DNA of 64,000 nucleotides. Origin: Chiloscyllium plagiosum (lineage: Eukaryota). The notes under the pieces are model-generated. The model ran no database searches, was not told the origin of the DNA, and was given only the letters and a program-made list of their open reading frames with translations. Below are positions 1 to 64,000 of this stretch, piece by piece. Where the stretch lies: the NCBI RefSeq assembly GCF_004010195.1, contig NC_057718.1:96433765-96497764 (forward strand), written 5' to 3'. The stretch's first letter is position 1. Each line of letters starts with the position of its first letter. Position numbers and translations under genes: made by a program.

Positions 1-318
1 TACGTTAGAGCTCGGGTGTCCTTGGAGAAGGAGCACGCGGCGTCGACCAACACCCTGGAGTTGTTCAGGGAGAGGTGGGTGCCACAGGGAGTGGAGTGCA
101 TCATTTCTCCCTCCAATTCTATTTTGATTTAGTCCCTACCCTCCCCTTCACTGTTTTGATCACACAGCACTGCCCTTTGATGTGAAGGGCAGTGTTTGTC
201 ACTGGCCACTCGGGTGTTTTCCTTTCTTCCTGGTGGTGGTATTTGAATAAAGATTCGTCCACTTTGTGTCTTTCACTGTGTCTCACACCTGCACACACAC
301 ACCAAAAAAAGAAAAAAA
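1..318 (+). mobile_element. Tx1-like (L1 clade) LINE, 3' end (ORF2 C-terminus, 3' UTR, A-rich tail); cut by window edge
   Basis: Encodes ...RVSLEKEHAASTNTLELFRERW..., near-identical to 2730-3030; 3' UTR hairpin 168-194; A-rich tail. Confidence 0.75.
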
Positions 319-473
319 ATAAAGAGGAGTGTTCCCCCTCCAACTCTATTTTGAAAAAAAAAAGAAAAAAAGAAAAGAAAAAAAAGATAAACAGGAGAAG
401 CTCGTCCAGGTCTGAAAACGGATTAAGCAGAGGATTTAAATACAGAAAAAGAATAAACAGGGCATCCTTCACT

Positions 474-1910
474 TAGAGTCATAGAGATGTACAGCATGGA
501 AACAGCATGTCCATGCCGACCGAATATCCCAACCCAATCTAGTCCCACCTGCCAGCACCCGGCCCATATCCCTCCAAATCCTTCCTATTCATATACCCAT
601 CCAAATACTTCTTAAATGTTGCAATTGTACCAGCCTCCACCACTCCCTCTGGCAGCTCATTCCATACACGTACCACCCTCTGCAAGAAAAAGTTGCCCCC
701 TAGGTCCCTTTTATATCTTTCCCCTCTCACCCTAAACTTATGCCCTCTCGTTCTGGACTCCCCGACCCCAGGGAAAAGACTTTGCCTATTTATCCTGTTC
801 ATGCCCCTCATGATTTTGTAAACCTCTATAAGATCACGCCTCAACCTCCGATGGTCGAGGGAAAACAGACCCAGCCTGTTAAGCCTCTCCCTGTAGCTCA
901 AATCCTCCAACCCTGGCAACAGCCTTGTAAATCTTTTCTGAACCCTTTCAAGTTTCACAACATCTTTCCAATAGGAAGGAGACCAGAATTGCACACAATA
1001 TTCCAACAGTGGCCTAAACAATGCCCTGTACAGCCGCCCAACTCCTGTACTTAATACTCTGACCAATAAAAGAAAGCATACCAAACACCTTCTTCACTAT
1101 ACTATCTACCTGTGACTCCACTTTCAAGGAGCTATGAACCTGCACTCCAAGGTCTCTTTGTTCAGGAACACTCCCTAGAACCTTACCATTAAGTGTATAA
1201 GTCCAGCTAAGATTTGCTTTCCCAAAATGCAGCACCTCGCATTTATCTGAATTAAACTCTATCTGCCACTTCTCAACCCATTGGCCCATCTGGTCAAGAG
1301 CCTGTTGTAATCTGAGGTAACCCTCTTCGCTGTCCACTACATCTCCGATTTTGGTGTCATCTGCAAACTTACTAACTGTACCTCCTATGCTCACATCCAA
1401 ATCATTTATGTAAATGACAAAAAGTAGAGGACCCAGCACCGATCCTTGTGGCACTCCACTGGTCACAGGCCTCCAGTCTGAAAAACAACCCTCCATCACC
1501 ACCCTCTGTCTTCTACCTTTGAGCCAGTTCTGTATCCAAATGGCTAGTTCTCCCTGTATTCTGAGAGATTTAACGTTGCTAACCAATCTCCCGTGGGGAA
1601 CATTGTCGAATGCCTTACTGAAGTCTATATCGATCACATCTACTGCTCTGCCCTCATCAATCCTCTTTGTTACTCCTTCAAAAAACTCAATCAAGTTTGT
1701 GAGACATGATTTCCCACACACAAAGCAATGTTGACTATCCATAATAAGTCCTTGCCTTTCCAAATACATGTACATCCTGTCCCTCAGGATTCCCTCCAAC
1801 AACTTGCCCACCACCGACGTCAGGCTCACTGGTCTATAGTTCCCTGGCTTGTCCTTACCGCCCTTCTTAAACAGAGGCACCACGTTAGCCAACCTCCAGT
1901 AATCCGGCAC
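474..1910 (-). mobile_element. CR1/HER1-type LINE, 5'-truncated, frameshifted RT
   Basis: ORFs 1014-1928 and 539-1084: PGNYRPVSLTSVVGK, DFSKAFD, GVPQGSVLGPLLF, KFADDTK, RPLLEYCVQFWSP; CTATGACT-type tail at 474-490. Confidence 0.95.
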
Positions 1911-2139
1911 TTTTTGATCACGCAGCATTGCCCTTTGTCAAGAAGGGCACGGCTTGTCACTGGCCACTCTGGTGTTTCCTTTCTTCCTGTGGTGGAATAT
2001 AAATAAAGATTTAAACAACTGTTCTTCTTCACTGTGTCCTACACCTAAACACACACAACATGGGTGCTGGGGAAAAATAAGCACTACCGCTGTTAGGGAG
2101 AAGGAAGTGTGGGGGAAGGAAAGAAGAAAAAAGAAAGAA
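1911..2139 (+). mobile_element. Tx1-like LINE 3' UTR fragment, split by the CR1 (first bases CCTTCACT at 466-473)
   Basis: Matches 146-300 and 2870-3060; resumes where the CR1 interrupts CCTTCACT|(G)TTTTGATCAC. Confidence 0.8.
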
Positions 2140-2148
2140 ATAAACAGG

Positions 2149-3089
2149 ACATCCTTCCTCAGGAGCCTGTGCCCCATTACCTGAGTCACCTCTGGAATTT
2201 TAGTCTTGTCTCCTTCAGGAATATGAAACAATGGGCCCTGTATCGACTGCTGCTGCACATTGTCCACCTCTTCTCCCTTATCCACCACCCGGACACACCT
2301 TGGCGTGCCCATTTGCCACCAGGCAGTGGGGATCCCTAGTGGAGGATCTATGCGGGAGCCCTCCCCTTTTCTCTCAGGGATCTGGGGAGGACGGTGCTAC
2401 ATCTGGCAGTTACCTGCAACCGCAGATTGTGGTGTTTCACAGACTCCCAGCCCAACTGGTCCACTCCATGGACCATGTATATATTGGGTGTGGGCGTTTG
2501 CACAGCTTTTTTGATTTTCTTAAAAACCTTCTCCTCTGCTTTAGGTTGCACTTCAGTCCCACGCTCCTGATCTTTGGGCACCCGGTACGGAGGAGGGAGG
2601 GCAGGGTAGATCGGAGGACCTCCTCATGGGTCTGCTCCTGGGCCTGGCCAAACTGGCCATTAACAGGTCCAGGCAGCGGGCCGTGGAGGGGGTCGTTAGG
2701 GCCGACTGCCTGCCCCTCTTCCGCGGTTACATTAGAGCACGGGTGTCCTTGGAGAAGGAGCACGCGGTGTCCACCAACACCCTGGAGTTGTTCAGGGAGA
2801 GGTGGGCGCCGAAGGGAGTGGAGTGCATTATTTCCCTCCAACTCTATTTTGATTTAGTCCCTGCCCTCCCCTTCACTGTTTGATCACACAGCACTGCCCT
2901 TTGATGTGAAGGGCATGGCTTGTCACTGGCCACTCGGATGTTTCCTTTCTTCCTGGTGGTGGAAATTTGAATAAAGATTCTTGCACCTTCCGTCTCTCAC
3001 TGTGTTTCACACCTGCACACACACAACATGGGTGCTGGGGAAAATATAAGCACTACCGTGGTTAGGCTGGTTGGAGGGAAAGAAAAAAA
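2149..3089 (+). mobile_element. Tx1-like LINE, 5'-truncated ORF2 C-terminal zinc-binding region plus 3' UTR
   Basis: MDHVYIGCGRLHSFFDFLKNLL...LLIFGHP and LLLGLAKLAINRSRQ...RARVSLEKEH...FRERW, typical of Tx1 ORF2 C-termini; frameshifted. Confidence 0.8.
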
Positions 3090-3222
3090 ATAAACAGGGG
3101 ATTTTGAATCTCCTCAGATCTGGGGACTGACTCTGAGCTAGCTGGCCACAGCCACTATACTGTGCACAGGTAAATAAAGAATGATTTGATGATGGGATAC
3201 TGGTCTTTGTGCAGCTATTTTA
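3090..3222 (+). mobile_element. possible LTR 3' remnant that hosts the Tx1 stack
   Basis: AAATAAA signal followed by U5-like GATGGGATACTGG...GCTATTT; recognised by resemblance only. Confidence 0.35.
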
Positions 3223-3429
3223 CTCACAATGACAAATGCAGAGTATTTATTAAGAACGAAGCCCACGTTTTCTGGCTGTACACAAAAGGTTATCTATTTG
3301 GTCTTTTATGGGCCCCACCTTCTCCTTTGTAATGTTAATGTGTTGCAAAAATGACTTTTGGGGTTCCCCTTGATTTTTCTTGCCAGCATTCTTTAATACC
3401 TACTCTTTGTTTCCTGAATTGGTTTTTGA

Positions 3430-3720
3430 TTTCACCACTGCATTGTTTGAAATGTCATACCATTGTAATGTGAGAAATAAAACAGCCAATTTACGCACAG
3501 CAGGATCCCACAAACTAATGACTATGCAGTTGGTTTCGGGAAAGATGTTGGTCTCTGGGGAACCCCCTCCTTCCTCTTCCAATGTTACTGTGGGATTTTT
3601 ACGTTCTGGAGTTCATCATGGGGTAGCCGAGGACTGGACATCCCGTGATGTATTCCTTTCTCTGATGTGGAATGGTTTTGTGACTCAGAGTTGAGAACCT
3701 TATGGCTGAAGAAAGGCTGG
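3430..3720 (-). mobile_element. old DeuSINE-like (SacSINE1/AmnSINE1-related) remnant
   Basis: TTACGCACAGCAGGATCCCACAAAC and GTGGGATTTTTACGT resemble the reverse complement of the Deu domain and tail. Confidence 0.45.
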
Positions 3721-3962
3721 AAGACATAGGGAGACCAAACAGTGATCAGTGCCAACTGGAAAGGCAGTGTACATAGTGATGTAATAATATTGTTACTGTC
3801 TGTATCTTGCCTGCATCTGTGTAACCAGCAAGCCTCTCACATACAACAACCAAATAGGGGAGTTTCTGCAACACTACCATGTGATCGCAAGGTTTGTGAA
3901 GGTTTGTAGTTCAGGTTGAGGTTTAGGGTGTAGGTTTGCTCGCTGAGCTATAGGTTTGATAT

Positions 3963-4002
3963 CCAGACGTTTCATTACCTGGCTAGGTAACATCATCAGT
4001 GG
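3963..4002 (-). ncRNA. minimal type-I hammerhead ribozyme motif (PLE-associated)
   Basis: Minus strand: CCA-CUGAUGA-U-GUUACC-UAGCCA-GGUAAU-GAAA-CG-UC/UGG; core intact, stem I CCA/UGG, palindromic ACGU stem III. Confidence 0.8.
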
Positions 4003-4479
4003 CGACCTCCAAGTGAAGCGAAGCTGTTGTCTCCTGCTTTCGATTTATATGTTAGTCCTGGATGGGGTTCCTGGGGTTTGTGGTGATGTCATTTCCTGTT
4101 TGTTTTCTGAGGGGTTGATAGATGGCATCTATCTATGACTCTATGACTCTATGACTCTAGATCTGTGTGTTTGTTTATGGCATTGTGGTTGGAGTGCCAG
4201 GCCTCTAGGAATTTTCTGGCATGTCTTTGCTTAGCCTGTCCCAGGATAGATGTGTTGTCCCAGTCCTGGGACAGGCTAAGCAAAGACATGCCAGAGAATT
4301 CCTAGAGGAATAGCACTCCAACCACAACGCCATAAATAAGCACATAGATCTAGATGCCATCTATCAACCCCTCAGAAAACGAACAGGAAATGACATCGCC
4401 ACAAACCCCAGGAACCCCATCCAGGAGAAAGATATAAATAGAAAGCAGGAGACAACAGCTTCGCTTCACGTGGAGGTCG

Positions 4480-4519
4480 CCACTGATGATGTTACTTAGC
4501 CAGGTAATGAAATGTCTGG
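4480..4519 (+). ncRNA. hammerhead ribozyme motif, second (mutated) copy
   Basis: CCA-CTGATGA-T-GTTACT-TAGCCA-GGTAAT-GAAA-TG-TC-TGG; two C>T changes versus the left copy. Confidence 0.65.
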
Positions 4520-4754
4520 ATATCAAACCTACAGCTCAGTGAGCAAACCTACACCCTACACTACCAAGTGATGTTGCAGCAGATTGACTTGTGTATTACC
4601 TTCACCCAAGAGTGTCTGTAGAATTCTTCTATAATCTGTTTATTGCACCTGATGAGATACTACTTTTACCTTTTACCTTTTTTGACCAAATGGCAAAATA
4701 TTAAATCTCAGGCCACACTGGATGCAACTTCTTAAAAACCAAATGAACTGTATA

Positions 4755-4862
4755 CACTGTAAATCAGAAATACAGACAGAAATTGCTGGTAAAGCTCAGC
4801 AGATCTGGCAACACCCGTGGAGAGAAATCAGAGTTGCGTCGAGTGACCTTTCCTCAGAGCTG
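4755..4862 (-). mobile_element. short PLE-derived element (family B)
   Basis: CAGAAATTGCTGG..AAGCTCAGCAGATCTGGCA..GAGAGAAATCAGAGTT..GTGACCTTTCCTCAG, homologous to 33130-33355 and 53362-53450. Confidence 0.65.
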
Positions 4863-5149
4863 AATGCAATTTCGTATTTGCGATACTTAGTTATGGGCGA
4901 TTTTAGATACATATCTGTGGGTTTTGTACACTTCTGAACCTACTTTGCTCAGTTACAATGTGCAAGTTAATAACCATTTCAGATTTGACCATTATGTTGG
5001 AGCTTTATACTAGAAACTTTCCAACTTCACAATTGGTGCGGTTGGTGCATTTTGACATGCCGCACCCAAATTTTCAACAGTTCAAAGCTCAGTTGAGGCC
5101 TAACTTGCTCCTCTCCAATTATTCCACATACTTCTTTAGAAATTCACAT

Positions 5150-5392
5150 AAACCAGCCTCCATGGAGAGGCAGTGAGCTAATGTTTTGAGTCGAGATGAC
5201 TCTTCATCAGAGCTGATGTGAAGTATGGAGGGAGGAGCATTTATTGCATAAGTGCTGCCTCCCTGTCACCATAGCATAAATGCTGCCCTTTCCATACTTC
5301 AGAAGAGTTGTCTAGACTTGAAAGGTTAGCTCGCCCTCTCTCTCAATGGATGCTGCCTGACCCACTGTGATCTCCAGCATTTGCTGTTATCA
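5150..5392. mobile_element. palindromic PLE-derived element (family C) with hammerhead-like core at 5176-5214 (-)
   Basis: Minus strand: AGCU-CUGAUGA-A-GAGUC-AUCUC-GACUC-AAAA-CA-UU-AGCU; degenerate inverted copy near 5298-5332. Confidence 0.65.
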
Positions 5393-7129
5393 GCACAGCC
5401 CCCAGCATGTGCATTAATTTGCTCTGACAAAAATTCAGCTCAAATGCCGCATGCAAACCTCTGACCACTCTACCTTTAAACCTTCTATTATAATATCACA
5501 TTAATAGGGAGAGGAATAGGCTGGATTTGTGCTCCAAACATTTCCCCATTCAGTCACAAAATCCCTGCAGATTTTACATTTTACTGATCATTTCAGTTTG
5601 CCATACAGAGGAACCTCTTTACTGATTACGATGACTCTGGAAGACTCTGTAACTCCACCAACACCAACCATCTTTGACAAGCAGCTGTGCACACAAAACC
5701 GCTCCATTCTCATCCCCAGCTGCTTCTTCCTTCAACTTTAATCTCAGGTTGGGCTGAACAACCTATATCATTGTCCTGGCCTGCCATCAGGTTTCTCCGC
5801 TCAATGCCACACTTGAATGACTCTCTGTCGTTATACTATTTGTAGGTAATGAAAGGTGTAATTAGCTTTGTTCACTTGCAAACTGATCCCCCTCTGCGTG
5901 CATTATAAAAGGTAATGAAATAGGGGCGCAGATATAAAAAACCTGAATACTCATATTATTCAATGTCATTTCATGAGCCAAACGCTGATGAAAGAACTCA
6001 GGTAAGAGAGATTCAGATGGTTCAAAACCCAACAACAGGACTTGTCAGTAGCCACAATGTTAAGGGCTGCATTAAAGTATGTAAGATCTAAACAGAGCCG
6101 ATACTTAATCAATTCTTTATTGTGTTGCCTTTTGAATAATTGATGGTTTTTCTTGATGATTGCTTTCCTATGACAGTATCTTATCTCTCTTTGGGGACAT
6201 TGTGTGAGAGAGAGAGGTTTTGGCTCCGCGTCCTGTGCCTGACATTAACCAGGTTTATCTTCTTTATGAAGCTGTCGTCTCCTGGTTAATTGTTCTCGCT
6301 GGCTATTGTTTCCTGGCCGAGCCATCTGCTTTATCACCCTACATCAGTTGTCTGAAGGAATGAATGCAGGTGGCCATAAAGGCTCAGCACTAAACGCACA
6401 AAGCAGACAGGATTTTAATGTGGACCGTCTTATTGCTGTAACATTATTGCTTGCTGGAGGCCAGTCCAGAGATGCAGTAAATGAATGTTTGAATAGCTGC
6501 ATGCAATTGTGTAATGGCTTGTAGTTTATAGGTTGTGGAAGACACCGTGCATTGACATCACTGTCAAACCTTTAGAATGGATTCTCTGATGAGATGTGGA
6601 CCTGGTCAGCTAAAACACACAGTGCAAACAATTTTAGGTATGTTTAATGCTTTATTGCTAAAGCTACACTTCGGGTTGAGGGCTGAGGTGCAACCATTCA
6701 GTTTTTGATTTTGGACATTTGGTTGTCAATATGATTAATGCTGTGAACTGAACCACTGATTTCCCTGCCGAACTTTTCATCCACATCCCACTCCAGGAGT
6801 AACACACAACTTTGAAGTTTTGACTCCATGCAGTGCGGATGGGAGGGTGACTCCCAATGCAGCCACACTCCTTTTTAGGAGACACGAAATCCCAGCCGTG
6901 CCTTCAGATGGGTCTTAAGAACTCCAGAGCAGTTCCCAAACAGCAGCAGCTGTCAATCCTCTTCTCCAAACTGGCATCAAAGTCAGAGATTATTAATCGC
7001 TCTTCCCACTGCTGGTTGTGGGGCTCACATTTGTGTTCACCTGCATCAAAACAGAGCAGTTCATCGCCTGTAGTGCCTTGGGAAGTGGTGAGACATGTGA
7101 AAGCACCATTCAATGCATGGGCGAATGGA

Positions 7130-7262
7130 TATGGAGCTGGAAGAGCACAGTAGGTCAGAGAGTATCCAAGGAGCATGAAAGTCAAGGGCTGGGACCCTTC
7201 ATCAGAGTGCTCTCCCAGCTTCACATCTATTGACTCTGACTTCCAGCATCTGCAGTCCTTGC
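7130..7262. mobile_element. degenerate palindromic PLE-derived element (family A)
   Basis: GCTGGAAGAGCACAG...CCCTTCATCAG...CCAGCATCTGCAGTC. Confidence 0.55.
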
Positions 7263-7288
7263 TGTATCCTAGACATATAAGTGCATGA

Positions 7289-7747
7289 TTAGAGTGGTGC
7301 TGGAAAAGCACAGCGGGTCAGGCACCATCCAAGGAGCAGGAAAATCGACATTTCAGGCAAAAGCCCTTCATCAGGAATCCGGAGTCCACGTGGGATCAGT
7401 TGGTTATGGATGCAGGCACTGTGGAAGCTAATGTCTCTGTGGTAGTGAGTCTGCATCAGTACATGGTTTAAGAGCTTCAGGGCAGAGGATATGGCCTGCG
7501 GGTTGCAGTGAGAGCGAGAGAGAGACTCACTGAGATTCTTGTGGAGAGAGGAGGAGAACTTCTTCAAGGTAGGCGTCCTTGCAAGAGGATTCACAGTAAG
7601 GTTAAAATCAACTAGGCGAAAGTGAGGACTGCAGATGCTGGAAACAAGAGTTTAGATTAGTGTGGTGCTGGAAAAGCACTGCGGCTCAGGCAGCATCTGA
7701 GGAGCAGGGAAATCGATGTTTCGGGCAAAAGCCCTTCATCAGGAATC
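7289..7747 (-). mobile_element. Penelope-like element: pLTR, ORF 5' part, pLTR
   Basis: Two direct family-A repeats with hammerhead cores (7368-7374, 7736-7742) flank ORF sequence HRDISFHSACIHNQLIPRGLR, resembling PLE N-termini (HxxFLxxCxxxxLIPxGL). Confidence 0.75.
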
Positions 7748-7809
7748 ATTAAGTGGATGATTTTGCTTTCCTAATCATTATGTGCAAAGTTGGGAGTTAG
7801 TTTGGAAAG

Positions 7810-7995
7810 CTGGTTCGCAATGTTGAGACTCACAAACAAGATGGGTTCAGTTCCTGTGCTGGAGGAGGTTTACAGGAAGGCCCTGCCTTCTCAACATCAT
7901 TCCCTGACTGAGGTACAGTGACCCTTAGGTTAAACTTCCCTCTAATCTCATAACTAATGAGAGATAACCCCTATGCTCCTCTGGGACAATGGTAA
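7810..7995 (+). mobile_element. old SINE-like repeat (family 3)
   Basis: GGGTTCAGTTCC B-box-like head and GTGACCCTTAGGTTAAAC core shared with 45130-45905. Confidence 0.5.
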
Positions 7996-8069
7996 TTAGT
8001 ATATGCATATGTATTAATGAATTCCTTTTCCCATAAAGTGACCAACATGCTTCAAATGATAAAGAATCA

Positions 8070-8610
8070 CAAAACCTGTACAGTGTAGAAAGAGGCCATT
8101 CGGCCTATTGAGTCACACTCTGAAGAGCACTCCACCCAAACCCAGTATCCAGCCACACTAAATACGTGGTTAATCCACCCAGCTTGCACACCCCCAATGA
8201 GCAATTTAGCATAAAAACCAAAGTTCTGAGGAAAGGTCACTCGACCAAAGTTTTAACCTTTGATTTCACTCCACAGATGCAACCAGACCTGCTGAGCTTT
8301 TCTAGCAATTCCTGTTTATGAACAATTCACCAAAGCCAGGAAGGAGTGAGGGCTATAGATGCTGGAGAGTCAGAATTTGCAGGCGTGGTGCTGGAAAAGC
8401 ACAGCAGGTCAAACAGCACACAAGGAGCAGCAGAGTCAACATTTTGGGCATAAGCCCTTCATCAGGAATGCACATTTTTGGAACTGTAGGGGGGAAAGCC
8501 CATACAAACAATGCGCAAACTCCACACTGACAGTTGCCCAAGGTTTGGATTGAACCTGGACCCCTTGTGCTGTGAGTCAGCAATGTTAACCATTGAGCCA
8601 CTGTACCAGA
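8070..8610 (-). mobile_element. HE1-type SINE interrupted by PLE-derived inserts (8220-8315 family B; 8340-8469 family A)
   Basis: HE1 head (reverse) at 8540-8608, tail at 8078-8110; inserts carry hammerhead-like cores. Confidence 0.7.
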
Positions 8611-9207
8611 CATGCAATGGGCCATTTTAAGAAGTGCTCAAGGAATTCGCTCAATGTATCCCCCAAGTCCCCTCACCGAATTGTGAGTCCTCATCTAGCA
8701 ACAAAGTACATTTATATAGTACTTTTCATGTCATGAAAAAACCTGAAAGCATTTCACTGGAGTATTATAGACCAAACAGTGGCAACAATCCACCTAAGGA
8801 GATTTGGGGTCAGGTGAACAAAAGCCTTCCACCTGCTAACAGCAAGGTGATTGGCTCTCAGCAGGTTGAGCAGCTTGGGATTGAAAAATCGATACAGAGA
8901 AACTTTCAGTTTTCCACCAGATCAGGAGCTTTCTCTGTTCTCTGCAGTAAAAGCCACATTCCGCTTAAAGAAAACCATATTTTTTTCCCTGCAGCAGTTG
9001 CTATAAGCTTTAATCTAATAAGTCATGGACCTTTTATAAGTAAACCGGCCACCTGTGCACCTTGCAAATCAACGAGGAGGAAGATTGAGAAATTGCGTTC
9101 TGACCAGGACAGGAATTATCTTGTGAATAGAGCCACAAAACTACTTTCCCAATTTCCTTCCCTCCATCACAACCATGGTTTTTATTCCTTGCTTGTGTGT
9201 TTCTGTA

Positions 9208-9412
9208 CAGGTCGTTTTGCAATAAAGCGGGTTTTGTTAACCTGAATTCACTGTATCGCGATTGGCAAATTAGGGTCACTGTTTCTGAAGCGCGAACTTT
9301 TAAAATGTGAGTTGGATGTAACATGATTACATCGGCAACACTTTAAGCGCTGTTTTTCTATAATGCAGGGTTACTCAAGAATGCAACCATTGCATTATAG
9401 AAGAACTACCCA
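9208..9412. mobile_element. Tc1/mariner (Tigger/pogo-like) MITE
   Basis: TA flanks; degenerate TIRs CAGGTCGTTTTGCAATAA / TTATAGAAGAACTACCCA. Confidence 0.55.
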
Positions 9413-9421
9413 TATGTTTTG

Positions 9422-9730
9422 CTTTACTCATTCATGGGATGAGGGCAGCATTTATTGCCCATCCCTAATTGTTAACAGCCAATCACATCACTGTGCCTTT
9501 GGAGTCACATGTAGGCCAGACTAGTTAAGTATAGCGGTTTTGTTCCCTAAATGACATTAGTGAAGCAGTTGAGATTTTCCTCACAATAGATTCATGGCCG
9601 TTATTAGACTCTTAATTCCAGATTTTAAAAAAATTGAATTCAAATTCCACCAGCTGCCACGGCAGGATTCAAGACTAAGTCCCCAGAATAGTAAGTGAGT
9701 CTCTAGATTAGCAGTCCAGCGATAATCCTA
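9422..9730 (-). mobile_element. tRNA-derived SINE family 2 (tail shared with the L2/CR1-group LINE)
   Basis: GCAGCATTTATTGCCCATCCCTAATT tail; GGAGTCACATGTAGGCCAGAC core; GGATTCAA B-box; followed by (GT)n 9732-9755. Confidence 0.75.
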
Positions 9731-10609
9731 GTGTGTGTGTGTGTGTGTGTGTGTGGGGGGGGGCAATAAAGTTTTAATTTGTAGAGTTATACACCAACTG
9801 TTCACAATTGTTTACCTGTACATCAACTACATTACTTGTTAAGTACCGAAACCTAGTTCAGTCCATCCAACTTTAAAAGACAGCAAAACCGGGTGAATTT
9901 TATGTATTTTCTAAAAAAAATTTAACTTTTGCAACGATCCCAGGAAGAGTGGAACTTGATTTCCAGCGCACTATCCCAGTGACTTGAAGCATTGCAACAA
10001 AGAAAAGATTCCTAATTCTCTGCTCTTTTTATGAGCAGTTGAGCACGCAGTTAGATATCTCCAGCTGCACTGTTTCAAGGTCTCTGTACTCCTGTAGTGA
10101 ACACTCTGTTTGAAGTCTTGTTGAATCTTCAAATCTTGGACACGTCTGAGCAGACACACATCTATCTCATTGGTCAAGTATTACATTGGCTGTGACTGAA
10201 TTAATAATTCATGTCAAGTGACTTGGCTGGCAACCATAAAATCTCACTTGGAGTCAAAATTAAGTCCAGATGAACAAATGCAATTCAGTAATAATATCAA
10301 CATTATAAAAATGATTTGTCATGTTTAATCAAAAATACAAAGTGAAAGTGCCAAAAAACACAAAATTGGACAACAGCAATTTTTTTTTTAAAATGTGCTT
10401 GGAAAAGAAAAAAGAGATTAAAGCAAATGTTTTGCCAAAAAGGAAACAAATCAGGTGAAAATAAGTTTAATTTGTAACTGACTGTAATATTGGAAGTTTG
10501 AAGATTTGTTTGGAGTGGCATCACATCTTGCTGAGCTTGTTCAGTTGAGTCTGACCGGACGGTCATATTAGGCTTCCGATGAACAGCGTTGTGTGAAAAT
10601 TGTTTGTGA

Positions 10610-11100
10610 AAATCTTCCGATCCCTTATCTTTTGACTAATCTCTCCTCATGGACCTTATCAAAAGCCTTCTAAAAATTCAAGTATACTACCTTCATGGAC
10701 TTCCCTTCAGCAATTTTATTTGTAATCTCTTCAAAACACTCCACTGAGTTCATCAAACAATTTCCCATCTGCAGATCCATGCTGACTATGCCCAGTCAGA
10801 TCATTATTAGCTAAGTGTCTGTTTATAGCATTTTCCTCCCACTGACTTAAGGTTAACAGATCTGTCATTGCCTATATTCTCTCTTGTTCCCCTCTTAAAT
10901 ATTGTGTTACGTTTGTTGGCTATCAGGAATCATATCAGAATCTATAGAATGTTGAAAATAATCATGAATACTTCAGCTATCTCTGTAGGCACCTCCTCCA
11001 ACACGCTGGGTTGTTGAATATTAGTTTCTGGAGGATTATCAATTTTCAGTCCCATGAACATCTCCGATAAAACCTTGTTATTAATACTAATTCCCTTCTA
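10610..11100 (-). mobile_element. old CR1-like RT fragment
   Basis: CCTTATCAAAAGCCTTCT (KAFDK on minus), CCATGCTGACT (SQHG on minus). Confidence 0.6.
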
Positions 11101-11344
11101 AAAGGTTATTTTGTCCTTTTTTTTTGAAGTGTGAATTTGCTACCTTCGGGAGTGGACTTTGCCTTCAGGAATGGACTCTGCCTTTGGGAATGGACTCTGC
11201 CTTCAGCATAAGTTGTTCAATCTGTATTGTGTTTTGTGTCTGCCCTGGGTCTAGGCTTTACTGGGAGCCTGACAGTGAGAAGATTGTTCCAAAAGCCGGA
11301 AGATCTGTAGGTCATCCCTAGGGAAGCCGCAGTTTATTCGATAT

Positions 11345-12540
11345 TTGCTTAGCTTTCTTCACCACCCAATTTTCAAGGAAATATATACCTGAACCCTTAG
11401 GTCTTTATTTGATTACACTTCCCAGGGCAAAAGTGAGGAAGGTAAATGCTGGAGATTAGAGTCGAAAGTGTGGTGCTGGAAAAGCACATCCTCGGATGCT
11501 GCCTGACCTGCTGTGCTTTTCCAGTACCATAATCTTAACACTCCCCAAGACCCTACCATTTACAGTATAAGTCCTGCCTTCATTTGCCTTACCAAAATGC
11601 AACATCTCACATTTCTCTGAATTAAACTCCACCTGCCACTCCTCAGCCCATTGGCCCAGTCGATCAAGATCCCTTTTTGTACTCTGAGATAACTTTCTTC
11701 ACTGACTACTGTACTAGCAATAACTAACCATGCTTCCTATATTCTCAACCAAATCACCTCCCATAACTGACAAACAATATGGACCCAGCACTAATCCCTG
11801 CGGAACACTGCTCGCCACAGGCCTCCAGTTCAAGAAACAACCTTCACCACCGCCTTCTGTCTTCTGCCAACAAGCTAATTTTGCAATGAATTTGTAAGGT
11901 GTTCCTGGATCCCATGTGGTATAACTTTACTAACCAGCCTACGATGCAAACTGTGTCAAAGGCCTTACTGACGTCCATGTAGGCAACGTCAATCGCTCTG
12001 CCCTCATCTATCTTCTTGATCACATCCTCAAATGACTCAATCAAGTTTGTGAGATGCGAATTCCCTTGCACAAAGCCATGCTGACTATCCCTGATCAGTC
12101 CTTTCCTCTCCAAATACATGCAAATCCTGGGCGGCATGATGGCATAGTGGTTAGCACTGCTGCCCCACAGCGCCAGAGACCCGGGTTCACTTTCCACCTC
12201 AGGCAACTGGCTGTGTGGAGTTTGCACATTCTCCCCGTGTCTGCGTGGTTATCCTTCGGGTGCTGCGGTTTCCTCCCACAATCCAATGATGTGCAGGTTG
12301 GGTGAATTGGCCATACTAAATTACCCATAGTGTTAGGTGAAGGGGTAAATGTAGGGGAATGGGTCTGGGTGGGTTGCTCTTTGGAGGGCCGGTGTGGACT
12401 TGTTGGGCTGAAGGGCCTGTTTCCACACTGTAAGCAATCTAACCAAAAAAAAACTTAGCTACCATTATTGTCAGACTCACTGGTCTATAGGTCCCAGTTT
12501 CACCTTGGAGCCTTTCTTTAATAAAGACACAACATTGCTT
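11345..12540 (-). mobile_element. CR1 LINE fragment with nested PLE-derived insert (about 11428-11540) and HE1
   Basis: ORF 11844-12227: GLIRDSQHGFVQG..LTNLIESFE..AYMDVSKAFD. Confidence 0.8.
12129..12445 (+). mobile_element. HE1-type SINE, full length
   Basis: tRNA-like head TGGCATAGTGGTTAGCAC...GGGTTCAC, V-domain TGTGTGGAGTTTGCACATTCTCCCCGTG, CR1-like tail GAAGGGCCTGTTTCCACACTGTA. Confidence 0.92.
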
Positions 12541-13101
12541 CCTAACTCCCTGAAATCTGCTTTCAGGGCTTCATCTCTCTTCCTACCTGTCCTGCAGCTG
12601 TTCGATTACATTCCTGGCCCCACCCCTGACTATGTAAGCCCCTATCACTATCACCTTTCCATTCTTCAACCTTGCCCATCAGGCCCCCCCCACCGCACCC
12701 CCCCCCCCATTCTTCAACTTGCCCATCAGCCCCCCCCAATGACATCCCCCCGCCACCCCCTACCCCCCCAACCAGCATAGCTGTCATGACTGTGGCAAAA
12801 TAGACCTGGCTGCAATCCTATGAGTAACCATCGTCTTCACCAGTTTTGCAAAATGTTTTCCAATTCTCAAGCCGCATAGAACCAGATGGCTCTGGTACTT
12901 CCTGTCTGGTTTCCCTTGTCTGCCTGGCAATTTCCTATTCTGTTGCCACCCGCATGTTGCTAACATGTGATGTCAGCTCTACGTGCCTGTATGTGTTATC
13001 CATAGAGCCCTCTACCTCACAGATTCACAGTACAGACTCGAGCCACTGCCCATGTTCCAAAACCCAGCTCCAAAATGAGTTTGTGCAACTGGTGACACTT
13101 A

Positions 13102-15440
13102 AGAGTCATAGAGTCACAGAGATGTACAGCATGGAAACTGACCCTTCTGTGCCGACCAGATATCCTAAGCTAATCCAGTCCCATTTGACAGCATTTGGCT
13201 ATTATCGCTCCAAATCCTTTCTATGCATATACCCATCCAGATGCCTTTTAAAAATTGCAATTGTACCAACCTCCACCACTTCCTCTGGCAGCTCATTCCA
13301 TACACACACCATCCTCTGTGTGAAAGAATTGCCCCTTAGAACCCCTTAAAATCTTTCCCCCCTCATGTGAAATTTGTGCCCTTTAGTTCTGGACTCTACC
13401 AACCCTGGGGAAAGACTTTGCCTATTTTCCTTATCCATGCCCCTCATGATTTTATAAACCTCTATAAGATCACCCCTCAGCCTCCGACGCTCTGGGGAAA
13501 ACAGCCCCAGCCTATTTAGCCTCTCCCTGTACGTCAAACCATCCAACCCTGGCAACATCATTGTAAATCTTTTCTGAACCCTTTCAAGTTTCACAACATT
13601 CTTCCTACAGGAGGGACACCAGAATTGCATGGAATATTCCAAAAGTGGCCTAACCAATATCTGTACAGCTGCAAAATGACCTCCCAACTCCTATACTCAG
13701 TGCTCTGACCAATAAATGAAAGCATACCAAACACCTTCTTCACTATCCTATCAACCTGAGACTCCACTTTCAATGAACTATAAACCTGCACTCCAAGGTC
13801 TCTTTGTTCAGCAACACTCCCTAGGACCTTACCATTAAGTGTATAAGTCCTGCTAAGATTTGCTTTCCCAAAATTAAGTACCTCACATTTATCTAAATTA
13901 AACTCCTTCTGCCACTTCTCAGCCCGTTGGCCCATCTGATCAAGATCCTGTTGTACTCTGAGGTAACCCTCTTCGCTGTCCACTACACCTCCAATTTTGT
14001 TATCAGCTGCAAACCTACTAACTATGCCTCCGATGTTCACATCCAAATCATTTATATAAATGATGAGAACCAATGGGCCCAGCACCGTTATTTATGGCAC
14101 TCCACTGGTCACAAGACTAGTTCTCCCTGTATTCTATGAGCTCTAACCTTGCTCACCAGTCTCCCATGGGGAACTTTGTCAACTGCCTTATTGAAGTCCA
14201 TGTAGATCATATCCACTGCTCTGTCCTCATCAGTCCTCTTTGTTACTTCTTCAAAAATCTCAATCAAGTTTGTGAGACATGATTTCCCACGCACAAAGCC
14301 AAGATGACAATCCCTAATTAGTCCTTACCTTTCCAAATACATGTAAATCCTGTCCCTCAGGATTCCCTCCAACAACTTGCCCACCACTGATGTCAGGCTC
14401 ACTGGTCTAAAGTTCCCTGACTTGTCCTTACCACATTTCTTAAATAGTTGACAACGGGATCTTAATCAGATGGACCAATGGGCTGAGGAGTGTCAGATGG
14501 AGTTTAATTTAGATAAACGCAAGGAGCTGTATTTTGGGAAAGCAAATCTTAGCAGGACTTATACACTTAATGGTAAGATCCTAGGGAGTGTTGCTGTATA
14601 TAGAGACCTTGAAGTGCAGATTCATAGCTCCTTGAAAGTAGAGTCGCAGGTAGATAGGATAGTGAAGAAGGCGTTTGGTATGCTTTTCTTTATTGGTCAG
14701 AGTATTGGATACGGGAGTTTGGAGATCATGTTGCAGCTGTACAGGACATTGGTTAGACCACTGTTGGAATATTGCATGCAATTCTGGTCTCCTTCCTATC
14801 GGAAGGATTTTGTGAAATTTGAAAGAGTTCAGAAAAGATTTAAAAGGATGTTGCCAGGGTTGGAGGATTTGAGCTATGGGGAGAGACTATTCAGGCTGGG
14901 ACTGTTTTCCCTGGAGCGTCAGAGGCTGAGGGGTGACCTTATAGAGGTTTATAAAATCATGAGGGTCATGGATAGGATAAATAGACAAAGTCTTTTCCCT
15001 GGGGTGGGGGAGTCCAGAACTAGTGGGCATAGGTTTAGGGTGAGATGGGAAAGATATAAAGGAGACCTAAGGGGCAACTTTTTCACGCAGACGGTGGTAT
15101 GTGTATGGAATGAGCTGCCAGAGAAAATGGTGGAGGCTAGTACAATTACAGCATTTAAAAGGCTTCTGGATGGGTATATGAATCGGAACAGTTTGGAGGG
15201 ATATGAACTGGGTGTTGGTAGATGGGACTAGATTGGGTTGGGATATCCGGTCGGCATGGACTGGTTGGACTGTAGTGTCTGTTTCCGTGCTGTACATTTC
15301 TTTGACTCTATGACTGCATGGTACCATGTTAGCCAACCTCCAGTGTTCTGGCACCTCACCCTGTGACTATTGATGATACAAATATCTCAGCAACTATCCC
15401 AGCAATTACGTGCCTAACTTCCCCACAGATTCCTAGGGTT
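13102..15440 (-). mobile_element. CR1 LINE (host copy), interrupted at 14449-15317
   Basis: ORFs 13346-13687, 13591-14085, 14109-14294; sequence resumes at 15318 (GGTACCATGTTAGCCAACC) right after CTTAAATAGT at 14448. Confidence 0.92.
14450..15315 (+). mobile_element. CR1 LINE 3' fragment inserted antisense into the host CR1
   Basis: ORF 14470-15231 (QMEFN..K, RPLLEYCMQFWSP, LRGNFFTQTVV); GACTCTATGACT tail. Confidence 0.95.
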
Positions 15441-15504
15441 CCTGCAGATTTGCATATTTCTATTACATCTCAGATGCTGCGGGATGCAAACTCCACTTGG
15501 CCTA

Positions 15505-15600
15505 ATTCCTGATGAAGGGCTTATGCCTGAAATGTCAATTTCCCTCCTCCTCAGATGCTGCCTGACCTGTTGTGCTTTTCCAGTGCCACTCTCCACTCTG
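15505..15600 (+). mobile_element. PLE-derived family A element with hammerhead-like core
   Basis: CTGATGA-A-GGGC-TTAT-GCCT-GAAA-TG-TC at 15509-15536. Confidence 0.7.
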
Positions 15601-15711
15601 GCCTGCCATCTTGTAAATCGAAAAATTATTTGTGACCTTGCAATAAGTACAAACTTGCTTTAAAAACTTATGATAAACGTGAATTCAACTATGCTAACTT
15701 TATTTCATCGA

Positions 15712-15846
15712 TTCCCTACAGTATGGAAACAGGCCCTTCGGCCAACAAGTCCACAGCAGCCCTCCGAAGAATAACCCACCCTGACCCATTCCCCAACCCT
15801 ATTGCCATATGTTTACTCCTGACTAATGCACCTAACCTACACATCC
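15712..15846 (-). mobile_element. HE1 SINE 3' fragment
   Basis: TCCCTACAGTATGGAAACAGGCCCTTCGGCC tail (reverse). Confidence 0.8.
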
Positions 15847-17469
15847 TTTTGATTTAATCTATTGTTTCATTCTACATTGATTGACTTTACTTCCCTTTTG
15901 GTAATGGGCTAAGTCTTCCATACTATAATCCAAGTAACTGTGACTTCTTTACAAATGATATGGTTTTCTTTCAGTTTTAAGCCACTTAAACTTACCCTTA
16001 ACAGCAGCCAATACACTTACAGCTTATCATAATGTTACACTTGAACTTCTGTTCATACTAGCTGAGTAACACTGTCTCCACAAACTTGGGTGTTCCTACA
16101 CTCAGAAGGTGAATGAAGGCCCAAAGCCTCATCTTCTCTTTATCCATTGCCCCAGATGTGGGGTGTCCTGCCCAGAGCTGTCTACACCTGACGTTTCCTC
16201 CGAATCTTGTCCATTAACAACAACAAGAGCTACATCATCATCATCCTTCCGTCAATCTTGCCTCGCTTCCACCTAATTCCAAATAAATTCTGGGCTCCCA
16301 ATCCCATTTAGGTGAGGTAGAGGGAGTGGGAGGGTGAGGGGAGGAGGTGGGTTACGTGTCACTGGTTGAAAACAATCAGAATGAGGCCTATTCCTTGTGG
16401 GAGCCAATTGTTGCTCATTTGATCTCTGTCGCTACTCTCGCACTCACACTGCCTTCTTCCACCTCTGTCGTTCATCCCTGTTTCAGCTTCAAAGCTGCTG
16501 ATGGGTTTATTTACCTGTCCCAAAGAAGTTTGTTGCAATCTGGGCTCTCTCCCTCCGCGTCACCACATTCTTCTGAGTTGCCAAGCGAAAGAAAAAAAAC
16601 CCGCAAGTTCTGGTTTTAAAGTAGTACCAGCTGCTCTTCCCTTCAACTTTGAACAACAAACGACTGAGATTCCTGTCTGATGTTGGGGAACTTAAAACCA
16701 GCCCTCACAATGACAGGTCATGGAGTAACCGTGCATCAACCTCAGAATTGCTGACTGTCTATTATCCAAATAACATAGCAATTATTGTGCAGATTATCAT
16801 ATAACATGCACCGAAATCTCTTGCACCTGCATCAGTGAAAAAGCACAGTCTGTAATTTTCTCCAGGTACAAGATAATCTGATTAATTTACTTTTTTGTCA
16901 TTTCCACTCTCATTTCACCTCCTTAGCCTTTGGCAATCATACACTTCTCCTTTGGTGGGGTGTGCTCCACTAAGGCTAGTGGCAATGACAGTCATGTTCG
17001 TGCAAGGTGTCAACTTTAGATTTTTAACACAAACACATCCACACCTCTCCTGGGTTGTCAGGAGGTATAGTACGGGCCAATCAATTTCTTTTCACCCTGT
17101 GACTTAGCTAAGACAGCTGGCAGATGGAATAGGTATTGCTGTGGGTTTTAAGGATCAGTTCAGTGAGGTGCTCTTGAATAGCCCGTGTGATACAGCTACT
17201 GGACCAAGTAGTTTGTAATAAGATATTCTTGAATTTGCTTCTACCATTTTGGGCTATGCCTTATAACTCTTTCTAACTACACAAACTGTTCAATACATTG
17301 TCAAGCCTCACTAGGGCACCAAGTTGGAAATCAAACCTTGTTATTCCTGGAATCATGTCAGAAGCTAAAACATGTTATTCATCTACGTAAATTCACCTGC
17401 CGAGTAGACTCAAGCTAACAGGAAATGCATTTCGGGTTTCTGTACTTAACAAATACCACTGTTCATTCG

Positions 17470-18250
17470 CAATAAATACGATGTAGAAGCAGAAATAGGC
17501 CATTGGGTTCATCAAGAGCACTCCACCATTCAATTAGATCATGGCTGATAAGGCAATCCTCAACTTCACTTTCCTGTTTTTTTTCCTCATAACTCTTATT
17601 TCCTTGACTGATTAAAAATTTAACTTTCTCTGCCTTGAGTATACTTAACAATCCAACCTCTACAACCTTCTGCAGTCAATAATTCCATAGATTCACTCCC
17701 ATTGAAGAGAAAATAATTCTTCCTCATCTCTATCTTAAATGAGCAACTGAGATTATGCTCTCAGATCTTAAACTCTTTACAAAGTAAAATAACCTTTCCA
17801 TATCTATCCTGTCAACTCTCCTAAGAATCCTATAGGTTTCAATGAGGTCTCCTCTCATTTGTCTGAACTCCAATGAATACAAGTCCAATTCACTCAAACT
17901 CTCTTCATAACACAATCCCTCCATTTGGAATCAATCTAGTGAACTTTTTCTGGATGTGCCTCCAATGTCAGAATATTTTTCCTTAGACATGGGGACCTGG
18001 TATTCCAGGTTTAGTCTGACTTTGTGTCTTGGAAAGTTTTAGTAAGACCTCCCAATTTTAAATTCTTTGAAATAAAGGCTAATTTTCCAATTGCCTTACC
18101 TATTACCTGCTGAACTTGGATGCTAGCTATGCTGATTTTGTGTACCCCAGCTTCTCCGCTTCGGAAGCTTTCTGCAGTCTCTATCCATTTAAGTAATATT
18201 CAGCTGTTCTATTCTTCCTGCCAAAATGCATAACCTCACAGTTTCCCAAA
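17470..18250 (-). mobile_element. older CR1-group LINE 3' fragment
   Basis: ORF 17730-17924: GLCYEESLSELDLYSLEFRQMRGDLIETYRIL. Confidence 0.8.
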
Positions 18251-18653
18251 TCTATTACAATTTTGAACTGTTAACATACAATGCTACTAGTTCAAGTTCT
18301 ACCTACCTTTTACAGACCCATACACACACATACAGACAGACATAGGCAGGCAAAGAACATAAAATCGCTGTTATGAATGGAGAGCAAATAAAACTGCAGA
18401 AAGAGTTCAACAGCACCTGTCCTCAGGAGTCAATGGAGTGTTCAGTTAGATTCCCAAATTTTCAGTTCTGTGACCTTTTCATTCAAGTCTGCTATTTTGT
18501 TCATAAGAGGCACAGAGTGACTGGCTCACAAATTAAAAGGTCTCTGATTTATTGGTTAAAAACAATAGATTGCTGCAACTGAAAGGAGAAAATAATCTGG
18601 TTTTCTTCAGGCTTTCAACATTTTACTGAAGTGAGAGACACACACCATCTAAT

Positions 18654-18975
18654 GGGGTGGCACGGTAGCTCAGTGGCTAGCACTGCTACCTCACAGCACC
18701 AGGGTCCCAGGTTCGATTCCAGCCTCGGCCGACTCTCTGTGTGGAGTTTGCACACTCTCCCCGTGTCTGCGTGGGTTTCTTCCGGGTGCTCCGGTTTCCT
18801 CCCACACTTCAAAGATGTGCAGGTCAGGTGAATTGGCCATGCTAAATTGCCCATAGTGTTAGGCGCATTAGTCAGAGGGAAATGGGTCTGGGTGGGTTAC
18901 TCTTCAGAGGGTATGTGTGGACTTGTTGGGCTGAAGGGCCTGCTTCCACACTGTATGGGATCTGATCTAATCTAA
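18654..18975 (+). mobile_element. HE1-type SINE, full length
   Basis: A box TAGCTCAGTGG, B box GGTTCGATTCC, V-domain, CR1-like tail, (TCTAA)n. Confidence 0.93.
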
Positions 18976-19379
18976 TGTTTCAACTGTCCAAAAGCTTCTG
19001 CCAATATCGTTCACACCCACAAGCTGTTTAGCTACCCAAGAGTCAATCAGCTAGTAGTTGTCAGGCTGATGTCCTTTGGTATTCACAATGGCTGCAAATC
19101 CACAATCAATAACCTATTGTTGAGCAAATCCCACTTTGCAGTCCATTGGTGCAAGGCCAGCATCCTTCACTATCTAAACAAAGCAGCTGTGTAAACACAC
19201 CTTACAGTGAGTTTCATTGACTTGCTTTTTGGAAGTAAAGCAACTCCTTCATCAGTCTTTTGTTGCAAAGTGCACTTTTTCCGAATTCAAAATTAGAGCA
19301 AAATGAAAAGACATGAACTCTACAGCAATCATAATCTCATCCAGCGTTATTAAACAGTAACAAGCCCTGAGCAAGTATG

Positions 19380-19555
19380 AATGACCCTGACCTTGTTATT
19401 GCTCATTATTTCAATCTGTTAATGGCTCCCAATCTAACATGTCTGTTCGTGACTTACTGCCATGTCCCTACAACATTCCATGTCCCTACACGTTTGAAGA
19501 GCAACCCTTTATCATTCACATCCCATTCCGGACTCAATATTCTGTTCAATGGTCA
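19380..19555 (+). mobile_element. old Penelope GIY-YIG C-terminal remnant
   Basis: DPDLVIAHYFN ... EEQ ... SGLNILFN resembles PLE PVAxHFN...EQxxIxxLxTxxPxGLN. Confidence 0.55.
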
Positions 19556-19609
19556 TGACCTCTTCCTCCACCTCATCTCAATATCGTTCCAAGTATTTCT
19601 TGTTTTTTT

Positions 19610-20440
19610 TTATCATTTATTCGTTTTGTGGGATGTGGGTGCCCCTTGGTGGTGAGCTGCCATCTTGAACCGCTGCAGTCCACCTGCTGTGGATTGACCC
19701 ACAATGCCATTAGGAAGGGAATTCCAGGATTTTGACCCAGCAACAGTGAAGGAACAGAGATATGTTTCCAAGTCAGAATGGTGAGTGGCACAGTGGAAAA
19801 CTTGAAGGTGTTGGTGCTCCCATGTACCTGTTGCCCTTGTCCTTCTAGATGGAAGTGGTTGTGGGTTTGGAAGGTGCAGGCTGAGGATCTTTGGTGAGTT
19901 TCTGCAGTGGATCTTGTAGATAGTACACACTGCTGCTACTGAGTGTCAATGGTGCAAGGAGCGAATTCTTGTTGGTGTAGTGGCAATCAAGTGGGTTGCT
20001 TTGGCTTGGATGGCGCCAAGCTTCTTGAGTGTTGTTAAAGTTACACCCATCCTGGCAAGCAGGGATTATTCCATCACACTCCTGACCTGTGCCTTGCAGA
20101 TGATGGACAGGGTGTGGGGAATCATAAGGTGAGTTACTTGCTGCGGTGTTCTTTGTCTCTGACCCTCTCTTGTTGCCACTGTGTTTATGTGATGAGTCCA
20201 GCTGAGTTTCTGATGAATGATAGCTCCCAGGATATTGGCAGTGGGGGAATTCAGTGATGGTAATACCATTGAATGCCAAGGAATGGTGGTTAGATTGTCT
20301 GTTATTGGTAATGCTCATAGCCTGGCATTTGTGTGGCACGAATGTTACATTCCACTTGTCAGCACAAGCATGGATATTGTCCAGATCTTGTTGCATTTGA
20401 ACATGGACTGCTTTAGCATCTGAGGTGTCATGAATGTTGC
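19610..20440 (-). mobile_element. L2/CR1-group LINE 3' part
   Basis: MQQDLDNIHACADKWNVTFVPHKCQAM, LSWTHHINTVA, AQVRSVME, SKSWNSLP. Confidence 0.85.
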
Positions 20441-20444
20441 TGAA

Positions 20445-20685
20445 AAATGTACTTACCTAAATGTCTTTTAAATTTTGTAACTGTACCTGCATCCACCATT
20501 TCCTCTCGAAGTTCATTCCACACATGAGCCAAAGTCTGTGTTAAAAAAAGTTGCCTCTCATATCATTTTTAAATCTTTCTCCTCTCACCTTAAAAATATT
20601 TCCCCAAGTCTTGATATACCCCATTGTAGGGAAAAGACACCTGCCATTCACCTTCTGTACGCCCGTCATAATTTTATGAACCTTT
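20445..20685 (-). mobile_element. CR1 3' fragment
   Basis: GTTCATTCCACAC...AAAAAAGTTGCC...AAATCTTTCTCCTCTCACCTTAAA homologous to 655-740. Confidence 0.75.
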
Positions 20686-20821
20686 AGTGAGGGGGGCCCC
20701 CTGTCAAGGAGTTAGTGCTTGACATAATTAATTTCACAACGACTTCAGAGATGATGCACTGTGAGTATCTCTGTGCTCAACATCTAAAGCTGTCATGTAT
20801 TTCCAGTTCATGGATCCTTTT

Positions 20822-22570
20822 AAAAATTCATTCCTGGAATACGGATGTTGCTGACAAGGGCAGCATTTATTTGCCCATTCCTGGTTGCCTTGGAGACGGT
20901 GGTGTTGGTCTGCTTTCTTGAACTGATACAGCCCATGCAATGTGCGGAACACCCTGTTTGCTATTGGTAAGGGAATTCCCGGATTTTTACATAACCGCAC
21001 AGAAGGAACAATGGTATAGTTCCAATTCGGGGTCATGTGAGGCTTGGTGGAGTACGTAAAGGTGGTAGTGTTCCCCACACACTTGGTTCTTTAAGGCAGT
21101 AGAGGTTGTGAGTTCTGGAAGAGCTCTTGATGAGCTTCTGCTTGACGGTGCACACTGCTGCCTCTGAGTGTTAGTGGTGGAGGAAGGCAGTGGTGAAACC
21201 GGTGCATTGGATGGAGATCCAGCTGTGGCTTTGCCCTTGATCACATGGACCTTTTCAGGTGCTGTTGGAGTTGCACCCATCCACGTAAGTGGGGAGTATT
21301 TCATCACACTCCTGACTTGTGTCTTGTGGAAGGTGAGAAAGGCATTTGGGGTTACTCACCACAGAACCCCTAACCTCTGAGCTGCTCAAGTCTCCACATT
21401 ATCTATATGGCTCTTCAAGCTCAGCTTCTGATCAAAGACTACTCTCAGGATAATGACTATCAGGGCTTCAGCGATGGCAATGCCATTGAACATTAAGGGT
21501 TAATGATTTGATTCGCTTTTTTCAAAGATGGTCATTATCTTGCACATATGTTACTTGCCACTTTTCAACCCAAGCCTGAATATTGTCCAGGTCTTGCTGG
21601 ATTTGGACATGGACATGGACTGCTTTAGCATCAAAGGGATTAAAAATGGTACTGAACATCCGCGTATCTTCCCACTTCTGGCCTTACAATGGAGGGAAGG
21701 TTATTGATAAAGCAGTCGAAATGGTTAGGCCAAGGACACTACCCTGAGGAGCTCCGAGATATCCTGCAAGTTGAGATGATTGACTTCTAACCAACATGAC
21801 CATCTTCCTTTGTGCCAGCGGTCAGTTTTAGATTAGATTAGATTACTTTACAGTGTGGAAACAGGCCCTTTGGCCAAACAAGTTCACACCGACCCGCCGA
21901 AGCGCAACCCACCCTTACCCCTACATTTACCCCTTACCTAACACTAGGGACAATTTAGCACGGCCAATTCACCTGACCTGCACATCTTTGGACTGTGGGA
22001 GGAAACCGGAGCACCCGGAGGAAACCCACGCAGACACTGGGAGAATGTGCAAACTCCACACAGACTGTCACCTGAGGCGGGAATTCAACCCGGGTCTCTG
22101 GCGCAGTGCTAACCACTGTGCCACCGTGCCGCCCATTGACTCCAGCTTTGCTAGGTCTTCTTGATGCTACATTTGGTCAATGCAGCCTTGATACAAGGAG
22201 AGTCACTCTCACCTTACCTTTGAAAATCAGCCCTTTTATCTACGTTTGAACCATGCCTGTATCAAGGGCAGGAGCTGAGTGTCCCTGGAGGGGTCCAAAC
22301 TGAATGTCAGTGAACAGTTTAATTCCTTGCAGGTGTTACTTCATAGCAACGGTTGATGGCCACTTCCAACTGATGAGTGACAGTAGACTGAGGGGATGGT
22401 ATTTGGCTTGGTTGGATTTGTCCTGCTCTTTGTGAACAGGGCATATCTGGGCAATTTTCTACCTTATTTGGAAATTCAAGTATTGCAGTTGTACTGGAGC
22501 AGTTTGACGAGGAATGCTGCATGTTCTGGAATACAAGTCTTTGGTACAACTGCCAGAATGTTGTCAGGCT
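20822..22570 (-). mobile_element. L2/CR1-group LINE, degraded, interrupted by HE1
   Basis: MKYSPLTWMGATPT; same tail as 19610 and 41812; N-terminal RT similarity near 22400-22500. Confidence 0.8.
21829..22134 (-). mobile_element. HE1-type SINE, young
   Basis: Near-intact head with CpGs retained; (TAGAT)n tail. Confidence 0.93.
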
Positions 22571-22574
22571 TCCT

Positions 22575-23075
22575 GACTTAATTACTCTCCCAGGCAATGC
22601 ATTCCAGACACCCACCATCCTCTGGGTAAAAACGTTTTTCCTCAAATATCATCTAAACCATCTGCCTTTCACTTTAAAATTATGTTCTCTTGTTATTGAC
22701 CCTCTGACTAAGGAGGAACAATGTTTTCTATCCACTCTGTCCACACCCCTCATAACCTTACACACTTCTATCAGGTTCCCCCTCAACCTTGTCTGCACCG
22801 AGCTTATCCAGCCCCTCTTCACAGTCAAAGTGCTCCAGCCCAGGCAACATCCTGGTGTCTATCCCTACACCCCTTTCAGTGCAATCACACCCTTCCTGTG
22901 GCATAGGGACCAGAACTGGACACAGTATTCTAGCTGTGGCCGAACCAACATGATATACAGCTCCATCTTGCTCTTATAATCTGTGTCAATACTGACAATC
23001 CCAGATGCTTACTGATTCAACCTTTTAACCTGCTCCACTACCATCAGGGATCTGTGGACAAGCACTCCAAGATAC
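22575..23075 (-). mobile_element. old CR1 fragment
   Basis: RKNVFTQRMVGVWNALPG; EYCVQFW-like at 22905-22930. Confidence 0.75.
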
Positions 23076-23079
23076 CTCT

Positions 23080-23510
23080 TTTTCACAGGATGAAAGGGTT
23101 GCTGTCTAGGCCAGTAGTTATTACCTATCCCCGAGTGCAGCTTAAAGCCAACCACATTGCTGTTGGTCTGGAGTCACATGTAGGCTAGACTAGTAAGGAT
23201 GGCAATTTTCTTCCTTAAAGGATATTAGTGAATCAGATGGGTTTTCCCAACAATCAACAGTGGTCACCATTCAACTCTTAATTCCAGGGTTCATTTTTTT
23301 GAATTTAAGGTACATCTCTTTTCTTTGAGATTTGGCATTCTTGTGATTCTATCCTGACGACTTCATTCATCAGCAATATACCACGGCTGAAGTGTGGTAC
23401 ATATGACACAAATCAAACCCAGCCATGGTGGGATTCGAACCCCAGTGGATTACTTGGGTCTCTGGATTAATAAAATCTAGTGATAATGCCACTAGGCCAT
23501 TGCTACCTCC
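23080..23510 (-). mobile_element. SINE family 2
   Basis: CCACATTGCTGTTGGTCTGGAGTCACATGTAGGC; GGATTCGAACCC. Confidence 0.75.
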
Positions 23511-23689
23511 GATTGTTTGGGCTTCCTAATAGCGCACTCTTCGTTGAGCACTTCAAGATGCTATTTAAATTGAATTTGAGTTTCACATCTGCCATGCCAT
23601 CATATAATGTCTCAGAATATTAGGCTGGCATTATGGATGACTAGTCCAATGACATTACCACTGAACCACTGCCTCCCCAACTTGTAATT

Positions 23690-24530
23690 TCATTATAATT
23701 ATAAACTCAGCTCAGTAGGTGAAAGGCAATCTTTCAGAGATTTGTTGACACAGGCAGTAACTATAGCACCTCAACAGACCTATTGCAGAAAGTAACCTGA
23801 GGATAAATCGAGCTTCAGGAATACGTCCACAGTTTATCTTTTCTGGGCCTTGTAAAGGCTCTAATTAAAGGTGCTTTAGTAAGTTGAGTTTACCTATGAA
23901 TGTGGTTGACTTCAAGCCCATAATTAAACTCCTTGCCACTCACAGCATCTTGAGACGGATTCTCCCGAACCCTCATTCAGAGATAACACAAATTCCTGGC
24001 AAATACCTGGTTGCAGAAAGTTAATTAATAGAATCGCATTTTGTTTTCTTGTGGCTGCAGCTTAAAAAAAAAAGACAGCAATAATTAACCAAGCGCTTGC
24101 AGAATATCTAGGAGGGAAAGGCAGGGGCATCAAGAGAAAGCTCATTCTCCTTTTTATCTTTCTGGGTGCTCGTTGGATTAACAACAAGGAATGCAATCTA
24201 ATGCTCATCAACAAACCAGAAACATCACTCCTGGGAAATCACTGACTTACAAATCAAACTTCCAAATTGCATGTGAACATTGTAATTAACTGTGCCGAGT
24301 TCAAAGCATTCGCAAACATTCCTGGTTAATCAGATAGTGATGTCTGAAAGTGATAATGCTTGATACCATCTATGTTCCTATCATCAGCCAGATTCCCAGT
24401 TCAGGAACACCTCCATTTCCAATTGGCTATTGCTCTGGATCACTGAAATACTCAGCTTTGAAGACACGTCCAGCGCAAAGAGTCAAGCATTCTTTATTTT
24501 AGGTCCCTTTTGGATGGATTAATTATCAGA
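23690..24530. promoter_or_regulatory. putative enhancer / conserved non-coding element
   Basis: No recognisable TE; TAATTA at 23696, 23862, 23921, 24022, 24082, 24283, 24520. Confidence 0.4.
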
Positions 24531-26168
24531 AAGTTGTCCAGTCACTTTAAATAAACACAGCAATTATCGCAAACAAATGAGTATGACGGCAAAACAGTTC
24601 ATCTCAGGAGTGGAGGAACAAAGAGAAAAAGGAGAATTTGCCTCAGCTTTATTCCAGATTTACTCACTTTAATATTTCTCAGTATAATTCTGATTCTGAG
24701 CAGTTTGGGGTCTGCACATTTTCCAAGACAATTCTCAGTCCAACATTTCCTATCGATGTTGGATGAGTTCTTTCTACAGCTCCCACACAGTCCAGAAGTG
24801 AAAACAATATAAAATCAGAAAGGGCAGGCAGGAGGGACTAGTTCGGTTTGGCATGGTAGTCAATGGACTGGCTGGACTGAAGGGTCTGTATCTGCATTGT
24901 ATGACTCTATGACTATGACTTTCTCCAAACTTGTTATGCTAAGTCCTGTATAACCTCTCCACTGCCATTTTGCAGTGCATCTACTAGCCAAGTATGTGGT
25001 CTTGCTTTTCACAGGTTTTCGACATATGGCATTGAGACCATGTCACAGGACTTGCTGAGTCAGGGATTCCAGTCCACATCAAATTTGATATTCAAGTGTT
25101 CTTCCACTTTCCCAGTGTGCATTTGGTTAAAAAAAAGTGACCAAATGGGAATTGTTTGCTGGGGAACTCATTGTTTGATTAAAATTCTCTTTTGTTTGGG
25201 TTGTTCTATCTCATTACTCTGTCTTTCCATTATCTCCTAACTAGTCAAATTTGGGAACGTTCGAAATTTGCTCCTTTTGGACAGAACTTTCTACACAGGT
25301 AGAAAAGGTGTAAAACTTTGTGGGACGCTGATCATTTCTCTCGCAGTTTCATTCTTAACAGCAAGGAGAAACAGAGGTCTCCTCAGATATTCTGTTTCTG
25401 ACCACTACTACCTAAGCACTTCGATTTCCCAGGATCATACGGAGGTCACAATTGCTTCTTAATGCTGTGGTTGAAATATATGGAAGCAACAGTCACAGGC
25501 TGGTCCATGGGGGATAAAGTTCATGTAAACAGGTCAAGGGCAGACAGATAAAACATTGATGTATCTGCAGAAAGTTAAGAATGTCAGAGATGATGAAGCA
25601 ACTCAACCACAGATCCAGGACAGAAAGAGTAAAGAAAAGATTCATAAATTGAAAGCACTTTTCATCATTTCAACACAAGCTAGAGTGGTCTGTAGCTAAT
25701 TTGCTACTTCTTAAATTAGACTTAAGCATAAACAAAGCAAGTGGCTGTTCCTGATGCAGTCATCCTGGCGACGTTTCTACCAATCAGAATCCACTTGCCA
25801 ACACATTGGCACTATCTTTACTTGTGGCATAATGTTTTGCTTCCCTTTGAGATTTGGCATTCTTGCAATGCTGTCCTGATTAATGCAAGGCAACACGTTT
25901 TGGTTCCCTGCCTTGTTCCTCAGCAATACATTAATTCTGAAAAGAGGTACTTGCTGTAGAGTAGGAAAATCAGCAGCAAATTTATGCACAGCATGACTCA
26001 ACTGGCAGCAATAAGATTGCATCCTACTCTGATCCCAAACAATGGTGGTTGGGGTAAATGTTAGCTCATACATGGGGTAGTATTCAAAGAGGGTCTCAGT
26101 TTAATACTTCGCTTTAAAGATTATAGGCTGGGCTAGGAGCTTGAACTAATATCTTTCTGTGTCAGATA

Positions 26169-26618
26169 AGAGTCATAGGGTCATAGAGATGTACAGCATG
26201 GAAACAGACCCTTCAGTCCAACCTGTCCATGACGACTAGATATCCCAACCCAATCTAGTGCCACCTGCCAGCACCCAGCACATATCCCTCCAAACCCTTC
26301 CTATTCATATACCCATCCAGATGCCTCTTAAATGTTGCAGTTGTACCAGCCTCCACCACTTCCTCTGGCAGCTCATTCCATACACGTANNNNNNNNNNNN
26401 NNNNNNNNNNNNNNNNNNNNNNAGCTCAAATCCTCCAACCCTGGCAACATCCTTGTGAATATTTTCTGAACATTTTCAAGTCTCACAACATTTTTCCGAT
26501 AGGAAGGAGACCAGAATTGCATGCAATATTCCAACAGTGGCCTCACCAATGTCCTGTACAGCCACAACATGACCTCCCAACTCCTGTACTCAATATTCTG
26601 ACCAATAAAGGAAAGCAT
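26169..26618 (-). mobile_element. CR1 3' fragment containing an assembly gap (N 26389-26422)
   Basis: LSFIGQNIEYRSWEVMLWLYRTLVRPLLEYCMQFWSP; tail at 26169-26190. Confidence 0.92.
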
Positions 26619-26799
26619 CCATGAGTGTTTTCTGGGTTGAACTCCCTAACAAAGCATTTGCATGACAATTGGGATTGAGATTGAATAGAAGGGAAGACAA
26701 CTCATCAGGGAGTCTAAACCTCAACCAGTCATTTTCTTTTTAAATTTTCTTAAATTGAGGAGATTCTAAATTTCCTGTGTTTCTTTAATCTATTGCCCA

Positions 26800-27029
26800 T
26801 ACTACTACCTAACTGCAGTAGTGTTTATTTTTTCCCCAGCACCCATGTTGTGTGTGTGCAGGTGTGAGACACAGTGAGAGACACAAGGTGCACGAATCTT
26901 TATTCAGTTTCCACCACCAGGAAGATAGGAAAACACCCGAGTGGCCAGTGACAAGCAGTGCCCTTCACATCAAAGGGCAGTGCTGTGTGATCAAACAGTG
27001 AAGGAGAGGGCAGGGATTAAATCAAAATA
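26800..27029 (-). mobile_element. Tx1-like LINE 3' UTR
   Basis: Reverse complement of 2845-3065, including the hairpin. Confidence 0.85.
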
Positions 27030-27049
27030 CCAGTCACATTTATAATGCA

Positions 27050-27255
27050 GTAGACAGGCAGGAGGCTGGAAAAACAAGCAAGCCTGGCAGCATCAGGAGG
27101 TAGAGAAGACGACATTTAGGGCGTAACCGTCCTTCTGGTTATACCGGAAATGTCGACTACTTCACCTCCTGATGCTGACTGGTTTGCTGTGTTCTCCCAG
27201 CCTCCTGCCTGTCTACTTTGGATTCCAGCATCTGCAGTTTTCTTTGTCTCTGACC
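27050..27255. mobile_element. palindromic PLE-derived short element
   Basis: GTAGACAGGCAGGAGGCTGG...CAGCATCAGGAGG / CCTCCTGATGCTG...CCAGCCTCCTGCCTGTCTAC inverted arms; CCAGCATCTGCAG end. Confidence 0.7.
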
Positions 27256-27574
27256 ACATTTGCTCTGCATCCCATTATGCGGTTGAGCGGAGAGTGCAGT
27301 GCACAGGAAGATGGCATGGCGATGGGAGCTACCTCACTGCTCACCGTCAGAAGGAGAAGCAGCAGCCATGACCTGCCACCAAACCGGGAGCAAACCAGAT
27401 GACGAGAGAGAGTAACCGGGACTGCGGCCCACATCCTCCTACCCACTCAGCCCAGACTGAATCCGAGGGAGGAGCCTGCAGGCACCACAAGGGAAAGCCT
27501 CCAGGGAAATACACGGGATACGTTTAAAAATGAATTAACACTAAATAAAAGTGGGACAATCCCTCCTATCAAGT

Positions 27575-27970
27575 TGCGAAACTTGAAAGGGTTCAGCAAA
27601 GATTTACAAAGATGTTGCCAGAGTTTGTTTCATCTTTGGATGAGAGTATCATTGCCCAGAGTCAACCACCTTGCTGTGGGTCTGGAGTCACACATAGGCC
27701 AGACCGGGTAAGGATGGCTGTCTTCTTCCCTAAAGGACATTAGTGAACCAGATAGCTTTTCTGACAATTGATTCACAGTCTTCATTAGATTCTTAGTTCT
27801 AGATGTTAAATTGAATTCAAATTCCACTGTTCACCATGGCTGGATTCGAACCCAGGTGTCCAAAATGCTCGCAGGCCCTCAGGATTAACAGGCCAGCAAT
27901 AATACCACTCGCCATCACCTTTCCTTGAGGGGCTTATGTTATAGGGAGGGGCTGAACAGGCTGGGGCTAT
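27575..27970 (+). mobile_element. short CR1 fragment with nested SINE family 2 (27630-27925, minus)
   Basis: AAACTTGAAAGGGTTCAG..GATGTTGCCAG resumes at GAGGGGCTTATGTTATAGGGAGG. Confidence 0.7.
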
Positions 27971-28197
27971 CCCCAATGGACCAGCCTGTGACTGCTGTCT
28001 TCATTTATTTCAGCCACGACGTTAAGAAGCAATTGTGACCTCCTTATGACCCTGAGAAGTCAAAGTGCTTAGTGTGCGCTGATGTTGATGTCACTGCACA
28101 TGGGATGTGGTGAAGTAAGCTATACATCCCAGTACACAGCCTTACATTCCATTGATGTCACTGGTCCGGTCTGTGCAGCAGACATTTTGGATAAAAT

Positions 28198-28366
28198 CAT
28201 AGAATTCCTACAGTGCAAAAAGGGGCCAGTTGGCCCATCGAATCTGCATGATACTCTGAAGAGCATCCCTTCCAGACTCACTCCCTCACCCTGCATCCCC
28301 GCATTTCCCATGGCTGACTCACGGAGAATTTAGCATGGCTAATCCACCAAACCTGCACATCTTTGG
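28198..28366 (-). mobile_element. HE1-related SINE 3' fragment
   Basis: CATAGAATTCCTACAGTG...CCTGCACATCTTTGG. Confidence 0.7.
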
Positions 28367-29214
28367 AACAGAACATAGAATCTTAGAGTCTAGAAACAGG
28401 TTACTCAGCCCATCGAGTCCACACTGACCCGAATGAAGAGTTATTGCTCAGAAAAATACATTGCTATTGAAGAGATTACCAAAGAATGTTTTCAACCTGA
28501 AACATGGATGATGCTGCACTGACGTTGCACTAAGTTCAAGAACATTTCACTGTCCTTGCAATTATACAATTAAATAGCTTTTATAACCCATTGCATATGC
28601 AAGTTGCATTTTAAATTAGTCTGTTGTATGAAAATTACACAGCACCATTCTTTCTGACTGACTCAAACAACCATTGCCTATTTATAACAGCCATTATAAA
28701 CGTCATAAAAATGGGCAGCATTGACTGTAAAGCATTGGGGATGTGTTGAGATTCTAAAAGTTATTACTTAACATACAAGCCTGTCTTTGTTTCTCCTGTC
28801 TTTGATCAGCTGAGACCAAGGTGGTTTAATCAAACATAAAACTCATACAGTAAATGTTCAAAATGTGAACTGTGTGCAAAGCCATCCAGTTAGATTGTTT
28901 TAAGTGGTTATTGTCTCTGAACTTAGTTACCAGACTGCAGTTCAGGCGACAAACCAAACAAATAGTGCTCAACTAATATTTCCAAACTGGTTCTCAGTTA
29001 TCATGTTGAATGGTGACCCACTTGAACATGCAGAAGGACTGACATAATAAATGGAAATAAAAATCAAATTCTTTCACACTAGACCAACCTTTATTCTCTG
29101 TACATTAGCAATGTCGCCAAAACTTCTTTCCTGTGCACCAGCCTTTATTTCTCTGCTTAAGTTCTTCCGTTCATTCCACATGCTCTTCCTCATAGTTTTC
29201 CTCCATTTTGTAAA

Positions 29215-29513
29215 ATTCCCTTCAGTGTGGAAGCAGGTCATTTGGTCCATAAAGGTCACACCAAGCCTCCCAGACCCTTCCCTGCATTTCCCATGGCTAA
29301 CCCACATAGCCTCCACACCATGGGGGAACTTAAGCAAGGCCAACCCACTTAACTAACACATCATTGGACTGTGGACGAAACCAGAGCACCCCAAGGAAAC
29401 CTCACACCAACACAGGGAGAGTGTGCAAACCCCAGACATACAGATACCTGGGGATGGAATTGAATCAGGGTCCTAGGTACTGTGAGGTGACAGTGCTAAC
29501 CACTGAGCCACCG
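29215..29513 (-). mobile_element. HE1-related SINE
   Basis: CAGTGCTAACCACTGAGCCACCGTG head (reverse), V-domain. Confidence 0.8.
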
Positions 29514-30179
29514 TGGATCCATTCTCTGATCGACTCATTTTGGGGAGGAAGGTCTGAACTGGTTTTCCTGACTTCTGAGACCTCTGAGAAATGAATCTGT
29601 GCTTTCAATTGTTCAGGAATTGGGAAGAAAAAAATTGTTCGGTAGATCAGGAGTAAGCCTGTAGTCAGAATTGCGCAAGTACAAGTTTGATTTCTCTTAA
29701 ACAGTAAGAGACACAGTGGCTCTCGGAGAAGCAGAGTGTGAGCTAACTGAAAGGACTGAAACTAAAAAACAACGTTGTGCGAAGAGCTGAAACAAATATA
29801 GAGAAGGTTGGAGAAACTCAGCAGCATCTACAGAAAGAGGAAAACAGCGTTAGCATTCCAAGTGCAGTGCGACTCTTCTTCAGAAATAAAAAGAAAAGTT
29901 TCCCCAGTTTTCTCTGTGTTGTTTCAGATTTGAAGTCTGCATCCTATTTTACTTTTATTACCCTGATGAACTGGTTGGATGTTTTTAAACAGAACCGAGT
30001 ATACTGTGTCCCAGGCTGTTATCAAGTGGTCAGATGAGTGATGAGTGCTGTTATTGAGTGTTGCTTGTGAAAGTTATCTGTGTTGTCTCAGCTATTTAAA
30101 GTGCAATTTATATTTCCTACTGAAAGCGGTTTGCCTGTTAGTTCATGTTTAACATATGTTGATTTTAGTTTGATTGCTA

Positions 30180-30450
30180 CAGAGGTGAGATCATGATGTT
30201 GTGGCAGTCTCCCTGTCATGTAATCTAGAGCCCCAGACTGGGGGTGGGGGGGGGGCGTGATTCCAATTTAAATTCAATTTACAAATCCTGGAATTGAAAG
30301 CTAGTCTCTATGATGGATTGTGAAACCCATCTGGTTCAGGGAAGGAGATTTGCCCGCCCTCACCCGGTCTGATCTGTGTTACTCTGGATTCTCAGAAATG
30401 TAGTTGATTCTTAACTACCCTCTGAAATGGCCAATTAGGAATGGGCAACA
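30180..30450 (+). mobile_element. SINE family 2, degraded
   Basis: AACCCATCTGGTTCA...GGGAAGGA...ACTACCCTCTGAAATGGCC..GGAATGGGCAA. Confidence 0.55.
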
Positions 30451-31385
30451 AAGTCATGTTGAGATTGTACAGGACATTGGTGAAGCCTCTTAAGAGACAT
30501 TGAGACCAACAGCGCAGAGACTGGCCCTTCGGCCCAAACTGGTCTATGCTGACCAAAGTGTCCATCCACGCTAACCCCATTTCCCTGCACCATCTTTCTA
30601 ATCCTTTCCTATCCATGTATTTGTCCAAATGTCTTTTAAATGTTGTGAATGAACCTGCCTGAGCTACTGCCACTGGCAGTTCATTCCATATATGTACCAC
30701 CCTCTGTGCAAAAAAGTTGCCCCTCAGGTTCCCTTTTATTCTTTCCCCTCTAACCCTAACCTGATGCCCTCTAGTCCTCGATTCCCCAATCCTGGGAAAA
30801 AGACTGAGAGCATTCACCCTATCCCTGCTTTTCATGATGTTCTGGAATACCATGTCCAGTTCTGGTCACCCAGTTATAGGAAGTTTAGTATTAAGCTGGA
30901 GAAGATTCAGAAAAGGTTTACCAGGATGTTGCCAAGTATGGAAGGTTTGAGTTATTGAAAAAAAAGCTGGATAGTTTGGAACCTTTTCTCACTGGAGAGT
31001 AGGAGGTTGAGAGGCGACCATATTGAAGTTCATAAAATAATGAGGGTTATAGATTGAATTAATGGCAATTGTCTTTTTCCTAGGGTGAGAGATTTCCAAA
31101 CTGTGGGTCACATTTTTAAGGTGAGAGGAGAAAGATTTAAAAAAAGACCTGGGGGCATTTTTATTTTACACAGAGGGTGGTTTGCATGGTTTTCAACTCC
31201 CTGAGGAAATGCATACAATTACAACATTTCAAAGACACTTGAATCGATACATGAATAGGAAAGATTTGGAGAGATGTGGGTCAGGAGCAGGCAGGTGGGA
31301 CTAGTTTAGTTTGGGATTACGTTCAGGATGGACTGGTTGAACCAATGGGTCTGTTTCTATGCTGTATGGCTCTATGACTCTAAAT
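30451..31385 (+). mobile_element. CR1 3' fragment with nested antisense CR1 (about 30492-30838)
   Basis: Plus copy GTGAAGCCTCT|TCTGGAATACCATGTCC is split; ORFs 30392-30853(-) and 30692-30958(+). Confidence 0.85.
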
Positions 31386-31614
31386 CTTGGTCTAGCTAGT
31401 GACAACAATGTTGCATGAAAGAATAAGAAAAAAATGAGCATTTTAAGAAAAGGATTTAGGCTCATTGGTTCCTGCAATTGGGGTTGTTTGGGAAGTTTAG
31501 TTTCATCCTTTATTGGAGGATTTTAACATTTTACATTCACTAAACTGTGAAAAAGAGTTTCTTTGCCAATCTGATCTTAACCTATCAATATTAGAATATT
31601 GATATTGATTTCGA

Positions 31615-32135
31615 CCTACAATGTGGAAACAGGCCCTTTGGCCCAACAAGCCCACACTAAAGAGTACCCCACCCAGACCCATTCCCCAACCTTGTTAATC
31701 TACATTTCCTGACTACTGCACCGAACGAAAGGAGAGAGTGAGGACTGCAGATGCTGGAGATCAGAGCTGAAAATGTGTTGCTGGAAAAATGCAGCAGGTC
31801 AGGCAGCATCCAAGGAGCAGGAGAATCGACGTTCCTGAAGAAGGGCTCATGCCCGAAACATCGATTCTCCTGCTCCTTGGATGCTGCCTGACCTGCTGCG
31901 CTTTTCCAGCAACACATTTTCAGCTACTGCATCGAACCTACACATCCCTGAACACTTTGGGCAATGTAGCATGACCAATTCACCTAACCTGCACATCTTT
32001 GGACTGTGGGAGGAAACACGCAGACACGGGGAGAACGAGCAAACTCCACACAGACAGTCAGCCAAGGGTGGAATCAAATCCAAATCCCTACGACTACAAG
32101 GCAGCAGTGCTAACCACTGAGCCACCAAGCTGCCC
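31615..32135 (-). mobile_element. HE1 SINE with nested palindromic PLE-derived element (31733-31925)
   Basis: Insert arms AGCTGAAAATGTGTTGCTGGAAAA / TTTTCCAGCAACACATTTTCAGCT; central CTGAAGA-A-GGGC-TCAT-GCCC-GAAA-CA-TC; ACTGCA duplicated at the flanks. Confidence 0.85.
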
Positions 32136-33129
32136 AAGTAGCTTGCAGACGAGTACCAGAACTCCAATTTGCAACCCCAGTTTCTCCAATCAGGTCTCAA
32201 AGCTGAAATCACTCAACCCTGTGACTACACTGGGAAATGTCCTTTAAATACTGTAATATCCTTCGAAAAAGTTGATATAACATCTTGGCTCCAATCAGTT
32301 CTGTGGCAGATAACTCAAGTTGGAGCAAAATAACAGCCGGGTAAGAGAAAGTGTGGAGTTCAAAGTGCCAATGATTGTTCTTCCTGTTTGTTCAGCGGGA
32401 TATCCTGAGAAAGAGTGAAGGAATTCCGAAAGCCAGTGGCTTTCCAAATATGAAATTCTGAGAAATGACAGCTGAAGCATGACCAGCATCAATCCATCCA
32501 GAGAAAGTAATTGCTGGTAAAGAAATGAAAAGTTTGACTGCTTTTAATCTGCCGACTTGTTTCAAAATACTTTCCAAAATTGGAGCGCTCAAAGTTTTGT
32601 CTTCCCCACAAATATGCCCTCTTGTGTTTGTCTATTCAACAACATGGAGGGGAAACTGGCAGATTTGAGAAGCTTGTTGCATATTCCACTTTCTCAAGGC
32701 AATTATGTTATTGTACAGGAGTTCAGATGTTTTATTAAAGAGAGATTGCTGGTGCCCAAGGTAAATGCTTATTCACATAACATTTAGCTCCTTGCATTTC
32801 AATTTAACATACACTCTATACTGTTGCATCTATCTTTAGGATCATCTTTCCGAACTTGACTTACCATTGACATATTTAAAAATTAACCATTTATTCTACA
32901 CCTCCCCCATGTTATTGTTGGTATACAATATTTACAATGTTCCAACATATCCCTCGTAAGTCTCTGTCTCACAAGTGGTTTCACCATGTAGCCAGAATCT
33001 CTTCACAATTACCTCGGAGGTAGTTAAGAATCTGTGTTCTCCAACTTTTTAGTTGCAGTCTGTGAATCATTGTCCCTTGTTCATGTTCTCTTCCAAGATG
33101 TCTGGATAACTAGTCCATCCTATTAATGA

Positions 33130-33355
33130 CACAAAAACAGACATTGCTGGAAAACCTCAGCAGGTCTGGCCGTGTCTGTGGAGAGAAATCAGAGATAAAT
33201 GTTTCGGGTTGAGTAACCTGTGTTCTGACGAAGGGTCACGGGACCCAAAACGCTAACTCTAATTTCTCTCCACAAAAGCTGCCAGATCTGCTGAGATTTT
33301 CCAGCAATTTCTGTTTCCATTTCTGATTTCTAGCATCCACAGTTCTTTCGGTTTC
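33130..33355. mobile_element. palindromic PLE-derived element (family B)
   Basis: Inverted arms; GTT-CTGACGA-A-GGGTC-ACGG-GACCC-AAAA-CG-CT-AAC at 33222-33257. Confidence 0.75.
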
Positions 33356-34385
33356 CAGCTTATAAATGATTTTCTTTTCATCGAAACTAATGCACATCCC
33401 TTTATCTTCTTCCTGTCTCCTCTCTCCAGTGAGAAGTGACATTATCTAACTGAGCTCATCTAATTGCTTGCTGTTTTCTTGCTGCTGCAGGCAACAATCT
33501 GAAAGCCTCTGTTTTATCAATAAAGTTCTCACCATCTTGCAGTTCATGTACTTTTGGTATTTTTAACAACATAAGTAATATGGTTTGGTTTGATAACTTC
33601 CTTGAATATATTCTGTGTGAGGCTTAATCTGAATCTGCTAACCTTTAGTAGCATTTTCACTATTTCCTTGGTGTTTAACAATGTTACTAATGGCTTATAA
33701 TTTTAAAATGTTTGCAAGCCCATGTAGCGGCTAGTGTTTCTTTCTCAAATATAACGTACCATCATTCCATCTCTAGATGCGTGGCAAAATGGCTCTTGCA
33801 AGTTCTCACCCATGTCCTCTTGTGGTACTATTGGCATATTTAACAATGTAGTGATTTGACTTGATCATTTCCCTGCATGCTTTCTGTTGAAGCACCGTCT
33901 CATTTTAGACCTGACCTGAATCTTCTATCGTCGGTGGCACTTGGAAAAGCACCACCCCTCACCCATGAGGCAATGCATCAACCACTACTCTGAATGGTAG
34001 TTCAGGATCACAATGAGGTAGAATTCCTCACAAGATAAACATTTCTCTTATATTCTCATAAGGCTTCTGCTAAGTTTTGCTCCAGCTCTGCACTCAATCA
34101 TCCCAATGGTCATTTTATTTGTGTGATGTGGTAAGAATTTGCCCAGTTGGTTGACTATTTCCAAGAACTCATGTAGCTCAGTAGATTTCTGAATGATTGG
34201 AACAGTTTGACCGCTGTTGCTGCTCTGAGGTTCGGCTGTAATGCCTGGTGCTTGAACAACAATATGTCCCAACAACTTGATAGTCGGCCTGGAGAATCCT
34301 CATTTCTTGTTCAAAATTGGTCTAACTGCCATCAAAGTGTTCAGGACTACTCTTACCCTCTCAAAATATTCATTTTGCATTTCAT

Positions 34386-34735
34386 CATAGAATCCCTACA
34401 GTTGGGAAACAGGCCCTTTGGCCCACCTAGTCCACACCGACCCTCCAAAGAGCAACCCGCCCAGGCCCATTCCCCTACCCTATTACACTACATTTACCCC
34501 TGACTAATGCACCTAACCCACGCATCCCAGAACACCATGAGCAATTTCCCATGGCCAATCCACCTAACATGCACACCTTGGACTGTGGGAGGAAGCAGGA
34601 GCACTCAGAGGAAGCCCACGCAGACACGGGGAGAATGTACAAACTCCACACAGATAGTCGCCCAAGGCTGGAATCGAATTTGAGTCCCTGGTGCTGTGAC
34701 GGAGCAGTGCTAACCACTGAGCCACCATACCGCCC
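34386..34735 (-). mobile_element. HE1 SINE (followed by further HE1 pieces at 34745-34885 and 34950-35122)
   Basis: Full head, V-domain and tail on the minus strand. Confidence 0.9.
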
Positions 34736-35359
34736 TCAGATATCGTAGAATCCCTACAGTGTAAAAGCAGGCCATTCAGCCCATTGTGTCCACAATGACA
34801 CTCTGAAGAACATACCGCCCAGACCCATCCCACCCCTGTGACCCTGCATTTCCCCTGGCTAACCCACACATCGCTGGACACTACAGATAGCTAGTCTATC
34901 CTATTAATGGCACAAAAACAGAAAGTCCTGGAAAACCCTCAGCAGGTTTCCAATGGGAGACAATTTCCCATGGTTAGTCCACCTAAGCTACACTGGACTG
35001 TGGGAGGAAACCCATGCAGACAGGAGGAGAATGGGCAAACTCCAGACAGACTGTAACCTAAGGGTAGGATCAAACCTGGGACCATGGTGCTATGAGGCAG
35101 CAGTGCTGACCACTGAGCCACTGAATTGCAGATTAGGGAGCAACCCATTTGGCAGATAACGCCTTTGAATTCCTCTAAGATATTTGACATTGTTCACTAG
35201 ATTATTCCAGATACAGGAAAGATAAACGTGTAAAGCAATATTGTATAAATGGTATAATGAATGTCATTAAGTATTTAGATTCTACATTCAATGGTAAATT
35301 CCAGAAACCATTTTTAGCACTGGGTTTGGAGAAAATGGTCCTCTTTGTCAAACTGTGGT

Positions 35360-35672
35360 TGACATGGTGGCTCAGTGGTTAGTGCTGCTACCTCACAGTA
35401 CCACGGACCTGGGTTCAATTCCAGCCTTAGGCAACTGTCTGTGTGGAGTTTGCACGCTCTCCCTGTGCCCGTGTAGACTTTTACCCACAGTCCAAAAGTG
35501 TGCCAGTTAGGTGAATGGGCCATGCTAAATTGTCCCATAGTATCCAGAGATGTGCAGGCTGGTTGAGTAAACCATGGGAAATGCAGAATTATAGGGTAGG
35601 AGGTGTGCTTTGGAAGGTTGGTGTGCACATGATGTGCTGAATGGCCTGCTTCCACACTGTAGGGATGTTATG
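35360..35672 (+). mobile_element. HE1-related SINE
   Basis: GGTGGCTCAGTGGTTAG...GGGTTCAATTCC...CCTGCTTCCACACTGTAGGGAT. Confidence 0.85.
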
Positions 35673-36688
35673 AATCCTCCTGCTGATGTTCAGGAATGTC
35701 TCTCTCTCTCTCTCTTTTCAGCTTCACTTTGTTGTGTGAGGTTCAGACAAATTCTTAGGGAGCCATTTTGGAACTGGTACCAATCAGGAACAGCACATCT
35801 CTGGCTCGGTCATGAGCGAGATCCCTCCTTGTGAAGCGTTACCAGATATGTTTAGTCATGAATAGGCGAAGTGACTTGGCATCGGCTCTCTGGATTGTTT
35901 TACAAGCTGTCTTTGCCTTTCACTAGGCCACGAACAACTTTACAACTTCAGTTCTGAATTGACCTCTTTCTTTGCTGCACTGACCTTGGAAGTTTATCTC
36001 AGATTCATGCACACATTCCTGCCCAGTCAAGAACATCCTTGATTTTGAATCCCATGTAAAATCTCGATGACTGTTGTAGTGCTTGGTCAATCTATCTATC
36101 TGCTCTAACCATCTTGCATTTACATGTTGCTGAATCCAACTGGAACAGAAGAGTGGATGATGGAACTGTTCCTTGACTCAGGCGAAAGTCAGAACTGCAG
36201 AAGCTGGAGATTAGAGTCGAGAGTGTGGGGCTGGAGAAGCACAGCAGGTCAGGCAGCATCCGAGGAGCAGGAGCATCAACGTTTCGGGAAAATGCCGTTT
36301 CCTGACTCAGCCAATTGCTATATCTGACATCACTGATACACTTGCCCCTAATCATGATATAAGTTATCAACAAATGTATCTGTGCTCTGTTCTGACTTCT
36401 GCAACCACTCCTTAAGTTCTCTGACATTGTGTGCAGAACTGAATTAAGTATCGAAATCTCTCATGACCACCTTGGAAGCAGTTACCTCTTCATGGATCAC
36501 CGGTCTTGCAATGTTAGCTTTGCTGCTGGTTGCACTGAGTAGTTTACCAACCCGGTTCTTCTTCTGCCAAATCAGAATTGTTCTTGTTTTGACAAATTTG
36601 TCTGCATCAATTCTGCCATTTCTCAGTTTATCACAGGCCTTTCACCTGTTCAAAGGATCCCAGTTGGCCCTTGGAGCTGTTCCTTGGA

Positions 36689-36989
36689 GATGTGGTAAGA
36701 ATTTGCCCAGTTGGTTGACCATTTCCAAGAACCCATGTAGCTCTGTAGATTTCTGAATGATTGGAACAGTTTGACCACTGTTGCTGCTCTGAGGATCGGC
36801 TGTACTGCCTGGTGCTTGAACAACAATATGTCCCAACAACTTGATAGTCGGCCTGGAGAATCCTCATTTCTTGTTCAAAATTGGTCTAACTGCCATCAAA
36901 GTTTTCAGGACTACTCTTACCTTCTCAAAATATTCATTTTGCATTTCATCATAGAATCCCTACAGTTGGGAAACAGGCCCTTTGGCCCA
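36689..36989 (+). repeat. 301-bp direct duplication of 34125-34425
   Basis: Base-by-base alignment without gaps, about 9 substitutions; includes the Gypsy/HE1 junction. Confidence 0.95.
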
Positions 36990-36994
36990 ACTAA

Positions 36995-38597
36995 TGCTAT
37001 TGTAAGGACAGACTGACGGGCAGAGGTGGTGGGGTGGCCATGTTGGTAAGGGATGATATTCAGTCCCTTGCGCGGAGGGACCTAGAATCAGGGATGTAGA
37101 GTCAGTGTGGATAGAGCTGAGAAATACTAAGGGTAAAGAGACCTTCTTTGGGAGTTATCTACAGGCCCCCAAACAGTAGTCTGGTTGTCGGATGTAAGTT
37201 GAATCAGGAGCTGAAATTGGCCTGTCGCAAAGATGTTACTACAGTCTTTATGGGAGATTTCAACATGCAGGTAGACTGGGAGAATCAGGATGGTATTGGA
37301 CCTCAAGAAAGAGACTTTGTGGAGTGCCTCAGAGATGGATTCTTAGAACAGCTGGAGCCGACCAGAGAGAAGGCAATTCTGGATCTGGTATTGTGCAACG
37401 AACCAGAATTGGTCAGGGACCTCGAAGTGAAGGAGCCATTGGGAAGTAGTGACCATAATACAATAAGCTTCAATCTGCAATTTGAGAGGGAGAGGGTACA
37501 ATCGGAAGTGACAATATTTCTGTTGAATAAAGGGAACTATGGAGCTATGAGGGAGGAGCTGGCTTTTTACAATCTATCTTCAGGATATACAAGATGGTAT
37601 TAGCAATAACATTCGCAAATTTCATCAGCTGGGTGGCAGGGTGAAATGTGATGAGGATGTTAGGAGATTACAGGGTGACCTGGACAAGTTAGGTGAGTGC
37701 TCAGATGCATGGCAGATGCACTTTCACGTGGATAAATGGATCCTTATCCACTTTGGTGGCAAGAACAGGAAGGCAGATTACCACCTAAGTGGAATCAATT
37801 TAGGTAAAGGGGCAGTACAGAGAGATCTGGGGGTTCTTGTACACCACTCAATGAAGGTAAGCATGCAGGTACAGCAGGTAGTGAAGAAGGCTAATAGCAT
37901 GCTGGCCTTCATAACAAGAGGGATTGAGTATAGAAGCAAAGAGGTCCTTCTGCAGCTGTACAGGGCCCTGGTGAGACCACACCTGGAGTACTGCGTGTAG
38001 TTCTGGTCTCCAAATTTGAGGAAAGACATTCTGGCTATTGAGGGAGTGCAGCGTAGGTTCACGAGGTCAATTCCTGGAATGGCGGGATTACCTTACACTG
38101 AAAGACTGGAGTGACTGGGCTTGTATACCCTTGAGTTTCGAAGATTGAGAGGGGATCTGATTGAGACGTATAAGATTATTAAAGGATTGGACACTCTGGA
38201 GGCAGGAAACATGTTTCCGCTGATGGGTGAGTGCCGAACCAGAGGACACAGCTTAAAAATAAGGGGTAGACCATTTAGGACAGAGATGAGGAGAAACGTC
38301 TTCAGCTTAAAAATAAGGGGTAGGCCATTTAGGACAGAGATGAGGAGAAACTTCTTCACCCAGAGAGTGGTGGCTGTGTGGAATGCTCTTCCCCAGAGGG
38401 CGGTGGAGGCCCAGTCTCTGGATTCATTTAAGAAAGTGTTGGATAGAGCTCTCAAGGATAGTGGAATCAAGGGTTATGGAGATAAGGCAGGAACAGGATA
38501 CTGATTAAGGATGATCAAGCATGATCATATTGAATGGTGGCGCAGGCTCGAAGGGCAGAATGGCCTACTTCTGCACCTATTGTCTATTGTCTATTGT
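36995..38597 (+). mobile_element. CR1-group LINE with APE endonuclease remnant, internal deletion and RT C-terminus
   Basis: GVIYRPPN, MGDFN, ILDLVLCN, LGSSDHN (endonuclease); LQGDLDKL..WQMHF, RPHLEYC; (CTATTGT)n tail. Confidence 0.92.
38249..38356 (+). repeat. 54-bp tandem duplication inside the LINE
   Basis: SLKIRGRPFRTEMRRNxF encoded twice in frame. Confidence 0.95.
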
Positions 38598-39130
38598 CCC
38601 TTCATTGGATCTATCTTCCCAAGCCATTTGATTTTCAGTGTCTGCATGGCCAGCTCCTTCTCTTTCACTGAGCTAGTCCTTTGTGTGATTCTCCTGTTGC
38701 CTCATCCTGCTGCTGGGTCTCTCATCCACCATGACCATTTGCTTTTGGTGGGGGGGGGGAGTGGCTTGCCTCTGCTTCACAGAAGCTACTGGAAATGCAT
38801 TCAGAATACATTTACCACATAAATGAATTGAGCAGCTTGCCTTAAGGAAAGTCTAGGTGGGCTCAACCTGTATCATAGAATTATAGAATCCCTGCAGTCT
38901 GGAAGGGATACACAGGCACACACGCTTGCTTATCAACCTGTAAAACCTTTCTGCGTACTATCGACAGGCCGTAAGCGTGGAAGAGCGTCCTGGACAGCTA
39001 CCTGAAGTGGCAGCTTCAGGGCAACAGTCTCCCTACATTAAAAGACACCATCCATAGCTCTTGGTCATGTGTACCCTCAACCCGAGACACTACCTCACGT
39101 CAAATGAGAAAATTCACTATTTTAAAAATA

Positions 39131-39302
39131 GTTAAAAATCACACAAACCAGGTTAAAGTCCGACAGGTTTACTTGGAAGCACTAGCTTTCGGAGTGCTGC
39201 TTCAACCACTTGTGCTCCAAAAGCTAGTGTGCTTCCAAATAAACCTGTTGGGCTCTAACCTGGTGTGGTGTGATTTTTAACTTTGTCCACCCCAGTCCAA
39301 CA
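39131..39302. mobile_element. palindromic PLE-derived miniature element (family D)
   Basis: GTTAAAAATCACAC..CCAGGTT..ACAGGTTTA.TTGGAAGCACTAGCTTT / AAAGCTAGTG..GCTTCCAA.TAAACCTGT..AACCTGG..GTGTGATTTTTAAC. Confidence 0.8.
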
Positions 39303-41221
39303 CAAAAGAAAATTAAAAATAGTCCTTTGTGCTCAGGGAATGAACTCTGATTTCTTGCAGAAGTCTTGTTTCTTTTACTTTGCATGGAGACGAAAATTGT
39401 CAATCCCTAACTTCAGAGAGAGACAGAAGTCTGTTGATGCAAAGGTTTATTCTTCCACCAGCACCACACTTCCACCTCTCAGCCAAAGTAAAACCCAATT
39501 ATGAGGACCAAACTTTAAAGTCAAAACGTTTAGAAAACAAAGTAAGGAAAAATGGAGCTGGTGTTGGTGAAATGAGGGTAAAATGTGAAACTGGCTAAAA
39601 GATTAAACACAAAATTGGCATTCGTGGCTGAAGGATTAAATACGAATCTGGCATTGGCGACTCAAGGGTTAAATTTGATTCCTTTTAACTAATGGTATGT
39701 CCTAGCCATCAGGTCAGCAACCTCACTCTCACACCCACTCTGTTTACACAGCTTCCAACAGTTCAAAAAGCCAAAGGCAGATCACAAGCAGAGAGCTGAG
39801 CCAAAAAAATCTCTGACACAGGGTTATAATCAGCGACGTCTGAAAGGTAAAACCTTTGCATCTGCTTTAAAACGTGTTCAGACTGGACCACTCAGAGCGA
39901 CAGCAGAGCAAGCCTGCTTGTGAGGATGGGCAGATGCCCATTCTTGTGGGGACATCAGAATTGACAAGCGAAAGGATCTAACTAAGCATGACGCAGATTG
40001 TGTGCCCATTGGGTTTAAGGTATGAGGGTGTGGAGTACGCAGGGATGGCTAGTGTGAGGCAGCTGTTTGCAGTCATTTAGCTCACGGCTATGAGTTACAA
40101 CCCTGCCGGAAAATTACCACCAACTGACAGATCATACAGTGTGCCCCAGCTGTAATTTAGCCCTGAGAGGGAATTTTACATTGATCAGATGTAGAGATTT
40201 AAAATGACTCACATCCAAATGGGAGAATCTGGGCTGAAGGTTAAAAATCCACTGTTCAGCCTGTGCAAGCATTCTAGCCAAGACATTTAAAGACAGTGGA
40301 ATGTTGATGAACCTGTGTGAAAACCCTTCATTTCTCTCCATTCATTACATCATGCTTCTGCTGCTTTGCAACTTCAAAGGGAACAAGTTACTCTTTGCAC
40401 TGCCTTCTGATTTAAGGTGTTTAAAATCCACTTAGCTGAAGACATGGTATTATTTCTGCACACATCAGTCTCTGTGAGGTCAACGATGTGGGGGGAAGGG
40501 GGGACTACAAAGCAAGAGAAAAGTTTCTTTTTTTTTAAACAAGACAAACCCTCCTAGCGAACGCTGACAAACTGGCAAGAAACGTTCCGACATATCCGCT
40601 GTCACAAGGCGAGAACTGAGCAGACCCCAAATAGTGACGAGTCTGTAATTATAATTTTCCTTTACTTTTCCGAAGGATCAAACCCGTGGACAACTGCAGC
40701 TATGACTGGTAACATCCCCGAGCCATTTTCACAGGGCAGGAAGCGTTGGTAACCTCTGTTATGGTAAAGGCTGAAATGGCAAAGAAAGCATTAACTGTAA
40801 CTAAAAGTAAAGCCTGTCCCACTGAGCTGCAAAAGTCCGGAAGAAGATGTGCGATTTTAAACAAGTACAGAGTAAAACATAAATATTACTGTAGAGAGTC
40901 AATATCCTGAAAGAAAAGGTATTTCCTTCACCACAATCACCGTGTATCAAGGCCCACTGTTTTTATATTTAAAGGGAACCATCGTGTTATGTTAGAGTTG
41001 AGCATGTGATGATAGTTTTGAACACTGAGACTAATTGTAGACCAGTGTCAGCACATGTTATGGGGCAGGAATTAGGGGTGAGTTGGGACACACAGGTAGA
41101 GGTATTAAACAGGATTGGACTTCCACTTGTTTAGTTTTCAACCACATTTCTGATGTTAGAAAATCGCCAGATTCATTCAAATAGCCAATCAGGAATTCAT
41201 CCCCCCCCCCCAAAAAAAAAC

Positions 41222-41460
41222 CCCAAACAGCTGGGCATGCTAGAAATCAGAAACAAAATAGGAAATTGCTGGAGAAACACTGCAGCTCAGGCAGTGTCAG
41301 TGGAGAGAAAGCAGCGTCAACGTTTCGGGTCCAGTGATCCTACTTCAGAACAGAAGAAGAAGGGTGTTCTGAGGAAGGGTCACTGGACCCGAAACGTTAC
41401 ATCAGCTTTCTCTTTGCACAGATGCTTCCTGAGCTGCTGAGTTCTTCCAGCAATGTCTGG
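41222..41460. mobile_element. palindromic PLE-derived element (family B) with two opposed hammerhead-like cores
   Basis: Plus: CTGAGGA-A-GGGTC-ACTG-GACCC-GAAA-CG-TT at 41369-41398; minus copy 41316-41351. Confidence 0.8.
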
Positions 41461-41811
41461 AATTGATCTCATCTTTTTCTCAGTGGGAGCAGCTATTGCA
41501 GAGGACGTTCAGCAGTTCACTGAATGCATTCACTAAGGTGTTGGGGGGTACACAGTTGATGGTATTTTTCAAAGTTTTGTTTCGAAAACGCATATTTGAA
41601 ATGTCTAATGAAGCACTGCCCCATTTTAAACACCTAGATCATCAGTGACTCCCAGATTAGGTGCAATGTGGATTGGGGGCAAAATATAACTTGGCATTAA
41701 AAAGAGCCAACCTTTTAAAAAGCACTCCCTGCTATGTTCTATTTCCTAAACTAACTGTTAATGTCTCTCCTAAATCTAACGTCTGGGATGCAGTACTAAA
41801 GCTCTACTTAT

Positions 41812-42262
41812 TTTTTTACAGGATGTGGTGTGGCTGACCAAGCCAGCTCATCCCTAACTGCCCTTGAGAAAGTGCTGATGAGCTGCCTTCTTGAACAGTC
41901 CAGCTGCATCAACAGTACCATTAGGGAGGGAACTCCGGGACTTAAGACCCAACGGCAATGAAGGAATGGTGATGTAGTCTGAAGTCAGGGAGGTATGTGA
42001 CTTGGAGTGGAACTTACAAAAAGTGGTGATTGACCCTGTACTTGGTAGAGGTCATGGGTTTATAAGGTGCTGTCTAAGGAGGCTTGGACAACTTCTGCCG
42101 TGCATCTTGTACATAGTACACACTGCGGCTACAGAGCATCGATGGTAGAGGAAGTGAATGATGAAGGTGCTGGATCAGCATTATCCAAGCGGGCTATTTT
42201 GTCCTGGATGATGTCAAGCTTCTTGAGTGTTGCAGCAGCTGTGCCCATCCAGGCCAGTAGGT
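41812..42262 (-). mobile_element. L2/CR1-group LINE 3' fragment
   Basis: CATCCCTAACTGCCCTTGAGAA..GAGCTGCCTTCTTGAAC; homologous to 19610-20060. Confidence 0.8.
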
Positions 42263-42924
42263 GATGGTCAAGTTTTGATGAGCCAGTTGCCCCTCTGTTA
42301 TCCTTTAAAACAAAATCCCTAAACCTCTTTTCTGCACCACTCTTGACTTCTATTTATTCCCCCATTGCTTTCACTATCCATTCACTTATTCTGTGATGCA
42401 TCTTGCAATGACCGTTTATTAACAGAGCGTTTTGGGAACATATTCAATAGGAACATAGGTAGGATTCCCAGCACCATTTCTGAAAGGTTAGAAATTTCCT
42501 TTTCATCAAGCTAGGCTGGGATTGAATCTAATTCCAAAATATCTGGACCATTGTGCTTGCATTTATGTTAGTATTTTGATTTACCTTTGCCTGTCAAAGT
42601 TATCAAGTCCAAGGTTTCCACTGGTTATGTTGAGCCCAATGCTTCAAACTATTCTTTGTATCCCTTCCCTGCTGCACCCACTCACCCTCTCCTAACTCCA
42701 ATATCCAGAAAAAGGAGAAGACACGACCATGGAGACAATTCCGTGTCTCTACGATCCTAATCCAACTCCTCAGGAGTACTCAGTTCAACCTGGGGAGGCT
42801 TAAGATCCATCATCCAGACATGATATACTTCCTGTTGCTTCCAGAAGCTGTGTGAGATAGGAACAATCTCCTAAATAATTGGGATGAATTCAGTCAGAAG
42901 TCACCCGACTAGGAGAAACGGAGG

Positions 42925-43152
42925 CATTCCCGATGAAGGGCCTATGCTTGAAACGTCGATTCTCCTGCTCCTCAGATGCTGCCTGACCGGCTGTGCTTCT
43001 CCAGAAGTCACATGACACCAGGTTACAGTTCAATAGGTTCATTTGAAACCACAAGCTTTCGGAACGCTGCCCCTTCATCAGGTCTTCCAAAAGCTTGTGT
43101 GATTTCAAATAAACCTGTTGGGCTGTAACGCGATTTCATGTGACTTCTGACA
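42925..43152. mobile_element. adjacent PLE-derived elements: family A (42925-43003) and palindromic family D (43003-43152)
   Basis: Family D minus: AC-CUGAUGA-A-GGGGC-AGC-GUUCC-GAAA-GC-UU-GU at 43050-43084. Confidence 0.75.
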
Positions 43153-43189
43153 ATCTCCAGCTGCTGTAATGCTTTTACAGAAGGGTTTT

Positions 43190-43482
43190 TTTTCCCCCCA
43201 GGATAGGAGAGTCCAAAACTAGAGGTCGTAAGGTTAAGGTAAGAGAGGAAAGATTTAAAAGGGACCTAAGGGGCAACTTTTTCATACAGATGGTGGTGCG
43301 TGTATGGAATGAGGAAATTTTTGGTACAATTGTAACATTTAAAAGGCATCTGGATGGGTATAAGAATAGGAGGGGTTCAGAGGGATGTGCTGGTAAATGG
43401 GACTAGATTAATTTAGGGTGTCTGGTCAGCATGGGTGTATCGGACTGAAGGGTCTGTTTCTGTGCTGTACAACACTGACTCT
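43190..43482 (+). mobile_element. CR1 3' end
   Basis: GGAGAGTCCAAAACTAGAGG...GGGCAACTTTTTCA...GAAGGGTCTGTTTC. Confidence 0.85.
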
Positions 43483-43850
43483 AAAACTAATCGGTGCTGC
43501 CATGGTGAGGTATTTGGAAGACATTTTGCCCATGTACGTAAACGCAGACATCTGCAATGATGTGATCAGCATTGCTATGGTGTCACTTCACTGCAAACAG
43601 CATATTGCATTACAAGCGTTTTGTAATGCAAATACAAAAATGACGTTTGAAAGATTTAGGTAATTGCAGCAAAAACACCTGCTCACTGCAAATTGCCACT
43701 TATCCAACAGCAACTCTGCTTTGGATAGTTTCAGACCCAACTGCTCCTGAATTGCATTCATACTGAGAGAAAAAAGCCCTCTGAAATTTCACTACCCTCT
43801 TCAAACACTTAGATAGACATTCAATCAAGTTTAAACAGGCTCTTTCCTAG

Positions 43851-43926
43851 TTCTGTGATGCAGTCATCGCTACGTTCAGCAGTGCCTTGGTGGTAATGTT
43901 TGGCTGTTTAACATTCACGGCCTTCG
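43851..43926 (+). other. isolated candidate exon (unverified)
   Basis: CTCTTTCCTAG acceptor, G|GTAAGA donor, one open frame FCDAVIATFSSALVVMFGCLTFTAF; no partner exon found. Confidence 0.2.
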
Positions 43927-44189
43927 GTAAGATTGAAATGTGTCTGTCCAGCCACAGGACTGAACAAGCAGGCAGGCAGAGCTCAGAGGTAATCTTCAAA
44001 GAGAAAGGAGCCTGCGCAGGTTGAACATAGGTTGGTTCCCATGAGATTGTTGCTTGTGTGCAGCAGTGCATGCGCCTTTAAAGACACTATGCATTTAAGT
44101 GAATCACCAGTGTACTCCAAAGAAAGTGGGAATGTTGCTCACAGGAGTTTTAGCAATCACGCAGTGGGACTGGAATGAGTCTGGAACCA

Positions 44190-44490
44190 ATGAATTCCTA
44201 TAGTGAAGAAAGAGGCCATTTGGCCCAGTTGGTCCACACTAGCCCTCTGAAGAGTGTCTCACCCTATCCCTGTGTTTCCCATGGTCAAACCACCACATCC
44301 CTGGACACAATGGGCAATTTAGCATGGTCGATCCACCCTAGCCTGAGCGCCTTTGGTCTGTGGGAGGAAACCTGGAGGAAACCCAAGAAGACACGAGGAG
44401 AATGTGCAAACTACACACAGACAGTTGCCCGAGGCTGGAATTGAACCTGCTTCCCTGGCGCTGTGAGGCAGCAGTGTGAACCACTAAGCT
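44190..44490 (-). mobile_element. HE1-related SINE
   Basis: GCTGTGAGGCAGCAGTG..CCACT head (reverse); V-domain. Confidence 0.8.
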
Positions 44491-44844
44491 CAAGGTCGGG
44501 GGGGTTGGGGTTAGGAGGCTGGCTGACTGAAGTTGGAGTGATTGAAGTGGCTGAAGGGAAGGAGGGTAGTTGAAGGGGAAAAGGTGTCTGAGGGGGGTGT
44601 TGGTGGTATCTGAAGCAGAGGGGTCACTGAAGACGAGGGAAGGTGACTGTCAAAGTTAATGATTGAAGTGTAGGGCGATTGAAAGAAAGGGAATCCCTGG
44701 AAACAGCAGAATGACAGCTTACAGTAGTCTCCTGGAGTTACGTAGTGCAAGCAGCTGAGTGGAAGTGCCTGGAGTCACTATCAGCCACTCCTACCATAAA
44801 GTCTAAAGACCCCTGTTGGAGGGTGTAGGCCAACCCTGTGAGCA

Positions 44845-45115
44845 CAGCCTCAGGGTGAAAGGATGATCCTTTCAAACTGAGATGAGGAGGAATTTCTTCA
44901 GCCAGAGGGATGGCGAATCTGTGGAACTCATTGCCATGGAGGGCTGTGGAGGCCACGTCAGTGATTGCATTTAAGATGGAGGTAGCTAGGTTCTTGATTA
45001 GTAAGGGGATCGAGATCGCAGGGAGAAGGCAGGAAAATGAGAAGTATATCGAATGGCAGAGCGGACTTGATGGGTTGAACGGCCTAATTCTGCTCCTATA
45101 TTTTCTGGTCTTGTG
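44845..45115 (+). mobile_element. CR1-group 3' end
   Basis: EMRRNFFSQRxANLWNSLPWRAVEA. Confidence 0.8.
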
Positions 45116-45244
45116 ACCACACTGAGCCACTTCTACCGTGTGGTAAATTTGCTGATCAGGATTGGGTTGTGGCAGAGTGACGCTAATGGCAGAGGCTCAA
45201 CTCCCACACCTGCTGAGGTTACCGTGAGGGATTCTCCTTCTCAA

Positions 45245-45790
45245 TGATACAAATACAAGTGATACAAATATCTCAGTAAGAGGCCCAGCAATCATTTCCC
45301 TAACTTCCCACAGAGTTCTAGGGTACACCTGATCAGGTCCTAGGGATTTACCCACTTTTATGTGTTTCAAGCCATCCAGCATTTCTTCCTCTGTAATAGG
45401 GACATTTTTCAAGATGTCACCATCTATTTCCCTACATTCTATATCTTCCATGTCCTTTTCCACAGTAAACTCTGATGCAAAATACTCGTTTAGTATCTGC
45501 CCCATCTCCTGCAGCTCCACATAAAGGCCACCTTGCTGATCTTTGAGGGGAAAGTGAGGACTGCAGATGCTGAGAGATCAGAGCTGAAAAATGTGTTGCT
45601 GGAAAAGCGCAGCAGGTCAGGCAGCACCAAAGGAGCAGAAGGGCTTCCTGAAGAAGGGCTTATGCCCGAAACGGCGATTCTCCTGATCCTTGAGGGGCCC
45701 TATTATCTCCCTAGTTACCCTTTTGTCCTTAATGTATTTGTAAAAACCCTTTGGATTCTCCTTAACTCTATTTGTCAAAGCTATCTCATC
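45245..45790 (-). mobile_element. internal CR1 ORF2 fragment with PLE family A insert (45546-45686), nested in a family 3 SINE (45130-45905)
   Basis: EMGQILNEYFASEFT...KSLGPDQVYPRTLWE; no CR1 tail. Confidence 0.85.
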
Positions 45791-46152
45791 CCCTCTCTCC
45801 CCTCACTGAGGCACGGTGACCCTCAGGTTAAACCACCACCAATTGTTTGCCTCTCTGGGATGAGACAGCAGCATTCTGATCTGGTAGACCATGGCAACTT
45901 TGACCTTAGATTTTCTGAACAATCAGGTCAATCCCAGCCATCAGGTCTTGGCTCTACATTTGGTCCTGAGGGCCTGTTGACATCAGAAAGTAAGATAGAA
46001 ACAAGGGCTGGGGGATGCCAATCAACCACAGAAGCCAGTCCCTGCTTTCAATTCGATCTTGGCCAATCTGAGATGTTACCTGGATTAAAATAAACAGTTG
46101 ACCTGCTAATTACTGATCTAAATGTCCTTAATAGGGCTTAAGTCATGTCTTT

Positions 46153-46432
46153 AAGGGGAGATGGTGGTCTAGTGTTACTGGACTGTTACTCCACAGAAGC
46201 TGGCTCATGCTCTGGGGGACCAGGTTCAATCACCACCACAGCAGATGGTGCCAGGAATAACCATCTGGTTCACATCAGCATCCCTTAGAAAAGGAAACCG
46301 CTACACCTTACCTGGTCTGGCCTACATGTGACTCCAGACCCACAGCAATGCGGTTGACTCACAACTGCCCTCTGGTGGGCAATAAATGCAGGCCTAACCA
46401 ACAATACCCTCAGCCTATGAATCAGTAAACAA
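46153..46432 (+). mobile_element. SINE family 2
   Basis: GGGGAGATGGTGGTCTAGTG head; CTTACCTGGTCTGGCCTACATGTGACTCCAGACCCACAGC; GGGCAATAAATGC tail. Confidence 0.8.
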
Positions 46433-47094
46433 AAACCTTGTGTGATTAGCACCCATGAAGAAGTAAGCAGCTCTCCCCTTTTAGTTGACATAACTAGCTC
46501 AAAAATAAGGCCTCACGGTCACATACTGTAAAATTAGCACTTGCTCCATGTCTTATTTCCATGATGTGATTGTGAAACATGCTTCAGTGTTTGTTTTCAA
46601 CATTTAGATTGCATGAGGAGTCAGATCTGAAAGACTGCGATTGTTCCTGGGATTGTACATGTCACACTTTTGCTGGTGTGCTTATCACACTAGCCAAAGC
46701 TCAGTCATATATCACAGCACACCTCCATCCAGCTCCCCCACACGTCAGCAAGTCTTATGCTGGCTCATATTACTTCAGCGTACAAGGCACTACCGGCACA
46801 TCAAAGCAGACTGTCATTAATTACCCTGCCAAATTAGCCAGATGTCATGACAAAACTCCATTCCAGCATCCACCCTGTTCATAGACCGACTTGCGACCAA
46901 CAAGAAGATCATTGGAAACGGGACCCCACAGCTTTCATACTAAGGGTTTCAGCCTTTGGACTTGCAGGCTCACTTTCCCCTTTACACACTCCGCAGCTCA
47001 CACAGGCTACTGCTCACAGGCTCACTGCTGCTGGAGAGTTTAAAATAAATGTGGAAAGAGGCTTTGTGGAGTTGGCTCTTGCAATCATGTCATC

Positions 47095-47377
47095 ATGGCG
47101 GCTCAGTGGTTAGCACTGCTGCCTCACAGTGCTTGGGACCTCAGTTCAATTCCACCCTCAGGCCACTGTCTGTGTGGAGTTTCTCCCCGTGTCTGGGTGG
47201 GTTTCCTCCGGGTGCTCTGGTTTCCTCCCCCAATCCGAAGACGTTCAGGTCAGGGTGAGTGGGCCATGGGAAATGCAGGGTTACAGGGATAGCAAAGAGG
47301 GATGGGATTGGGTGGGATGTTCTTTGGAGGGTTGGTGTGGACTCAATTGGCCTGCCCCACGGTGTAGGGGTTCTATG
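47095..47377 (+). mobile_element. HE1-related SINE
   Basis: GGCTCAGTGGTTAGCACTGCTGCCTCACAG head. Confidence 0.85.
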
Positions 47378-47684
47378 AAGCGTGATTGTAAAGTATGACG
47401 GTGTAATTCACTCATCAGTTCCCCATCACTATCCTGCATTGCCTCACTGTCCACAAACACTTTGATCTTAAAGTTCTCGTTCTCATTGGCCCTGCTCTTT
47501 TCTGTCTTTGTGATGTCCACAGGCCGTAAAGTCGGCTGAGAACTCTGAAATAGTTCAGCTCGTTGTATCTTCCACACACTCTTCATCCAACTCTTGTCTT
47601 GTGCTTTGTGTAATGTTGATCCCAAACTGTAACATTCCCCTTTTCTCGCCAGTTCTCCGTCTTGCTTTGTACCTGTTTCAAGAG

Positions 47685-48173
47685 ATTTGAGTACCGGAGC
47701 AAGAAGCCTTACTGCTCTTGTACAGGACCTTAGTGAGAGTATACCCAGAGTGTTACGTGCACTTTTGTTTTAAATTTAAGAAAAGGTATACTCGCTTGAG
47801 AAAAAGTACTTTGAAGGTTCACCAAATTGATTCCTGGGGAGGCCACTGTTGGAATATTGCATGCAATTCCGGTCTCCTTCCTATCGGAAAGATGTTTGTG
47901 AAACTTGAAAGGGATCAGAAAAGATTTACAAGGATGTTGCCAGGGTTGGAGGATTTGAGCTATCGGGAGAGGCTGAATAGACTAGGGCTGTTTTCCCTGG
48001 AGTGTCGGAGGCTGAAGGGTGACCTTATAGAGGTTTACAAAATTATGAGGGGCTTTGGAGGGATATGGGCCGGGTGCTGGCAGGTGGGACTAGATTGGGT
48101 TGGGATATCTGGTCACCAAGGACAGGTTGGACCGAAGGGTCTATTTTCATGCTGTACATCTCTATAACTCTAT
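47685..48173 (+). mobile_element. composite CR1 fragments with internal deletion
   Basis: ORF 47718-48167: KLERDQKRFTRMLPGLEDLSYRERL; CR1 tail at 48130-48173. Confidence 0.85.
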
Positions 48174-48176
48174 GAA

Positions 48177-48780
48177 TGGCAGAACAGTGGCTCACAGTTC
48201 TCCTTCATAGCGCCGGGGACCTGGGTTCAATTCCAGCCTCAGGTGATTAGATTGGATTACTTACAGTGTGGAAACAGGCCCTTCCACCCAACAAGCCCAT
48301 ACCGACCAGCCGAAGCGCACCCACCCAGACCCATTAACCTACATTTACCCCTGCACCTAATACTACGGGCAATTTTGCGTGGCCAGTTCACCTAACCTGT
48401 ACGCTTTTGGACTGTGGGGGGAAACCGGAGCACACCCACACAGACACAGGGAGAATGTGCAAACTCAACACAGTCAGTCGCCTGAGGCGGGTATTGAATC
48501 CAGGTCTCTGGCGCTGTAACGCAGTAGTGCTAACCGCTGTGCCACCGTGCTGCCCACCGTGACTGTGCAAGCTCCACAGAGACATTCTCCCCGTGTCTAT
48601 GTGGGTTTCCTCCAAGTGCTCTGGTTTCCTCCCATAGTCCAAAGATGTGCTGCTTAGGTGAATTAGCCATGGGAAATGCAGGGTTGTAGACGGGTGAGTC
48701 TGGGTGGGATGCTCTTCGGACTACTGGTATGGACTTGTTGGGCTGAATGGTCTGTTTCCACAATGTAGGGATTCTGATTC
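48177..48780 (+). mobile_element. HE1 SINE containing a younger antisense HE1 (48245-48557)
   Basis: Plus head 48177-48245 resumes at about 48560; inner copy complete with (TAGAT)n tail. Confidence 0.85.
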
Positions 48781-49921
48781 TAGAATGCAGGAGGAACTCA
48801 GCAGGTCTGGCAGCACCTGTGGGGATCAGAAAACAGAGTTAATCTTTCAAGCCTGACATGACTCTCCTTCAGAATTGAAGGAGCTGGAAAATGGGTGCAT
48901 TTTATATTTATTTTATCAAGATGGAGATGGAACGAGGAGATCATTGGTGTAGAAGCCAGCACAGATGACAAAGGGGTTGATAATTTGGTGAAAGAGAAAC
49001 AAAGATGTAAAAGAGGTGCAAGTGAAGGGGTCAGACGGGTCAGCATGGCTCCTCCCGGATGAGGGTTAAACACGACTCAAGCAACAGGGGGAGGAGAATG
49101 TAAGAAAAATGGAGAACAAAGGTCATGAGGTCAGGGTCTGAGCCAAGCAAATGTCCTACCTGCCCGGATGACAACTTCTCTGGTACTGGAGGTAAATATT
49201 TTGCTCCCAGTGGTGGTGGTGTAAGAGATAGAAGGAGCATTTAAGTAGACTGAGAGATAATGTACTCAAATCCCACTGCCTCCACCTCACTGCCAACTTC
49301 CTGAGAGCTGAGGGTCTCACATGGCCAAATAAGGATGACCCAAGATCCTCAGCCCATCACTGCTGGGATAAACCAGGTGTCCAGGTGGGTCTGACTCCAT
49401 ACAGCATTCCTGAAAGCGGGAAGCTTGCCAGTTTGGAGACTGGGCCCTTGATCAAAGGGTTCCCAGCACCTGATTGAGGGACTGGAGATAAGGCTAGCAG
49501 GTACACACTGGGAGCCAGCCACCTGGCCTTGCTTTCAACCCCCTACTGTCCATGCTAATCCCCACCCCTCCCCCAATCTAAACCGCACCTTCTCCCTCCA
49601 ACAGCCTGGACATTGGTGCTGGGTTTTCCCACAAGTTCTGAGACTCCAGGAATGATGTACTTCCAGCAGCAGCCTGGTCCTCCTCCGTGAAAGGGGTAGC
49701 CAAGTCCTGTTTGGCTGACAGCTCCCAGGAAGCTGAATGTTTACCCCGGCGACCACTGAGTTCACCTTCATCTGATTACACACCCCGAAGCACTTCAGGG
49801 TGTTTTAATGGCTTGAGGGGGCAATGTAAACTCAAGTTATTATGACTGTTGTTCCCCATTTGGCTATACATATGGATAATTACAGGACCCCCGATGTTGG
49901 TTCAAATCCACCTGCACGTTT

Positions 49922-50230
49922 GGGCGGTATGGTGGCTCAGTGGTTAGCACTGCTGCCTCACAGTACCAGGGACCCGGGTTCGATTCCAGCCTCAGGTGGC
50001 TGTCTGTGTGGAGCTTACATATTCTCCCTGTGTCTGGGTGATCCAAAGGTGTGTAGGTTAGGTGAATTGGTCATGCTAAATTGCCCATTGTGTTCAGGGT
50101 TGTGGAGGTTAGGTGCGCTAGTCAGGAATAAATGTACGGTAAGGGAATGGGTCTGGATGGGTTGCTCTTTGGAGGATTGGTGTGGACCTGTTGGGCCGAA
50201 TGGCCTGTTTCCACGCTGTACGGATTCTAA
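49922..50230 (+). mobile_element. HE1 SINE
   Basis: GGGCGGTATGGTGGCTCAGTGG...GGGTTCGATTCC...GGCCTGTTTCCACGCTGTA. Confidence 0.9.
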
Positions 50231-50369
50231 GAAAATTACCATGATTCATTAAGGTGCCTGTTTTTGTTTCCCTGGGAATTTTATTCATTCTCGTCTCTAA
50301 TTTATTTTATTGAAACACAGTCATCAGTTGTACCCAAAGAAAGGTAAAGGCGCCATTGTCTTCCCTGAC

Positions 50370-51970
50370 GAGTCATAGAGATGTACAGCTTGGAAACAGA
50401 CCCTGCGGTCCAGCCCGTCCATGCCGACCAGATATCCCAACCCAATCTAGCCCCACCTGTCAGCACCCGGCCCATATCCCTCCTATCCCTTCCTATTCAT
50501 ATACCCATCCAAATGCCTTTTAAAGATTGCAATTGTACCAGCCTCCACCACATCCTCTGGCAGCTCATTCCATACACGCTTCACCTTTGCGTGAAAAAGT
50601 TGCCCCTTAGATCTCTTTTATATTTTTCCCCTCTCACTCTAAACCAATGCACTCTAGTTCTGGACTCCCCGACCCCAGGGAAAAGACTTTGCCTATTTAC
50701 CCTATCCATGCCCCTCATAATTTTGTAAACCTCTATAAGGTCACCCTTCAGCCTCCGACGCTCCGGGGAAAACAGCCCCAGCCTGTTCAGCCTCTCCCTG
50801 TAGCTCAAATCCTCCAACCCTGGCAACATCTTTGTAGATATTTTCTGAACCTTTTCAAGTTTCACAACATCTTTCTGATAGGAAGGAGCCCAGAATTGCA
50901 TGCAATATTCCAACTTTGGCCTAACCAGTGTCCTGTACAGCCGCAACATGACCTCCCAACTTCTGTACTCAGTACTTTGACCAATAAAGGAAAGCGTACC
51001 AAATGCCTTCTTCACTATCTTATCTACTTGCGACTCCATTTTCAAGGAACTATAAACCTGCACTCCAAGGTCCCTTTGTTTAGCTCCCGAGGACCTTATC
51101 ATTAAGTGTATAAGTCCTGCTAAGATTTGCTTTCCCAAAATGCAACACCTCGCATCTGAATTAAACTCCATCTGCCACTTCTCAGCCCATTGGCCCATCT
51201 GATCAAGATCCTTTTGTAATATGAGGTAACGTTCTTCGCTGTCCACTACACCTCCAAGTTTGGTGTCATCTGCAAAGATATTAACATTACCTCTTATGCT
51301 CACATGATCATTTATATACATGACGAAAAGAAGTGGACACAGCACTGATCCTTGTGGCACTCCACTGCTCAAAGGCCTCCAGTCTGAAAAACAACCCTCC
51401 ACCACCACCCTGTGTCTTCTACCTTGGAGCCAGTTCTGTATCCAAATGGCTAGTTCTCCCTGTATTCCGTGAACTCTAACCTTGCTAATCAATCTCCTAG
51501 GGGGAACCTTGTCGAACGCCTTACTGAAGTCCATATAGATCACATCTACTGCTCTGCCCTCATCAATCCTCTTTGTTACTTCATCAAAAAACCCAATCAA
51601 GTTTGTGAGACATGATTTCTCGCACACAAAGCCATGTTGACTATTCCTAATCAGTCCTTGCCTTTCCAAATACATGTACATACTGTCTCTCAGGATTCCC
51701 TCCAACAACTTCCCCACCACCGAGGTCAGGCTCACTGGTCTATAGTTCCCTGGCTTGTCCTTACTACCCTTCTTAAATAGTGGCACCACGTTAGCCAACC
51801 TCTAGTCTTCCAGCACCTCACCTGTGACTATCGATGATACAACTATCTCAGCAAGGGGCCCAGCAATCACTTCTCTAGCTTCCCACAGAGTCCTAGGGTA
51901 CACCTGACCAGGTCCTGGGGATTTATCCACCTTCATGTATTTCAAGACATCCAGCACTTCCTCCTCTGTA
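50370..51970 (-). mobile_element. CR1/HER1-type LINE, 5'-truncated, largely readable RT
   Basis: ORF 50581-51798 (405 aa): NYRPVSLTS, DFSKAFDKV, GVPQGSVL, FADDTK; short out-of-frame patch; tail at 50370. Confidence 0.96.
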
Positions 51971-52516
51971 ATCCTTCATGGTAACATCAGGAACTGAGCC
52001 CACGCTAAGCTGACCAACCTCTGGACTCAAATAGTGAAGAGTAGAATGCAGTTAAACATTTCTTCTAATATTTAAGAGAGGGAGCGCAAAGGAATTTACG
52101 GTGGTGTGCAGAGCCAGACAGTGTAAATAATGCTCTGTCATAATGACAACCTCCATCAGTCACAATTACTTCCAAATGAGACAACCATGTTAATTCGGCA
52201 TTATGGCCGAGGGTCTTGCAGTGCCTTGTACTCTTATATATAGATCAGAAGATTCAAGTTCAAATCCAACATACCCCAAAGGTATCATATTGAGTCCAAG
52301 CCGTCTTTTTTACAAATTTAATTAAATTTACCTGACTCTTTAAACTGGATATGAATATGTGTAACAAAATATATCAATTTGGATCACTTCAGAACGGCAC
52401 ATACCTGACCTTTAAAGATATTAGTGGTTGCAATATCAAGATTCAGGATGTGTAAACCAGAGGCATAGACCAAAGCTCTACAACTCTAAACCCAACCATG
52501 ATAACTGTTGAATTTA

Positions 52517-52767
52517 TTTTTTCTAAGCCTGATCAGAGGTGTTATTACACAGCCAGTAGCAGGTGGACTTGAACCTGGACTCCTCGTCCAAGGGTGGGAA
52601 CACTACCACTGCACCACAAGAGGGCCTCTAAGAAGGATTTTTAAAATCTTTTTTTTTCTAACCAACCTGCTCAGGGATGTTATTAAACACCTCCAGAGCA
52701 GGTGGGATTTGAACCCAGCTTCCTGGTCCAGGGGCAAGGACACTACCACTGTGTCACAAGAGGGCCA
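52517..52767 (-). mobile_element. dimeric tRNA-derived SINE with 14-bp TSD
   Basis: Two homologous units, each with minus-strand GTGCAGTGGTAGTG-like A box and GGTTCAA B box plus A-tail; TSD AACTGTTGAATTTA at 52503-52516 and 52768-52781. Confidence 0.8.
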
Positions 52768-53199
52768 AACTGTTGAATTTAAATTTTATTAAACAAATTT
52801 GGAATATGTCAAGAATGATGACCATGATTGTTGCAGCGACCTACTTGCTTTACTGATGTCTTTTAGGAGACCTCCCATTCTTCTTTGGTCTGGCCTACAG
52901 TTGACTTTTAATTGCTCTCTGATATGGCCGAGTAATTCATGGAGTTGTACCAAAGCACAATTCTGTTCTACAGCAGGGTATAACCAGATGGAGCACACAG
53001 CATCGAATCAGAGTCTCTGGATCCCATTATAGTCTCATAGCCATCAGACTGAATATGTGTGAGATGGAATGTCTTCCTGATTCCGATGTACCATCCTTCC
53101 TCAATTAATCAATCAACAATCCCTCCTGGTTGCGGATCACTTGAAAAGCAAAAGCGCAGAGACAACTCTAGGGTTGGAACTTCCACATCCACCGGAAGA

Positions 53200-53860
53200 G
53201 GGGCTCAGTAATATTAGAGTAGCATTAAGGCTGCAAGCAGACTATCTCAAACTGTTGCTAGGGAATGAGTTGCTAAAGTGCAGAATTTGGAATGGGGACT
53301 AAAAGCAATGGCTTTCAGCTTCCCAATAATTAACTGGAAGAAATTTCTGCTTGTCCAGTCAGGAATTGCTGGAAAAGCTCAGCAGATCTGGCAGCATCCA
53401 GGGAGAGAAATCAAAGTTAACGTTTCAGGTCGAATGAACCTTCCTCAGAGAAGCAAACTGACGATTGGACATTAGAGGAGCGATGGTGGCTGATGGAGGG
53501 CTGGGAGGTCCTCAGCGGACATGTGAAAGCGAACATAGTCTCACTGATTGATGAGAAATAGGAGGAGGCCACGGGTGGATCCTTGGGGTCAGCAGAGGTC
53601 AAGGAGTGGGAGCAGTACAAGAAGCCATTGCAAGTGTTTCTCTGATGACGCTTAGATAGAAAAGAATCGAATCATGCAAGAGCAGTCCCACCCAGTTGGA
53701 TGACAGTCAACAGGCATCAGAGATTAATTATATTGTCAATCATGTCAAAGGCTGTGAATAGGGCAATGAGGGAAGCGTTAACCTTTGTGACTGCCACTTA
53801 GAATGTCAATTGTATCTTTGATAAGAGTCAGTCAGTACTGTGACAGGGCGTGAAACACAC
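53200..53860 (-). mobile_element. old L2-like RT fragment with PLE family B insert (53362-53450)
   Basis: GGATCCTTGGGG (PQGS on minus), TGTCAAAGGCTG (AFD on minus); insert core CUGAGGA-A-GGUUC-AUUC-GACCU-GAAA-CG-UU-AAC. Confidence 0.6.
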
Positions 53861-54038
53861 ATCAGAGCCAAACACAACTATGAGTATTATTCTATCACCT
53901 AACACCACATTAAACAAGAATAATTGAATAATTCTGCAGTCAGCTCTGCTCTCCCTGCTGCAGGAAAGGTGTTGTCAAACTTGAAAAGGTTCAGAAAAGA
54001 TTTACAAGGATGTTGCCAGGGTCAGAGGGTTTGAGCTA

Positions 54039-54240
54039 CAGTAGAACCCTAGTATCCGCGGATTTGGTTTCCACGGTTTCAGTTATCCATCTACTGGGCC
54101 CAAAAATATTACACAGAACATTCCAGAAGTAATTCCATGGGTGGCTGGAGAGGTGGGTTTCCCAGTTAAATGACAGGGTTCGCTACTATCCGCGGTTTCA
54201 GGCTTCCACAGTAGGTCTTGGATATGGGGGGGGTCACCTG
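54039..54240. mobile_element. Tc1/mariner (Tigger-like) MITE with TA TSD
   Basis: TA|CAG...CTG|TA inserted in CR1 GAGCTA|TAGGGAGAGG. Confidence 0.8.
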
Positions 54241-54572
54241 TATAGGGAGAGGCTAAATAAGCTGGGGCTGTTTTCCCTGGAGGATTGGAGGGTGAGGGGT
54301 GACCTTATAGAGACTAATAAAACCATGAGGGGCATGGATAGGATAAAGAGTCAAGATCGTTTCCCAGGGTAGGGGAGTCCAAAACTAGAGGGCATAGGTT
54401 TAAGGTGAAAGAGAAAAGATTTAAAAGAGACCTAAGGGGCAACTTTTTCACACAGAAGGTGGTGCATTTATGAAATGAGCTGCCAGTGGAAGTGATGGAG
54501 GCTGGTACAATTACAGCATTTAGAAGGTATCTGGATGGGTATATGAATAGGAAGGGTTTAGAGGGAAATGGG

Positions 54573-54804
54573 CCACCTCTCCAGCCGCCCATGGAATTAC
54601 TTCTGGAATGTTCTGGAATGTTCTCCCTGGATGCTGCCAGACCTGCTGAGCTTTTCCAGCAATTCCTGACTGGACAAGCAGAAATTTCTTCCAGTTAATT
54701 ATTGGGAAGCTGAAAGCCATTGCTTTTAGTCCCCATTCCAAACTCTGCACTTTAGAAACTCATTCCCTAGCAACAGTTTGAGATAATCTGCTTGCAGCCT
54801 TAAT
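54573..54804 (-). repeat. inverted chimeric copy of 53224-53406 and 54114-54156
   Basis: Reverse-complement alignment with about 5 substitutions. Confidence 0.93.
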
Positions 54805-55499
54805 TTAGCCTATCTGGTCAGCATGGACGAGCTGGACCGAATGGTCTGTTTCCGTGCTTTACATCTCTATGACTTTATGACTCTATGACACTCCAGTGTC
54901 ACCTCCAGGCAGTACAGGTAGCAGTGACTAATGACACAAGGAATGAGATTTGTCAATCTTCCTCGAGGTTCCCAAGATAAGAGTTGCAACTTTTTGCTTT
55001 CTTGATTGACTTGTGTAAATGTTTCATGTTCTTGCCAACAAAGAATGTGGAACAAGGAGTTTAACTTTGTTTTCCAAGACTTGCACATAATCAGAGACGA
55101 ACAATTCCAGAGCAAATTTTGAAATTATATGAAGAAACAAAAAAAAATTGCCATTCTCTTTAAATGTGAGATAGAACTACTAGATTTGAAGAACATGAGA
55201 ATGGCAGTAAAAAGAAACTTTTAAAAAGCACAGTGATGCATCCCTTACATTATACTTTGAACAAAGAGTTTAAATAAATCAATTGGCTGTCATTTTTAGT
55301 TATTCAAGTTGCCTTGTGTTGGACCTCCAGGAAGGATATTTTAGTTTTCTGGAAATAAAAACGTCCAGGATTCTGTCAGGTTGGCGGGGGAGGGGCTCTC
55401 CAACAAGTTACAGATTGAGTGGGGAGTCCCTGTCATTTCCATTCGGGAGGTCTGACAGAATTTCAGGCACATAAGTGGCCACCTCAGAGATCTTACATG

Positions 55500-55808
55500 A
55501 TTAGATTACTTACAGTGTGGAAACAGGCCCTTCAGCCCAGCAAGTCCACACCACCCCGCCAAAGCGCAACCCACCCATACCCCTACATTTACTCCTTACC
55601 TAACACTACGGGCAATTTAGCATGGCCAATTCACCTAACCTGCACATCTTTGGACTGTGGGAGGAAACCGGAGCACCCGGAGGAAACCCACGCAGACACG
55701 GGGAGAACGTGCAAACTCCACACAGTCAGTCGCCTGAGGCGGGAATTGAACCCAGGTCTCTGGCGCTATGAGGCAGCAGTGCTAACCACTGTGTCACCGT
55801 GCCGCCCA
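55500..55808 (-). mobile_element. HE1 SINE, young
   Basis: Complete, CpG-rich, similar to 21829-22134. Confidence 0.93.
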
Positions 55809-56264
55809 CAAAGGAGTGGAGGACCTGCTCGCTGACAGTGTCCAGCCAATCAGAGCGCAACAGCACCTCGCTGCCACCCAGTGCCAGCAGGAGCGATGGC
55901 AGATGCCAGCAACCCAACGAGGAGAGCCTCAGGGTGCCACACTCTGGGGGAATCCTATACTCAACTCCACCCCCTGGAGGCTGTTGGAAAGCCTGACCAA
56001 ATTGGTTGGGTGGCTTTTGACAGGCACAGGAAAACCACAAAGAATGCTTTTAATCCCCAAATAGTGTGCAGCAGTATACAGCCAGATTTGGTTTAGATTA
56101 GGAGACTGCCTAGGAAAAGGGAAAAGTATGAGGAAGGACAAGACATCTGAGTTGCCGTGGTCCATCTGTGCTGGCAAGCAAATTTCCTTCCCTCAAGAAT
56201 AATAGAGTCATTAGGACATACATGCCTTCTTCTCCTGTATTTGAAATATTTTTCAAAGTACTAA

Positions 56265-56540
56265 ATGCTCACAGCACCAGGGTCCCAGGTTCGATTCCAG
56301 CCTTAGGTATGGAGTTTGCACATTCTCCCTGTGTGTGTCTGGGTTTCCTCTGGGTGCTCCGGTTTCCTCCCACAGTCCAAAGATGTGCAGGTCAGGTGAA
56401 TTGGCCATGCTAAATTGCCCATAGGTTAGGTGTGTCAGTCAGAGGGTAATGGGTCTGGGTGGGTTACTCTTCAGAGGGTCAGTGTGGACTTGTTGGGCCA
56501 AAGGGCCTGTTTCCACACTGTAAGGGAATCTAATCATCTA
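56265..56540 (+). mobile_element. HE1 SINE, 5'-clipped
   Basis: GGTTCGATTCC B box, V-domain, tail. Confidence 0.88.
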
Positions 56541-56964
56541 AAAAAGTAATAAACGCAGTGTCATGTCCTCTAGTCACCATGGTACACAGGTTTACAGTAA
56601 CATGCTGAATAATTAGAGGTGGAATGTAGGTTTGTTTCTTTAAACAGCAGGTCATTCTGATTTCGGATGCACTGGATGCAGCAGATTAAAATGTAACTTT
56701 TGAGAAGGATTCGGACAAATTTTTGCCATTGAAAAGTTTACTGAACCTTTCGGAAAGAACGCAGGACAAAGTGGATGGCTTGTCGAAAATGGTCAGCAAA
56801 GCATGATGGGTAGAAAAGCCTCAGCCTGTGCTGCCTGGCATGGAACTTCAACCCTTGACCTTTGAACTCAACTGTGGAAACACAATTGAGTCAAAGTTTG
56901 TGGGTTCCTGAAGGCATCTTCTGGCTTGCCTCCTCCATGCACTGTCGAAGGAATGCAACTCTAA

Positions 56965-57112
56965 TTGTCAGAGATGCTATTTCTGGGGTGAAATATTAAA
57001 CCAAGGCCCTCTTCATCTGTTCAGGGGAACATTGAAGATCTCAGAGCACTATCTAAAGAGGAGCAGAGAATTCAGCCAGTTTCCTGGCCAACATTCAATT
57101 CTTCATCCAACC
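56965..57112 (+). mobile_element. DeuSINE core remnant
   Basis: TTAAACCAAGGCCC..TCAGG..AAGATC..GCACTAT..AAGAGGAGCAG..TCCTGGCCAACATT resembles the Deu domain. Confidence 0.6.
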
Positions 57113-57149
57113 ATGTCATTCCTCTCACTGATGTTTGACAGTCTTTGAT

Positions 57150-57268
57150 CTGGAGAAAGTGAGGACTACAGATACTGGAGATCAGAGTCGAAAAGTGTGG
57201 GGCTGGATCAGGCAGCATCCGAGGAGTAGGAGTATCAACATTTCAGGCATAAGCCCTTCATCAGGAAA
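57150..57268 (-). mobile_element. PLE-derived family A (family B pieces at 57778-57905 and 58295-58392)
   Basis: Minus-strand CUGAUGA-A-GGGC-UUAU-GCCU-GAAA-UG-UU; TCTTTGATCTGG duplicated at the flanks. Confidence 0.75.
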
Positions 57269-58639
57269 TGTCTTTGATCTGGGCCAACCAGTTGCCACAT
57301 TGTTGTCTAAGACAATAGTGTCTCTACTACAAAAGTAATATATTGAGTCAGGAGTTGTAACTTTTAATGATCTTGTTGCTTCCATCCTCATTTCCATCAG
57401 TCCACAGTGATACTGTACTACCATGCTTTGTACTTCCCTTCTATGGGGTGGTTGACCAGAAGCTTCTCTTACTTTTACTGATTTTGTCTGAATTTACAAC
57501 CTTGTTGGTCATTGCTCGAAAAGAAAGGTCTGACATAGGAATCAAATACGGAACTTTTGGTCATGAGGTAGGGATGCTACAACTTATCCACAAGACTGTT
57601 TTTACTTTTGCACTAAATATGGCAAACGTTTCCTGACTTTCTTTGGCAATCTGACCTCTCCCAAGTATCTGGAAGGTGACTCTGTGAGACTTCCCATCAT
57701 TAATACTGTCAGCTAAATGAGGAACCACAATCACAGGTCGCAAATTAGAACTTCGTCAATCGGGCTAAACGTTCAATAAAAATCCAAAAGAACTGCAGAT
57801 GCTGTAAATCAGACACAAAATCAGAAATGGCTGGAAGAGCTCAGCAGGTCTGGCAGCATCTTTGGAGAGAAATCAGAGTTAACATTCTGAGTCCAGTGAC
57901 CCTTCTTAACCTGGGAGTGGGAAGGCGTGTGGAGGAAGGGAGAGTTCACTGCACAGATTCGGATTGCACTTTAGCAGTTTACGATGGAGATCTTGGGGCA
58001 TTGTGGGGGGGGCATTTCTGTTCCTGAGACAGGTTACACTAACAGGACTCAATGACCGATGAAGGTGCATTCATAATGCAGCCTGGCACATCCCTCCAAC
58101 ACATGGCAGCGGCAAGTGAGAAGGGCAAGAGAGAATCCCAGGCAGCCACATGATGGAAAGGAAGTTGGGGTCTCTACTATCACAACCACAGCTCTGGACA
58201 ACATGCATAAAAAGGTGCAGTGTTGCCTCAATAACTTGAACTCCTCAGTCGAGCTATAACATACCATCACAGTCTATTAAAATTACAGAGATATGACACT
58301 CTGTTCTCTCTCCACAGTTGCTGCCAGATCTGCTGAGTTTCGCCAGCATTTCTGTTTTTGTTTCAGATCTCCAGCGTCCACAGTTCTTTGTTTTATCTAA
58401 ATTACCATTCCACACAGCATGACATCTCTCCTCTGTTGCAAACAGAAGTTGACATGTTTCTGGTCCACACAACCCAGTCTGCAGTTTTAAAGAAAATGCT
58501 GTTTTCTCTGTCCTTTCGTTGTTTTGCTATTGCATCAAGTGTTCACTGATATTCCTTGATGTAGAAAGTACAGCACAGAAATAGATCATTCAGCCCAACC
58601 AGTCCATGTTGGCTTTTATGCTCCACACCATCTTCCTGC

Positions 58640-59430
58640 CTTCAAGTCAGGAGTGTGATGGACTACTCCCCACTTGCCTGGATGAGTGCAGCTCCAACAA
58701 CAAAGAAGCTTGACACCATCCTGGACAAAGCAACCCATTTGACTGGCAACACATCCACAAACATTCACTCCCTCCAATACCAATGCTCAGTAGTGGCAGT
58801 GTGTACCATCTCCAAGATGCACTGCAGAAACTTCATAGAATCCCTGCAGTGTGGAAACAGGCCATTTGGCCCAACATGTTCACACCTACCCTCCGAAGAA
58901 TAACCCACCCAGACCCATTCCCCTACCCTATTTACCCCTGACTAATGCGCCTAACCTGCACAACCCTGGACACTATGTAGCATGGCAAAGTCAGCTAACC
59001 TGTACATCTTTGGATTGTGGGAGGAAACCGGAGCACCCAGAGGAAACCCTCGCAGATACAGGGAAAATGTGCAAACCCCACACAGAGAGTCACCTGAGGT
59101 AGGAATTAAACCCAGGTCCCTGGCGCGGTGAAGCAGCAGTGCTAACCACTGAGTCACCGTGCCACCCTCGGCCAGTACCTTTCAAACCCACAATCACTGC
59201 TACCTAGAAGGACAGTAGGACCTGCAAATTCCCCTCCAAGCCGTTCACTATCCTGACTTGGAACTATTCCTGCTCATTCAATGTTGCTGGGTTAAAATCC
59301 AAAGGAATTCCTTCCTAACAGCACTGTGGAAATACCTACATCAAATAGACTGCAGCAAATCAAGAAGGGTGCTCCCAACCACCCTCCCAAAGGTTAGCCA
59401 GTGAAACCCACCTCACCTGAATGAATTTTT
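58640..59430 (+). mobile_element. L2/CR1-group LINE 3' fragment with nested antisense HE1 (58835-59167)
   Basis: QVRSVMDYSPLAWMSAAPTTKKLDTI. Confidence 0.82.
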
Positions 59431-59499
59431 AAAAAGTCATCCAAACCATCAGCCTGACATACTATTTCTAAAAAATACTTTCACAGAAGTAGTCATGAG

Positions 59500-59693
59500 T
59501 TGGAGGTGCCGGTGTTGGACTGTGGTGGACAAAGTTCAAAATCACACAACACCAGGTTATAGTCCAACAGGTTTATTTGGAAGCACCAGCTTTCGAGGCG
59601 CTGCCTGTTCATCAGCGGTGAAGAGGCACTGCTCCAAAAGCTAGTGCTTTGAAATAAACCTGTTAGACTATAACCTGTTGTCTGATGTTTAAC
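59500..59693. mobile_element. palindromic PLE-derived miniature element (family D)
   Basis: Inverted arms as at 39131; minus core CUGAUGA..AGGC-AGC-GCCU..GAAA-GC at 59584-59617. Confidence 0.8.
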
Positions 59694-60743
59694 TTCACAG
59701 ATGTAGACGGGCTATCATTGGTTGTCCATCTTTAATTGCCATGGAGACAGAGGTGGGCAGCTGCTCTCTTCGACCACTGCAATTCCAATGCCTTTTCTCC
59801 CCTGCCATTCCTTTCTGGATTCTCTTAAATGCATCTGCGCAGTTTGCCTCAAATATTCCCAAGTTTCACATTCTAACTACTGTCTGTTCAAAGAAGTTTC
59901 CATCGAACTTGCTGTTGGATTTCTTAGTGCACTTCTCATAGCTATGGGCCCTGATGTTGCAACTACCAAAACCAGCAGCTTTGTTCCAGTTCTATATTTT
60001 CTGTCACTTTGTCCCTCAGTAAGAAAGTCGCGTTGCTTTGATTTAGCAATGTGAACAAAGAAATTTCAAAGGAGAAAAGGCTTTATTTCCTCCCCAGTCT
60101 CTGCTTTTCAATCTCAGCTGTATGTAGACGAGTACAAGATGTTACTTTCCATTAACAGCCTCAGGATATTAAATAAAGAAGAAATATGGCCTGAGCAGTT
60201 ATTGCAACAGAAGCCATTTAATGCCAAGTAACTTCCTGAACTCTGAAGTAGATCATGATTATAAATTATGATGATGTTGTTTAAGTATCTAAAAGGGTAC
60301 TGTCACAATAAAAAGTTGACAGAAAACACACTGGTGTTCAAAACAGCGAAGAGCCTGTGTTTTTTTCCCCCGGTACGCAGATGCCACCTGCAAGTTATAC
60401 AATGGCACATGTTGATGCAAACTGCATCTTTGCAAATAAAATTATAGAATTGCACAGCCCGGCCCATCATATCTGTAATATCTTACCGAATCAGCAACTC
60501 TCCTTATACTGTTCCCCTCCCTTCCACCTGAAACACTGCACATTGGTGCCTTAGTATTACAGTGGGAGGAAAACATTTGCAAAGTAATTCATCATGAGGA
60601 TAACATTTCTTTTAAAAACTAACAGCATCATTGCAGTTTTCCAGCCATACTTTACAAGGGTTTTGATGGTGATTATCTGCAGTGGAGTTATTTAGTTAAT
60701 GTACCACAATCCTTTTGACTACCATCTAGGGGGGAAGAATTCA

Positions 60744-61082
60744 GATTTGATTTGATTTGTTACGGTAACGTGTACCAAGGTACAGTGAAAAATGCTGTCT
60801 TCCATGCTTTACAGGCAGATAATTCTATAAAAGTTCATCAGCGTAACAGAATAGAGTGTAGAATGCAATGTTATAGCTCTGAGACGGTGCAGAGAGAGGG
60901 ATCAACATTAGCATTAAAGAGGTTGATTCCAGAGTCTGCTAAGTTTCTTTGTGAACCTCCTGTGCAGTGTAACCTTGTATGACTTGCTCTGTCTAAGCAC
61001 CCTATGATATGTATGTTTTTGTTTGCTATGATCTTCACAAAGCTTTTCACTGTGACTACAATAAATCAAATCAAATCAAATC
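60744..61082. mobile_element. element with inverted (GATTT)n/(AAATC)n LINE-like tails
   Basis: GATTTGATTTGATTT...TACAGTGAAAA and TTTTCACTGT...AAATCAAATCAAATC. Confidence 0.5.
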
Positions 61083-62044
61083 TTCATTCAGAGCCTATAT
61101 CAACCCCCAACTTGCAGCTTTTAATTCATTTTGATGGATACTCATGATTTCAGAGTGCCTCCTGTTGTGTTATGCCTCATGATCAGTGTGTTAATGTGCC
61201 TTAAAGAGACATGCTCAAGTCATGACTATAGCATGTGACCTGAAGGTGTAAAACCTCATACTTCATCTTATCCCTGGATCATGACACACCACCGGAATCA
61301 CGATCCTCTGTTGTAAGCCAATGGCTTAATATATGCACAAACAATTACGTGCTTGAGGAAGGTAATACTCGTACATAATACTTAATTGTAACAAACATCT
61401 ATTGGATTCTACAATACCATGATATCCGAGACCAAGTTGCTAATTTTACAGGACTAACAAAAAGTTGCCAGTTTTAACATAAACACTGCTGCAATCTGCA
61501 AACCCATGCCATGGTAGCGACAGGGGCATCAATAAAAGACTCCAGTATCTTGGTGGTAGGCATTCGGAACATTACTTGAAGACCAACTGTTTTGGACAAT
61601 GGTGAATTTCAACAAAGCAGGAGTTCCTCAGATGTAAGCAGTATCTGTTCATGTTTGATTCTCTCAAGCAGTTTTTTGCAGCAAAATCATGCTTACTGTA
61701 ATACTACAACCATTGGAAAGTCATGATTCACAAATGGTTACATGTAAAAAGGCAAGGAGGTTGTCTCTTGCAAGAAAAAGAAAGTTTATTGCTCTTGGTT
61801 CAAAACCCTGGCACCTCTACAATGCCCTGATGTTAAAACTCTCACCCTTTATTCAAGTACCATTGTGGCTTCGCACTCTGTCTATCGTCACAGCCTCCTC
61901 CAGCTGCACAATATCCACACTGCTCTAATCCTCACCTATTCAGCATCCCCTCTTGTAATAACTTCACCTTGTGCTGAGACCATCAGGCTCTGGCACCCCT
62001 TTTTGAAGCCTTCTTTAAGACCTCATCACTCCGATGTTCATGGA

Positions 62045-62165
62045 GGAAGTGAGGACTGCAGATGCTGAAGCGTCAGAGTCAAAATGTGTGGCACTGAAAA
62101 AGCACAGCAGGTCAGGCAGCATCCGAGAAGCAACAGAGTCGATGTTTCGGACATAAGCCCTTCAT
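62045..62165 (-). mobile_element. PLE-derived family A
   Basis: AGTGAGGACTGCAGATGCTG...GTTTCGGACATAAGCCCTTCAT. Confidence 0.75.
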
Positions 62166-62789
62166 TCGTCTAACCACCCACTATCCTTTCTATCTAGAGG
62201 TAAGTGGGAAAACTGCAAATAATTCAAGCAAAATGCCTATTGATTCCCTATGATTAGCAAAGTTCAAGTCAGGATAGTTGGCATTATGTATCATAATGAG
62301 GATGAACCGACAATCTTCCTTTCCCTCCTCTCACAACTCACCTGCCTATTCTAAAGGAAGACTTGCAATTACATAGCACCCATCACATCCCCAGGGTGTC
62401 TCAAAGTGTTTCACAACAAATTGCATTCTCTTCTTGCTGCCAACTTACTCTGCCCACTCTTCTGGGGATAATTTGGCCGATCAATTTTGATGTTTTGGTT
62501 CGTAATATTTAAACGCCAACTGGATCGTTTGAATATCGCCTCTTTCTTTTCCCCTCAATTTCCTGAAACTTTCCTCACAACCGATTTGCAAAATCATAAT
62601 CCCGCCCACTGTCAAGACCAATTCCTTTTTATATAGCTCCCTGCTGTCATTATTCTCTTTGAAATCATTGCCGGCTCTCTGTTCTGCTTTTCTCCAATAT
62701 TTCCAGAGCGTCTGAAAATATTAACCAATGATTTCATGTTCCATTCTCTTTGGAGTCATAGGACATATCTGAATGGCTCCAAGACCTTT

Positions 62790-63725
62790 GTAAATATTTA
62801 ATTCCGTGTCTTCTTTTATAACACAAGACCCTTTGACAGCGGAATGTGGAACTTGCTACCACATGGAGTAGTTAGGAGGAATAACATAGAGGCCTTTAAG
62901 GGGAAGCTCAGTAAAGTACTTTAGGGAGAATGGAATGGAATGAAATACAGAAAGGTTCAGAAGAAGTACAGTAAAAAAAGACTAATTTGGAAGTTATCTG
63001 CCAGCACAGGATTTGGGCTGAATGGTCTGTTTCTATGCTGCAAATTCTACTTAAGTACTTTTGAAATGCAATTATTTTAAGCCAAGTAAGTGTGGCAAGA
63101 AACATTACCCACCACGAAGGCGCCTAAATCACTAAATGACCAGATAGTCTATTTCTCAATAACCTTCTAAAGGACAGTAGTGACTCCATATCCAACACAA
63201 ATTTAGCACAGCAATTCCAAAGTGCACTGGTTTCTGATAAAAATACTTCCTGGGAACATACCTATCACATTCCTGTGTAATTTTTGTGTATTATTCACCT
63301 ATTGAACTTCCATAAATAATTTTAATAATCTTATTTATTAGTAAATGTCTAACGAAGTAGAAAAGTAAGGGGTAATCCAATAGTAGATCCTAAGGTAATT
63401 AAACAGTATGAAAGGATGAATAGAAAGAAACTATTCCAATTGGTGGTAAGTCTAGAACAAGGGCCTTAAATTAGAGCCCTTAACAGTGCACTTTTTCACA
63501 GAACTGGCATGGGACACTGAACCCCTTCACCCCACAAGCTCTGTTGAGGTTAGATGGTCAAGTAACAACTTCAAAACTGAGATTGATAGATGAATTTCAG
63601 AAATGGGTATTACGCATTACAGAGCCGAGGCAGACAGACAGAGTTAAACTACAGATCATCTACCACCTAATCAAATCTAATCAATCTAAATAATCTGAAG
63701 GAACTGAATGGCCAAATCCTGTCCT
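62790..63725 (+). mobile_element. two old CR1-group 3' remnants (62790-63040, 63340-63725)
   Basis: ATGTGGAACTTGCTACCACA (MWNLLP); GCTGAATGGTCTGTTTC tail; TTCAAAACTGAGATTGATAGA. Confidence 0.55.
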
Positions 63726-64000
63726 TGTATGCTACATTTCATTTCAAAAGTTTCAATCGCGTTCCCTTTAACTCCTTCTTGTTTCAAAATAAATGGCCCA
63801 AACTCTTAAAACTATTACTCATAAAGCAGAGTCTTCAGACTGGCAGCAACGCCTCAGTTGAACTTTCTCAGGAGACTAAATACCATTCACTGAACCGGAC
63901 CAAAATACTTTACTGATGGAGCCTCTAGTTTGTTTATTGCAGTACTTTTGGTCTAAGGGGGCATGTAGCTCAGTTATCTCAGACAGATGGCTCGAATGAA

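Follow-up and report, generated by a model that had tools for sequence, protein, structure and literature searches.

The window analysed here is a stretch of 64,000 nt of Chiloscyllium plagiosum (GCF_004010195.1, NC_057718.1, positions 96,433,765-96,497,764, forward strand), throughout which short repeats carry a hammerhead ribozyme motif. The initial annotation had taken these repeats for five divergent, non-autonomous and retrozyme-like families. The locus raises the question of whether they are families of their own or pieces of larger Penelope-like elements (PLEs), and of where such pieces begin.

Hammerhead motifs and their decay

A structure descriptor consisting of the core, a stem II of at least 4 bp and a stem I of at least 2 bp matched the window seven times, whereas 15 dinucleotide resamples averaged 0.13 matches and the reversed window had none; this confirmed the motif where it had been annotated. 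Every one of 43 further matches in 600 kb of unselected DNA came from the same families, and all 50 descriptor matches used the bulge formed by the extra base after A9. Profile searches found 38 hammerhead arms in the window (17 of family A, 11 of B, 2 of C, 6 of D and 2 of the PLE family; none in the reversed control), which is more than the loci listed initially. Exact-core matches in the whole genome, which are lower bounds, number at least 59,636 for A, 5,177 for D and 2,596 for B, with none for the reversed patterns; the A and D patterns drop long copies with T at -11, and the first 100 matches cannot give the share of short copies. The motifs are genuine and do not occur by chance. Hairpins and stubs together make up about 3% of the sampled DNA, and the whole genome would hold on the order of a million arms. 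The Rfam search proposed with the initial annotation matched no hammerhead model in the window at E up to 5, and its miRNA-like matches are the hairpin insertions.

In ten family or subfamily representatives, picked for intact cores, the CUGANGA and GAAA-NN-UH core is invariant (N7 is U, A or G; H17 is C, U or A), and all ten have the extra base after A9 and the ACGU or AGCU palindrome (15.1-16.1 region) that had been described. The claim of compensatory stem changes between families also held: 66 of 70 cells of stems I and II are paired across families, with a shuffle mean of 37.4 and none of 5000 shuffles as high, although the choice of representatives with a paired stem II, and the changes common to related rows, mean that this is not to be read as a probability. 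Because the MAFFT alignment had placed family D one column off, anchors were used to count the pairs. The stems quoted initially (PLE family, I CCA/UGG and II GUUACC/GGUAAU; A, II GGGC/GCCC; B, I GUU/AAC and II GGGUC/GACCC; C, I AGCU/AGCU and II GAGUC/GACUC; D, II GGRGC/GYUCC) are valid as family forms, but not as what every locus carries. Stem I of most family A subfamilies contains a U-U mismatch (AUUC/GAUU).

More than 15 loci had been said to share the core. Among the 15 listed, the core is kept in ten and broken in five; core, stem II and palindrome occur together in only three (3963, 41366 and 43050) and in none of the eight from family A. Decay is common, as had been supposed: among arms spanning the motif, core and palindrome are kept in 44 of 115 for A, 3 of 23 for B, 17 of 36 for D and 10 of 22 for the PLE family. 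The five groups represent three independent lineages, because A, B and C are related through a common downstream tail.

Parent elements and insertion structure

All five families have longer copies that run upstream into PLE reverse transcriptase (RT) and GIY-YIG endonuclease (EN) coding sequence. The segments are broken but in order, RT and then C-terminal GIY-YIG, upstream of the pLTR (parent loci L241 and L293 for A, L272 for B, L233/L244/L245 for C, L242 for D, L239/L240 for the PLE family), and in family B an RT or EN match lies within 1.5 kb upstream in 18 of 30 loci. RVT_1 matches had E values of 2e-8 to 2e-4, only the Poseidon piece passing the Pfam cut-off. The EN pieces had no Pfam match; that of family D matched GIY-YIG clusters at 0.97, the family being found on 26-27% of their members. 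A search of the RT against solved structures gave no match, and the loci examined held no intact full-length ORF; a suspected full-length young element on contig C12 was really two separate stubs. The mark of Neptune elements is a CX2-5CxxC linker between RT and EN (PMC8557442, PMC3846280). This linker was found in A, B, C and D and is missing from the PLE family, and by this character alone four families classify as apparently Neptune-type and one as Poseidon-type.

The repeats are pieces from the hammerhead-bearing ends (pLTRs) of five protein-coding elements of the Penelope type, a known kind. The initial annotation was right to see in them PLE-derived minimal type-I hammerheads that are neither SINEs nor MITEs. 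Its description of them as non-autonomous, retrozyme-like families is not supported, with longer coding copies in each family, short and long A copies mixed, and no tandem arrays. On a tree restricted to family A, with few columns and rough support, the mixing of short and long copies amounts to 31 changes against 33.9 when shuffled, 81 of 500 shuffles being as low. To judge from these sequences, short A copies with a lineage of their own, as expected of an independent SINE- or MITE-like family, are not supported. One old A subfamily has 16 short copies and one long, and may lack a reference copy.

The hallmarks of PLE insertion, namely 5' truncation, an inverted 5' copy, a 30-40-nt tail on one arm and a variable target duplication, are all present; duplications of 12-17 bp were found at 7 of 13 window insertions checked, and arm lengths vary between loci (Table 1). 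Among 170 family A arms, 78 lie head to head within 60 nt, and there are 16 same-strand neighbour pairs within 1 kb. The window contains no head-to-tail tandem array with a hammerhead per unit and a single two-hammerhead unit (7289-7746), whose junction is not common to 19 related loci; its decayed palindromes can pair (ACAU with AUGU), and the double-hammerhead fold is predicted to lie 19 kcal/mol above the minimum. The unit length of head-to-tail hammerhead pairs differs per locus.

Table 1. Hammerhead-bearing insertions in the window; arm extents are relative to hammerhead C3 (TD, target duplication; initial, start in the initial annotation)
Feature	Positions	Strand and arms	Observations
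Poseidon-type PLE insertion	3884..4561	3884-4265 (-), 4264-4561 (+), head to head	each arm with EN C-terminus, hammerhead, 3' end; C3 3999 (-, intact) and 4483 (+, palindrome decayed, absent from initial list); 17-bp imperfect TD
Family C head-to-head pair	5154..5424	5154-5254 (-), 5268-5424 (+)	C3 5210 (-), G12A; both arms start about 42 nt upstream of C3
Family A, one insertion	7289..7746	-	hammerhead (C3 7742, G-ATTC before), tail, PLE ORF N-terminus (7380-7650), second hammerhead (C3 7374), ORF jumping to its -4; hammerheads 368 nt apart; between 13-bp TDs
Family A solo stub	8336..8470	-; -5 to +127	G12A (initial 8434)
Family A solo stub	15500..15592	+; about -10 (loose alignment) to +83	core intact, palindrome decayed
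Family A hairpin	31731..31925	+22..+124 (-) joined to -3..+90 (+)	15-bp imperfect TD
Family B hairpin	33128..33354	+29..+98 (-), -3..+129 (+)	core broken, G12A and U16.1C (initial 33222)
Family D hairpin	39130..39303	+10..+82, +16..+103	no CUGA box in either arm
Family B hairpin	41214..41453	-6..+134 (-), -3..+82 (+)	+ arm keeps core, stem II, palindrome
Family A stub	42926..43004	+; from -4	U4C (initial 42927)
Family D hairpin	43005..43154	-2..+76 (-), +18..+84 (+)	- arm keeps core, stem II, AGCU palindrome
Family A hairpin	45547..45692	+32..+124 (-), -3..+44 (+)	U16.1G (initial 45646); 17-bp imperfect TD
Family B stub	53360..53449	-; -1..+88	core intact, stem II mismatched
Family A solo stub	57152..57267	-; -3..+124	14-16-bp TD
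Family D hairpin	59495..59695	0..+120 (-), +4..+83 (+)	G10.1C in - arm; 15-bp imperfect TD
Family A stub	62047..62165	-; +3..+122	starts inside core
Further A and B arms	4735, 7132, 8222, 11489, 27065-27238, 29789, 36176, 48786, 54624, 57780, 58298		

The 5' boundary and the base before it

Arm ends were collected from 834 kb, made up of the window and ten arbitrary stretches not picked for these repeats, and were counted relative to C3, with the cut site at +27/+28; the positions depend on the 30 reference copies used for alignment. Of 166 family A 5' ends, 61 fall at -5 to -1 (27 of them at -4) and 42 lie beyond -11. The chance of ending per base is 0.135 at -5 to -1, against 0.005 at +10 to +40 and 0.009 at -50 to -11. 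Near the cut we found two ends at +26 to +30, both at +26, and the count of 0/166 at +27 to +30 rules out ends defined by cleavage. For B and D, 13 of 50 and 11 of 53 arms end at -5 to -1, with 3 and 1 respectively at +26 to +30. Family A has a strong pile-up and families B and D a visible one, and none was seen for the Poseidon-type elements; the pile-up is broad, from -4 to -1, and in D it peaks at -3, a C. None of the 61 short A ends was scored as a missed long copy, and upstream of them lies an inverted element arm in 38, flanking DNA in 21 and a direct jump in two. Family A 3' ends form two classes, with 82 at +70-102, none at +103-113 and 70 at +114-140. Seven of 20 loci with the ORF N-terminus jump from variable ORF positions to 4-10 nt from C3, three of them exactly to -4; the window junction at 7378 resembles these jumps. 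A 3' splice site at -4 in A and D was rejected, there being no AG and no upstream exon in common, as was a cut at -5/-4 by a differently permuted hammerhead, with neither UH nor stem I there.

Family A copies starting at -4 are preceded genome-wide by G in 4,564 cases and by A in 1,584, whereas the background G:A ratio is about 0.6 (0.55-0.67). A script found a template for this base at 13 of 50 loci with G and 9 of 40 with A; by eye a template is possible at up to about 17 of the 50 G loci, and roughly half of the others follow untraced filler bases. The junction partners that derive from the element contain GATT and lack AATT, and the G count is therefore inflated by microhomology; the excess nevertheless persists once templated cases are removed. 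Copies ending at -3 have G before them in only 3 of 18. This test covers family A only; a hand count in family B gave a weak 7 G, 5 A and 3 T, and no excess was evident by eye in family D among the matches listed. In full-length L1 and SVA insertions an untemplated 5' G is interpreted, in the accessible text, as a reverse-transcribed cap (PMC4859970). The extra G here likely marks the capped start of the element RNA, although the same G would arise, with no cap involved, from an RT that appends C whenever it reaches the end of a template. In about 2% of the reads of a polyA single-cell run, two family A copies had reads on both strands, with a depth profile like that of DNA contigs and no point where many molecules begin, read-through from many copies being dominant. 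The ribozyme and the element class are already known, and the 5' boundary with its extra G is the less ordinary part; neither the sharp boundary at the front of stem I nor the G figured in the initial annotation.

Origin of the short copies

Our preferred reading, which we consider probable, is that the terminal pieces were inserted singly by the parent's enzyme, as short cDNAs, most of them running off the likely capped 5' end of an uncleaved RNA. RNA polymerase II would start at A(-4), the first four bases of the transcript being the 5' strand of stem I; a PLE start site within the pLTR is on record (PMC2377424, PMC8557442). The RT would prime on nicked DNA at an internal site lying either about 85-95 or about 120-130 nt downstream, and priming at two such sites is reported in vitro for the anole Poseidon element in the available text (PMC11167929). 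On the 5'-most pLTR it would run off after 90-130 nt, often copying the cap as an extra G, and on a downstream pLTR it would continue into the 3' UTR and ORF and truncate at random. Two cDNAs, one per target strand, could join into a hairpin, or the RT could jump to a different template once it reaches the end of the RNA. A transcript start four bases before the core would also explain why the MITE-like hairpins and the SINE-like stubs need no family of their own. Cleavage at +27/+28 would strip cap and ribozyme, and the cleaved RNA would evidently not be the template.

The same PLE origin could hold with the boundary set by the ribozyme fold, if stem I blocked a 5'-3' exonuclease at its base, or if the RT let go once the ribozyme had been copied and added a non-templated C. 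The peak does fall where stem I begins on its 5' side, both in A (-4, 4 bp) and in D (-3, 3 bp), the C at the D peak suits a stem edge better than a purine start site, and some jumps arrive at -9 or -10 instead of -4. However, the mismatched stem I of family A is weak and the 42 arms beyond -11 read through it, and only the base before -4 has the G excess, which is missing before -3. Folded RNA should stall an RT on the 3' side, where ends are rare, and we regard a fold boundary as unlikely. Chance may also be invoked, as ordinary random 5' truncation with a pile-up that stems from arms joining at microhomologies or from the limits of the alignment. Among the matches listed, many -3/-2 junctions have TTC or AAT in common with the inverted arm as microhomology, and most short ends adjoin such an arm (38/61); yet 21/61 adjoin flanking DNA, several with target duplications, the ending rate per base is 15-26 times background, and the G excess outlasts the templated cases, which makes this account highly improbable.

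A defined 5' end, target duplications and a very high copy number look SINE-like, and would suit short repeats that are non-autonomous, retrozyme-like families in their own right, with transcripts that cleave themselves as dimers and bring about each family's spread. Since Penelope contains an internal promoter (PMC2377424), stubs that open with the start site could produce RNA; non-autonomous PLEs have been reported from Chlamydomonas (PMC8557442), and head-to-tail hammerhead pairs occur, as at 7289-7746. Against this, the family A tree has no short-only clade, the few same-strand pairs have variable unit lengths and form no arrays, the cleavage site is without A ends, and hairpin copies are predicted to sequester the ribozyme in a long duplex; we find such families very unlikely. 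In the accessible reports, retrozymes consist of tandem units, arranged head to tail, that each contain a hammerhead and are expressed as circles (PMC7229834; bioRxiv 10.64898/2026.07.22.740005), whereas the copies here are solo or head to head, with few head-to-tail pairs of varying length. The non-LTR retrozymes of Cervera and De la Pena (2020, PMC7229834) are alike in their type-I hammerhead, pLTR homology and non-coding short copies, and Li, Clavereau and Pollet (2026, the bioRxiv report) give retrozymes in one cartilaginous fish a mean consensus of 363 bp.

Returning to short cDNAs from an uncleaved RNA, a start four bases before the core, if true, would mean that cleavage decaps the RNA and removes it from translation and retrotransposition. 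We give about even chances to an extension of this reading, in which the capped transcript of Neptune-type PLEs begins with the hammerhead as a self-decapping switch at nucleotides 1-32, and a strong-stop-like 90-130-nt cDNA inserts or jumps templates, the jumps giving head-to-tail hammerhead pairs and a possible birth route of non-LTR retrozymes. Among the largely open-access papers searched, we found none that describes an RNA whose capped 5' end lies at the hammerhead of a PLE. Tens of thousands of insertions would record the start of the template RNA and reveal it as uncut at the hammerhead, which bears on PLE replication and on the purpose of the hammerhead, questions raised in the accessible text of PMC8557442 and PMC11167929.

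The minimal hammerhead of PLEs is already published and, in the text available, occurs in fish elements of both the Poseidon and the Neptune type. That description agrees with ours in the core, the extra base between 9 and 10.1, G10.1-C11.1 and the palindromic helix III, in several consensus families per genome with compensatory changes, and in mostly single copies credited to truncated PLEs with opposite-strand pairs 100-700 bp apart. It gives about 4,000-9,000 copies in coelacanth and Xenopus, against at least 59,636 family A cores here, and the available part mentions neither a sharp 5' boundary nor an extra G. The Anolis carolinensis Poseidon element PAc (Frangieh et al. 2024, PMC11167929), again from the accessible part, is alike in its two adjacent internal RT start sites giving a 30-40-nt tail and in its use of uncleaved RNA as template, with no read ending at the hammerhead cut site; protein-assisted cleavage may be counted among the likenesses, cleavage here being predicted. 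PAc is a Poseidon element for which that text does not map the RNA 5' end and cap, whereas families A-D appear Neptune-type. L1 and SVA (Hancks and Kazazian 2016, PMC4859970) have 5' inversions that the available text ascribes to twin priming, and share the extra G at a fixed 5' end. In L1 and SVA this G is found on full-length elements, whereas here it is found on 90-130-nt products, because the RT would start close to the RNA 5' end.

Hammerhead repeats and their parent elements

The initial annotation had derived five hammerhead-bearing repeat families (A to D and a fifth, the PLE family) from Penelope-like elements (PLEs), and we confirmed its motif loci in the window. A descriptor scan gave 7 matches there versus a mean of 0.13 over 15 resamples, exceeding chance, with 0 in the reversed window; 600 kb of arbitrary DNA gave 43. 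No Rfam model, the search route it had suggested, matches the motifs. A profile search found 38 arms (single repeat copies) in the window and 313 in 834 kb (170 of family A, 53 of B, 53 of D, 31 of the PLE family and 6 of C). These occupy 24 kb, ~3% of the DNA sampled, which extrapolates to roughly 1.3 million arms in the 3.56-Gb assembly. Exact cores number at least 59,636 (A), at least 5,177 (D) and at least 2,596 (B) genome-wide, with 0 for controls.

Across 10 representatives, 66/70 stem cells are paired, which describes the fold and does not prove it because representatives were selected for intact stems. The first pair of stem I swaps between C-G, U-A and A-U and the second pair of stem II between G-C, A-U and U-A, while N7, the bulged base, loop II and H17 vary around an invariant core. 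The compensatory changes proposed earlier are visible as these swaps. The core survives in 10 of the 15 loci listed, 3 of which also retain stem II and the 4-nt palindrome; most window copies are damaged, as had been supposed. Passages of PMC4209133 already describe the motif, extra base, palindrome, solo copies and opposite-strand pairs, and the hammerhead repeats as annotated are a real but already known feature.

The PLE derivation itself holds: near-complete but broken parents with PLE coding sequence were found for every family, and no intact ORF was found among the loci examined. Relatives of the ORF piece between two family A hammerheads run on into RT, and GIY-YIG sequence precedes them. 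A CX2-5CxxC linker is present in families A to D and absent from the fifth; according to portions of PMC8557442 and PMC3846280 it marks Neptune, Poseidon being without it. Named by the linker alone, families A to D would be Neptune-type and the fifth Poseidon-type.

Locations of parent elements and other features (L-numbers, loci sampled from the same assembly)
Feature	Location	Observation
Family A parents	L241, L293	
Family B parent	L272	RT or EN matches upstream in 18/30 loci
Family C parents	L233, L244, L245	
Family D parent	L242	
PLE family parents	L239, L240	
ORF piece	window 7380-7650 (-)	PLE ORF N-terminus
Tandem hammerheads	window 7289-7746 (-)	opposite CpG decays ACAU/AUGU, still fully complementary to each other
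Additional hammerhead-bearing PLE families	L234:3332-3370, L175:2265-2303, L020:1216-1259, L292:5737-5780	comprise a second D-like family (stem I UGC/GCA) and two further Poseidon-like families
Young family A subfamily	L174:6350-6387, L182:1675-2063	copies identical; stem I AUUC/GAAU perfect
Tandem repeat in Poseidon insertion	window 4132-4159	3.5 copies of 8 nt, interrupting one arm
Poseidon arm junction	window 4210-4300	near-perfect 40-bp hairpin
Inverted repeat, 183 nt	window 53224-53406, 54622-54804	98% complementary, 1.2 kb apart; includes part of family B tail
Decayed LINE copies	window 509-1937, 13100-15265, 37121-38504, 50372-51801	predominant in the window; carry RVT_1 and endonuclease domains

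Insertion anatomy

Family A arms fall into two 3'-end classes ~35 nt apart (82/166 and 70/166, none between), 78/170 lie head-to-head within 60 nt, and insertions carry target duplications of 12-17 bp, all of which is published PLE anatomy. In a tree built from 104 arms of family A, giving rough support, short copies need 31 changes versus 33.9 with shuffled labels (81/500 as low) and therefore form no separate lineage; long copies cluster slightly (16/500). No tandem arrays were found in the window or among family A neighbour arms. With neither a separate short lineage nor such arrays, the retrozyme reading in the annotation fails.

A 5' boundary before the core

Positions are counted from hammerhead C3 as 0, the predicted family A cut lying between +27 and +28, and 5' ends were counted in DNA sampled without regard to these repeats. 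Family A ends number 61/166 at -5 to -1 (27 at -4), 42 beyond -11 and 2 at +26 to +30 (each at +26). Per base, an arm ends with a probability of 0.135 within the peak and 0.005-0.009 either side. The peak also holds 13/50 family B and 11/53 family D ends (7 at -3). Among Poseidon-type arms, 18/23 reach far upstream and 4 end at -2, which may be reference limits. In unselected DNA including window 3884-4561, 6/20 Poseidon-type arms end at -219 to -247, which may mark where the RNA of that family begins or else be a reference limit.

Of the 61 short family A ends, 38 are preceded by an inverted arm, 21 by flank and 2 by a direct jump, and mutual likeness among the flanks is limited to two local duplicate pairs. 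In 7 of 20 loci sampled for carrying the N-terminus of the ORF, the sequence switches from differing points in the ORF to 4-10 nt from C3 (3 exactly at -4, 4 at -4/-5 or -9/-10 according to reference); a start at -7 to -3 is also present in 5/20. A(-4) stands in TCATTCC or CTATTCC (family A) or TCAGTTC (family B), surroundings that we take to resemble the initiator consensus. Sections of PMC2377424 and PMC8557442 locate PLE start sites in the pLTR, the hammerhead-bearing terminal repeat.

A capped RNA starting at -4 would be the likely first step. Priming would be internal, at +85-95 or +120-130, as reported in vitro for PAc, the Anolis carolinensis Poseidon element, in part of PMC11167929. 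The cDNA would run off on the 5' pLTR or read through on the 3' pLTR, and two cDNAs would join or a template jump would occur. Cleaved RNA left no trace as template in copy ends, and likewise for PAc in the same portion of PMC11167929. In hairpin copies, the ribozyme would be buried in a predicted long duplex.

The base at -5 is T or C in the long family A copies examined. Where ATTC precedes the core of a family A copy, position -5 is G at 4,564 loci genome-wide and A at 1,584 (G at -6 excluded from both), the background G:A ratio being 0.55-0.67; upstream contexts are diverse, with at least 4 subfamilies among the matches listed. Element-derived junction partners have GATT, never AATT, which confounds the G count, and individual loci of both lists were therefore checked for templates. 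The first loci of each list gave a template for 13/50 G (~17/50 as an upper count by eye) and 9/40 A, and G is still roughly four-fold in excess. Among 135 copies of a local set, ATTC is preceded by C in 16, G in 12, T in 8 and A in 4; G precedes 3/18 family A copies ending at -3, and the window copy at 7746 carries an extra G after its target duplication.

For L1 and SVA, PMC4859970 interprets an untemplated G at a constant 5' end as a copy of the cap. The extra G of family A may also arise from RT adding C independently of a cap; family D ends peak at a C on the stem I edge, which, with a weak family B G excess by hand count, counts against a capped start. RNA reads from a small part of one polyA single-cell run, covering two family A copies and dominated by genomic read-through, gave no start signal. 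The 5' boundary and extra G are a testable addition to the PLE mechanism.

Other observations in the window and sampled loci

A double-hammerhead fold of the tandem pair was predicted 19 kcal/mol above the minimum; its 368-nt spacing is near the 363-bp mean retrozyme length given for one cartilaginous fish in part of bioRxiv 10.64898/2026.07.22.740005. The identical copies of the young family A subfamily suggest recent activity, judged from sequence. A tRNA-SINE-like repeat has at least 9 copies in the window. The 183-nt inverted repeat is probably a local duplication, much younger than the element.
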